From the NCBI GenBank assembly GCA_033442325.1, contig JAWQFM010000002.1:502442-566441 (forward strand): 64,000 bases of DNA. The letters are read 5' to 3'. The stretch comes from Salpingoeca rosetta (Eukaryota; Protista; Choanoflagellata). Below the pieces are notes generated by a model that was not told the DNA's origin, ran no database searches, and worked only from the letters and a program-made list of their open reading frames with translations. The number at the start of each line of letters is the position of its first letter. Position 1 is the first letter of the stretch. This document shows, in pieces, positions 1 to 64,000 of this stretch. The translations under genes and the position numbers were made by a program.

Positions 1-3000
1 AGCCGCGTGTACGGGTCCGTGTCGCGCTTGGCGTTCTCCAGGAACAGCTGGCGGAACGGATAACCGGTGGGCTGCGACGTGACATACGCCGTGCCAGATG
101 CGCCGTGTCCGAGGCGCCCGCTGCCACCTCGGGTGAGCAGGCTGCCCTGGAAGTGGTTGGTCTTTGCCACCTCAATCACAATGCGGCCACCGCTGCCCGC
201 GCTGCCACAGGTGGAGCACGTGGCGTCGCCGCCAGCGACGGAGATGGTACCAACACCGTGCATCGTGTCCGACACACGCATGTAGAAGGAGCCGCCACTG
301 CCAGAGCCGCTGCTACCACCAGCATGGGCACCATCGACAGCAACTCTGCCATCAATGCTGGCATCCTGCGTTTCCACGCGGATGAAACCGCCACCGCGGC
401 CGCCGTTGGTGTTGCCGCCGCCAGAGCCGAAGCGGTCCGCCCAGTACACGCAGCCGTGCTCGTTGACATGTGTGCCGGACACGGGCCCAGATGCGCCACC
501 ATAGCTGCCGCCAGTTCCGAGCATGAGCCCACCGCCAAAGCCTTGGCCAAAGGCATGGCCGAGGCCCGTGGCGGAGAGCACAGCGCCGTAGCCAACAGTG
601 AACGTGGTTGACGTGAAGATGACATGGCCCGCATCCATCTGCCCACCTGCAGTGAGCAAAAAGTCAACAGCGGAGAAGTGCATGGCCGTATCAGCCACAC
701 GCGTGTGCCGCTGCGAGGGCACGTCGCTGCCTTGCACGCCGTCGTAGGCGCCGTCCTCGGCATCTCCTTCAATGGTAACCTGGCCATCCTGTGCAACCTC
801 AAAGTACCGGAATGACAGCTGACCCGGGGGATCGATGAACGTGTATGAGCCCGCGCCCTCGCCCGTGGCCGTGTGACTTGTGCGGCGGAAGCGCACTGTG
901 GCACCGTTGCTGACAACCATCTGATTACCGCCTGTGAGCAGACCTTGCAGGTCCAGGGTCGGCGACACGGAGGTGTCCGGAACCGTCACCCGCTGCGGAA
1001 GCACCAGCTCAGCTGAGGGCTCAACGACAAATGCGCTCGGAAGCGAGAGCGGGCGGCTCGATGCGGCGCGCGAAGCAGCCACATACAGAGACACGCCATC
1101 ACGCACATACGCGCGAGCAGTTGCATCACCAGTGACACGACGCAGGATGATCTTGGCAGTGGTGCTGCATTCAAACGAAACTTCTGCGGCTTCGATCAGG
1201 TCAAACACATCCACCGCTGTCGACGCAGTGCTGCCCACGTTGAACGAGGTTGGCAGCTGTGGCCGCACACCACCGTTGCGGAAGACCATGGACGTCGTGG
1301 GAATGCCAAACAGCAGCTGTGCCCTGTAGATCGTGCCTGGCGCACCAGCAGTCGCGGCTGACGTTGAGCCGCCGCCACCGAGAGCACGGAACTCACCCGC
1401 AAACTGGGACTGGTCGGGCGTTTGCACGGAGATGCGCCCACCAGAGCCACCGTAAGCACCAGCGCCCGTTACCCGACCGCCGTTGGCGGTCATGGAGCCG
1501 TGGCCCTTGAGCACGTCCGCCTCGATCAGGATGGAACCGCCAGAGCCCGCGCCAGTGCTCGCGGAGTCGCCATTCACCACAAGTTCGCCGTTGAGAAGCA
1601 GCTCGCCTGCAACGTGGAAGCTGATGACGCCGCCGCCGCGTGCAACGCCGTTGGCGCCGCTGCCATACGACCTTGGCCACATTGTGGAGCCGTACGTCAC
1701 CTCGCTGCGCTGTGGGCCTGAGCCGGGACCGCCGTAGGAGGCGCCGCTGTTGGCGCCAGCGGCACCGGGGCCTGCAAGCTCGCCAAAGCCAGACAGGCCG
1801 ATGTTGGCGCCGTTGCCGAGGAAAGCGTTGTCGCAGATGAACGTGAAGTTGCGTGTGCCTGAGTCGGGCGTGTCCAGCAGCGCGTTGTAGCCCATTTGGA
1901 AGTAGCCGATGCGCAGAATGGGGTGGGCCGTGCCCAGTCGCATGACGGAGTCATCCTGAAGCACCAGAGAGTCCAACACGTAAGTGGTGGCATCACCGTC
2001 AGTACCGACGACCGCGCCTTCATCAAGCTGAAGCCGTGCCGACTTGCCAACCACAACAGCAAGCGTATCCAACTGGGCGCCGTCGTGCACAACTGCGCGT
2101 GTGTTTGGACCAAGACTGAGGTACGGGCCAAGAACCTGGCCATACACCTCCAAAGCGGGGTTGCGCGTGCCCAGCAACAGCGTCGTGTTGACCAGGTCAA
2201 GCACAGCCGTCAGCCCTGGGGTAATAGGTTCCTCCGTATGTCGCCGATGTTGGCGCCGTTGCCGAGGAAAGCGTTGTCGCAGATGAACGTGAAGTTGCGT
2301 GTGCCTGAGTCGGGCGTGTCCAGCAGCGCGTTGTAGCCCATTTGGAAGTAGCCGATGCGCAGAATGGGGTGGGCCGTGCCCAGTCGCATGACGGAGTCAT
2401 CCTGAAGCACCAGAGAGTCCAACACGTAAGTGGTGGCATCACCGTCAGTACCGACGACCGCGCCTTCATCAAGCTGAAGCCGTGCCGACTTGCCAACCAC
2501 AACAGCAAGCGTATCCAACTGGGCGCCGTCGTGCACAACTGCGCGTGTGTTTGGACCAAGACTGAGGTACGGGCCAAGAACCTGGCCATACACCTCCAAA
2601 GCGGGGTTGCGCGTGCCCAGCAACAGCGTCGTGTTGACCAGGTCAAGCACAGCACCCGTGCCCACCTTGAAGTTGGTGTTGCAGAGCGCGTCCTCAAAGT
2701 AGTCCACTGTGAAGCGACTGTTGTCCCTCAAGTCAACGGAACCGGCGCGGTCGCCCTTCAGAGTCGCCGCCGTGATGACTGCGTTTGGCTGCACAATGAA
2801 GGTGGCGCCGCCACTCACGACAAGCTCCTCCACAGCGACATCACGGCTGTAATCGGGATCACGCAGCGTTGTTGAGCCTTCACCAGCAATGGTCACGCGC
2901 TCGCGCCACATGCCGTCAACTTGATCACGCAGGAACACCGTACCAGGCCCAGCACCGTTGCCACCACCATATGCAGTCAGGGTGCCCTCAAAGCGGTACT

Positions 3001-6000
3001 CGTTGTTGGTGGTGACTTCAACGGCAATGCGGCCGCCAGAGCCGCCATAACCGCCGTTCCGGCCTTTGCCGCCATTGGCCTCTATGACACCTGTAATGCC
3101 GTGGAACTTTGGTGTGGTGATCCAAACCGAACCACCCGCACCACCGCCAGCTGCCAGCGGATATCCCGTGCCCGAGGCGCCGTTTGCCTGGATGGTCCCG
3201 TCGTGCGTCATTTTTTCGCCCACAATCAGACGGACCACACCGCCACCAAGGCCGCCGTCGCCGGCGCCAGCACCGCCAGCCTCAGAGGGCGCGGTCACAG
3301 CACCGTACACGTCATCGTCGTGTTGGGTAAAGCCGCCATGGAAGCCACCACGGCCAGCTGTGGTCGGCGTGCCCTTGGGGTTGGACGCAACGCCGTTGGT
3401 GAGGATACGTGAGCCGCCGCGGGTGATCAGGTCCCTGACGCGAACCACCGTGGGCGTGGTTGCGTCGTGCTGCACGGTGATGTACGAGTTGCCCTGCAGC
3501 TCAAGGCGGTCGTACTCGTGTTCGCCCGGCTCCAGGAAGCAGTTTTCGCCTGGTGAGAGGGTGAAGCCTGTGCGGTAGTCGCATGAGATGGCATAGGTGA
3601 TGTTCCAGTACGTGTAGTACACGCGCTCGACTGTCGTTTCGTTCCAAAAGTACGTCTGGTTGTGGATGCGCGTCTCTGTGTACGTGTACCACGACTCGAG
3701 ATCATCAACACACGTTGCCTCGCTGCTGTGGTTGAGATACTGGGCCCGAGGCCCAAGCACCATCGGCCACGGATAGCCTGTTGTCAAGTCAATGCCGGCC
3801 GTACTGTTGCCTGCCGTGCTGTTGTTGCCTGTCGTGCTGTTGCCAAGCATGGAGTCGGTCATGTTGCTCATGGTCAAGTTGAACAGCAGTCCAGCGTAAG
3901 GCGAGCTGGAGTTGGCTGACAGTTCTCCTGCCAGGTACAGCTCGAGATCCTGTGCAAACCGACACCCGCCCAGCACAAGCGCGTACGCAGTGTTGTTGAC
4001 AACCGTCACGTTGTACGGCAGAGAGCGAATATCATGCTTCTCCTCCGTAATCAGCTTGTTGTAGTATGTCGTGTGCGACACATTGCGCTCGTCCACAATG
4101 AGCTCGCCCTCGCGGCACGGGTTGTAGACCACATACGACTCGTTGTGGTGTAACTTGACGCCCGTTGGGCACGGCTGGTTGTTGAAGTACTGGTAGCATT
4201 TCGACGACACGCAGTCGTCACGGTTGGTTTGCTGGTCGCACGTGCGAGGCTGCCAGTCATACGAGAACACGGGGTCGTACACGGGATCCTCCTTGCAAGT
4301 ATGCTGGAATCGCTCTGCGGCTGTGCAGTTGGACTCGCGGCACACGTCCGCAAAGAAGTCGTCACAGTCTGGGCCCTTCTCGCAGTAGCGCTCGGGCCGT
4401 TCGGGGCACTCCGTCTCCGAGTTGAAGTCGTCGATGGGCTGGTCCTGGCAGCCGCAGGTCTGAGTGACGGGGTGCCAGAAGCACGTGCTGCCCTCAACAC
4501 GCCCGGCTTTCTCCACATTGACGTTTGGAGCGTCGCGTGCAGGCTCAGGGATGCCGGCAAAGTCGTATGACGCGTTGTAGTGCACGTTCAAGGAATCGAC
4601 GACGAGACGTGTGCTTAAAGGCGAGAGTGACTTCACCACACCCGTGTACAGCACCGTCACGTTCCGCATGGCGTAGGTGCCAGGCACTGTCTGACCTGAT
4701 GTGTACCCGGAGGATGTGATGTTCCACTTGCCGTCCTTGCCCACGAGCAGGTGCTCGAGCCCGTTGAGCTGGCCCTGCGAGACCATGGTTGCGCGCAGCT
4801 CCACGGTTGCGGGCAGGTCGGCAATGCTGCCCTCCTGCAGGAAGAGGTCAAGGCGGATGTCTCGCTCCTCGTCCTCGCTCGTGGCCGGCGGCAGCGTCAC
4901 GCGCTGGTCGCGGCCAATCACAAGGCGTGCTGTTCCGCCCGTGCCCAGCAGGTGCGTTGCCGTGAGGGCAGAGGGCTCCCCTGGTGCGGGGTACATGGCC
5001 AGCTGCGCGCCATCGCCAACACGCACCTCGTCAAACGAGTACACAAAGGCACCCGTGCCAGGCAGGTTAAGCGTGTCGTCGCCAAAGGAGAGGTAGCTGA
5101 ACGCTGGGTTGTGTGACACGTCGTCAAAGTCAAATGCTGCCTGTGCGGGGAAGGATGACGGCGTGCGCCCGCCATTGTTCAGCTCAAGAACGGTGTACGT
5201 GTTGCCATCCGCCTGGGTGCGTTCCGTGTACAGGATACCTGCAGCGCCCACCTCAAAGCCGTCGCCACCAACAGCGCTGATGGTGCCGAAGAAGCGGGAC
5301 TGTGTCTCGTCGTAGCTGAGTGAGATGATGCCACCAGAACCACCGCCACCGCGGAGGTTGTTGTACACGCCGCCGTCACCGCCGTCAGCTGCGAGGGACC
5401 CAAAGCCGTGCAGCGTCGTGGCGGTAATCCACAGGCTGCCGCCAGCACCGCCACCGCCGTCAACAGACACGCTCTCGCCAGAAACGTCGATGCGGCCCTC
5501 CAGCAGAACGGTGTCCGCGGAGATGCGAACGGCGCCACCACCGCGGCCGGCCTGGCCTTGCGACCCAGTGGATCCACCAGGCCCCATCGTCACGGGCGCG
5601 AAGATGGAGCCAAACGGTTGCGAGCGTGTCACAGACGTGGAGCCGCGGCCGCCGCAGCCGGCATGCGAGGCGCCGTAGCGGTTGCCCTGCACAGTACCCG
5701 GACCCGTGTTTGGCGCATAGCCGAGCGACGCCGCCGTGATGATGCTGTCGACATGCATGTTGACCTTTGTCGACGCAATCGTTGCGTTGCGCACGCGAAT
5801 CTCGGAGTATCCCTGCAGCTCCAGGTCATCCACCTTGAACGTGGTGGTGTTCATCGTATCCGTGGCCAGCCATGTGGCACCGGCTGACAGCACCAGTCGT
5901 GACAGCTCGACCAGGTTCTGCGCACCGCCCTGAGACGGTGACGGAACAATGGCCGCGTCCTCGTACATGGTGACTGTGCAGTCTGAGACCGTGAGCTCGC

Positions 6001-9000
6001 TCAGGCTGGTGACGCGGCCGCGGTTGTACAAGCTGTTCTTGTGCAGCGTGACGCGCGTGGGCAGACGAAGCTCGCCATCGCGGTACACGCGCAGGTGCAG
6101 CGGCAGGTACTCGTTGGACTTTTGAATCTCAAACACCTGGTTGTGGGCGACATGCAGGTGGCCGTAGTTTGTTGGCTCAGCGTCACCAACCATCTCCACA
6201 ACGCGCACAAACAGCGTGTCCGTGCCGGACGGCAGCTGCATGGCAAGGTGGGCAGACCCATGAATGGTCAGCGTGTCAAACGTGTAATCGACAACCTCAC
6301 CCAGCGGCGTCACCGCAGCGACGTTGGGCTGTTCCGGGATGGTGATCCACGTGCGGCCCTTGTCATGCTCGATGTCAGAATAGTCCACAAACTCAGACAC
6401 GCCGTTGGTACCGTCGGCGTCCTGCCCGCCATTGTTGATGGTGAGTGACGTCTTGGTCGTGTACGCGTCCATGGTGTAGAACGTGCCGGATGGCGCGGGC
6501 TCGTTTGCCCCAGCCCCACCACGAAGGTCAAGGCTGCCAATGAACTGATTGCCAGGGCACTCGTCAAGGCTGGCGCAGGAGCGGCCAACAGACGTGTACA
6601 CCGCAGCGCGCCCGCCAGAACCACCGCCGCTCTGAGAACCGCGACCAACGCCGCCGCGCACGGAGATGAGGCCGCTGCCAACGACCGTCCACGCCTCGAG
6701 AAGCACAGAGCCGCCGCTGCCAGCACCGCCGGAAACGCTGCCGTCAGAGAGGGACACCTGCGGAGAGGCGCCGTTGCACAGGACCTGGCCGTCGATGCGC
6801 AGCTCCCCTGTAGCGCGGATGTGCAGCACACCGCCACCGTAGCCGCCAAAGCTGCCGCCACCGCGGCTGCCGGCCTCCAGCGGGCGCACAACGTCGCCGT
6901 AGAAAGCGCCCGTGTCGACCGTGGCCACGGATCCACCGCGGCCAGCGTGGCCAGCACCCGATCCGCCCTTGCTGAACGCAACACCGTTACCGGGCCCAGA
7001 AGCGGACGCGCCAGAGAGGTCCAGCACAGCACCCTGGGACACGACCATGTCTGTTGTGTAGATGGTGAGCAGGTCCGCCTCGAGGCGCGAGCCGCCGTTC
7101 ATGCGAATTGTCGTGGCATTGAACGTGGCGGCCGAGGATGAGGAGCCCTGGCCACCAGTCTCCACAGAGAGGAGGCTGCCACCGGTCATGTGCAGCTCCC
7201 CGAGGGCAAAGTTGTCCACGGAAGGCCGCAGGCGCAGCACACCTGCGTTGCCGACCGTGGCATTCTCCACGCCGAGCACGGAGCCGGCAATGTCAAGCGC
7301 TACGTCGTTCAGCTGCACATACCCGGGTAGCGACGCTTCGCCGTTCGCGTGCACGACAATGTTGGCGGGCACAAACGCAGAGTCGCCAAGCGCAGCGTCA
7401 AGCCGCTGCTTGGGGGCAACGTGGATCGTGCCCGTGCTGTCGCCTTCGAGGTCATCGACATCCACGGCCACCATCTGGGATGGGTGCTGTGGCGCAAACA
7501 CGACGTGTGCCCCGCCACGTACGTCCAGCTGGTACAGCGACATGGTGACAGAGCCCGCGGTGCTGTCGCTCATGATCACTGCGCGAGCACCGTCGTGCTC
7601 AAGGTCGGGGCCGCCGGCCTCCGTGTTCACGGCCGCCATGTCCACCAGCACGTCCAAATTGCCGTTGTCTACGCGAATGATGTCACGGTTCGTGCCCACG
7701 GAATGGAGCAACAGCGTACCAGAGCCTCCGTTCTCGGCGAGTGCTTGCCCGCCGCGCGTCACCACATCACCGTCGTAGCTGTAGTCCTCATACCACAGGG
7801 CAATGCGGCCACCGCCGCCAGCACCGCCGCCAACGCAGTCGTCGCGCTTGTTGTCGGTGTCGTAGTTGTTCGTGGTCGAGCACCAGCGCCCGTCCGTGTC
7901 CAGGACACACTGCTCATGCACCTCGTTGTCGTAAACAAAGCTGGACGCACAGCGCACGCGCGTGTTTCCGTTGTTGATCAGGTAGTCCACCCCGTCGTTC
8001 ATGCTGGCGTCGCCGCCACGCACGTCCAGTGTGCCCGTGCCGGTCACGACATCCGCCTCAATCAGGATGGAACCACCAGAACCGCCACCAGAGGCGCCGC
8101 TTCCAGCACCGCCAACAGCAGCAATGGTCCCATCAAGCGTGGCGTTAATGGCTTTGATGTACACCAGACCACCGGCAGCGCCAGGCGTGCCTGAGCTGGA
8201 GGTGCCGCCAACGCTGCCAAACTTTGACGGGCGCCATGCTGAACCGTAGGCTGCGGCGACGCGGTCAAAGGCCTGGCTGCGACCAGCAAGGCCGCCGTGG
8301 CTGGCACCGCTCCCACCTTGGTTGGAGTTGTAGCCGTGCCCGTCACCAAACACATTGGTAGCGCGCACGGTGTCTGGCAGGTCGGCCAGCTCAGAGTACG
8401 TGGGGCCGTGTGCCGTGAGCTGCGCGCCCGTGTCCATCATGAAGCGAGACGCGTTGACGCGCAGCCACTTGGACTCCAGCGACCCACCGCTCTGCAGATG
8501 GAGCACGCGAGCGTTGATGTCCAGGTTTGGCTCCGTCGTGATGGCACTCAGTGCCTGCACCTTGCCCAGGTTGCTCACGTAGAGTGCATCGAGCTCAAGC
8601 GTGCGTACATGCTCGTCGATGAAGGCAAGTGTGACGGGTTTGGCTACCTCAAGCTCAGAGACGCCAGAAAGAGAGCCGCCAATGTCAACTGTATTGTACG
8701 ACAGGCCCTCCAGGTGCACATATGACGGCAGGTTCAACACAGATCCTGTACCTGACGCGAGTGAGAATGGGAATGGCACAGGTGTTTCCTTAATCTCGGA
8801 GTGGCTGTTGTCAAACACTTTTAGGCGGCCAGTCAGGTCACCCTGGACCTTACTCACGGCCATGTCAACGCCTGACCCGTCACTTGAGCACACGCCAACA
8901 GCCGCTTGCCCATGAATATCAAGGAGATCAAGCTTCAGCGTCGATGATCCAGTCAGTGGATCGCGATCGAAAATGACCCACGCATGGCCGTAATCACTGC

Positions 9001-12000
9001 TGGTGAATTCCAGACCCGGTACGGCAAGCCCAATGTCGCCATTGCTGACCATCAACTGCCGGAAACGAGACGTTTCATTGCCACTCTGGCGGAAGATCGT
9101 GCCGGCGCCACCGATGCGCAAGCTACCGCCGTGGGCCTCGAAGCTCCCAACAAAAAAATCTTCAGTAGCGTACGTCGCGATGCGGCCACCGCCACCACCA
9201 GAGCCACAAGAGCCGGTCCCGCTCCCACCGTTTGCAGTTAGAGCACCCAGACCTTCGATGATTGGTGTGATGATGTAAACACTGCCGCCAGCGCCACCGC
9301 CAGCATTCGAGCCGCCGTCTGCACCATTGGCCCGTACTTCACCATCAATCTCGACAGTGTTGAGAGCAACGATACGCAGTGCACCGCCACCACTACCGCC
9401 GCGCATTCCTGAAGCAGGGCCGCCGCCACTGCCAACGTCCGCTGGAGCGAGAAAGTTACCGTACCCAGGCACCTTTGAGCGGCCGTTTGAGCATGCATAT
9501 CCGCCTGAACCGCCATGGCTACCACCAGCGGATGACGTGCCGCCGCCGGGGCCGAGGCCAGCCGTCCATCCACCACCAGAGGCATCATAGACGCCGGCAG
9601 CCTCCACGGTGAAGTTGGTGGTGTACAGCGACATCCAGCTCACGCGGGCTGTGCCGCCGCCATGCACGACGAAGCTGCCCTGATAGCTGCGGTTGGTGTT
9701 GCCGTAGAATTCATCCGGGAAGGCCGTGAGGTTGACGCTGAGCGGTTCGTTGTCGGCGGCGTCACCGGCATACACCAACTCGCCGCTCTCCAGCACGCGA
9801 ATGCTTGCCATGTTGACCTGGCGAGGCGTGTGCGAGTTCACGGCCACATCCTTGTGCGCGAGCCAGAACTGGCTGTTGCGTGACACCTCCAAATGGCGCA
9901 GGCCGTGCAGCTCGCCCTTGACCACCACATCATTATCATAGACGATGGTGTGATCGGGAAGATACAGCGTCGAGCTGGTGGAGAAAGTGCGGATACCCAT
10001 GGGCAGGATGTTGTCGTCGCCATTCCGCCTGAGCGCACCAAACGACTGGCCATCAAACAGCGTGACATGCCCACTCCGGTCGCCCACAAATTTGTCTACG
10101 ACAAGAGATTCTTGCGCGATAGGGTACTTGTCAGATTTGCGCAGGGCGATGCTTGCACCACCAAACACGTGCATCTCGTCCAAGTGAATGTTTGTGTCGG
10201 TGATGCCCTCCCAATCAATCCACGTGCGTGCCGCATCCCACGCCGTGTCCGGGTACTCATTGTATGTCTCGTCCTGACCCTTTGTGATTGCTATGTGATC
10301 AAGCGCCACGTATTTCGGGTTGTGCAGGGGCGGAAGCGTCGATTGAACTGAAACAGACACAAGACTCAGGGTGTCGTTCACAAAGATGCGTGTCAGGTGC
10401 GTCCCTGTGCATGCCCCGCCTTGAATGCCATTCTTGGTGATGGAGCCCTTTCGTCCGACAATTGTGACATCCGTGGAAGATGGATAGCGTGAATCGCACC
10501 CAGAGTGCACGTCCAGATAGTACACATACACGGGTGTAGTGAACGTGATCTGGAACGACAAAAAGTCGCGGACAACAACGGCGCCGGGTCGGAAGAGAGC
10601 AGACAGGTCTGGCATGTCCACAGAAGACGTGACCACGAAACCGTTCGCCAGCGTGTACTTGCGCTGCCCAAACTGCTCGCCATACGACAACTTCAGCTCC
10701 TCCAACGCGTTCACATACGGCAGCGCAGGGCGGTTGCCGCGGTTGTTCACGATGAGCGTCTTATGCGCGTCTTGGAGCGGGTCCACGGCGATGGATGTCG
10801 CGTTGACGTCATACAACATCACCGTGCCTGCTGCAGCGTCCTCGTAAGCACCGCTGCCGCCACGGGCGGTCATGGTGCCAAGGAAGTACTTGCGGTTGGC
10901 GACAGAGACGCGAACACGCCCGCCACCGCCAGCGCCGCCAGCGTACTTTGCGCGGTTCGAGAGCACAACGGCGTTGCCACCGTCAGCGGTGATGTCGCCA
11001 GAGCCAATCAGCTCGCCCGCATCAACCTGGATGCTGCCACCAGCACCGGCACCGCACCCGTCAGCAGTGATACTACCGCTGTACCCGTTGGCCTGAATGC
11101 TGCCCTCGAGCGTCAGCAGCTCGGTAGCAATGACGTGCAGGAAGCCGCCACCCTGGCCAGCAGAGCACACAAAGTCTGAGTGCTGCGCCTGGCCGCCACC
11201 GCTACCAAAGTCCTGTGGATCAAGGAAGTTGTCGTGAGTTGGGGAGGTCATCTGGCGGTAGTACGTGCGACCGCCATTGCCGCCGTGACTGCCGCCGGTT
11301 GCGCTGCCTCGGCTGCCACGCACGAAGAGGCCAGCACCCGGGCCCTCGTCGGCGCCGTAGCCGCGGTAGTTGGCGTGGATCGTGCCGTACGCATCGACAG
11401 TCACGTTCTTCGCCTTGATGACTGCGTTGGTGGACCGCACAGCGGCACCACCAGAGACAATCACGACATCGCCAACGAGCGTGCGCCGGTCGCGAGACGC
11501 GCCAATTTCCAGCAGGCCGTAGTTGCGCACCTCGATCGTGCGAAAGGTGAAGCTGGTGGCAGACGAAAAGTCTGGGTAGTACAGCTCAAGCAGGTACAGC
11601 TCAGATCCGTCCGCAATGATGAGGTCGCCAACGTTGTTGAGGACACCCTCCAACCGCACTGTGACACCGGTGAGCTCTGCCTTGCCGCCAAGACTCAGCA
11701 TGCCACCAGCGTACACGCTGAGATGGAAGTTGATAATGGACCTGTTGACACACAGTATATGCTGGTTGTAGCCAATGTGAAGTTGTGCGGTGGCATCGCT
11801 GGTGAGGACGTCTGTGTCCAGAGTGAGGGCGCCATCCAAAGAGGCAGTGGAGAAGGCAAGATCGGCTTCGCCATACATGTGAATTTCCTCCAGCTCATCA
11901 ACCTGATCGCGCTCGAAGAACAGCCACGTGACAGATGGCACGTTGTTTGTGTTGTCAATGTCGGCGCTGGTGTTCCGCACAACGCCCTCTGGACGCAGGC

Positions 12001-15000
12001 CCAGGTTGTTCACGTACAACGTGCGGTTGAGTGCAGCGACAGAGGAGTTGGAGTTGAGCACCTCGTACTTGTGGATGTACGCCGTGCCAGAGGCGCCCGG
12101 CTCGTGCGGGCCAGTGCCACCTTGCACAAGCATCTGTCCAATATAGTGGTTGTAGTTGGTGTACACGGCAAGACGCCCGCCACTGCCACCACCGCCCTGG
12201 GCGATCGAGGAGCACTTGTACTGCAGGTCAAAGTCCTTCCTGCATGCCGGGTTTGGATCGCCCACAGCAACGGGGCTCACTTCGTACGCGCAGAACCACG
12301 ACTGGTCGCAGAGCTCGCGCACGTGCGACGTGGCTGAGCCAGGCTCCGCACCGCAGTTGGCGCCGTACGTGGCGGTGATGACGTGGATGCCATAGCGGCA
12401 CTCCAGAAGCACAGACTTACCGCCAGACTCGCCCGCAACGTGGATGGTCTGAATGCCAGTGCCTGCAGGGCCGTAGCCCTCGCCGCCGCTGACATCAAGC
12501 AAGCCATGACCGTCAAAAATGTCAGTCTCGATCAGCAAAGAGCCGCCAGATCCGCCACCAGAGCGTGGCGAAACCCAATCACCGCCGCGCGACGTGATCT
12601 CACCGTCCACGCGCAGTGTCTTGTTGACAACGAGGTGCAAGCGGCCGCCACCGGCGCCACCAATGTACGGGAACACAGATGCACCGCCACGCGAGCCAAA
12701 CTCGCGCGGCTGGCGGAAGTCGCCGTAGCCTTCGCCTACCTCGACGAGCTGGCCCAGGCCATACCCGCCGGTGCCACCGTGGCCGCCGCCCGAATCACCA
12801 ATACCGCATGCCTGGCCGTACGTGCAGGAGGAGTGCTGCGTGGCACCTTCGCCCTCGCCAGCAAAGATGCCATGGCCACTGCCGTCTGGGGACAGGTAGG
12901 ATGTGCCGTCCAAGGTGATGCGCGCATCGGGCTCAACCTCCACGTCGTCGAAGAACAGGCGGGCATCGTTTGTGTCAAGGATGCCGCCAGCGAAGATGTG
13001 CAGGTTGTGTCCCTGCAGCTCTGCCACGTGGCCGTGATGCGACTCGAGATGCAAGTGGCCGCCAATCTTGATGTTGATGTTGCTGATGTCAAAGGGGTCA
13101 TCGCCCTGGGCGCGAAGCAGATGCACGAAACAATCGCGCTCAATTGTCAGGTGCTCCAGCAGGGCCATGTCGCCCTCGACAGTGATGTTCGTGCTGCGGC
13201 ACGCCACGTGCTCCGGAGGGGTGAACGACCCATCATCGCGCACGAGCAGCGAGAAGGGGAAGTATTTCGTCTGCAGGCCCGTGTTGTTGCTGAGGTCGCG
13301 GTGCGTGGGCGATGTGTCCACGTGCTGCCGCGGGCGCACCACCATGACACCGGTGTTGTCGCCCTCAATGTGGTGCGTCGTCAGCTTGGCGCCGGCACCC
13401 TCCATGTTGATGCTGCCTTGGCGGTGCGCGTGCGTCTCGTTGAAGACGTAGTGGTCCTCCTCGTCGAGGAACTGCTGGTCGTCCTCGGGCACAAGCCAGG
13501 CGGACCCGTGCGTCGTCACATACTGCGTCTGCGCGGAAGCATCAGGGTCTTCGCTCCAGTACAGCTCAATCTCATTCAGGGCCGTCCATGAGCTACCAGG
13601 CGCCCGCTCAAAGGTGATCTTCACGCGCGTCGTCATCGCGTCAATCACAATGGGGCGAACAACACCGTGCAGGCAGTTGCGGGTGTCAACGGGCGAGTCA
13701 ACCAGCTGCGTCTCCTGCTGCCCGTTGTACACGGACACCCAGTAGCGCACAGCGTACGCGTTGTCGCAGCGCGGGTAGATGAGCGCGTGGTCGAGGTAAA
13801 TCTCCTGCGGCATGTAAAAGTCAACCTGCACGCGGCTGCCCGATGACGTGCCGAACCAGCTGGTCAGGCTGCCATCCACCAGGCGCCAGGTGTCATGATA
13901 CGATGTACCGGCAACGTTGGTTCGCACTTCAACGCCCATTGGAGAGTTGTACACGTTGGACGTCGTATGCTGCCCCGCAGACATGTCGAGCTTCTGTACC
14001 TCCGCCAGGCGTGGTGATGGCACAAAGTCGGCGTTGTTGTCCACGTACAGGATGTTGTACGGGTCGTCTGGCACGGTGGCGTTATGCACGTAGACGGTAC
14101 CCGCACCGCCGCGCACAGCGGTACCGTAGCCAAGACCACCAAACGCTTGCAGCTCACCGGTGAAGTGTGCCGTGTGCTGCGTGGAGTTGTGCTCGTTGGC
14201 GTAGTAAATGGCCAAGCGGCCGCCGGCACCGCCGCCAGAGCCGCTCTTGCCGTTGCCGCCGTTGACAGCAATCTCGCCATCGCCCTGCAGCTCCTCGGTC
14301 TCGATCCAAATCGAGCCGCCAGCACCGCCACCGCTGCCAGTTACAATTGCTTCGCCGCCGTTGGCATGGATGCTGCCATCTACACGCAGGGCGCCCGTGA
14401 CGTTGAGCCAGAGAATACCGCCGCCGCGCCCGCCACCACGGTTTGAGCTCGTGCCCCGGCCACCACCAGAACCGAATGTGGTGGGGCGAAGCGTCGAACC
14501 GTACGCAGGAGGCGAGTCGACACGGTAGCGGGCAAGGCCACCGCGGCCACCGTGAGCACCGCCTGAGGCGTAGGCGCCGTTGGAGCCGGACACCTGCCTC
14601 AGGCCAGGTGACAGGCCAGACCCAAGCTCATAGCCACCAGAGTCTGCGCTGATGTGGCCGTACTTGTCGATGACAACGTCGTCGGCAGTAAAGTCCATCC
14701 AGTTGGTGGAAATGTAACCGCCAGCACGGATGTTCAGCCTTGATACGTTCAGTGAGATGACCACAGAGTTGGCAGGCGTGTCGTAGTCAATGTGCGTGAC
14801 AGGGTACAACGTGCCGTGCGGCTTGATGGTCAGATCCGAGATGATGTAGGCGCCCTTGCTGAGACCGGGGCTGGAGCCACGGCTGGTGATGCGCAGCCAG
14901 CCATCCTTGTCCAGGGTGATGTCATTGCTGCGTGCAAACGTGCCGTTCACCTCGATGAAGACCTCACGCAGGTTGATGCGCCCGTGAGGAATCATGTTCA

Positions 15001-18000
15001 ACCAGCCTCCCTCGTACAGGTACGCGTTGATGGGGAAGTAGATGTCGCTCGAGTCGAAGCTCACAGTCTGGTTGCGTGCAATGTGCATGCGGCCTGTGCG
15101 GTCGCCCGCCACCTCCACCGCGTCCACTGTGTGCAAGGGATGAGCAGTGCCGTACACCCCAGGCAGGATGGCAAGGTGCGCGTTGCCGCGAATGTCCAGC
15201 TGTTCAAACATGTAGCTTGTGTCACCAGAATCAGGGTGGAGCCAGGTGACACAGCCAACATCGCGGATATCACCGAAGTTGCCGTCCTTGATGGTGGTGA
15301 GCCGGCCGAGGTTGCGGTTCACGGCCCACGGCAGGTGGCGGTCCCCGTTGTCCACGCGCAAGATGCGGTGTGTGTGGGTGCCGTTGCTGCCGGAGAGGAA
15401 CACCGTACCGGCGGCGCCGTGTTCAATGGGGCTCTTCCCGCCATACGCAGTGATGGTGCCGTTCCAGTTGTGCAGGTCGTCGAACATGCTATGGTAGATG
15501 GCGATCCGACCACCAGAACCGGCACCACCGCCATCATCTTGACCATCGCCGCCGTTGGCTTCAATCAGGCCATGCCCGTGCAAGTCGTTGCATGTGATGA
15601 AGACGCTACCACCAGATCCACCGCCAGCGTAGGGCGCGTCGGGGGTCTGACCGTTGACGAACACGTTGCCATCAATGCGCAGCTTGTCCGTGTACAGCTC
15701 CAGCGCACCGCCGCCGTGGCCGCCAAGACCCACACGCGAAACCATGTTGGCGCCGCGGAATGTCTGCCCCGTGATGTAGTCGCCAAACACCAGGCTCCCG
15801 TAATCATCACCTTTACCGCCGTTGCTGCCGTACTCCAATGGCCGGTACAAGTCGCCGTAGGGCTGGCCAACATGTGCTGCACCAGCGCCGTGGCCACCAG
15901 TACCACCGTGGCCGCCACCAGAAGCGCCGCGCTGATGTGCCACACCCTGTCCACGACCTTCCTGTGGATCATAGTCGGTGAGGCCAGTGCCTCATCGTTC
16001 AACGACTCGCGCACCTCGCGTGACTGGTAGCCGCCATCGTTCAGGTTGATGTTGCCGCCAGAGCCAATCTCCACATCATCGGAGAAGAAGCGCAGGCGCG
16101 TGTTGGAGATGAGGTGGCCCTCGCCAAACACGGTGAAGTTGGTGGCGTTGAGCATGAAGCCTTCGTGACCAACCTCGTGCGCAAACAGCTCCAGCGTGCC
16201 ATCAGCCATGATGGTCAGGTCTTCCAGCAATGCGCTGCCTGGCGTGCCCGTGGCGATGGAGCCGTTGGTGTCCACACGCACAAAGCCGTCCGTGTGCACG
16301 TATGCCTCGGTCAGCCCGTACACTTCACCGCTCACGTGCAGCTGCACACCGGTGAAGAAGGCACGCCGTGGGAACGTCATCATGCCACCCTCGTACACGC
16401 GCGTGTTGAAGGGGATGTCGGCGCTGGCATACACCACGTCAATGTCCTGGTTCGGGCCAACGTGCAGCCAACCAGTGCGGTCGCCATACGCGTTGTCGAA
16501 GGTGATGTGCTGCTGGCGCGACTGCGGATCGGGATGCAAGGCCAGCTGAGCACCGCCAAAGAGCTCCAGCTTGGTAAAGTTGTGGAACTTGGTCGTGTCG
16601 GCAGACATGAGCCACGTCTTGGCAGAGTCCAGCGACAGGTGCTTGTAGCGGTCCCCGGGTCCGCGAGCATCCGTGTAGACTTCAATAGCGCTGAGCGCAA
16701 TGAGAGCATCGCGGCGCCTGAGGCGAAAGACGATCTCCGACACCTCGCGCAGCACGGGAAGCTCGACGTAGGCACCAGTCACGCACGTGTGGCGCATCTC
16801 CACGTAGTTGCTCGTGACATCCACGTTCTGCGACTCGCCGGTCAGGTGCGTCTCCACCTTGAAGTCTGTGCGGTACTGGCAGTGCGGGAACACGCGGATG
16901 TAAGACACAAACTTGGTCGCACGCAGATCCATCGTCAGCGTCGAGGTGCCACGATCCACGGCAAAGTAATCGTGGTACTCCAGCGAGTACGTGTGCGTGA
17001 AGAGGTTGGCAATGTAACGGTTGCTGTAGGTGGCGTGGGACGACGTCACCACGACACCCTGTGCCTCGTACACGGTGTTGCTGCTTGTGGCGCCACCATC
17101 CAGGTCGATCCGTGAGCCGCGGTTTGGAATGGCGTCTGTCAGCGCGTACTGCGGGTCACCGGCCTCGTCCGTGTTGTCCAGACGCAGGGTGTTCTCGCCC
17201 GTCGTGGTGTGCTCAATGTACACGGTACCAGAAGCACCGGGCTCTGCAAGGTCCGCACCATAGCCGCCGTGCACGTCGTACTTTCCGTAGTAGAACGTGT
17301 GCAGCGCCTCGGAAGAGTTGTGGTAGATGGTGATTCGGCCACCACTGCCACCACCGCCGCCGCGCGGGAGATCACCAGCGCCACCTTGCACAGAGATGTC
17401 GCCCGTGTGCCCACCGACGAACGCGCCCGTGCGGAAGAGGATGGAGCCGCCAGAACCGCCGCCAGCACCGTCGCGCACGCCGAGACGCTGCCAAATGTTG
17501 TCGGAGAGCACCGTGTAGCAGTACACGTTGTCGTTACCGCTGGACACGCAGATGTCCCTGCCATTGAAGGCGGTGCTGCGCACGCCCGAAATGTCCAGCT
17601 CCTTGAAGATGTGGTCAAACTCGCCCGTGTCAAGCTCGTACCGGTAGAGGCCGGACGAGCGCACGTCGTAGATCTTGTTCTCAACCACGTGCAAGCCGCC
17701 ATACAGCGGGGCGCTGTCAAAGTCGTGACGGCCACCCTTGAGCTCGATGGGCGAGCCCAGGATCGCGCCCGTGTCGCGGGACAAGCGGTACACCTTGTTG
17801 CCGTAGTAGCACATGGCGTAGACGTAGTCAAAGTCGACTGCAACGCCACCCACCGTGCAGCCCAGGTTGGCCGACCACTGCCTGTCCGTGTTTGGGAAGG
17901 GCCCACGCTTCTCCACAACGCGGCGACTCCAACGGGCCAGGTAGTAGAAGTCGTCGCGGTCACCCGTCACCTGCATGATGTCGTCCGCACCGGCGTTGAA

Positions 18001-21000
18001 GGAGCCGATCCGGGTGTATTCGTCGTCATACCGGAATACGGTCGTGCCGGACCAAGATGGGTACCAGTACTCGCGCAGGGCGGGCATGTAACCGCCACCA
18101 TAGCTGTATGTCTCCATGGTCTTGACGGGGTGGTCCCACAGCACGACATCTTCGTGCTCAACGACAACGCGCGTGAAGTCGATGACGTTGTAGCTGTCTG
18201 CGAGGATGTCGCCGTCAATGTGCGAGATGCCGGACACGTGGAACTCAAGACGCCCACCGCCAGCACCGCCCTGTTCACCGCCACCGCCAGAGCCATAGAG
18301 CGTGGCGTTGTAAATGTCGCCATAGGGCTCGCCGTTAGGGAGGAGCCACAGATCGTTGCCGTCACGTCCAGCTCCACGGCCACCACGACCACCGTAGCCA
18401 GCACCAGAGTGGCCACGCAGGTTGGCGAAACCGTGGCCCGGACCCTGCATGGCAGAGTAGCCGCGGCCAGAGGCGTTGACAACGCCACCGTCGTCAATGG
18501 TGAAATAGTCGAGGTAGAACTGCATGAAGGTTGTGTCGACCAGACCGCCACCCTCCACGACCAACCCAGCAGCCGTTACCTTGAAGGGCTCCGGGTGTGC
18601 AAGCGGCTGCAGAGCAGAGATCTTCGAGTCGTCCTTCACACGGACGGTGCCGTTGAAGGTGAATGACATGTCTGGTAAGCCCTGCGACGCGCCGGTCAGG
18701 TTCATGTACAGCGCAGCGCCGTGGATGAGGGTGAGGTTCTGGATGTGGTCAATGCGGCCCTCGCAGACCACAAACACGCCGTCCATGTCCGTATCGTGCG
18801 CCAGGCCATAGTATCCGCCTTCGTACACGTAGGTGCTGAATGGCGCATCAATATAGCTTCGTTGCAGGTCCATGGACTGGTTGCGGCCAAGGTGGATCAC
18901 GCCAGTGCGGTCGCCAATCATGTGGCGGTAGAACAACTCCACATCCGTGTACACGGGCTCAGTGACAACAGCAAGGTGTGCGTAGCCACGAATTTGCAGT
19001 TCCTCAAAGTGGAACATGTGCTGCCCGCCAGCAAAGCGGTGCGTGCCAGACTCGGACAAGATCCACGCGCGACCACCGTCCTCAGAGAGGTCCTCGTAGT
19101 TCTCAATACGCCTCTTGAGGGGCGACTGGCCGTCGTTGTCAATGATGAGCGTGCGGTGTGTGTAGACCATGTGATAGACAAACACGGTGCCGGGGCCACC
19201 CGCTTCAAGGAGACCCGCTCCGCCGGCAGCGAACATGCGGCCCGTGTACGTGGCGTTGTTCACAAAGTACACGGCAACGCGCCCGCCGGCACCGCCGCCA
19301 CCGCTCTTGTTGGGAATGATTGGGTGGAGGTACGCATCGTCCACGTGGAAGTAGCCTGCACCGCCATGCGAGGTGATGTTGCCCGTGCCCTTGAAGGTGT
19401 TGCAGTGCAGCCAGATGGAGCCGCCGCTGCCGCCGCCGCTGAACTTGACTTCGGCGTCTGCGCCAGAAGCAGAGATGACACCATCCAGCTGAATCATATT
19501 GGTGACGTTGAACCAGAGCACACCGCCTCCACGGCCGCCGTGGGCCGTGTCGTCCATCTCCCCACTACCGCCAGCAGACCCAAAGAGGCCTGGCTCGTAA
19601 AAGTCGCCGTACGGCTGTCCAACGCGCGACTGACCATAGCCCGAGCCAGCAGAGCCGCCGTGGCCCGCGCCAGAGGCGCCATTCGCGCTGGCAATGCCCG
19701 CACCGGCGTTGATGACGCCGTGCAGGGAGTAGCCGGTGCCGTGGCGCACGTGGTGGCCAAGCCCATCGGCGTTCATGTGACCGCCATCGTCGATGATGAG
19801 GTCCTGCCCGAGGAACGTCACCTTTGAACCGCGCATCTCCGCGCCGCCCTCAATGTAGGTGCCGATGGTCTCGATGGTGATGCCGAGGTCGTCGACGGGG
19901 TCTGTCTCCATGTGGAACTGGCCCTGGTCGGCGACGCGGAGGTAGTCGAACTTGAAGTGGCTGCGCGCCTGCCCCGTCGTGCGGCCGCCCTCGTTGGCCC
20001 AGAAGTCGCCAAAGCGGTGGATGGTCATGTTGCGCACGTGCGACAGGCGGCCAGACATCTGGATGAACACGCCGTGCACGTCCGTGAAGTGGCCAAGGCC
20101 CACGTGGGAGTTGTTGTACGCCCAGATGTTGAATGGGACATCAATCTCAAGCCGCTCTAGGTCCATGGTCTGGTTGCCGCCAACGTGCACGGTGCCCGTG
20201 CGGTCGCCGATCATGAAACGCGTGTAGATGTCCACGTCGCGCGTGTATGGCGGGTCCGAGAGGAAGGCCAGATGACCGTTGCCGTGCACCTGCAGCTCCT
20301 CAAAGTGGAAGCGGTAGTTGTATCCCGCAAACCGGTGCGTGCCAGAAACGGGCAGAATCCACGCCCGACCACCGTCCTCAGAGAGGTCGTTGTACGTGTA
20401 CTCCTTGCCATCAGCAGCTGTCAGCTCAATGGCGTTCACGTAACGATGCAGGTAGTTCTTGCGCCAGATGGGCTCGCCGCCGCAGTTGTCAATGATCAGG
20501 GTACGGTGCTCATGCACGTGCGACCATGCAAACGCCGTCCCAGGGCCGCCAACCTCGTGGGCGCTGCGGCCACCACACGTACTGAAGTGGAAGCCTGTGG
20601 ACGTGCGGTTGCGATAGAAGTACAGCGCAACGCGGCCGCCCGCGCCGCCGCCGCCAGGGTGCTCAGCGTGGCGATGACCATCGCCACCACGGGCATAAAT
20701 GGCGCCGTAGCCGTGGATGTAATCGGCGTGCACCCAGACAGAGCCGCCGGCACCGCCGCCGCTCGAGTCCTTCTGGCCCTCAACGCCGTTGGCGGAGATG
20801 ACGCCGTCCAAAAGCAGGTCCTCAGTGACATTAACCCAGATCAGGCCGCCGCCACGGCTGCCATGCTCGTCGTCAATGGTCTTACCCGTGCCACCAGCGC
20901 TGCCAAGCACGTAAGGCTCATACACGTCGCCGATGGCGAAACCAGTCTTGCTCTGCCCGAAACCCTTGCCGCCAGTGCCACCGTGACCGGCGCCAGACGC

Positions 21001-24000
21001 ACCCGTGCTGGAGTCCTTGCCGCGTCCTTCGTTGACGATGCCGTGCAAGCCGACCACGTTGACGCCATCACGCACGTGATAGCCCATGCCATCGGCAGCA
21101 AGCGCGCCGCCCTGGTCAATCTGCATGCGTGGTGCAAACACGTGCACGAAGGTACCGTGCATGCGACCGCCGCCCTCAACCTTGATGAACTCGTAGCCGG
21201 TAACGTTGATGCCGGGGTCACGCACCGGGTGCGTCTCCATCTCAAACAGGCCCTTGTCCTCGACAAAGAGGTTGTAGAAGTGGAAGTTGGACGCGGGCTC
21301 GCCATCAGTGTGCCCGCCGTGGTTACAGTGGAAGCGGCCGTTGTGGTGAATGGTCATGTTGTCCACGCCGACGAGGTTGCCTGCCATCTGGATGAAGACG
21401 CCAAACACCTCCGTTGCCGGCGCCAGCACCGTGCGCGAGTCCTCGTACGCCCACAGGGAGAACGGCAGGTCGATTTCCTTGCGCTCCAGATCCATTTCCT
21501 GCGTGCCGTGCAAGTGCACGACGCCAGTGCGGTCGCCAATCATGGCGGTGAAGTACAGCGACGCGTTCTCGCCGGGCGTGAACACGACCAGATGGCCCGC
21601 GCCATACATCTGCAGCTCGTCAAAGTGGAACGAGTTGTTGCCAAGCGCAAACTCGTGGTCACCGTGGTTGGCCAGGAGCATGGTGCGGCCACCGGCCTGG
21701 CGCAGGTCGTCCTCCGTGTAGTCCCACACGCGCCCGTTGGTGTCCTCGTACTTGACGGCGGAGACGGTGCGGTGCAGGTGGTTGCGGCGGCCGAGCGGGG
21801 ACTGGCCGTTGTTGTCCACAAGCAGCGTCTTGTGCTCGTAGACGAGGTGCCAGATGAACGCTGTGCCGGCTGCACCGGGCTCGTAACCAATGCCACCATA
21901 CACGTGGAAGTCAAAGTCGGAGGCCGTCCTGTTGTTGACAAAGTACAGGGCAATGCGGCCACCAGAGCCGCCACCGCCCGCATAGTCCAGGTCAAGGCCA
22001 CCGTTGCCGCCACGCGCTGTGATGTTGCCAAAGCCGGAGAGCGTGTGGCAGTGCAGCCAGATGGAGCCGCCACTGCCGCCACCGGAGCGGGCGTAGGGTG
22101 CGTCCTCGCCATCAGCGGAGACTTCGCCGTCAATCAGCACGTGTTCGGTGATGTTCATCCAGATGCTACCGCCGCCGTTACCACCGCGTGGCCGTTAGAA
22201 GCGCCGCCAGCACTGCCAATCACCTCGGGCTCGTACAGGTGGCCGTAGGCGAAGCCAACGTACGTCGCACCATTGCCTCGGCCGCCAGTACCGCCGTGGC
22301 CAGCGCCAGACGCACCAAAGTTACTGCCGATGCCGATACCAGGGTTGACGGGTCCGTTCACACCGTTGGTGCCGGAGCCATCGGACGTGCGGTAGCCGCG
22401 ATGGGACGCCGTGACCACGCCGCCGTCCTGGATGGTGAGGTTGGCGGCAATGAAGGTGATGTGTGTGCCGTGAATGGTGCCTCCGCCCTCAACCTCCGTG
22501 GCGATGCTGGAGATGGTCATGTCTGCCTCCGTGACGGGGTCCGTGTCCATGAGCACGAGGCCAGAGTCCTCCACCAGCACGTAGTCAAAGTCGTAGTGGT
22601 TGCGGCCCGTGTGGTTGGTGCGAGAGCCATCATACATGTGCATTTCGCCGCCGTGGTGCAGCGTGAGGTTCTTGACGCGTCCGATCACGCCCTCCAGGAA
22701 GAAGGACACGCCGTGTACATCAGTCACGTTGGCCAAGCCAAGGAAGCCAGACGGATACACACGCGTGTGGAATGGGAGGTCCACGTACAGACGCTCCAGG
22801 TCTAGCTCTTGGTTTGGCCCAACATGGAATGTGCCGCTGCGGTCACCAATCATGTTCTCAAAGTACACGGAGAGCAGCTGCTCTGGCGGGTCGGTGAGCA
22901 CGGCAAAGTGCGCGCCGCCCATGACCTGCAGCTCCTCAAACAGGTACCCGTTGTCCTCGGCCAGCGAGTGGTCGCGTGCGGACGGCGTGATCCAGGAGCG
23001 GCCGCCGTCGGTGGTGATGTCGGTGAAGCTTGGGATGCGCGACTTGGGTGCCGGTTGGCGGGCAATGTGGTTGTTGTCGATGATGAGCGTGCGGTGCTTG
23101 TGGTGGTCGTGATAGGCAAAGACGGTGCCCGCGCCACCAGACTGGGCGTTGGTGTGCTGCGCTTCACCGCCAAAGGCCTGGAAGCTGCCAATGAACGTTT
23201 CGTTGCGGGTGAAGTAGAGCGCAATGCGCCCACCGCTGCCGCCGCCACCGCCACTGGCACCGCCTTTGCCACCGAGCGTCTGAACCAGACCATAGCCGGT
23301 GATGTGGTACACCTGCAGCCAGATGGACCCGCCGCTGCCGCCGCCACCTCCGCCGCTGCCGTCAGCTGCGTTGGCGTGCACGACACCGTCGACTCGCAGG
23401 CGGCCGGTGACGTTGAATTTGAGGATGCCACCACCGAGGCCAGCGCCGCTCCCGCCACCAACGCAGCCCGTGTGCTCGGGCTCAAACAGGTGACCACGAG
23501 GAGAGCCGACCCGCGTCGTCACGGTTGAGGCGCCACCGGTTCCGCCGTGGCCTGCGCCAGCGCCTGACGAGCCTTCGTGGATGGCATCGCACTCCGTGCC
23601 TGTGTACGTGTCCGCGCTGAGCACGCCGCCATCACGCACGGTGACATTGCCGGCGTCCACATAGAGGCGAGGGGCATGCACGTGCCCACCCCCGCGGACA
23701 TCAAGCACGTTGGCTTGCAGGGTGATCCAGGCGTCCGGGTCGTTGTCGTACTGTCGCACCTCGCCACCTGAGAGCACGGTGAGGCTGTTGAAGGAGTACA
23801 CGGATGGGTTCTGGCCCTCTGTGGCACCAAACTTGCTCAACTCCAGGACGCAGCCGCGACCAACAGTGAGGTCCTCCACGCCGCCAAGGAAGCCGAGAAG
23901 CCGGATGGTGATGCCAAAGCACTCAAACTTCTTTGGAAGCTCCAGGTGACCGTAGCGGTAGGCGTACTGGTTCACACGCACTTCACCCAGCTCGGAGAAC

Positions 24001-27000
24001 TGACCCACCATGAGCTGCTGCTCGCCAGTGTGCAACACGCCTGTGCGGTCGCCCTCGAAGCGGTCCACGTGCAGGCCGTACGGCTGCTTCATCTCCGGCA
24101 TCATGGCGAGCTCGCCCTTGTTGAGGATGCGCACAATCTCAAAGTCGTACTTTGCAGCCGTGAGCGCAGGGAGCCACGTGCGCCCGCTGTCGCTGGAGAT
24201 GTCGTCAAAGTCTGGCACCATGTCCAGACCGCCCTGGTCGCGGTTACCAGCGTCAACAATCAGCGTGCGGTTGACAACACCAAAGCTGGCGTCGTTCAGG
24301 TACACTGTGCCTGCGCCGCCATTGCGAGTTGCGGCATCTGATGTGCCACCGTACGCCTCAAACTTGCCCTGGAAGAGGTGGATGCGCTTGTAGTGGACGG
24401 CAATGCGACCGCCAGCACCAGCACCATACGCGCCACCGCTGCCACCGTGCACTTGAATGTGCCCAAAACCCTCAAAGTAGTTGACGTCCACGATGACGCT
24501 GCCGCCGGAGGCGAGGGAGCCGCCCGCGTTGGAGGAGATGGTGCCCTCCAACCACAGGCGATCCGACACGACAAACTCCAGAAGACCACCACCGCGGCTC
24601 GAGCTGCCGCTGCTGCCAAACGACCTCGGGTGGGTGAGGTTGCCGTACACGGGAGCTGTGGACGTGGCGCCCGTGGCACCGGAGAGGCCGCCGCGGCCGC
24701 CATGGGCAGCACCGCAGTTGGAGCAAGTCGGGGTGCCCGGTCCATTGTCTGCTGCGTTGAAGCCGCGGCCGTTGGCGCTGATGCTGCCTTCGTCATCCAC
24801 CTGCACTTGAACAGCGTTGACAATGAGGTTGTGTGCGAGAACCTGGCCGCCGCCTTCCACGTGCAGCCTGCCGTAGCGCTCGCCCTCGTTCTGCGCGTCC
24901 TCCACCACTGTGAGGGTGTACACGTCTGCCTCGTCTGCGACGGCGCTCAAGAAATCAACGGTGCCCGTGTCCTGCACCGTCATGCCGACGCAGGTGAGGT
25001 CGCGAACAGAGGTAAGCTGCCACTGCCACGTTGCGCCGTGCGAGACGAGCAGGTGGGCACGGTGCATGTTGGTGAACCCCCACGTGCGAATCGTGCAGGG
25101 GATGGACAGGCTGGGGTAGGCCGGTGAGTTCTGGCAGCGCCACTCCACCGTGCGCTGGGGCAAAATCAGGTCCGCGTGTTCGTAGACCTGGGGCATGAAG
25201 GAGATGTTGTAGCGCTTCCACGGCTCGACGGAGGTGATGTCCAGCGTCTGGTTGGGCAGGATGTGCAGGTAGCCCGTGCGGTCGCCAACCACCTCCGTGG
25301 CGGTGATGCGCGCGTGCGAGTTGTCGTCTGTTGGGTGCTGGAACACGAGATGAGCCGCACCATACACCTCCACGTACTCAAACTCAAAGTTGAATGTCTC
25401 CGTCTCTGGGAGCAGGAACGCCGCAGCGCCTGCCTGCCGCACAGATGCGTGGTCTGCATCCGTCTGCATGCGCGACGAGCGACCGCGGTTGTCGGCGCGG
25501 AGGTTGCGGAAGTTGTTGGGCCCAACCAGGTACGCCAGGCCCGAACCGCCGTTTTCCCAGCCCGTGCCACCCTGGACGTCTGTCTGGTCGCTGTACCACT
25601 TGCCGCTGGCATAGTGGGCGATGATGAAGCCACCGCTGCCACCACCGCCGTTGCCGGCGCCGTTGCCACCGATGACTTGCATGCGACCCGAACCCGTGAG
25701 CGAGGTGGTGAGGAGGTAGATGTTGCCGCCCGCACCGCCGCCACCGCTGCCACCAGCGCTGTCTGCGTTGGCGCGAACAGTACCGGTGATGTGCGTGCCC
25801 GAGGGCCCGTACACGTGCGCCTGAATGTAGCCGCCACCGCGCGCACCGCTGCCTGACAGACCACCGCCAGAGCCCCAGACGGATGGCATCTGGTTCTCCA
25901 CGGGCGGGGTGCTGGCGGCGTATCGGTAGTAGATGGTGCCCACGGGAGCTGCTGCGGTCGTGTATGGGGTGCGGCCACCGCGGCCGGCGTTGCTACCGCC
26001 AGTTCCGGCACCGCTCGCTGCAATGCCCGCAGCAGGGCCGTAGGTTGCAAAGTGACCCTGGCCGTCCACCGTTACCATGCCGGAAACGACAAACTCGCCA
26101 AGCCACAGGGAGAGGGAGCCTGCCTTGAGCACACCGGCGACGTTGAGGAGAGTGGAGTTGACATACGAGTGGCCGGTGCCGGACGCGCCATCGGACGTGA
26201 TGGACGGGTTGTCAAACGCCAGGTCCATCTCGCCCCCGCTCTCCACGACGATCCAATCCGCGGTCCACTCTGACGCGCGGCCGAGCGGCTCCAGTGCGTG
26301 GACGCGGCCGTTGTTGGCGATGCGACACGTGTTGATGTCGTACAGGCGACTCGGGAGAAACTCGAAGTAGCCAGACACGTACATGTGGGTCCACCACGGC
26401 TGGACGGGGTTGGCCACGGCCATCTTACCGGCGCGGTACGTGCCTTTGACGTAGAAGTCGTTGATGGCCATGGACGACTCGCCCGTGAAGGTTGCGCCGG
26501 CTTGGCGGGTGACCTGGTCCAGGTTCAAGGTGCTGCCGACGTCAACGGTGAGGCCGATCATGACCCCCGCGTTTTGGCTGCGCATGTTGACGTGGCGCCA
26601 CGCCTCGACGGTGCCGGTGATGTTCCATTGGTCAACACGGGCGAGGTGCTCAAACGCGTCAAAGGTGAGCTTGGACCTGCGATGCACGCCAGAGCTTGAG
26701 CCCGACGTCCACGGCAGCGGGAGCAGCTCCACCAGGTTGGCGCGAAGCTCAAACAGGCCCGCGTTGAAGGTACCGTCCTTGATGCGGATGTACACATTGT
26801 CGACGGTCGTGCCAATGCGGGACGGCTCATACGCGTACCACGCGCGCGGCGACGCGGCGTGGCCGTCCTCGTCCAAAGTAAGGGTGCCAGTCACCTCCAG
26901 GAACTCTGTGGCGTTGAGGTTGATGGGCCGACGCGCCTTCATGAGGCCGCTGACCATCAGGTTGCTGTACATGTGTTTCTGCCCAGGGAACGCTGGGTCC

Positions 27001-30000
27001 AGCGTGTACGTGCCGGAGATGGTTGCGGCGGGCACTGTCTCGTACACGATGGAGACCTGACCAGCGGAGAAGGTACCGGCCACGGTGAGCGTTTCAACGC
27101 AGTAGGATGAGCCCTCTGCGTCCGACCAGTCGTGACTTGGTGTGTCGTGCCCAAGGTCATCGAAGATGAGAAAGCTGTTGGGATGAATGGTGATGCTTTG
27201 GACGCGGCCCATGTCATGCTGGCTGCGCAAGTTGACGGTGCGCAACACCTCCACCCGCCCGTCAATGTTCACCACGTCCGCGCGCCAGTACTTGTTGGCT
27301 GCGTCAAACGTGACGTAGCCGCCGTCAACCTTGAACAGCTGCGAGCGGAAGCGCATGTACCCGGCCTTGAGCGTGCCGCTGACGATGATCTGCACGTTGT
27401 CCAGGACGTGGCCAATGCGAGACGGGGTGTACGCGTCCCAGGCGCCCGGCGAGAGCGCGTGGCCGTCGAGGTCAATGGTCATGTCTCCAGAGACGCTCAG
27501 CTGCGCCGTGGTGTTGAAGCAGGCCGGGCGACGCACGCGCACGGTGCCGTCGACGTTAATCACGGCAAACAGCGCGTCCGCACCGGGATAGGGGGGATCG
27601 AACGTGAACAGGCCGGCGGCGTACCGGAGAGGGTTGACGCTCGTCTGCGTCTTGCCAACGGTGAGCGTGTCCGTGCCTGGAAGCAGCGTCTCCAGGCGGC
27701 CGGCGTTTAGCGTGCCGTGCACGGTGATGGCGTCAAAGTGCAACAGGGAGGAGGAGACCCCCGTCCATGCGTGATCCTGCGTGGCATGGCCGAGATCATC
27801 CAGGGTCATGGTACCACCATAGTGCACACTGAGGTACGTGGCACGGGTGCTGCGATCTTGGTTGCGGATGCGGACCTGGCGGCGCACCGTCACCGTCCCG
27901 TACACGTCCATTTCGTCCACGTATGCCTTGAAGTCGTGCGCGTCAAAGGTGAGGGTACCACGAACGGTGAGCTTTGCTGCGCGCAGCGAGAGGTACCCGG
28001 CATTGACGGTGGCGCCGTTGGCAATGGTGATGCTGATGCCCTCGACGGAGCGGCCGATGACAGACTCGTCGTACTGGTCCCACGTGCCCGGGTTGTTGTG
28101 CCCGTCAGCGTCCAGCTTGAGGGTGCCGGTCACGTCGAGGGACGTGAGCGTCTGCAGGTCCACGGAGCGACGCACGGTCAGCGTGCCGGAGACGGTGACG
28201 GAGGCGAACAAGGCCACGGCGCCCGGCTGCGGTGGATCGAAGTCCATGCTGCCGGAGACAACGAGGGTGGACGCGCCAGGCATGATTGTCTCCAGCCTGC
28301 CCGCTTGCAGGACACCGCCAATTTCAATGGACTCCGCATGCAGGAGCGAAGATGCGGTGCCGCTCCAATCGTGGTTGGGCGTGTTGTAGCCCAAGACATC
28401 GAGGATGGCCTGACCGCCCGAGAAGACCTTGAACGACGTCATGCGCGTGACGCGGTCCACGTTGCGGAAACGCGCCTGGCGAAGCACGTTCAGGTGGCCC
28501 CTAACCACAACACTGTTGACAAACGCATCGTGGGCATACGCGGCATCCATGGTCACAAGACCGGAGGACGTGATGCTCAGCGAGTCAGCGCGGAGCACAA
28601 CGTACCCCGCCTTGAATGTGCCCGAGACTGTGATCGCGAGGTCGTTCACAAGCGCGCCAAGCGCCGATGGAGGGTTGGCCTGCCAGGCGGGGGCAGTGCC
28701 CGCAGTGTGGCTGTCGTCGTCAAGCACCAACGTGCCGCTTACCGTCAGCGTGTCTGTGGTGGTGAGGTTGACTGGGCGACGCGCCTTCAGGCTGCCAGAC
28801 ACGTCCATGCTGGCAAACTTGGTGATGGCGCCGGGCTGTGGCGGGTCAAAGGTCATGCTTCCAGTGACGGTGAGCGTGTCTGTGCCGCTGCCGACGGTTT
28901 CGAGTCGACCCGCAGCGAAACTGCCCTGCACGGTGATGGTGGCCGCGTGCACCAGGGAGGTTGCAGCACCGCTCCACACGTGGCCCGCGGTGCCGTGGCC
29001 GAGCACATCAAACGTGACGTCGCCGGAAGGGGTGACGAGGAACGATGCCATGCGGCTGGTGCCATCCCTGGCATGCAAGCGCACCTGTGTCCGCGCGTCC
29101 AGCGAGCCGCGCACAGTCACCGTGGTGATGTGAGCCTCGTTCGAGACGGCCTCCATGGTCATGGCACCGCTCTGCTCAACGGTGAGCTCGTTCCCCGCCA
29201 GCGCAACCAAGCCGGCCCGCAGCGTGCCCGAGACGGAGAGCGTGTTTACGTCGAGGAAGGAGCCTGTGGGAGAGGACCAGGTGCCGCTGGTGTGGCCGCT
29301 GTCATCCAAAGTGAGGACGCCACCCGCAGCAACGGTGACGGCTGTCAAGGGTGACAAGCTGTCCTTTGCGCGCAGGTCCACCTGGTTGTCGATGGTGAGT
29401 GTCCCGCTCACCGTGATCTGGTCCACTTCCACCCTTGCGGCCTTGGCCAGCACCGTCATCGTGCCAGACACGGAGATGGACGTGCCCACAAACTCGAGGC
29501 GACCGGCGTTGAAGGTACCGGAGACGGAGAGCGCGCCAATGTACAGGGACGAGCCCGCCTGGGCGCCCGCAACAGTGTTGTCGTGGGACACCTTGTCAAG
29601 CACAAACAGGCCATTGTTGCCCACAGTGACGGTCGTCAGGTATGACCTGCCATCGTATGCACGTATGTCTGCCTGGTTGTCCACAAGGAGCTTGCCGTTG
29701 ACGGTGATCTTGGTTGCAGCAATGGCAGCGCCCTTTGCTTCCATCGTCAGGGACGCGCCGCCGCCGCCAATGAACAGCTCTGCGGTGGACAGGCCGAGCA
29801 AGCCCGCGTCGAAGATGCCGTACACCGTCAGCTTGGCCGTGGGCATGAGCGAGCCGGGGGTACCTGTCCAGTTGCCGCTCGCCGCACGCGTGGCCTCGTC
29901 AAAGAGCAGCTTGCCCGTGCCTGCGATGGTGACGTCCGTCAGGTCTGACGAGCCGTCCTTGGCGTTGAGCTGGACCTGGTTCAGGACGGTGAGGGTGCCG

Positions 30001-33000
30001 GCAACGGAGAGCGAGTCCGTCAACAGGCGAATGTCCTTGGCCTCCATATGCATGGTGGCAGTCGGGTCCACGGAGACGCTGCCAGCCTCAAGCGCCATCA
30101 AGCCGGCGTTGAACGTGCCCGTGACACTCAGCGCTCCGCTGATGGGCAGCGAGGAGCCAGCTGTGGAAGACCACGACGTGCTGGATGCGGCATACACGGC
30201 CGCGTCCAGGGTCAGCGTGCCGCTAACGGAGACGGAGCTGAGGTCCGAGGAGCCGTCCTTCGCATTAAAGGCCGCCTGGTTGAGGATGGTGATGGTGCCG
30301 GCGACGGAGAGGGAGTTCACCAGCACGCGGTTGTCCTTTGCCTCCATGTGTAGCTGGCCGTTGCTGTTGACCTTGAGGGCACCGGCCGACACGGAGATAA
30401 GCCCAGCGTTGAAAACACCAACCACCTTCAGGTCGCCGCTCACGGGCAGCGAGGAACCCGTGGTGGAGGACCACGACGTGCTGGACGCATCGTACACGGC
30501 CTTGTCCAGCGTCAGCTTCGCGCCGGCGCTCACCGTGACGGAGGTGAGATCGGACGAGCCATCCTTGGCTGTGAAAGCAGCCTGGTTCAGGACGTACATG
30601 GCGCCATCCACCGCAAGTGAGTTGGCGCGCATCTGCATGTTCTTCGCCTCCATGTGCAGAGTGGCGCCCGCATGGACGGTCACAGGCCCCGCAGAAATGG
30701 CAATCAGGCCCGCGTTGAACTCGCCCCGCACTGTCAGCTCACCGCTCACGGGCAGCGAGGAACCCGTGGTGGAGGACCACGACGTGCTGGACGCATCGTA
30801 CACGGCCTTGTCCAGCGTCAGCTTCGCGCTGTCACCAACCGTGACGGAGGTGAGGTCGGACGAGCCATCCTTGGCTGTGAAAGCAGCCTGGTTCAGGACG
30901 TACATGGCACCGTTCACGACGAGCGAGCCAGTACGCACCTGGCTGCCCTTTGCCTCCATGTGCAGGGTGGCGCCCGCGCTGACGGTGAGCAGGTCTGTCG
31001 AAATGTCGATCAGGCCCGCCTTGAAGTCGCCAGAGACCGCGAGTGCGCCGCTGACGGCAAGCAGGGAGCCGGTCGAGGAAGACCACGTCGTGCTGCCCGC
31101 GTCGTAGACGGCCTTGTCCAGGATGAACATGGCGTTGGCGCCCACGGTGACGGAGGACATGTCGGACGTGCCGTCGCTGGCTCGCATGGCAGCCTGGTTG
31201 CTGACGAACAAGTTGCCGAGCACAGAGAGCTGCGAGGCGAGGAGCTGGTTGTCCTTTGCCGTCATGGACAGCGTGGCGCCCGCCGCCACGGAGAGCGAGT
31301 CGGTCACCAGAGCAAGCAGGCGAGCAGTCAGTGTGCCCGTGACGGTGACGGCGGCCGCATGCACAGACGAACCGTCTGCGTTGCCTTCGTCGTCGTCGTC
31401 GAGCGAGAGCGTTGCACCGCTGCTCACCATGAGCTGTGTCAGTGGGCCAGTGCCCGTCTGGGCGCGCATGCTCACGCGGTTCTCCACCGTCAGCTGCCCG
31501 TTGACAGTCAGCGTGTCGACGTGCAGCTGCTGCTGGTGCGCACGCATGGTGAGCACGGCGCCAGCGGCAACGGTGACGGAGGCGGCGCGAATTGCAATCT
31601 GGCCCGCGTTGAAGGTGCCGCTGACGGAGACGGTGGCGTCCTCAACGGTGGCGCCGATGCCAGAACTGGCCTGCGTGTTCCACGTCCCCGTGGTGTGGCC
31701 CACCTTGTCGAGGATGAGCGTGCCGGACACGTCGAGGGAGGTGAGGCCGCTGAAGCTGACAGGGTAGTTGATGTTGCAGGTGCCAGACACAGTCACGGCC
31801 TGCGCGGGCAGGGTGTCACCGGGCGTGGCAAGCTGGAGATCCATGGCGCCGCTGATGGTGAGCGCCTGCATGGAGGGCATGGTGAAGTGGATTATGCCGG
31901 GGAACATGGAGCACCCTGACGCGACCGTCCACGTGTTGACGGCAATGTCGGACGTGGAGGTGTAGCTGCCGGCGACGTAGCCGCGGTAGTCAAAGTACAC
32001 CACAGACGAGGACGCGACGCTCAGCAGCGAGGCCAGTGCAGAAGCAGGCCCCGTCCACTGCACCCTGCGGTAGAAGAGGGCCTGGGATGAAGAGGTGGCT
32101 TGGAACGTGTCAATCGATGTCCCGCCCGACACGTCGGCGTGGAGGGTGGACGCAGTGAGCTCCACGGCAGGGCTGACGAGCGTGGAGATGGCGCCAAAAC
32201 GCAGGGTGGACGAGGAGGTGGCCGTGATGGATGCCACGTCCACGGACCCCGATGCCGCTGCCCATGAAGGCACGCTCACCACGACGCTGAAGACGACGGA
32301 GGGGAACGCCGCGTCTGTGTAGTTGAATGTGCCTGGGGTGTCAAAGGTGTGGCGCAGGACGTTGCTTCGCGTCAGACCGGCGGAAAAACTGCCGTCTGCC
32401 GCGGCAATGCTGTGCTGTTCATTCTGCCACACCCATTGCACCGTGTCACCGGGGTGGATGTTGAGCTGCTGCCAGCCAGCGCCTGTGCTGAGCACGGCAC
32501 TGTGGGTCACGGTAGCGGTGTCCTGCGCTTCAAACAGCAGCTTGGACGACGTGGCACTCACGGCAGAGGCGGACAGGAGCACGGGGCCATCGAGCAGGAA
32601 GGACGACGACGACAGCTGCAGGTCGCCGGCGCCGGTGCAGCTCACAGACCAGGCCGAGGCCGGGTTACCGCGGCGCACGACGAATGACGCGTCGGTCAGT
32701 GTCAGTCCTTTGGTGCTGATGCCCGTTGTTGGCGAGGAGGCGGCCAGTGTGACAGCAGTGCCAGCGCCCGTGAAGCTGAGCGCTGGCGACTGCGGCGTTT
32801 CCAAGGCACCGTCAATGGCGAGCACGCCCACCACATCAGCGCTCTGGCTGGATGAGAGTGTGAGCGTTGCGCCTGTGGCAACGGCGCTGCGGGCATGGAT
32901 GTTTCCGGACACGGTCACGTGCTGCGTTTCCATGACGTGGAAGAAGCCAGAGGAGCCTGTGATATCGTCAAAGGCGACAGAGGCCGCTGCGCCCTGGAAC

Positions 33001-35401
33001 ACGACCACAGCACCGGAGCGGATGTTCAACGTGGACACCTCGCCATTCCACAGCGTCGGGTTGTACAGAAACGCAGTGTCTGCCAGTCATTATTATGATT
33101 GACGGATTGCCAGTGGTGGTGGTGGTGATTGCCAGTGGTGGTGAGGAAGACAACCGTGTAACCAAGCGTGGGGGCAAAGAAACAGAGGCAGAGCGGGATA
33201 CATGAAGCGTCTTCACATCATCGTCTTCACACTATTCTTCACACTATCCTTCCACGAACGTTCACATTCGCCCGCTCGCGCACACGCTCAAACGCAGAGA
33301 GCCACACCTTCGTAGGAGCTGAGCCAGGCAGTGTAGTCTGTGCTGGGCGTGAAGTCCGTTGGCCGGAAGCGATGGCCAGCATCGACGGCCAGGACTTGCT
33401 GCTGCTTCAAATGGATGATTCCCGCACCACCGCTGCGAGAGCGTTGTGTTGCTGTACATGCGCACGTACGAGTGATGAAGGGATGGAGGTGGGTAGGAGT
33501 GAGCAGACGGGCACGTACAATCCAACGGGTGTAAAACAAGCAAGCAGAGGGGAGGTAAGTCAACGCAAACACAGCCAAGGCAAGTGGCATCAAGGAAGGT
33601 GACAGTGGAGTCAAGGAAGGTGGCATCGAGACAAGTGTAACAGTCCATGCAGTCCGTGTGTTGAAACGTCAAGTTGCCGCACACGCTCACACCTACTCAA
33701 AAGCCGCAGCACCTATCACTCACTCACTCACACGCGCGCACGCGCACACACACACACACGCACGCACGTGCATGGAAATGCTTACGCTCTGTGACGGTGA
33801 TGGTGAAGCTGCAGTACGTGGCAGAAACTGCATCAACAAAGTAGACCACATTGGAGCCGATATGAAACTTGGAGTTGGGAGCAATGGAGGACTGCACGCC
33901 GACGGGAACGGAAAAGTCCACAACCGCATCCAAGCGATCTACGTCCGCTTCGACCGTCATGTCGCTCGGGCAGGAGGCAAGGCCTTGAGTCAGCTGCGTC
34001 GCCACCACCATGACCGTCATGGTGCACGTGTCAACATCGAGCGACCCGTCCTTAGCGTTGAAGGTGACGGTGTGCGTGCCAGAGGAGAACGTGGCTGGAG
34101 AGGATGTCTGTGCTTGCACCTTTGTTTGCGGCCAGACCGCATCAGCTGTCTGGGCCACAGCGCCTGAGCTGTCTGTTGCCACGGGCGCCTCAAACGCAAT
34201 TGTAGCGCTTGGCGAACCATGATGCAGCTGGTTCTCTGGGCACCTGCCCACACAACACGCGGCGTGCGGCGACAAGGAAGCAAGGATGAGGTGAAACGAG
34301 AAATGAGCTCATTTTGAGGTGGTGATGAGGCATGGATAGGGAAACATGAACAGGAATACGAGTCGAGAGGCAAACATGCATGCTTGTGTGCATGCATGCA
34401 CCCGCAAGCACACAACGTGCACACCCATGCATGTACATGCACGAGTGCACGCAGACAAGCGCACCCGCCCGCACGCACAGACAAGCGCACACGCGTACGC
34501 AGACACGTGGGTACAAAGAGGGGGGGGGGGGAGGCGTACCCGTTGCGAAAAAGAGCTGTTGGGCGAACTGGAAGGTGCTTTGCAGACGAGGAAACCTCCG
34601 TCGGGTAGCCAAGGACATCCATGCGAAGGCCGACATTGTAGCCACCAAGCGGGTACACGCGGACACAGCGGGCGAACACGGGCTTGAAGCGGTTTACAAC
34701 ACGCGTGTCCGGGTCGGAGTCGCCCCGGAACGTGATGTCGACGCCGTCCTCCGCATAGGTGGTGAACTGCGAGCAGTCGGTCGAGTACTTGACCTGGAAC
34801 TGCCGCGTCACGTAGTTGTTTTGCGTGTTGCCTGCAGTATGAAGCCAAGAAGGACAAACAAGGGCACGTGAGCTGGGCGTGCACAACGGTGTCCGCGCAG
34901 CTTGAGCTTGTGGATCTCACGGTGTGTGCAAGTGTTTGCATGTGTCAGAATACATGCACCAGGACAGTGTGTGCGCGTGTGTGCAAAGTGTGCGCGCACA
35001 AACCATGCAAAAGAGAGTGGCGGTCACTGTACGTACCTTGGGTGACGACGCCAGATACAAGGTACGTGCCCTGCAGGTTGACTTGCACATAGGGGTTGCT
35101 GTCGCCCGAGTTTGGCGTCCAACCACCGGCGTAACGGAAGCTGTCGATGACTTCGTACGTGGCGTCGAGGAAGGCGCGGGAAGCAGCGTAGTAGTAGCTC
35201 TGCAAGCGATTGTACTTGTCGTAGTAGTTGCTTGCCTTGCGCTGTGTTGAGGCGGTGTACGTGCCGATGTTATGTTCCTCGTTGAAGAGCTCATCCGGCG
35301 CTATTTGCAACACCACAACAGAAGCGTGCAATAAGTGAGGAAATTCAAGTGAGCTTGCACGTGAGATGTGGTCACGGGCAAGGCAAGAAGGCAATAGAGG
35401 A

Positions 35402-35459
<58 letters not shown>

Positions 35460-36321
35460 GCTTATTGTCGTTGTTGTGCGTGAACGTGTGGTGCACAGTG
35501 CACTAAAGCATCAGCGCCCTGCTCACATGATGACACAAAAAGACTTGAGACAAGTACGCAAGCTGGTTTTGTTGACAGGGAGACGCACCTCCAAGACCGC
35601 CAAAGGTCTGAATGAACGCCGTGTTGAATGAGACGGAGGCCGCATCCACGTACACTTCACCACCAGCACCGGCGCCACCCTTTGCAGAGGCAATGCCGCC
35701 GTTGGCCTGCACGGAGGCCGATGTACTTGAGCCTTGCAGGGTGTCGCAGGCGAGGCGGATGCTACCACCGGAGCCCGAACCTGCACCGTCGGTGGAGGCC
35801 TGCTGGCCGTTGGCTCGCACGTGGCCATCGAGGGTGAAGGTTCCCATGACCTGGAGATCCACCACGCCGCCGCCCAGGCCTGCGCCGAGGCCATTGGCGT
35901 CCTCGCCACCAGCAACACCGCCCTTGAGTTGGATGGTGTCCTGCGGAGCGATGGGTGCCTGGAGCGTGCTGGAGTGGCCGCCGCTGGACCAGAACGAGCC
36001 ACCGGGCGCCGCCTGCCCTTGTGAGGCGGAAGTCGCCGCGGTTGTGCAGAACCGTGGGAGCGGCTCTGCCTCAATGGTGGCGTACTCTGACAGGGTGAGG
36101 TCACCGTTGACGGTGGCTCGCGGGTACGTGCAGCCGTTGGGGCGCATGGTCACGACAACGTCGTCTGCGATCGTGACGCTGCGTGGGAAAGTGTGATCTG
36201 CGCTGATGTCGCAGGACGTGGCTATGCGATCCAGTTGGCCGTTGACTGTCTGAAGAGTGCAAGTGGACGCCGCGCTGGTGGCCGAGCACGAGCTGAGAAC
36301 AACGAGCAGGACCGCAACCAT
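1..36321 (-). CDS. Giant secreted Gly-rich repeat protein, >=~11,400 aa, 3' end outside window. Proposed exons: 36321-35589, 35300-35037, 34831-34540, 34243-33786, 33451-33308, 33079-16015, 15961-<1. An alternative in-frame start lies at 36585.
   Basis: ORFs 35503..36669, 34945..35496, 34017..34886, 33724..34275, 33288..33626, 22155..33038, 15565..22158 and 2210..15943 carry related motifs. The five 5' introns have GT-AG ends with matching phases (1,1,2,1,1). The frame from ~2207 down to 1 is open by manual translation (LGNGANIGLSGFGELAGPG...GSGGRIVIEVAK...). MVAVLLVVLSSCSATSAAS resembles a signal peptide. The motif GxGHGG..YG..P..GSGGG..GGGSGGSI..GGGSGGRIA..GAAGT occurs ~19 times. Confidence 0.85.
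1797..2653. repeat. Apparently exact 411-bp direct tandem duplication (1797-2207 and 2243-2653) separated by a 35-bp unique spacer (2208-2242)
   Basis: The copies read identically from gccgatgttggcgccg to ggtcaagcacagc. ORFs 1896.. and 2342.. have identical translations over the repeat. Spacer: cgtcagccctggggtaataggttcctccgtatgtc. Confidence 0.95.
7835..7960 (-). other. Fibronectin type II-like domain inserted in the giant protein
   Basis: CASSFVYDNEVHEQCVLDTDGRWCSTTNNYDTDNKRDDC fits C..PF.Y.....C......WCSTT.NYD.D....C. Confidence 0.8.
12205..12450 (-). other. SUEL/galactose-rhamnose-binding lectin-like domain inserted in the giant protein
   Basis: LECRYGIHVITATYGANCG...HVRELCDQSWFCAYEVSPVAVGDPNPACRKDFDLQYKC has the A-x-YG and GDP..C..K..Y.C signature. 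Confidence 0.8.
15962..16014 (-). other. Probable 53-nt spliceosomal intron joining ORF 15565..22158 to ORF 2210..15943
   Basis: The minus strand reads GAG|GTGCGC...GGCCTCACCGACTATGATCCACAG|GAA. Splicing gives GGYQSRE-EGRGQGVAHQRGASGGGHGG, which fits the other modules and restores the frame. Confidence 0.7.
26100..31900 (-). repeat. Coding tandem array of ~20 ~100-aa Ser/Thr/Val-rich repeats (period ~300-306 bp)
   Basis: Recurring V-x-G-x-F/L-x-AG-x-L/I motif. Near-identical nucleotide copies at ~30436-30603 and ~30742-30909 (offset 306). Confidence 0.85.
32275..32520 (-). other. Plastocyanin/cupredoxin-like fold within the giant protein
   Basis: LNIHPGDTVQWVWQNEQHSIAAADGSFSAG...HTFDTPGTFNY resembles plastocyanin-type domains; the C-terminal C-x2-H-x2-4-M ligands are absent. 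Confidence 0.6.
33786..34243 (-). other. Two HYR-like domains (exon 4 of the giant gene)
   Basis: CPEN...IAFEAPVATDSSG...FSSGTHTVTFNAKDGSLDVDTCTMTVMV and CPSDMTVEAD...FHIGSNVVYF...CSFTITVTE are typical HYR patterns. Confidence 0.8.
34596..35300 (-). other. F5/8 type C (discoidin/FA58C) domain of the giant protein, split over exons 2-3
   Basis: GGWTPNSGDSNPYVQVNLQGTYLVSGVVTQG|N...YVTRQFQVKYSTDC...FRGDSDPDTRVVNRFKPVFARCVRVYP...LRMDVLGY fits the FA58C consensus. Confidence 0.9.
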
Positions 36322-37329
36322 CGCTGCGCGCAGCGTGCGCCATGTGCGGCGCGAGCCAACCACGGCAGTCGCAGCGTCCTTGTGCGGTGACTGCTGTCGC
36401 TGTTGGCGTGGTCGTGTATTTGACTTGCTGCACGGCCTGGACAGTGGTGGCCGTGGGTTGTTGTGTCTGGAAGGCCACACAGCAGGGGCGGACGATCCTC
36501 GGCTCTCAGGGCGAGGATGGCCGTGCCCGTGTGTGGGTGTGGGCAGCGTGTCCCCGCCACCATCGGGCAGGGTTCGCAGCATCATTGTGCCGACGCTCTG
36601 CTGCGCCGGGCTTGCTTTCTGCTGCGTACCTTCTCGTGTCCTGCGGATGGTCAATCGCAGGCTGCACACTAACAGAAGTGGGGAGGGGGGAGATGCACAG
36701 GGGGGAGGGGGAGGAAGGCGTCAGGCACGTTGCTGTTGAAGAACACGAGTCAAGTCCACAGTGGGTGAAGACGTGCAGTGCACTCGTGCAAAAGTGACAG
36801 GAGGGGAGACGAGAACAAACGGGAAGGGTGTGGGAAAAGGAATGGGTCGCTGACACAGCAGCTACAATACAAGCGAGTGGATGTGGGTGGGAAGGGGGGA
36901 GAGAGTGTGTGTGTGCCTTCTTTCTTCCGAGCAACTCAACACACGCACACACGCGCAAAGCCAAGGGCAAAGAGCGAGTAAGCGTGAGCGGGAAACAGAG
37001 TTTGGAATGAGAGATGGCGGAGATGGAGCCAATGTGAAGAGCAGAAAAAAAAAGTCAACACCCCACAACAAAAACCACGCAAACACCCACGCACAGAACA
37101 CAGCGGAGGCGATGGCGCTGCTTGTGTTTCGTGCGGCTTCCTTTGCCTGCAGGCACACAAACAGCAAAGCAAAGAGCAAAGCAAAGAGCGTTCGCCGCCA
37201 CCGCAAGAAAAAAAATTCTGTCCTGGGAGCTGTCGATAATTTGTGAATATCTTTTATGTAGAAAATTGCACATGGGTCCGCCATCCCCAAACAACGCAAG
37301 TTGCACATGTCGAGGTGGGCGAGGGAGGT

Positions 37330-37374
<45 letters not shown>

Positions 37375-37636
37375 TGCGTGTGTGTGTATGTGTGTATGTA
37401 TGTCTGCTGTAGCTCTGTGTGTGTGTGTGTGTGTGTGTGTATCTGCTGTAGCTCTGTGTGTCTGTCTGCTGTAGCTCTGTGTGTGTATCACCATGTGTGT
37501 GTGTGACGATCGGGTTGCTTGCTTCTCTCAAGCTCCTTCACGTCATGCACAACAACCACAAACTCCACACGCTGCGCACGCTGCGCACACACGGACTCCC
37601 CCCCCCTTCTCTCTCTCTTCTGTCTCTCAATCCATC

Positions 37637-38538
37637 TCATCTGCGATGGTGTCTGTGACTGCTGCTGCTGCTGCTGGCGCTGCTTGGGCCCCTGCCGCGG
37701 TCCCGGTCCCGGTCCCGGTCCCGGCTGCGGTGGTGCGTGCTGCTGTCCTTGCGCCGGCGGATGTTGAGCGGGTTGCGGGGGTCGTAGATATCAAGGCTGT
37801 TGGGATCCAGCTCAGGGTCGATGCCCTTTGGTGCAGTCTCAACCTCGTTGGTCAGCTTGTGTTGCATCCTGCACACGTGTGCGTGTGTGTGTGCGTGTGT
37901 GTGTGTGTGCATGTTTGTGTACGTGTGTGTGAGTGTGTGTGTGCATGTTTGTGTACGTGTGTGTACGTGCGTGCGTGTATGTGTGTGTGTGTGTGTGTAC
38001 GTGTGTTTGTTCACGTTTGTGTGAGTGGCACAAGATATTGGGTGACAAAGAAGAAACGCTCAAACACGTGGAACGCGCGCCAAAGGACATCGTGCGCCCA
38101 CGACATCAAAACCACGCCCCCCCCCCCCCCAAAAAAATGTCACCTCTCCTCACCGCCATTACCCACCATGTTGTGTCGGCGACCTCGTCCGAAAGATCGT
38201 CCACACCTGGTGGTGCTGTCACTGCTTCTGTATCGCTTACAGCTGGCGCCAATGCACTCCCGCTCCCACTCCCGCTCCCACCGCCACTGCTGCTGCTCGC
38301 GCTTCCGCTGCCCGCACGGCTGAGCTTGTTGCGGAACTTGGCCAGCAGCGCAAGCGTCTCGCTCTCCCGATCTCCGCGCTTCTTCGCACGCCGTGACTTG
38401 CCCCTGCAGTCATGTGTGCGTGTGCGCGTGTGAACGCACTGGCGAGAACACAACAGCAACTACTACTACTACGACTACTACTACTTTGTGCAAGCATCAA
38501 AACTGGTTTGGCCGTGAACAGAGCCCCCCCTTTCGACC

Positions 38539-38635
<97 letters not shown>

Positions 38636-40170
38636 GCACACGCACACGCACAACGTACTCCTTCAACAGCTGAGCGCGCTCCTGCGAGAGGAATGCGCTG
38701 GCCTCAGACATGGGCTTGGCATCCTTTCCCTCGCCAGCGCCCCCATCACCATCGTGGCCGCTCTTGGCCTTCTTCAGCTCCCGCTTCAGCTCATCAGCCT
38801 CCTGCAAAGGAGGGTTGTGGTGATGGGAGGGGTGGCAGCGTTGGTGGTCAGGCAGAGCGGTAATGGGGAGGCGGGTAACACGTGAGGAGGACGAGATGGG
38901 GGAAGGGAGGGGGCTTCAGCAGAGCAAGCGCAATGAATTCGCCAGAAGTGGCACCACACTATGTCACGTCAAATATAGGCACACAACCACAGCCAACAAA
39001 TAAACACCACACAACACAACACAACTCAACACAACTCAATACAACAACTCAGCACAACTCAACAGAACAGAACACAACACAACACAATACAACTCAACAC
39101 AACAACTCAACACAACACAACACAACTCAATAACCACAACACCACACAACACAACTCAACACAACAACTCAACACAACACAACACAGTACACGACCACGC
39201 GATTGCACTCACGCACCCGCTTGATGGTTTGCAGTCGTTCCTCTGCCTCACGTGCGGCCTTGACATGTTCCGGCTCACGTGGCTTTGCATCATCGGCACC
39301 ACTGCGCCGCGTGCCTTTGCTCACGCGCGCCCTGGCCTCCTTCTTCACATCGTCTGCGTCTGCTTCCAGGATGGAGCGTGTCGCTGCCTCAGAGTCGCGT
39401 GCGGACGCAAGACGCTCATCCTGCAGCACGTCGTGGCTGCTCTTCAACTTGCCCAGCTGTCAGTGGAAGTGGAAAGCAGGAATCAGTGCACAGCAGCAGG
39501 AAGAGTGAAGTGTAAATCAAAGGATAACGACCCCACAACGATAAATTCCTGCTTGCATGCCAAGCCAAGACACACACACGCGCGCGCGTGCGCAGGCGTT
39601 GCAACCATGTGCGCACACAGTCATGTGCACTCGCACGCACACACGCACGTACCTTCTTGGTGGACTCATGTATAACTTGTTCATCCTCTTCGGCCTCTTC
39701 ACCAAACGACATGAGCTTGAAGTCTTTCACCGCCTTGACACGTGCTTTCCTACGCCGCCTTCGCTTCGCCTCGCTCTCCTCATCCTGCTGCGGCACGCGC
39801 GGCGCCAGCTTCCGTGGTACAATGTCGTCAAACGGATTGCTCAGCACCTCCGTCTGCAAGCATGAGCGCATGTGAGTGTGTGTGCGTGTGTGTGTGTGCG
39901 TGAGTGTGTGTGTGTGTGAGTGTGTGTGTGTGTATGTGTGTGTATGTGTGTGTGTGCGCGCGATTCAAGGTGCGTCTACAAACGTGGCAACAAGTTAAGC
40001 TGCCCAACGTACTCGGATGATGCGTGGGGGCTCCTCCGGCTGGTCGTTCTCGTCCGTGGGTAGCTCGCCCATCTTCAACACATTGAAAATGGTATTGCCA
40101 GTCACCTGCCATTCGCAATCAGAAAGAAAGAGAGGGACAGAGAGGGAGAGGGACAGAGAGAGAGAGAGAG

Positions 40171-40219
<49 letters not shown>

Positions 40220-40954
40220 ACCATTGGTGCTGACACAGTGGAGCAATGACCAACACACGCGCCCATTCATGCATCCACTCACTCACTCACTCACACACAC
40301 ACACTCACTCACTCACTCATGTGTGCGCACGTTGTCAGACCTTGCCAAAGAGGGTGTGTTTGTTTGTGAGCTCGTCTGCGCGGTCGAGTGTGATGAAGAA
40401 CTGGCTGTTGTTGTCATTTGGTTGGGAGCTGGCGCAGCCAACAAGGCCTCTGCGGTTGAAGCGAAGACGCTGGTGAAACTCGTCTTTGAACGGCTTGTCA
40501 AACACGGACTCGCCTCCTTCCCCAGTGCCTGTTGGATCGCCAGCTTGGATGATGAACCCTCTCACGAGGCGGTGGAACGTCACGTTATCATAGTACCCTT
40601 CCATGCACAGTTGGATGAAGTTTCGACACGCCAGTGGACATTCCTTGCACCACAGCTCAACGTCAATGTCCCCGAAGCTGGTCACCAGCACCACCTTGCA
40701 CCAGCAAACGCCCAAGAGTCACCAGTGAGAGAGGAAGACGGTGAGTGTCAACACCGCATGAGCACACCTGCAGTGCAGGAGCACTGTCAGTTGCTCACTC
40801 ACTCACTTCCATTCAATCACCCACTCACTCAATAACACGACCTCACTCACACGCTCACAGGCTGACACTCCCTCAAGCACTCACTCACACACATTCACAC
40901 AACAACAGGCACCTTGCCACTGGTGGCTGGCTCCTGGATGTAGATGGTGCTCAT
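37637..40954 (-). CDS. CWC27: Spliceosomal cyclophilin-type peptidyl-prolyl isomerase CWC27, ~8 exons
   Basis: MSTIYIQEPATSGK|VVLVTSFGDIDVELWCKECPLACRNFIQLCMEGYYDNVTFHRLVRGFIIQAGDPTGTGEGGES...DEFHQRLRFNRRGLV...SQFFITL...|VTGNTIFN; also NPFDDIVPR, LMSFGEEAEE and C-terminal DIYDPRNPLNIRRR. Confidence 0.93.
39005..39186. repeat. (AACAC)n pentanucleotide-like repeat in a CWC27 intron
   Basis: Runs of acaacacaacacaactcaac. Confidence 0.9.
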
Positions 40955-41337
40955 TCTTGTGTCTCGTTCGTGGTCTCGGCAGCAGTGATTGATTGTAGAA
41001 AAGTACAAGAAATTTTGGTCAATTGTCGCCACTGCGTTCACTTTCTTGCAATGGCTTCTCATCTTGGCTTGTTGTTTGGTGTCTCAAACTGCAGCAAGCA
41101 GCAGCACACGGCCGAGAGGCAAGAACGACAAGAAAAGAAGCAAGGAAGCAAACAAGCAGATGGGATGCACGGATGAAGAGGACGAGAACAACAAGCAATC
41201 ATCAAAAAGACAGGCGGGAAGGCGTTGAGGATGGGGGAGGAGTAAGCAGATGCATACGTGGTGTGTTCCTTTTTTGTGTGTGGGTTGTTATGTTGGCACT
41301 GCTGGCTGGGCTCAGAGTGCATCCACGAACGCCGCTC

Positions 41338-43474
<2,137 letters not shown>

Positions 43475-43731
43475 CTTGTCGCCTTTTCCTCCTCTCTGCT
43501 TCTTCTTCTTCTTCGTTTCCTCAGCCTCCTGGCACACCGACAGCACCAGCAAGTCAACAACAGAGGCAGCGAGCCACCGAGCCAGACAGCGGTTGGCGTG
43601 TGTGTGTGTGTGTGTGTGTGACGTGTCTGTAAGTGCGTGTTGCTGACGAAGCAATTATTGTGCGCTGAGAACTTGTTGTTGTTTGTGTTGTTGGCTGGTT
43701 GTTGTTGGGAGGATAGGACACCACCGCGACG

Positions 43732-48661
<4,930 letters not shown>

Positions 48662-49280
48662 CGCACATGTGTGATGTGTGTGCATTTTGTGTTTGTGTGT
48701 GTCTGTCTGTGTGTGTGTGTCTGTCTGTGTGTGTGTCTGTGTGTCTCTGTGTCTGTCTGTGTGTGTGTCTGTGTGTCTCTGTGTCTGTGTGTGTGTGTCT
48801 GTGTGTCTCTGTGTGTGTGTGTGTCGATGGGTGCGGCTTGGGTATTCTTGCTTTGTGGGCTGTGGCGTTTTGTCGCACTCGCACATGACTTTGAGGTTTT
48901 GGATTTCGTTTTCGTTTGGGCCTCTATGCTCTGCTTGTGAGCTATGTGACGTCAAGAACGATAGCATTGGTTTGCATCGCGTCGTGAATTTGCTCATTGC
49001 TGTATGCCTGTTTTATTCGATGCCTTTGGTGCGAGACAGACACACGCATTTGAGCTACTGTGATACGAAATACATGATCCTTGCACACCTGCCTCCCTTT
49101 GCTTCTCCAAATAATGAATCGTGACAGACAAGACACAAACATCGTGTTCAAGTGGCATATCCGAGCCAGTGACACACACACGCACGCACACGCACACACA
49201 CACACACGCGCACACACACGTACACGTACACGCGCAGACACACGCGCATGCACACGCACACACACACACATGTGGCGCTG

Positions 49281-51297
49281 TTATTTTCCGTCGACGGTGC
49301 TCTGTTGGCAGGAGTACGCCTGCGACCCGTGGTTGGTGGATGCGTGCGAGTACTTTTCATCCAGATGTGGGTCCAAGCACGTCCGCTACACGCGTGTCGA
49401 AGGAAGAAGAGGGCCAGGAAGGAAGATGCACAGGACACACGTGTGGGATGAGCAGAGTGAGGCAGACCGAGAGCATGCACCTTCAACGCACAGCATATAG
49501 CATGCAGCAGCGTTCGCAACAACACTGTAAAATCGCGGACAGACGCCAGCAACAGCATCAAACGCACCACGACGGTGAGGCGAAGTGGAGACTCAACGCC
49601 TTCGAGGGTTCGTTGCACGTCCTCTTGCTTAGCACCGCGCACATCAACCCCGTTGACAGTCAACAGGAAGCTGTCAGCAAGCAGACCACCCATCCCTGCT
49701 GGGCTGTCCGCATCCACCTGAGGTGGTGGGAAATCACACAAACCAGACATTTACGACGGTCACGGGGCAAATCGTTGAGTGTGTATGTGTGTGTGTTTGT
49801 GTGTTTGTGTGTTTGTGTGTCTGTGTGTTTGTGTGTCTGTGTGTGCGCATATGTGTGTCTGTGTGTTTGTGTCTGTCTGAGGGAACGAGAATGCCCTTCC
49901 TACAAGTACACACCCACAGCTGGCATGTCACTTACAGTATCGATGCACGTTGGGTGTTGGCCGATGAGTGTGAATCCGAGCGAGTCATCATCCTTCTTGG
50001 CGACAGTGAGAGTCCTGCGCGGTTGGAGCAGTGATGTCAGAACAGCGGGTGAGACGAGTGCAGGTAATGTAACAACAAAACCGTGTTTGATTTGAACACA
50101 TATGTCTGTCTGTGTGTGTGTGTGTCTGCAAGCGTTCGTTGTTCGCTCGTGGTCACGAACACACAGACACACACAGACACACACAGACACACAAATTTTC
50201 ATGAATATTCTCCCACGCGTACACGTTCACAATCACATTCACAAACATGCGCACAGAACCAGCAGGGCGCGTGCACTCTGCTCAACAGCGTGGAACGCAC
50301 TCTCGATAGCGAATTGGCTGCTGCGCATTGAAAAACTGAAGAGGGCCGAGCTGCTGAAACAAATCCTGCGGGCGACATGTCTCCAACAGCTTCCGGCTCG
50401 CCTCTGCCCAGTGTGACGTCAACGGCTGTATGTCTGTCAGCGAATCTGTGTTTGCACACGCGCGCAGCAAGGTAACACATGTGAGACATGGTGAACGCAA
50501 CGGTAGCTGGCGTCCCATGCGATGTGGGTTTGTGAAAGTGGCAGCGTGCATAGGGTCTACATGCTTCACAACATTGAAAGTATGTGACTGTCTGAGTCTG
50601 TATGTGTGAGTCTGTGTGAGTCTGTATCTGTGTCTGTATCTGTGTAACATATTGTGTGGATTGTCGATCACGATTGCGGGTCAAAGACGACAGCGTCTCA
50701 ACACATGCGAGCGCACCGAGGCTGTCTGATGAGCTGACGTCACTGGAACGTTCCACAAGCATTGTATCCTCGATATCGCCCTGGATTGTCCGCCGCTGTT
50801 GCCCGATCATGTCCACAAAGCCAGCGAGCTGCGCGTACTTGTTGTCGCTGGTTGGAATTCGAGCATGAGGTCAAGTACAGATGGACCGTGGTGTATGCGT
50901 GCGCGAGTGCGTGTGTGCGTGCGTGAGTGTTGGAGAGGGAATTGGTGGTGAACACATTAGAGGCGCAGCACACGTGGATACAGAGTGCACATGACGTCAA
51001 CCAGCCATGAGCAGGAACGTGTACACGCACGCCCACAACCACACACACACATACTCATAATCACATTTCCAAGCACGAGCGCAGAAACTCACGTCATGCA
51101 AATGTCTTCTGCCTCTTGCAAGAGTGCGAGTGCACGCTCAAGCCGCCGCGTGTCGTGGGCTGCGAGCACAAGCACACACGCCACATACCACACATCACAA
51201 ACACAAAAAAGGAGACAACGGAGTGCAACTGCCGGTGAGGTCTCGCAAAGTGAACTCATCATCGTCGTCAGCATCATGATCGCTACTAGCAACAACT

Positions 51298-51373
<76 letters not shown>

Positions 51374-52987
51374 CTTAAACAACTTAAACAACAACAACAA
51401 CAACAACAACTTAAACAACAACAACAACAACTTAAACAACTTAAACAACAACAACAACAGCTTAAACAACAGCTTAAACAACAGCTTAAACAACAACTTA
51501 AACAACAACTTAAACAACAACAACATCATCAGCAGCAGCATACCAGGTGCTGATGCGTCCAAAACAGCCTGTGCCCGCCGCCTTGCTTCCAACCACGCAT
51601 GATACTCTGTCGTGTTGAACAGTTCGTCATCATTACAAAAACCACACACACACACACGCATGCGCATGGTGAGTTGTGGGCAGAGGTTGTGTGTGTGGTG
51701 TTTGGCAGTCATCCCTTTGGGGATGCAACAGATACACCAACACACCTAAACACAAACCCACGCAGGCACACATGCATACAATGGATGTGTGCCATCATTC
51801 GAACTCTCACCCGCAATGGCGTTGAAGAAGGAGACTTTCGCCTTTGCGATGGTGAGCCACTCTGTTGGGTACCATGCTGTCACCACCACAACAGCACAAC
51901 AACAGGTGGTGAGTCAGAACACTCCTTTGCGAGCACGTAGCGTGTGCAGGCAGGCAGCACGCAAGTCACCCAACAGCATACACGGATGTACGCATCTCAA
52001 TCGCACACGTGTACTGTGTACACCCACACCCACACATACACACGCACATGCAAGCGTGTGCACGAATAACAAACACTGCAGGCACCGTTGTGCATCTGTA
52101 TGTGGTGTGCTCTTGCTAAACCATACCGGGATGCTGTGCGGAGGAGATGAGATCGACAAGTTCGCTGTACGTCAGCGCAACACACGCCGCCTCCTCACTG
52201 AGAATGTGGTTGTGGGACGACCTGCGTATGACCCGTCACAGTTGCATGCACCAATCGTGAGCAAACGTGTGTCACCCAAGACGCACACACGCACACGCAC
52301 ACACACACGCACACACACACACACACACACACAACGCATCTGTATGCAATGTGCCAGCGCATGACGCAAGATGATCGACAGTGCCAAGCGAATGTCATGG
52401 CTGACAGTTCAAAGATTAGAGCACACACACAAACACACATATACATACACACATCCACACACATACACACACATCCACACACAAACACACATCCACGACT
52501 CACGCATCCGGCTGTTGCATGCAGCGCCAGAGCGACTCCTGCGCCTGAGCAAGTTGGATATCACGCAAAATGCGCACGGTCTGCTTCAGCTCCCCAACAC
52601 TAAAAACGTATGAGTGAGTGTGTGAGTGTGCGAGTAACGAGACAGCGCTACGTAGGGCGAGCACGCAAGAACCATCTTCGGTAGATGGACAACCGCAGCG
52701 CACAGTGCAATCTCAACTTCAAACGCACCATACACGCACGCACGCACATACACACATACGTACAAGCACATACACACATACGCACACGCACATACACACA
52801 TTTCAAACACACAGCATGCACACACATCCGAACACACAAACACCGCACTTTGTCGAGTCCTCTGTGCACTCCTCGTCGAGTGCAAGTCCGCAATCGAGAA
52901 TAAATGTGAGCAGGCCTGCCGCTTGCTCGTATAGGCGACACGCGCGCTTCACCCCAGACGCTGCAGGACCGCAATACACACGCACGT

Positions 52988-53035
<48 letters not shown>

Positions 53036-53057
53036 TGTGTGTGTGTGCGTGCGTGTG

Positions 53058-53132
<75 letters not shown>

Positions 53133-54527
53133 AAAGATGGCAAGGGGGGACAGAGGAGATGGAGTCATGGATGAGCTCACGATGCCCAAGTAGGCGGTTG
53201 CGTAGCATGCAGGCATTTCCGCTCAGCGAACAAAGCAGGCAAGACAAGGCACGCGCAAGTCAAAGTTGGCGCCCGCACTTGCAAATCCAGCCCTCGTACC
53301 GTTTTGGTTTTCGTAGAACGCGGCAACTTGCGTGCAGACGGCAGCCGCATTGTAGAGCGCAGTGAACTTCTCTGCAGATATGTGGTGTGTAACCACCTCC
53401 GCACCAGATAGGGGGTCAAACCTGCAAGGGATACAGGAGGGAGTAATGGAAGGAGTGAGGTGAGTGGTGGTCGTGGGTGGTGGTCGTGGGTGGTGGTCGT
53501 GAGTGGTGGTCGTGGGGTGATCAGCAACGAGAGTACTCCCGACGAATCGCTGATGGTCACAGTGATGAACAGAAGCTCACATGCACACACACACACACAT
53601 GTACAAGTTCACACGCAAGATACACACATGCACAAGTACACATATGTACAAGTGCACACACGCATGCACACAATCCCCTCTGCCCCGCCCCCTTTGTCAT
53701 CCCCTTGCCCTCATTGTGTTTGTTGTCAACACACCAGGCAAAGGACACGCCGTGCATGTGTCCCTGACGGAAGAAGCGGCGCTCAATCTGGCAGAGGTGG
53801 TGGTAGTACGCAATGCACTGCGTGATTCTGTTCTCGCGCACGGAGAAGCACGCTGCCTTTGTGTATGCTGTCTTGAGCTCGTCAAAGACGGCGCTGAAGC
53901 GAGCCGGGTTTTCGCGGTAGTGCTCCTGAAGCTCTCGACTCAATTGCGACTGGTTGTGGGTGGTGCAGGTACGATGGTAACGATGGTGATGATGGTGAAA
54001 TGCAAGTCGCGTTAGATGTGGCTGTAAACCTTACACAAGTCGTGCTTCACACGCACACACAAACACAAACACACATCACATCACATCACACCACATCACA
54101 TACATGACATCACACACACACGCTCAAACACACACAAACACAAACAAACAAACACACACACACACAAACAAACAAACAAACAAACAAACATCACATGCGT
54201 AAGTGTTTGCTGTGCACCTTCCAGTCGACGCTGCGGGCCTTTGTTCTCCAGGGAAGAGCAACCATTGGAAGCGTGAGCTCAACGGTGCCGGCGCGCTGGC
54301 GACACTTCCAGCGCTTGGATGGTGTGAGCAGCTGCTCCGGTCTGCGGATGCTGTCGGTGTGGTTCAGCTGCGTCTTGAGGCTGCGGGTCACCAGTCGACA
54401 ATGTGGAAGAAGGTGAGGCGGGGAGAAGACGAGCGTTGGGTGGTGAGATGATGGAGGACCGAACGTAGTACGAGGTCGCTCACACGGGAACATGAGCATA
54501 CGTTCACGTGGCGCACACCACACAATC

Positions 54528-54571
<44 letters not shown>

Positions 54572-54604
54572 TCAACACTGCACGCACGCACACGCCGAAG
54601 ACCT

Positions 54605-54635
<31 letters not shown>

Positions 54636-55282
54636 TGCACACACACACACTCGCTCTCTCCATCTCCCCCACTCCATCTATCCATCTGCACACACCCTTC
54701 GTAGACTGCGCGATGGATGGCGCCGTTAAGTCGGGTGAGCTTGAGGCGGAGCGTCTGCAGTGTTGACTCCGCAAACGTCTTGGTGACCGCGACATGCTTT
54801 TGGCGCACAGGGTCCTTTGTGGCCCTGCCATTACAATGTCATACAAACACAGACGCCAAGTGAGGAACATGACGCGGGACAAGGGAGATGCGTGCGTTTC
54901 AACTCGCGGGTGTGAGTGATTCTTTGTGCTCTCGCCCTCTTTCACCTCCCTTCAATATCCAACCAACCACAAAACACATCACATCACATCACATCACACG
55001 CTACATCACATGACCATCACCACCATCACGCAACACACCCTAACCCTAAGACCACACCATACTTCCGCATACAGCGGTAGTGACGTACTTGATGAGGTTG
55101 GCGCAGCCGTCGCACATGCGCTGGTTGCGCGTAATGTCTTTGGCGAGGCCGTGGATGTGTTTGTGCACCTCATACAACAACTCTGTCCATGGAGGGTGTT
55201 TTGAGTGGGAGGTGGCCATGGTGCTGGTGGAAGCCGGCGCGAGCGACTGGTTGCTGGACTCTGCTACGCTTTGTGAAGACAT
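49281..55282 (-). CDS. Rhophilin-like protein (HR1 - BRO1 - PDZ), multi-exon; terminal exons approximate
   Basis: HR1-like [20 protein letters not shown]|ATKDP...; BRO1-like EHYREN...[13 protein letters not shown]...SFAW|[10 protein letters not shown]...[15 protein letters not shown]; rhophilin-type [14 protein letters not shown]; [11 protein letters not shown]...|[26 protein letters not shown]. Confidence 0.8.
51291..51525. repeat. (AAC)n microsatellite with periodic TTA interruptions (intronic)
   Basis: aacaacaac...ttaaacaac pattern. Confidence 0.95.
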
Positions 55283-55366
55283 GCTGCCCTGCAGAGCCGG
55301 CAGCAAACGTTCAAGGCGCGCAAGGTGTGTGCAGGTATCGTTTGGTCAGACAAACAGGGAAGCGAG

Positions 55367-55447
55367 GGTGTGCTTTGTGCGGTTGGTGTGCTTTGTGCGG
55401 CTGGTGTGCTCTGTGCGGTTGGTGTGCTTTGTGCGGCTGGTGTGCTT
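55367..55447. repeat. 18-bp minisatellite, ~4.5 copies
   Basis: Unit ggtgtgct(t/c)tgtgcgg(t/c)t repeated upstream of the rhophilin-like ATG. Confidence 0.85.
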
Positions 55448-56274
55448 GGCGGTCGCTGACACTGAGCGTGGTGGTGGGTGTGTGCAAATGAAAGAAAATG
55501 GGCATTGCCAAACCAAACAAAGCCAACCACAGCAAAGCAAACGCAAGCGAGCCACGCGAGCTCACCACGACCAACACATGAACCCGCTGCCAGTCTTTGC
55601 CGCTGTTGTTCCCACCCCCTGACATCACACGCATTTGCCTTGACCTCACCTTTGTTGCTGTTGATAAGTGTTGCTGGCTGGGTCGGTGGTGTTGCTGTGT
55701 GCAAGTGCTCGTGCGAATTGCACGTCTGCAAACCCCTGCCCCTGCTGTTTTCGTGAACGCGGTTGCTGTTCACACTGGTTGATATGCGTGTATGCTTGCT
55801 TGCTTCGCTTGCTTTGCTTGATGGGGTTGTAGTTGTGCTGACGTTTCTTTGATGCTTGCAGATGAAACTCTGCTTGCTTTTGAGCTGTGGTTTCAGGGCT
55901 GTTGACGATGTTTTGTGATGTGACTGAGTTCACAACCAGACAACCACCGCGCTGTTGTGTGTGTGTATGTGTGTGCTTGTGTGTGCTTGTGTGTGCTTGT
56001 GTTTGCGATGTAGGCTGGCGCTGCGTGAGGAAGCGTGGGAGGCAGGTCACACCTCGGTCTTTCCAAGTGTGTGGAATCACGCCCTCACCAAGGAAAGCCG
56101 CTGTGTGCACAGGCATCCACCATGCCAACCCCTCGGTTGTTGTGCCACTGTGGAATGGCTGGTATGCGCCTCATGCCAAACATCGTCCACCACAACCCGC
56201 AACTCAAGCCCTTCGCGGCTTCTTTGAGACCTGACGACCACAAAAAAAAAAAGCGTGGTCCTTCCAATACAACA

Positions 56275-56366
56275 ACTGAAATCAGTCCAAATCAGATGGG
56301 ACTGATTTCAGTCTGTATGTGACAGCATACTGATATCAGTGTATGTGAAAGGATACTGATGTCAGT
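56275..56366. promoter_or_regulatory. Four palindromic ACTGA-N2-TCAGT motifs in the divergent promoter
   Basis: ACTGAAATCAGT at 56275, ACTGATTTCAGT at 56301, ACTGATATCAGT at 56329, ACTGATGTCAGT at 56355 (spacing 26/28/26). The motif is seen directly; a regulatory role is inferred. Confidence 0.55.
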
Positions 56367-56445
56367 CTTGGTCGCGGCGCCAATCACGCAAACACGCACA
56401 AGCAAGCAAGTGAAGACAGCAAACAAGCAAACAAGAAGCACAGCC

Positions 56446-57284
56446 ATGGAGCGGTTTGTGGTGCGGGTAAAGGCTGTGCCAAGGCCCAGGAAGAAGAGGG
56501 AGAAGAAGCGGCTTCGTCAAGTCACCATCAACTCCCTCAAGGTATGCGTGTGTGTGTGAGTCTGTGTGTGTCTGTGTCTGTGTCTGTGTCTGTGTCTGTG
56601 TGTGTGTGTGTGTGTGTGTCTGTGTGTGTCTGTGTCTGTGTCTGTGTCTGTGTGTGTCTGTGTGTGTCTGTGTGGGTGTGGGTGCGATTTTACTTGCAAT
56701 GGTGCAAACATGTGTGCAAGCGTGTGTGTGTGTGTGTGTGTCAGTTCTGATACATGCGCCTCATCGCTTGTAAACACACACGATACGGCAGGAGGTTGAG
56801 AAACTGAGGAAAGATGCCAAAGAGCAAGAGGCCAATGGCGAAGAGCGCCCGCAACGAAGGCCGCCAAAGAAGAACGACAAACAAGACAAGAAGCTCCTCC
56901 GACAAGCCACCATCGGCGCCATGAAGGTATGAACAAGCACAAAAAGGAAGAACGAGGAGAAGAAGCAGCAGTGCAAGCGATGGTACAGGGCTCCTTTTGC
57001 GCTCTTTTTGCGCTCCTTCGTGCTTTGGCGTTCCTTTTGCTCATGATCGTCACGTGTGTCCGCCTGTGTGACCGTGTGTAGAAAGTCGTGCCGGTGAAGG
57101 AAGTGAATGAGCTGTCGCAGCGCATGCGTGAGCACATGCACGATCCGGACACACTGCTGGAGTGCCTGAACCGCCTGACAGAGAAGATCTTCGAGCCCAG
57201 CGTGCTGCTCAAACTGGACGTTGGTCGTGTTGTGCGCCGCCTCACCAAACACCAGAACCCCAAAGTCGCACAAGCAGCCAAGGT

Positions 57285-57325
<41 letters not shown>

Positions 57326-58183
57326 CTGCGTCTGTAAGTGTTGTGAGGATAATTGCTGGGATCTCACGTGCACGTACACGCGCCCACGTCTCTCAGGCGC
57401 TCAAGACCGAATGGACGGCGCGGATTCAAGCGCCACCAAAGCCGTTATTGGAAGTGAAGGCGGGCGGCAAGGATGAAACGGTCAGCCACACGTGTGTGTG
57501 TGTGTGTCTGTGTGTGTGTGTGTGTGTGTCTGTGTCTGTGTGGCTGTATGTGTCTGTGTGTGTCTGTGTCTGTGTCTGTCTGTGTCTGTGCTTGTGGCTG
57601 TGTATGTGGCTTGTTGTCTTGTTATCTCACCTTGATCACATCCTCACCAACACCCACACTCACATCTACATCCATGTCCATATCCATACCTGCGCAGGTG
57701 CGTCGTGGGTTTCGCCAGATGATTGCAAAGCCGTTACGAGGACACGCAGAACATACGCAGGACGGTGCGTTGTCCTTTTGATATTGTGTTCCTTGCCATG
57801 TTTCTCCGTTTCTGCTTCGTTTAACAACATGTGCCTGCACCTGTGCTGCTGTGAACGTGCTGTGTGTGGCCATTTTTGCGTGTGCTGCTCCGTTGGCCTC
57901 ACACCCCACCCTCACCACCACCACCAAATGCCACCACCATCACCACCACCAAATGTTCCCTCTTCTCGCCCCCACAGCGACAGCTGGCGAGGGGGGTGGC
58001 ACGGACCTGTGCGATGAGCGCGCGAAGCAGCTGGAGGTGCACGTCTTCCGCTCGAAACACGAGGACCGCCCGTCTGCCGGGTACAAACGCACGTGCCGTC
58101 AGCTCTCGCGCATGCTCACATACAACGCAGACATCGCCCACCAGGTGTGTATTATGTTGCCTTTGAGGTTGCATCTCTAGTTC

Positions 58184-58244
<61 letters not shown>

Positions 58245-58249
58245 GGTGG

Positions 58250-58293
<44 letters not shown>

Positions 58294-58658
58294 TCTTCTT
58301 CTTCTTCTTCTTCTTCTTCTTCTTCTTCTTCTTCTTCTTCTTCTTCTTCTTCTTCTTCTTCTTCTTCTTCTTCTTCTTCTTCTTCTTCTTCTTCTTCTTC
58401 TTCTTCTTCTTCTTCTTCTTCTTCTTCTTCTTCTTCTTCTTCTTCTTCTTCTTCTTCTTCTTCTTCTTCTTCTTCTTCTTCTTCTTCTTCTTCTTCTTCT
58501 TCTTCTTCTTGTGTGTGCCGTTCGGCACCTTACCCCGTGCTCACGTGTCCACGGCCAATTGTCCTTGTCAAGGTCCTCGATGGTTCACTGCTGCCGTCAA
58601 CTGTCGTCGCCGTCGCCGTGCAGTGGTCTGTCAGCGGCAAGGTGGAGCTCCCTCAGAC

Positions 58659-58662
<4 letters not shown>
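56446..58662 (+). CDS. TCEANC2: TFIIS N-terminal-domain protein, TCEANC2-like, ~6 exons
   Basis: MERFVVRVK...RQVTINSLK|KVVPVKEV...[43 protein letters not shown]|ALKTEW...; QLEVHVFRS...YKRTCRQL. It resembles TCEANC2 as I recall it. Confidence 0.75.
58181..58510. repeat. Compound intronic triplet microsatellite (TTG)n(TGG)n(TGC)n(TTC)n
   Basis: Directly visible; lies in the last intron of the TCEANC2-like gene. Confidence 0.95.
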
Positions 58663-58746
<84 letters not shown>

Positions 58747-58775
58747 CGATGATGATGATGATGACGATGATGATG
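58660..58775 (+). repeat. (TGA)n microsatellite beginning at the TCEANC2-like stop codon
   Basis: ...CAG ACA TGA TGA TGA...; 29 uninterrupted units over 58660-58746. Confidence 0.95.
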
Positions 58776-59415
58776 CATTGCTGTGGTTTCAGCGGTGTTT
58801 GATGAATAATGGTATTCGAGGGGTGCTGGTTCGGCATGACACACTCTTCGTTACTGCTGTAAACAACCGTTTTATAACTGAATGCTGGGTCTATTGCACA
58901 TTGTGCTGTATTTGACGACGCCCTTTGGCAGTGTCCGCGTGCTCCTGTCTGTGTGCCTCGTCGCTTTGTTTACATCACACTCGGCACGCGTGCCTTGTCT
59001 GTACACACTTCCCCCTCTTTGCACCGTCGCTGTTTCCTTCTGTGCAATGTGTTCCGCTATGTATGCACTTGCCAGCTCATAGAAACAAACAGAACAGTCA
59101 CGCGCGAAGACGCACGCAAACGATCACGTCAGTGCTCCCGCCACACACCACAACCAATCCAACCAACAACATCAACAAACAAACACAGGATCAACTTCAG
59201 ACAGCACCATCAAACATGCGGATGTGCGTGCATGCGTGCGTGCGTGCGTGCTTGCGGGCAATCAACAACCCAAACGAGGCACTTTGCAGCAAGCATCAAA
59301 CGCAGAGCAGTAACATGAGTAGAAAGCAAGCCAGCAGGCTAAGCGCACGCAACCCTCAAACACGAAACCACATCAACGCATGTGACTGCGTGCACACATC
59401 AGCGTGTGCGCTTGT

Positions 59416-64000
<4,585 letters not shown>

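What the first reader, a model, noticed from the sequence alone, without database searches (positions are those of the whole stretch)
1..36321. One gene for a >11,000-aa (>1.1 MDa) secreted modular scaffold, split into several ORFs
Seen: the three huge ORFs, the open frame at 2207-1 and five small 5' exons share one strand and one repeat vocabulary. They join by phase-consistent introns or single lesions into >=~11,400 aa, with the C-terminus still outside the window. About 19 Gly-rich modules (GxGHGG..YG..P..GSGGG..IDG.V.ANG..GGGSGGSI..GGGSGGRIA..GAAGT..L.V.N..GDRTG.LH) follow a signal-peptide-like start. Inference: a giant extracellular rod or adhesin-like protein (beta-helix plus polyglycine-II segments), a candidate component of the theca, glycocalyx or colony matrix, or of prey capture. 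Automated annotation would probably split it into 3-4 hypothetical genes.
Basis: partly seen in the sequence, partly recalled or inferred. Interest (0 to 1): 0.85.

Follow-up and report, generated by a model that had tools for sequence, protein, structure and literature searches.

The report
Giant secreted beta-helix matrix gene
The window holds most of one enormous Salpingoeca rosetta gene for a secreted rod of about 19 beta-helix modules (over 11,000 residues here, probably 17,000 or more in all), whose relatives are unnamed giant proteins of marine invertebrates; at least one of its apparent ORF breaks is an assembly error.

Summary
Observation confirmed. The minus strand carries stop-free frames of 3643, 2209, 4593 and 798 codons, preceded by five small exons that start with a signal-peptide-like ATG at 36321. 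A 388-residue module recurs 19 times.

The breaks at about 22188 and about 16000 fall inside modules that continue seamlessly, so the ORFs are not separate genes. Three independent read assemblies carry one extra base after 22188, which restores the frame. That break is a base missing from this assembly, not an intron. The break at 16014 is either a 53-nt intron or another missing base. The break at 2200 is a perfect 411-nt tandem duplication plus 35 nt; removing one 446-nt unit restores the frame.

Other points:
- AlphaFold models give beta-solenoids.
- Discoidin, HYR and fn2 domains, with a weak lectin-like match, indicate an extracellular protein.
- Homologues with the same N-terminal layout occur in hemichordates and molluscs; module-array homologues also occur in echinoderms, annelids, amphioxus and cnidarians. 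No Pfam model covers the module.
- The gene continues at least 13 kb past the window (PTSG_13036, expressed in published RNA-seq), probably into an EGF array.
- Below 26867 the sequence exists in two copies, shared with a paralogue.

Function is untested.

The parts
35589..36321 (-). Exon 1: ATG at 36321, signal-peptide-like start, then a partial Gly-rich module (HMM positions 58-298)
   Evidence: Donor AG|GTGCGT after 35589.
35037..35300 (-). Exon 2: N-terminal half of an F5/8 type C (discoidin) domain
   Evidence: PF00754 profile positions 23-57, sub-threshold for this half alone (22.1 bits against a cut-off of 28.2). Splice sites.
34540..34831 (-). Exon 3: C-terminal half of the F5/8 type C domain
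   Evidence: PF00754 positions 59-125, E 1e-7. It continues the half in exon 2..
33786..34243 (-). Exon 4: HYR domain followed by a second HYR-like unit
   Evidence: PF02494, E 9e-9..
33308..33451 (-). Exon 5: short linker exon
   Evidence: colinear with paralogue P0010. The 228-nt intron ends at the acceptor before 33079.
22189..33079 (-). Giant exon, first frame: about 400-aa head, 18 tandem repeats of about 100 aa (31862-26418), then 3.5 Gly-rich modules
   Evidence: AlphaFold model of four stalk repeats has pLDDT 91.7.
26867..26868 (.). Branch point. Below it the sequence has double depth and is also joined, in reads and in the 2013 assembly, to the diverged 5' part of a paralogue (PTSG_13037 region).
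   Evidence: depths 16.5 against 9.2 and 10.4; 115-121 against 63.1 and 73.7; loose ends match L001..
22188..22189 (-). Junction 1: one base absent from the window. Independent contigs carry T, T or C here on the + strand, which gives a Gln codon CAA or CAG and restores the frame inside a module.
   Evidence: table 4; HMM continuity 180 to 179.
15992..22188 (-). Giant exon, second frame: 4.5 modules. One carries inserts of 238 aa (17455-18207) and about 140 aa (16660-17097).
15962..16014 (-). Junction 2: candidate 53-nt GT-AG intron. Alternatively, a one-base omission somewhere in 15991 to about 15925. The module is complete either way.
   Evidence: HMM scores 368.9 against 364.0 bits. HMM positions 130 to 130 across the break.
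2243..15991 (-). Giant exon, third frame: about 9 modules with inserted domains. These are fn2 (7835-7939), a SUEL-lectin-like insert (12188-12469), inserts of about 140 aa (13547-14014, 10292-10729) and a Cys-rich 313-aa insert (3512-4474).
1797..2653 (-). Junction 3: perfect 411-nt tandem duplication (1797-2207 and 2243-2653) with a 35-nt spacer (2208-2242) that holds the stop codon. One unit is 446 nt, which is 2 mod 3.
   Evidence: Removing one unit gives a seamless in-frame module.
1..2207 (-). Giant exon, fourth frame: 1.5 more modules, running off the window start.
   Evidence: It continues in L001 41402 onward.

Best explanation
Positions 36321 down to 1 (minus strand) are the 5' two-thirds or less of one giant Salpingoeca rosetta gene. 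Five short exons and one enormous exon encode a secreted, unbranched beta-solenoid rod.

Layout of the protein:
- signal peptide and a partial module;
- a discoidin (F5/8C) domain and HYR domains;
- an 18-repeat beta-helical stalk;
- about 18 Gly-rich beta-helix modules of about 390 aa in the window, some with lectin-like or fn2 domains inserted at loops.

The ORF splits are not biology. The break at 22188 is a base missing from this assembly (shown). The breaks at about 16000 and at 2208-2242 are most likely of the same kind: a missing base or a tiny intron, and a spurious or very recent 446-nt duplication (inferred).

Beyond the window the array runs through PTSG_13036, giving about 17,000 aa. 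It probably crosses a 1.6-kb intron into a teneurin-type EGF array.

Inferred mechanism: a rigid extracellular fibre, very roughly 0.1-0.2 micrometre long by a back-of-envelope rung count. It would display carbohydrate- and matrix-binding domains along its length and serve adhesion or structure on solitary (thecate or swimming) cells. The fold and the domain content are shown. Secretion, the length of the rod and the role are inferred.
For: - Module continuity across J1 and J2.
- One extra base after 22188 in three independent contig sets. It is a synonymous A/G third position of a Gln codon and gives ...NGQRGGNGGGSIW..., which matches the module consensus.
- Removing one 446-nt unit restores J3.
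- The spliced 5' product has no stops and aligns as one HSP with the paralogue (46.7% over 970 aa).
- Pfam finds F5/8C, HYR and fn2.
- AlphaFold gives pLDDT 85.1 and 91.7. VIA-align gives Z 15.5 to the HMW1 and EtpA beta-helix adhesin domains.
- Homologues at 27-40% identity, with signal peptide, partial module, F5/8C, stalk and modules, occur in Saccoglossus, Ptychodera and Potamilus.
- The array continues in the 2013 assembly.
- The terminal truncated module followed by an EGF array is colinear with Pecten and Ptychodera homologues.
- PTSG_13036 has 405-2787 RNA-seq counts in all eight samples of Fairclough et al. 2013 (PMC4054682, Additional file 9).
Against: - J2 and J3 were not tested with reads. 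A real frameshift or duplication in this copy is not excluded.
- The contigs that carry the extra base could come from the second, paralogous copy rather than from this one, because depth is doubled there.
- No RNA read was laid on 21600-27599: a 2026 RNA-seq run gave 0 reads, and transcriptome-sized contig sets hold none of its words. A transcript spanning the whole window is therefore not shown.
- The published counts are for gene models outside the window or chimeric with the paralogue.
- The 2013 assembly has further frame changes downstream.
- No localisation or functional data exist.
Confidence: 0.7

Rival explanations
1. This copy is a recently inactivated pseudogene. The frameshifts at 22188 and about 16000 and the 446-nt duplication are real lesions in copy A, while the near-identical paralogous copy stays intact and supplies the reads that show the extra base.
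For: Three frame-breaking features lie in 33 kb, all in the same direction. The region below 26867 has double depth, so contigs may represent the other copy. No RNA was laid on 21600-27599.
Against: All other codons (more than 11,000) are open. The missing base sits exactly at a site where independent data sets differ (A or G), as expected of a consensus error at a site that differs between copies. None of the three contig sets showed the deleted form. The window is otherwise in frame where the old assembly has indels.
Confidence: 0.17
2. The window's gene is an assembly mosaic. The 5' part (above 26867) and the 3' part belong to different loci, or the 3' part is a collapse of two paralogues, so the 11,000-aa chain as written does not exist.
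For: The graph branches at 26867, with both the window-type and the PTSG_13037-type upstream sequence. The 2013 assembly joins the other 5' part to the same 3' sequence. Differences between the window and the contigs cluster at 23532-23601 and 24290-24364.
Against: Contigs in two DNA runs from different years cover the window-type junction (26838-27599) without a single difference. Both junctions therefore exist in DNA, and double depth fits two full copies. Either 5' part has the same architecture, so the kind of protein would be unchanged.
Confidence: 0.08
3. The large ORFs are separate genes (three or four hypothetical proteins), each with its own start, as automatic annotation would call them.
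For: ATG or GTG starts can be found in each ORF. Existing annotation splits the locus into several models.
Against: The breaks fall in mid-module with seamless HMM continuity (180 to 179, 130 to 130). No signal peptide, promoter-like gap or non-coding spacer lies between the ORFs, which overlap by 37, 424 and 184 nt. J1 disappears in independent data.
Confidence: 0.03

Closest known systems
Uncharacterised giant proteins of marine invertebrates (for example Patiria miniata LOC119725183, Saccoglossus kowalevskii LOC144342564, Ptychodera flava, Potamilus, Mya, Mytilus, Pecten, Owenia, Branchiostoma, Actinostola)
   Same: They carry the same 390-aa module at 27-40% identity over up to 99% of the query. 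Where the N-terminus is modelled, the order is the same: signal peptide, partial module, F5/8C, stalk repeats, module array. In Pecten and Ptychodera a truncated last module is followed by a teneurin-type EGF array.
   Different: None is characterised. Most animal gene models are themselves fragments that start or end in mid-module. The choanoflagellate gene has HYR, fn2 and lectin-like inserts whose presence in the animal proteins was not checked.
Bacterial two-partner-secretion and autotransporter beta-helix adhesins (HMW1, EtpA, FHA, Ag43, TibA)
   Same: The module has a right-handed beta-solenoid rod fold (VIA-align Z 15.5, 229-235 residues aligned, rmsd 4.3-4.7). They are very long, repetitive, surface or secreted adhesive rods.
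   Different: No sequence similarity detectable by Pfam or by a PDB sequence search. No TPS secretion motif or beta-barrel translocator was found. The export route here is eukaryotic, through a signal peptide. The module carries a Gly-rich core of its own.
Gly-rich core domain of giant bacterial surface proteins (Verrucomicrobiota, Kiritimatiellia, Planctomycetota, Myxococcota and others)
   Same: Profile positions about 110-314 of the module match more than 13,000 protein clusters (4,265 at E<=1e-30), usually 5-12 copies per protein of 2,000-7,000 aa.
   Different: Most bacterial hits cover only the core. The listed full-length (2-397) matches include Saccoglossus and sparsely gene-called metagenome contigs, one of which looks eukaryotic. 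No Pfam-A or NCBIfam model covers the core.
Eukaryotic extracellular beta-helix proteins with G8 and PbH1 repeats (fibrocystin, PKHD1L1, CEMIP)
   Same: Large secreted or surface proteins with parallel beta-helix segments. One starfish homologue has a weak G8 match.
   Different: No G8 or PbH1 match in the window's protein. The repeat is different and the array is far longer.
Tenascin and teneurin EGF arrays
   Same: The probable C-terminal continuation outside the window carries EGF_TEN / EGF_Teneurin repeats. This explains the automatic name 'Tenascin-X' given to the starfish homologue.
   Different: No EGF lies in the window. No fibronectin-III plus fibrinogen (tenascin) or YD-shell (teneurin) parts were seen.

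Membership tests
Holozoan giant F5/8C beta-helix module proteins (unnamed family defined here by the 388-position module HMM) | Tandem 390-aa modules with the motifs GAGHGG ... PYG..P..GS.GG ... GGRGGG ... GGGGSGGS ... GGGGSGGRIA ... GGAGT ... GDRTG.LH | tested here: met
   19 modules in the window. The same HMM finds 5-20 hits in each animal homologue.
Holozoan giant F5/8C beta-helix module proteins (unnamed family defined here by the 388-position module HMM) | N-terminal order: signal peptide, partial module, F5/8 type C domain, about 100-aa stalk repeats | tested here: met
   Window. Saccoglossus, Ptychodera and Potamilus have F5/8C at residues 256-391 after a hydrophobic start, and stalk-repeat hits.
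Holozoan giant F5/8C beta-helix module proteins (unnamed family defined here by the 388-position module HMM) | Terminal module truncated at about position 260-290 and followed by a teneurin-type EGF array | tested here: inconclusive
   It lies outside the window. It is seen in the 2013 assembly only if a 1.6-kb stretch is an intron.
F5/8 type C (discoidin) domain, PF00754 | Match above the Pfam gathering score | tested here: met
   Exon 3 half: 32.4 bits against a cut-off of 28.2. Exon 2 holds the preceding profile positions 23-57.
HYR domain, PF02494 | Match above the Pfam gathering score | tested here: met
   35.9 bits against a cut-off of 21.7.
Fibronectin type II domain, PF00040 | Match above the Pfam gathering score | tested here: met
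   32.6 bits against 22.2 for the insert alone; 24.8 bits in the whole ORF.
SUEL / rhamnose-binding lectin domain, PF02140 | Match above the Pfam gathering score | tested here: not met
   18.6 bits against a cut-off of 31.4 (E 0.0025). A resemblance only.
Two-partner-secretion / autotransporter adhesins | TPS domain or autotransporter beta-barrel detectable by sequence | tested here: not met
   No Pfam hit over more than 11,000 residues. Similarity is at the level of fold only.
G8 / PbH1 beta-helix proteins (fibrocystin-like) | G8 domain (PF10162) or PbH1 / Beta_helix repeats | tested here: not met
   No such Pfam hit in the window's frames.
Secreted protein | Cleavable N-terminal signal peptide | tested here: inconclusive
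   A hydrophobic start follows the ATG at 36321, and homologues start the same way. No signal-peptide predictor was available. An in-frame ATG also lies upstream at 36585.

The most novel reading that the evidence does not exclude
The window, PTSG_13036 and the following 9217-aa gene model form one gene of roughly 26,000 codons: signal peptide, F5/8C, HYR, stalk, about 30 beta-helix modules, then a teneurin-type EGF array. It would be among the largest protein-coding genes of any eukaryote. It would represent a giant matrix or adhesion fibre that already existed in the common ancestor of choanoflagellates and animals and has escaped description because every annotation fragments it.
Probability: 0.3. 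Interest if true: 0.85.

Novelty: new variant of a known kind. Interest (0 to 1): 0.62.

Why it matters
Choanoflagellates are the closest living relatives of animals, and shared extracellular matrix and adhesion proteins are central to how animal multicellularity is reconstructed. This locus points to a conserved holozoan family of beta-solenoid rods well over 10,000 residues long. No Pfam model covers the module and I found no paper describing the family. Annotations in both S. rosetta and animals cut it into 'hypothetical' fragments.

S. rosetta is genetically tractable, so the family's function can be tested directly by knock-out, tagging or proteomics of solitary cell types.

The finding is also a practical warning. 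In this assembly the gene carries at least one consensus error and sits in a duplicated region. Automated calls here will therefore be wrong.

Tried and rejected
- An exact look-up of the 2197-aa middle ORF in public assemblies found nothing. It therefore could not be used to test the junctions.
- The last homology search, with the 5' 2073 residues, returned nothing at E<=1e-20. The 2013 gene model for this copy's 5' part, and its expression, remain unknown.
- A PDB sequence search with the module profile gave only chance-level hits. Foldseek against PDB gave no match at E<=0.001. The exhaustive VIA-align search was needed to place the fold.
- Pfam and NCBIfam at relaxed thresholds found nothing for the module.
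- Literature searches for the PTSG identifiers and for giant beta-helix or matrix proteins of choanoflagellates found no description.
- The RNA raw-read run gave 0 reads. The tool itself marks this as no test.
- An intron at 22190 is rejected. The frame change must lie within the 37-nt overlap of the two open frames (22158-22194), too short for an intron, and an inserted base explains it.
- Plus-strand ORFs of up to 687 aa overlapping the gene have no Pfam hits. I take them as antisense artefacts of G+C-rich coding sequence.
- The 'goes back 717' joint comes from a 36-nt repeat match outside the laid stretch. It is not a rearrangement.
Full report
**Organism and assemblies**

A homology search returned hypothetical protein PTSG_13037 of Salpingoeca rosetta at 99% identity over part of the query. 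Its locus in the 2013 Sanger/454 assembly (GL832990.1, fetched as L001 and L002) is identical to window 26873-24877. It then has a 24.5-kb run of N and resumes at window 262-1. The window therefore comes from a newer, gap-filled assembly of the same region.

- The minus strand has stop-free frames of 3643 codons (22158-33086), 2209 (15568-22194), 4593 (2213-15991) and 798 (3-2396, running off the window).
- I seeded an HMM with one module and iterated it on the window's own frames. It has 388 positions and finds 18 modules in the giant exon plus a partial one after the start.
- Eight full modules are only 24-38% identical to one another, with 27 invariant columns, nearly all of them Gly. The array is therefore old and has been kept open by selection. 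It is not a recent amplification.

**The 5' end**

- The ATG at 36321 opens a hydrophobic, signal-peptide-like segment followed by a partial module.
- GT-AG introns of 288, 205, 296, 334 and 228 nt join exons 36321-35589, 35300-35037, 34831-34540, 34243-33786 and 33451-33308 to the acceptor at 33079.
- The two halves of an F5/8 type C domain lie in exons 2 and 3 at consecutive profile positions. Exon 4 holds an HYR domain.
- The spliced test product (990 aa) has no stop. It aligns as a single HSP, 46.7% identical over 970 residues, with the paralogue's model.

**Junction 1, near 22188**

- The module HMM runs from position 180 at the end of the first frame to position 179 at the start of the second. 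The frame change must lie within the 37-nt overlap of the two open frames (22158-22194), too short for an intron.
- I laid the contigs of three runs from three studies on 21600-27599. Each shows one base put in after 22188: T, T and C on the plus strand.
- With either base the minus strand reads a Gln codon (CAA or CAG). The frame continues as ...GGASNGQRGGNGGGSIW..., which matches the module consensus.
- The window therefore lacks a base at a site where two synonymous variants exist. This is what a consensus error at a position that differs between two near-identical copies would look like.

**Junction 2, near 16000**

The module again continues without loss (position 130 to 130). There are two possible readings:
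- a 53-nt GT-AG intron at 16014-15962;
- one missing base between 15991 and about 15925.

They give module scores of 368.9 and 364.0 bits, which cannot be told apart. The five real introns here are 205-334 nt long, and junction 1 is a missing base. I therefore favour a missing base, at about 65:35. This was not tested.

**Junction 3, near 2200**

- Positions 1797-2207 and 2243-2653 are 100% identical, with a 35-nt spacer between them that carries the stop codon.
- One unit is 446 nt (2 mod 3). Deleting one unit gives a seamless, in-frame module.
- Whether the duplication is an assembly artefact or a very recent real event is untested.

**Two copies below 26867**

- In two DNA runs (2013 and 2024) the contig covering 21600-26867 ends at 26867. 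The graph then branches.
  - One branch is identical to the window (26838-27599, no differences).
  - The other carries the sequence found upstream in the 2013 assembly.
- Depths in one run are 16.5 for the shared part against 9.2 and 10.4 for the branches. In the other run they are 115-121 against 63.1 and 73.7.
- Both junctions therefore exist in DNA, and the part below 26867 is present twice.
- Upstream, the paralogue (PTSG_13037 region) has the same architecture at about 45% identity and is preceded by a JmjC gene.
- Differences between the window and the contigs cluster at 23532-23601 and 24290-24364. These may mark differences between the two copies.

**What the protein is**

- Pfam finds nothing in more than 11,000 residues except F5/8C, HYR and one fn2 inserted in a module loop.
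- One other insert resembles a SUEL lectin below threshold. Three inserts of about 140 aa, one of 238 aa and a Cys-rich one of 313 aa are unassigned.
- AlphaFold2 on the module alignment gives pLDDT 85.1 and pTM 0.88, with a strand pattern typical of a solenoid.
- Foldseek finds only weak beta-helix hits. The exhaustive VIA-align search puts the HMW1 and EtpA secretion domains first (Z 15.5, 229-235 residues aligned), followed by fungal Awp adhesins, autotransporters and tailspikes.
- The ESM Atlas search finds a mollusc cluster at TM 0.93.
- The first 2,230 residues of the giant exon hold 18 tandem repeats of about 100 aa. Four of them model as a continuous beta structure with pLDDT 91.7.
- I saw no evidence for polyglycine-II segments.

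**Relatives**

- The best matches are giant 'uncharacterized' proteins of echinoderms, hemichordates, molluscs, an annelid, amphioxus and a sea anemone. They are 27-40% identical over up to 99% of a 1,411-residue query.
- Where the N-terminus is modelled (Saccoglossus, Ptychodera, Potamilus), they start with a hydrophobic segment, a partial module and F5/8C at residues 256-391, followed by stalk repeats and modules.
- Most animal models begin or end in mid-module, so they too are fragments.
- A profile search of 1.84 billion representatives finds 13,325 clusters (4,265 at E<=1e-30). Most match only profile positions about 110-314. Where a source names an organism, these are giant bacterial proteins.
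- Among the listed hits, matches to the full module (2-397) include Saccoglossus and sparsely gene-called metagenome contigs. The one I inspected has the gene density of a eukaryote.
- Neither Pfam-A nor NCBIfam has a model for the module. I found no paper on it.

**Beyond the window**

- In the 2013 assembly the array continues from window position 1 through 1,209 more codons, a gap, 691 codons and the 3,288-codon frame of PTSG_13036. The old sequence has two further frame changes.
- That frame stops in mid-module (position 177) and is followed by a (TG)n run and 1.6 kb of 51% G+C non-coding DNA.
- Module positions 178-257 then resume and lead straight into teneurin-type EGF repeats. These belong to a gene model of 9,217 aa.
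- Phase-compatible GT-AG pairs join the two halves into one HMM domain covering positions 6-257.
- In Pecten, Ptychodera and one metagenome homologue the last module is likewise cut at position 274-291 and followed by the same EGF array within one model. I take this as good comparative evidence that the 1.6 kb is an intron.
- The gene would then encode about 17,000 aa up to that point and perhaps about 26,000 in all. This is inference; no transcript was seen.

**Expression**

- Fairclough et al. 2013 (PMC4054682, Additional file 9, sheet group_attached_and_swimming) list PTSG_13036 with 2452, 1120, 2453, 2787, 819, 2216, 2266 and 405 reads. The samples, in order, are three thecate, one swimmer, three rosette and one chain sample.
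- The same sheet lists PTSG_13037 with 262, 130, 270, 169, 67, 159, 59 and 100 reads.
- The locus is therefore transcribed. It was classed with genes that are higher in solitary cell types than in colonies.
- For the window itself I have no positive RNA evidence. A 2026 RNA-seq run gave 0 reads on 21600-27599, and transcriptome-sized contig sets hold none of its words.
- That pattern is compatible with 3' bias on a very long poly(A)-selected mRNA. It is equally compatible with an internal promoter.

**Verdict**

I make four corrections:
- One 'junction' is an assembly error.
- One is a tandem duplication.
- The gene is much longer than the window.
- Its 3' part is duplicated in the genome.

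The function is unknown. From the fold, the inserted binding domains and the expression class, I commit to an extracellular adhesive or structural fibre of solitary cells, at about 50%.

Noticed in passing
L001 3857-45031 (GL832990.1, 2013 assembly): Gene model PTSG_13037 (4280 aa) is a chimera. It joins a JmjC/ROX-type oxygenase, the paralogue's 5' part and a 123-aa piece identical to window 24233-23865, then jumps across a 24.5-kb N gap to window 71-3.
   Followed up: partly
L002 17772-19394: A 1.6-kb non-coding stretch starting with (TG)n splits a module exactly between HMM positions 177 and 178. The annotated start of the next model (9217 aa) looks like a signal peptide, but it may be the translation of an intron's pyrimidine tract.
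   Followed up: partly
window 23532-23601 and 24290-24364: Clusters of substitutions between the window and independent contigs, shared by runs of different years and by the 2013 assembly. They may be differences between the two near-identical gene copies or gene-conversion tracts.
   Followed up: no
window 32300-32600 (giant exon residues about 190-260): A short segment resembles a cupredoxin / plastocyanin-like domain. InterPro lists Cupredoxin for the paralogue in Fairclough 2013, and an environmental homologue is named 'plastocyanin'. Pfam gave no hit here.
   Followed up: no
L001 about 45000 and about 48290: The 2013 Sanger/454 assembly has two more frame changes in the downstream continuation (one inside a module, one at a module start). 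They may be sequencing errors but are untested.
   Followed up: no
window 33690-33780, 35400-35480, 37250-37450, 38500-38650: Long (CA)n/(GT)n microsatellites fill introns and intergenic DNA. They create many spurious Cys/Val- or His/Thr-rich ORFs.
   Followed up: no
window 59929-60028 and 62894-62993: Two 100-N gaps lie inside the region that another reader noted as a tyrosine phosphatase fused to EF-hands.
   Followed up: no
profile search: The Gly-rich core (about 200 aa) of the module occurs in more than 13,000 protein clusters, mostly giant bacterial proteins, yet has no Pfam-A or NCBIfam model. It is a candidate for a new domain family definition.
   Followed up: partly

What the first reader, a model, noticed from the sequence alone, without database searches (positions are those of the whole stretch)
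7800..18200. Binding domains inserted as cassettes at fixed loops of the Gly-rich module
Seen: the FN2 (7835-7960) and SUEL lectin (12205-12450) domains both sit between the 'GG.G/A' and 'GGGxGGRIA' strands of their modules. Three discoidin-like domains all sit just after the 'L.V.N' motif. A propeller-like domain sits between 'IDGDILA' and 'GAGGGSGGSI'. None has an evident flanking intron, so ordinary exon shuffling does not explain them. Inference: the repeat acts as a display scaffold with permissive loops carrying varied glycan/protein-binding heads, like a multivalent recognition array.
Basis: partly seen in the sequence, partly recalled or inferred. Interest (0 to 1): 0.75.

Follow-up and report, generated by a model that had tools for sequence, protein, structure and literature searches.

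The report
Binding domains nested in beta-helix loops
A giant secreted protein of the choanoflagellate Salpingoeca rosetta is a chain of glycine-rich beta-helix modules, and sugar- and protein-binding domains are nested at the same corner of successive helix turns, a layout shared module for module with uncharacterised giant proteins of marine animals.

Summary
Window 2210-33038 (minus strand) is part of one giant S. rosetta gene, read here as three ORF pieces. They are separated by one 53-nt intron and one frameshift, and together hold 16 modules of about 400 aa.

Where the inserts sit:
- SUEL and FN2 lie at the same alignment column (model position 106).
- The three discoidin-like domains lie at one site (169-175).
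- The propeller-like domain lies at position 71.
- In 249 modules from this gene and 18 eukaryotic homologues, all 44 inserts of 30 aa or more found within single module alignments sit at five junctions of 403. Four large inserts where the alignment split sit at about position 136.

Domain identities:
- FN2 passes Pfam's threshold.
- SUEL is supported through relatives: 984 found, and 9 of 10 tested pass PF02140.
- The discoidin-like insert folds confidently (pLDDT 83.5) and matches CBM32 and F5/8C structures (Z about 14).
- The propeller profile matches Pizza6 propellers (E 2.9e-5).

Two discoidin-like inserts are ancient, because orthologous animal modules carry them. SUEL, the propeller and the third discoidin-like insert are absent from those modules.

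A binding function, and projection of the inserts from the core, remain inferred. The argument against exon shuffling is weak.

The parts
2210..15943 (-). ORF piece C of the giant gene (4577 aa), holding modules C1-C9. The gene continues 3' beyond the window start.
   Evidence: P0001, a predicted protein of this locus, runs on past the end of C. Module hits are found down to G000:C2:481259.
15565..22158 (-). ORF piece B (2197 aa), coding down to about 16015. It holds modules B0 (C-terminal part), B1, B2 and B3.
22155..33038 (-). ORF piece A (3627 aa). About 2300 aa of a different repeat of roughly 100 aa come first, then modules A1-A3 and the start of A4.
15962..16014 (-). Proposed 53-nt GT..AG intron joining pieces B and C. 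It is the only intron inside 7800-18200.
   Evidence: Removing 53 nt restores the frame and the motif 'GGY...GASGGGHGG'.
22158..22200 (-). Frameshift inside a module (the A4/B0 junction). There is no room for an intron, so it is either an assembly error or a real break.
   Evidence: Frame A ends '..GSAGGASNGH' and frame B continues 'RGGNGGGSIWMNIT..'.
17470..18174 (-). Beta-propeller-like insert (235 aa) in module B3, at HMM junction 71 (the corner after rung 1).
   Evidence: Four S. rosetta copies were found. Their profile matches Pizza6 designer propellers at E 2.9e-5. Pfam gives weak PQQ_2 and Glu_cyclase_2 hits.
16648..17133 (-). Discoidin-fold insert 'type I' (162 aa) in module B3, at junction 175.
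   Evidence: AF2 model pLDDT 83.5. Foldseek top hits are CBM32 at E 3e-6. VIA gives Z 13-14.7 to F5/8C, CBM32, IFT25 and APC10 structures. The insert is present in the orthologous animal modules.
13532..14014 (-). Discoidin-fold insert 'type II' in module C2, at junctions 169/175.
   Evidence: domain HMM 104.7 bits. The orthologous animal modules carry it.
12197..12460 (-). SUEL / rhamnose-binding-lectin-type insert (88 aa) in module C3, at junction 106.
   Evidence: Pfam E 0.004, below the cut-off. PDB match to the lectin CSL3 at E 6e-4. hhalign against eight S. rosetta SUEL domains gives P 8.6e-4. 984 relatives were found, the best at E 5.6e-50; all 10 tested hit PF02140 and 9 of them pass its cut-off.
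10274..10720 (-). Third, more divergent discoidin-fold insert (149 aa) in module C4, at junction 169.
   Evidence: domain HMM 70.2 bits. The orthologous Mactra and Owenia modules lack it.
7829..7990 (-). FN2 insert (54 aa; the Pfam match covers 7835-7939) in module C6, at junction 106.
   Evidence: Pfam 31.9 bits against a cut-off of 22.2. The whole-genome scan gives 32.6 bits, over the cut-off.
3464..4474 (-). Cys-rich insert of about 340 aa in module C8, at junction 363.
   Evidence: No Pfam hit. A near-identical copy lies at G000:C34:747607-752076.
35563..36321 (-). First coding exon. It holds a putative signal peptide (MVAVLLVVLSSCSATSAAS, judged by eye) and the first Gly-rich unit, which ends at junction ~136.
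34020..35496 (-). Canonical F5/8 type C domain on two exons. It sits after junction ~136 of the first module and is preceded and split by introns.
   Evidence: PF00754 profile positions 23-57 on one ORF piece and 59-125 on the next (32.5 bits). The arrangement matches Mactra and Saccoglossus.
33727..34275 (-). Exon encoding a HYR domain.
   Evidence: PF02494, 36.3 bits against a cut-off of 21.7.

Best explanation
The region is the middle of one very large, signal-peptide-bearing gene of Salpingoeca rosetta. More than 10,400 codons lie inside the window, and the gene runs on beyond it. Its product is a chain of at least 16 modules of about 400 aa.

Each module begins with four glycine-rich rungs of a right-handed parallel beta-helix. 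The rung pattern is 'GGGxGGx(I/L)x(I/L)...Gx(I/L)xAxGGxG'. An ordinary beta-helix stretch follows.

The corner that follows the short second strand of each rung tolerates whole domains nested into it. These corners are model junctions 71, 106, 136 and 169-175. In this window they hold a beta-propeller, a SUEL-type lectin, an FN2 domain and three discoidin-fold (galactose-binding-domain-like) domains.

Because these four corners are the same position in successive rungs, the nested domains should line up along one edge of the rod.

The most likely function is an extracellular, multivalent adhesion or recognition fibre. The helix would act as a stiff spacer, and the nested lectin-type domains would be the ligand-binding heads. 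Candidate ligands are glycans of prey bacteria, of the cell's own matrix or theca, or of neighbouring cells.

Shown here: the positions, the domain identities, the conservation of the insertion corners across homologues, and the beta-helix core.

Inferred: projection of the heads from the core, ligand binding, and the cellular role.
For: Equivalent insertion columns.

Large inserts sit at only a few junctions. All 44 in-alignment inserts of 30 aa or more lie at 5 of 403 junctions in 249 modules, and 4 large split-hit inserts lie at about 136.

Four-rung periodicity. The consensus places junctions 71, 106, 136 and 175 after the same 'x(I/L)xAxGG' strand. DSSP of the model shows a long strand plus a short strand in each rung.

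Beta-helix core. The core has pLDDT 80-95. Its best structural matches are autotransporter and TPS adhesin beta-helices: Vag8 Z 10.9, UpaB 10.1, pertactin 9.6, TibA 9.5, Fap2 9.2.

Domain identities.
- FN2.
- SUEL.
- Discoidin fold.
- Propeller.

The loops are reused.
- Different families occupy the same loop. Junction 106 carries SUEL, FN2 or, in animal homologues, Cys-rich knobs.
- The same family occupies different loops. The propeller sits at 71 here and at about 136 in three paralogous modules.
- A canonical F5/8C domain sits at about 136 in module 1 here and in the Saccoglossus homologue (Pfam). The Mactra homologue has an insert of the same size at the same place and carries a PF00754 hit, whose position I did not check.

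Secretion: an N-terminal hydrophobic leader.

Precedent: bacterial RTX adhesins project their ligand-binding domains out of 'split' host domains, including a beta-solenoid (PMC12077191).
Against: - No binding, localisation or expression data were available.
- The inserts were modelled at low confidence in the whole-module model (pLDDT 25-60), and no coordinates could be inspected. Projection from the core is therefore an inference from sequence periodicity.
- The structural matches of the core (Z 9-11) are only modestly above the background stated for that tool.
- The discoidin-like inserts have no Pfam hit and could serve a structural role rather than a binding one.
- One module is interrupted by a frameshift, so part of the gene might not be expressed as read.
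- Two of the discoidin-like inserts are ancient fixed features rather than exchangeable cassettes.
Confidence: 0.65

Rival explanations
1. Glycan-degrading enzyme array. The beta-helix modules would be catalytic, like pectate lyases, GH28/GH87 enzymes or the G8-bearing hyaluronidases CEMIP and TMEM2. The nested lectin and CBM32-like domains would then be carbohydrate-binding modules that target the enzyme, not adhesive heads.
For: - Foldseek's weak top hits for the module are GH87 glucanases and tailspike depolymerases. VIA lists pectin lyase, polygalacturonase and phage depolymerases at Z about 7.
- Some animal homologues give faint or weak G8 hits.
- The second half of every module carries a strongly conserved charged motif, 'GDRTG..H.G.NQ..D'.
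- CBM32 is typically appended to glycoside hydrolases.
Against: - No glycoside-hydrolase, lyase or G8 family reaches even E 0.01 on the window ORFs.
- The best structural matches are non-enzymatic adhesin passengers.
- Sixteen or more tandem catalytic domains in one chain would be unusual.
- FN2 and the propeller are not typical CBMs.
Confidence: 0.15
2. No cassette behaviour. The shared positions would simply reflect descent: a module that once acquired an insert was duplicated or inherited, so 'fixed permissive loops' would be an artefact of common ancestry.
For: - The type I and type II discoidin-fold inserts sit in modules that are one-to-one orthologues of insert-bearing modules in Mactra, Owenia and Patiria.
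- The three paralogue propellers all sit at about 136.
Against: - SUEL and FN2 are unrelated folds at the same junction, in modules C3 and C6. The orthologous animal modules of C3 carry no insert there.
- Animal orthologues of C5 carry a Cys-rich knob at junction 106, whereas C5 itself has none.
- The same propeller family occupies junction 71 in this gene and about 136 in the paralogues.
- Junction 136 holds an F5/8C domain in module 1 but a propeller elsewhere.
- These patterns require several independent gains or replacements at equivalent corners.
Confidence: 0.12
3. Decaying or mis-assembled locus. The long ORFs would be remnants of a pseudogene or an assembly chimera, and the 'inserts' would have no present function.
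For: - A frameshift lies inside a module at about 22158-22200.
- A near-identical copy of the C7-C9 region lies at the very end of contig C34.
- Another first-stage note reports a 411-bp tandem duplication at the 3' end of piece C.
Against: - Open frames of 4577, 3627 and 2197 codons in 62% GC DNA are not expected without selection.
- Every module keeps the family's conserved glycines and motifs.
- Module order is collinear with animal orthologues.
- The inserts retain domain-defining residues: FN2 passes the Pfam threshold, and SUEL finds relatives at E 5.6e-50.
Confidence: 0.05

Closest known systems
Uncharacterised giant proteins of marine invertebrates. Examples: Mactra antiquata ACF0H5_014598, Owenia fusiformis 'unnamed protein product', Patiria miniata LOC119725183, Saccoglossus LOC144342564, Mya arenaria MAR_011998. 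Several are auto-named 'Tenascin-X' or 'TENX-like'.
   Same: - They are true homologues, with HMMER bit scores of 950-1761.
- They have the same ~400-aa module, and the module order is collinear with window modules A1-C5.
- They carry the same discoidin-fold inserts, type I and type II, at junction 175 in the orthologous modules.
- Saccoglossus carries a Pfam-confirmed F5/8C domain at junction ~136 of the first module. Mactra has an insert of the same size there.
   Different: - They lack the SUEL insert, the propeller and the third discoidin-fold insert in the orthologous modules.
- Junction 106 carries short Cys-rich knobs ('C..ERRCLQC..YYW..Y.C') in them, rather than SUEL or FN2.
- Their genes are intron-rich (Patiria locus).
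- I found no functional study in five literature searches.
Bacterial RTX adhesins with ligand-binding domains projecting from 'split domains' (AhLap, MpIBP and others; PMC12077191; Graham et al. 2024, as cited there).
   Same: - They are giant repetitive extracellular fibres.
- Ligand-binding domains (CBMs, vWFA) with adjacent N and C termini are nested inside a host domain and project sideways.
- In one case the host is a beta-solenoid.
   Different: - They are analogues only.
- The host domains are Ig-like or Ca-binding RTX beta-rolls, and secretion is by a type I system.
- The heads cluster near the C terminus. Here the hosts are Gly-rich right-handed beta-helix rungs in a eukaryote, and the heads are spread along the chain.
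- No RTX nonapeptide family was detected.
Autotransporter and two-partner-secretion beta-helix adhesins (Vag8, UpaB, pertactin, TibA, Fap2, HMW1, EtpA).
   Same: They are the best structural matches of the predicted module core (Z 7.4-10.9). They are right-handed parallel beta-helix rods used for adhesion, with functional loops or sub-domains emerging from the helix.
   Different: - There is no sequence similarity.
- They are bacterial outer-membrane secretion substrates.
- They lack the Gly-rich 'GGGSGG' rungs and the tandem module organisation.
The Gly-rich ~170-aa unit of giant bacterial surface proteins (an AgmC N-terminal-like region; found in proteins that also carry RHS, CARDB, caspase or DUF7619 domains).
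   Same: The first 170 model positions of the module match 684 domains in 101 further hits, most of them bacterial or metagenomic proteins. NCBIfam gliding_AgmC_N matches at E 5.5e-8.
   Different: - Most of these hits lack the second half of the module.
- The AgmC model score is far below its cut-off (32 against 275 bits), so this is not an AgmC equivalog.
- I did not examine these hits for insertion behaviour.
G8/PbH1 beta-helix proteins (fibrocystin/PKHD1, CEMIP, TMEM2).
   Same: They are large extracellular beta-helix proteins. Faint or weak G8 hits occur in some animal homologues.
   Different: No G8 or PbH1 hit on the window ORFs at E 0.01. They have no Gly-rich rungs.

Membership tests
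Fibronectin type II domain (PF00040) | Profile score over Pfam's gathering cut-off | tested here: met
   31.9 bits against a cut-off of 22.2 on the isolated insert. 24.8 bits on the whole ORF. 32.6 bits, 'over cut-off', in the genome scan at C2:510276-510380, which is window 7835-7939.
Fibronectin type II domain (PF00040) | Four conserved cysteines and the aromatic core (C..F.Y....C......WC.TT.NYD.D....C) | tested here: met
   Read directly from the translation, 'RCASSFVYDNEVHEQCVLDTDGRWCSTTNNYDTDNKRDDC'. The consensus itself is from my own knowledge of the family.
SUEL / rhamnose-binding lectin domain (PF02140) | Profile score over Pfam's gathering cut-off | tested here: not met
   17.9 bits against a cut-off of 31.4, E 0.004, covering profile positions 28-80 only. 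The insert is not among the nine canonical SUEL hits of the genome scan.
SUEL / rhamnose-binding lectin domain (PF02140) | Homology to bona fide family members (transitive) | tested here: met
   phmmer against 1.84 billion representatives found 984 relatives at E<=1e-3 and 175 at E<=1e-10, the best at 5.6e-50. All 10 relatives tested hit PF02140, and 9 pass its cut-off at 40-70 bits. The PDB search finds the rhamnose-binding lectin CSL3 at E 6e-4. hhalign against eight S. rosetta SUEL domains gives P 8.6e-4.
SUEL / rhamnose-binding lectin domain (PF02140) | Binding of L-rhamnose or D-galactosides | not testable with these tools
   Needs recombinant protein and a glycan array.
F5/8 type C (discoidin) domain (PF00754 / CBM32) | Profile score over Pfam's gathering cut-off | tested here: not met
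   None of the three inserts gives a PF00754 hit, even at E 10. In the Saccoglossus homologue the PF00754 hit lies at junction ~136, not at the junction-175 insert. By contrast, the domain in module 1 of this gene (34020-35496) does hit PF00754, at 32.5 bits.
F5/8 type C (discoidin) domain (PF00754 / CBM32) | Galactose-binding-domain-like beta-sandwich fold | tested here: met
   AF2 model of the B3 insert: pLDDT 83.5, pTM 0.82. Foldseek finds 167 PDB matches at E<=1e-3, led by CBM32 modules at E 3e-6. VIA gives Z 14.6 to an F5/8C domain (3nng; rmsd 3.0 over 136 residues). This is tied with IFT25, CBM32 and APC10/DOC at Z 13-14.7. The fold class is therefore settled, but the exact family within it is not.
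Beta-propeller (NHL / PQQ / Pizza type) | Significant profile match to a solved propeller | tested here: met
   The profile of four S. rosetta copies matches Pizza6 designer six-blade propellers at E 2.9e-5 and 5.8e-5. A sensor-kinase propeller matches at 0.016 and the BBS7 propeller at 0.27.
Beta-propeller (NHL / PQQ / Pizza type) | Membership of a curated propeller family; blade number | tested here: inconclusive
   Pfam gives PQQ_2 at E 0.032 (2 of 4 copies) and Glu_cyclase_2 at E 0.011 (1 of 4), all below their cut-offs. The insert was modelled at pLDDT 25-49, so the blades could not be counted.
Right-handed parallel beta-helix adhesin-like rod | Predicted stacked rungs with structural matches to solved beta-helices | tested here: met
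   The core has pLDDT 80-95 with regular strand pairs in each rung. VIA gives Z 9.2-10.9 to Vag8, UpaB, pertactin, TibA and Fap2. Foldseek alone found nothing at E<=1e-3.
RTX adhesin with split-domain display | RTX nonapeptide Ca-binding repeats, type I secretion signal, Ig-like extender domains | tested here: not met
   No such Pfam families on the three ORF pieces. The organism is a eukaryote with an N-terminal leader. This is a resemblance of design only.
Tenascin-X (a name some databases give to homologues) | EGF repeats, FN3 repeats, C-terminal fibrinogen globe | tested here: not met
   None detected on the window ORFs or on homologues P0004 and P0008. The name appears to be an artefact of glycine-rich composition.

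The most novel reading that the evidence does not exclude
A pre-metazoan giant 'display rod'. A protein family older than the split between choanoflagellates and animals keeps the order of a dozen or more beta-helix modules conserved one-to-one. One edge of its glycine-rich rungs serves as an evolvable rail, into which lineages have repeatedly nested different binding domains (SUEL, FN2, propeller, F5/8C, Cys-knobs). At least some of these gains occurred without introns. That would make it a eukaryotic counterpart of the bacterial split-domain adhesins, and a previously unrecognised component of the ancestral holozoan adhesion and recognition toolkit.
Probability: 0.4. Interest if true: 0.75.

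Novelty: new variant of a known kind. Interest (0 to 1): 0.6.

Why it matters
Nesting of ligand-binding domains in a host scaffold is established for bacterial RTX adhesins. Five full-text literature searches found no description of it for this holozoan family, whose module has no Pfam model and whose animal members are unnamed or misnamed.

If the reading holds, it gives three things.
- A defined, testable rule for where functional heads sit in proteins of 5,000 to over 10,000 residues in choanoflagellates, molluscs, annelids, echinoderms, hemichordates and chordates.
- Evidence that a giant extracellular adhesion-type protein, with its discoidin-fold heads already in place, predates animals.
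- A natural example of a beta-solenoid edge that accepts unrelated folds, which is of interest for protein engineering.

S. rosetta is genetically tractable. A role in prey capture, substrate attachment or rosette matrix could therefore be tested directly.

Tried and rejected
- Pfam on the three whole ORFs found only FN2. The inserts had to be scanned separately.
- PDB sequence searches of a bare module and of the discoidin-like insert found nothing.
- Foldseek on the 866-residue module model gave no match at E<=1e-3. VIA-wide and a single-domain model were needed.
- I tried to build a by-reference alignment of the discoidin-fold insert from animal genomic DNA. This failed because the Patiria domain is split over three exons. 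Aligning the window domain against whole homologue proteins worked instead. P0006 was misaligned and was dropped.
- A word-based search with the SUEL region found nothing among proteins of 274-871 aa. The exhaustive search then found 984 relatives.
- Large parts of the flanking and paralogous genome stretches came back as N, so the full gene and its paralogues could not be read.
- Families considered and rejected:
  - Tenascin-X: no EGF, FN3 or fibrinogen domains.
  - G8/PKHD1-like: no hit on the window.
  - ALK-type or Trichomonas Gly_rich (PF12810), recalled from memory: no Pfam hit.
  - AgmC equivalog: 32 against 275 bits.
- Five literature searches found nothing on this family.
All searches were made piece by piece, by reference.

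Full report
ORGANISM AND GENE

The window is G000:C2:502442-566441 of a 55.4-Mb, 68-contig assembly. The NCBI protein PTSG_13036 of Salpingoeca rosetta (P0048) is identical at 3257 of 3257 residues to an ORF on contig C34 of the same assembly. The genome is therefore S. rosetta, as an earlier follow-up note of this scan had said.

On the minus strand there are three very long ORFs:
- A: 22155-33038 (3627 aa)
- B: 15565-22158 (2197 aa)
- C: 2210-15943 (4577 aa)

B and C are joined by a 53-nt GT..AG intron at 15962-16014. Removing it restores both the frame and the module motif. A and B meet inside a module with a frameshift near 22158-22200, where there is no room for an intron. That is either an assembly error or a real lesion.

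Upstream exons encode, in order:
- a hydrophobic leader (MVAVLLVVLSSCSATSAAS, from about nt 36321; judged by eye) and a first Gly-rich unit;
- a canonical F5/8 type C domain split by an intron (PF00754, profile 23-57 and 59-125; 34020-35496);
- a HYR domain (33727-34275).

Downstream, the gene continues past the window start. P0001, a predicted protein of this locus, extends about 2,460 aa beyond C. Module matches run to C2:481259.

Every search was made piece by piece, by reference.

THE MODULE

Anchoring on the 'G.GHGG.GG' motif gives 16 modules: A1-A3, A4/B0 (split by the frameshift), B1-B3 and C1-C9. From a MAFFT alignment of these I built a 404-position HMM.

The first ~175 positions read as four repeats of one rung. 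The pattern is 'GGGxGGx(I/L)x(I/L)........Gx(I/L)xAxGGxG' (consensus positions 40-71, 72-106, 107-136, 137-175).

I ran AlphaFold2 on module B3, using the 16 window modules as its alignment. The core came out at pLDDT 80-95, with a long and a short strand in each rung. The two inserts came out at pLDDT 25-60.

Foldseek found nothing at E<=1e-3 for this model. VIA-align against 48,161 chains put adhesin beta-helices first: Vag8 Z 10.9, UpaB 10.1, pertactin 9.6, TibA 9.5, Fap2 9.2.

Pfam has no model that hits the module. NCBIfam's AgmC N-terminal model hits weakly, at 32 bits against a cut-off of 275.

- The SUEL-like insert (C aa 1162-1249; nt 12197-12460) and the FN2 insert (C aa 2652-2705; nt 7829-7990) occupy the same HMM junction, 106.
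- The three discoidin-like inserts (B aa 1676-1837; C aa 644-804; C aa 1742-1890) occupy junctions 169/175, directly after 'L.V(D/N)N'.
- The propeller-like insert (B aa 1329-1563) occupies junction 71.
- A further Cys-rich insert of about 340 aa sits at junction 363 in module C8.

Junctions 71, 106, 136 and 169-175 all follow the short 'x(I/L)xAxGG' strand of successive rungs. So they are one structural corner repeated four times. This is my inference from sequence periodicity and the predicted strands. I had no coordinates to inspect.

HOMOLOGUES

A word-based search with piece C found giant proteins in these groups:
- bivalves (Mactra, Mya, Potamilus, Mytilus);
- an annelid (Owenia);
- echinoderms (Patiria, Lytechinus, Asterias, Amphiura, Diadema);
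- a hemichordate (Saccoglossus);
- amphioxus, Ciona and an anemone;
- the S. rosetta paralogue PTSG_13036;
- many bacterial giants.

In 249 modules from the window and 18 eukaryotic homologues, all 44 inserts of 30 aa or more that lie within a single module alignment sit at junctions 71 (1 insert), 106 (11), 169 (10), 175 (18) and 363 (4). Where the HMM hit split, four large inserts (158-260 aa) sit at about junction 136; a few shorter gaps (27-73 aa) lie at about 125 and 220-225.

Junction ~136 holds the following:
- a Pfam-confirmed F5/8C domain in Saccoglossus (aa 256-386);
- an insert of the same size in Mactra;
- the F5/8C domain of module 1 in this gene;
- the propeller-like domain in three modules of the S. 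rosetta paralogues on contig C34.

Junction 106 in animal homologues carries short Cys-rich knobs, or a 231-aa Cys-rich insert.

So one loop carries unrelated domains, and one domain family sits in different loops.

The first ~170 positions of the module, without the second half, also match 684 domains in 101 further hits, mostly bacterial or metagenomic proteins.

ORTHOLOGY OF MODULES

I compared match-state sequences of the window modules with those of the homologues. Window modules map in order onto the Mactra, Owenia and Patiria modules. In Mactra, A1 maps to module 0, A2 to 1, A3-B2 to 2-5, B3 to 6, C1 to 7, C2 to 8, C3 to 9, C4 to 10 and C5 to 11.

- The animal orthologues of B3 and C2 carry the type I and type II discoidin-like inserts at junction 175. 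These two inserts therefore predate the split between choanoflagellates and animals.
- The orthologues of C3 (SUEL) and C4 (third discoidin-like insert) carry no insert.
- None of the 249 modules other than B3 has a large insert at junction 71.
- The SUEL insert, the third discoidin-like insert and the propeller are thus gains on the choanoflagellate side, or losses in animals.
- The animal orthologues of C5 carry a Cys-knob at junction 106, while C5 itself has none.
- C6 (FN2) has no clear orthologue.

DOMAIN IDENTITIES

FN2. Pfam gives 31.9 bits against a cut-off of 22.2. The genome scan finds it among six FN2 domains of S. rosetta.

SUEL.
- Directly it scores only E 0.004, below the cut-off.
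- The PDB search finds the rhamnose-binding lectin CSL3 at E 6e-4.
- hhalign against eight canonical S. rosetta SUEL domains gives P 8.6e-4 over the C-terminal half.
- An exhaustive phmmer search found 984 relatives, the best at 5.6e-50. All ten tested hit PF02140, and nine pass its cut-off.
- I conclude it belongs to a divergent SUEL subfamily.

Discoidin-like.
- Pfam gives no hit.
- A model of the B3 insert, built with ten animal homologues as its alignment, reached pLDDT 83.5 and pTM 0.82.
- Foldseek gives 167 PDB matches at E<=1e-3, led by CBM32 at E 3e-6.
- VIA gives Z 13-14.7 at rmsd 2.3-3.0 Å over 124-136 residues. The matches are an F5/8C domain (3nng), CBM32 modules, IFT25 and APC10/DOC.
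- The fold class (galactose-binding-domain-like) is settled. The family within it is not.

Propeller-like. The profile of four S. rosetta copies hits Pizza6 designer propellers at E 2.9e-5. Pfam hits to PQQ_2 and Glu_cyclase_2 are weak, and the language-model neighbours are propeller families. The blades could not be counted.

INTRONS

Inside 7800-18200 no insert has a flanking intron, because the frames are continuous. The inference that exon shuffling is excluded is weak, for two reasons:
- the F5/8C domain of module 1 in this same gene is preceded and split by introns;
- the orthologous type I and type II inserts of Patiria each lie on three exons.

Intron loss across the nearly intron-free 3' 33 kb is an adequate alternative.

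MECHANISM AND COMPARISON

The best reading is a secreted, very long beta-helix rod. Its Gly-rich rungs offer one permissive corner per rung, where lectin-type and protein-binding domains are nested. The product would be a multivalent adhesion or recognition fibre.

The closest known design is the bacterial RTX adhesin. There, ligand-binding domains with adjacent termini project from 'split' host domains, and in one case the host is a beta-solenoid (PMC12077191). That is analogy, not membership. The true relatives are the uncharacterised animal giants, several of them misnamed Tenascin-X.

Rivals:
- a glycan-degrading enzyme array with CBM-like inserts (0.15);
- shared positions explained by ancestry alone (0.12);
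- a decaying or mis-assembled locus (0.05).

Five literature searches found no description of the family. The scan's own index had no note on it.

VERDICT

The architecture and the domain identities hold. Cassette behaviour is shown for junctions 71, 106 and 136, but not for the two ancient discoidin-fold inserts. Binding function and projection of the inserts remain inferred.
- Novelty: a new variant of a known kind.
- Interest: 0.6.

Noticed in passing
window 22158-22200 (minus strand): A frameshift interrupts a module at the junction of ORF pieces A and B. Frame A ends '..GSAGGASNGH' and frame B resumes 'RGGNGGGSIWMNIT'. The stop of A overlaps the ATG of B (ATGA). It is either an assembly indel or a genuine break of the giant gene.
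   Followed up: partly
window 33100-38700: The 5' part of the gene is intron-rich, and its introns are full of (CA)n/(GT)n microsatellites. The following ~33 kb of coding sequence holds a single 53-nt intron. This is a strong 5'-to-3' asymmetry of intron density within one gene.
   Followed up: no
window 34020-36321: The first module carries a signal-peptide-like leader and a canonical F5/8C domain after the third Gly-rich rung, followed by a HYR domain. An F5/8C domain in the third-rung loop of the first module is also seen in the Saccoglossus homologue. The Mactra homologue has an insert of the same size there.
   Followed up: yes
window 3464-4474; G000:C34:747607-752076: A Cys-rich insert of about 340 aa with no Pfam hit sits at a fifth junction (363) in module C8. 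A near-identical copy, with its flanking modules, lies at the very end of contig C34. That suggests a recent segmental duplication or an assembly duplicate.
   Followed up: partly
window 26100-33038 (ORF piece A, aa 1-2300): The N-terminal 2,300 residues form a different array of repeats of roughly 100 aa ('..SVTVG..LTLDKAVYDASSTSWSS..GTFNAGL..'). They give no Pfam hit. I did not analyse this region.
   Followed up: no
window modules A1-C5 compared with P0002, P0003, P0004: The order of about a dozen modules is collinear between the choanoflagellate gene and mollusc, annelid and starfish genes. So the modules are individually orthologous rather than homogenised repeats.
   Followed up: yes
P0019-P0120 (most hits other than the named eukaryotes): The Gly-rich half of the module (model positions 1-170) occurs hundreds of times in giant bacterial and metagenomic proteins. 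These also carry caspase (C14), RHS/YD, CARDB, DUF7619 and Ig-like domains. Pfam has no model for this unit.
   Followed up: partly
G000:C34:680000-752076: A second cluster of giant paralogues of the same module family lies on contig C34 and includes PTSG_13036. About a third of the fetched DNA there, and most of the 30 kb upstream of the window start, is withheld as N. The paralogues could therefore be read only in part.
   Followed up: partly
G000:C17:208295-209243; C32:106670-126897: S. rosetta has at least five further FN2 domains in other genes, and nine canonical SUEL domains elsewhere. Possible donors of both insert types therefore exist in the same genome.
   Followed up: no
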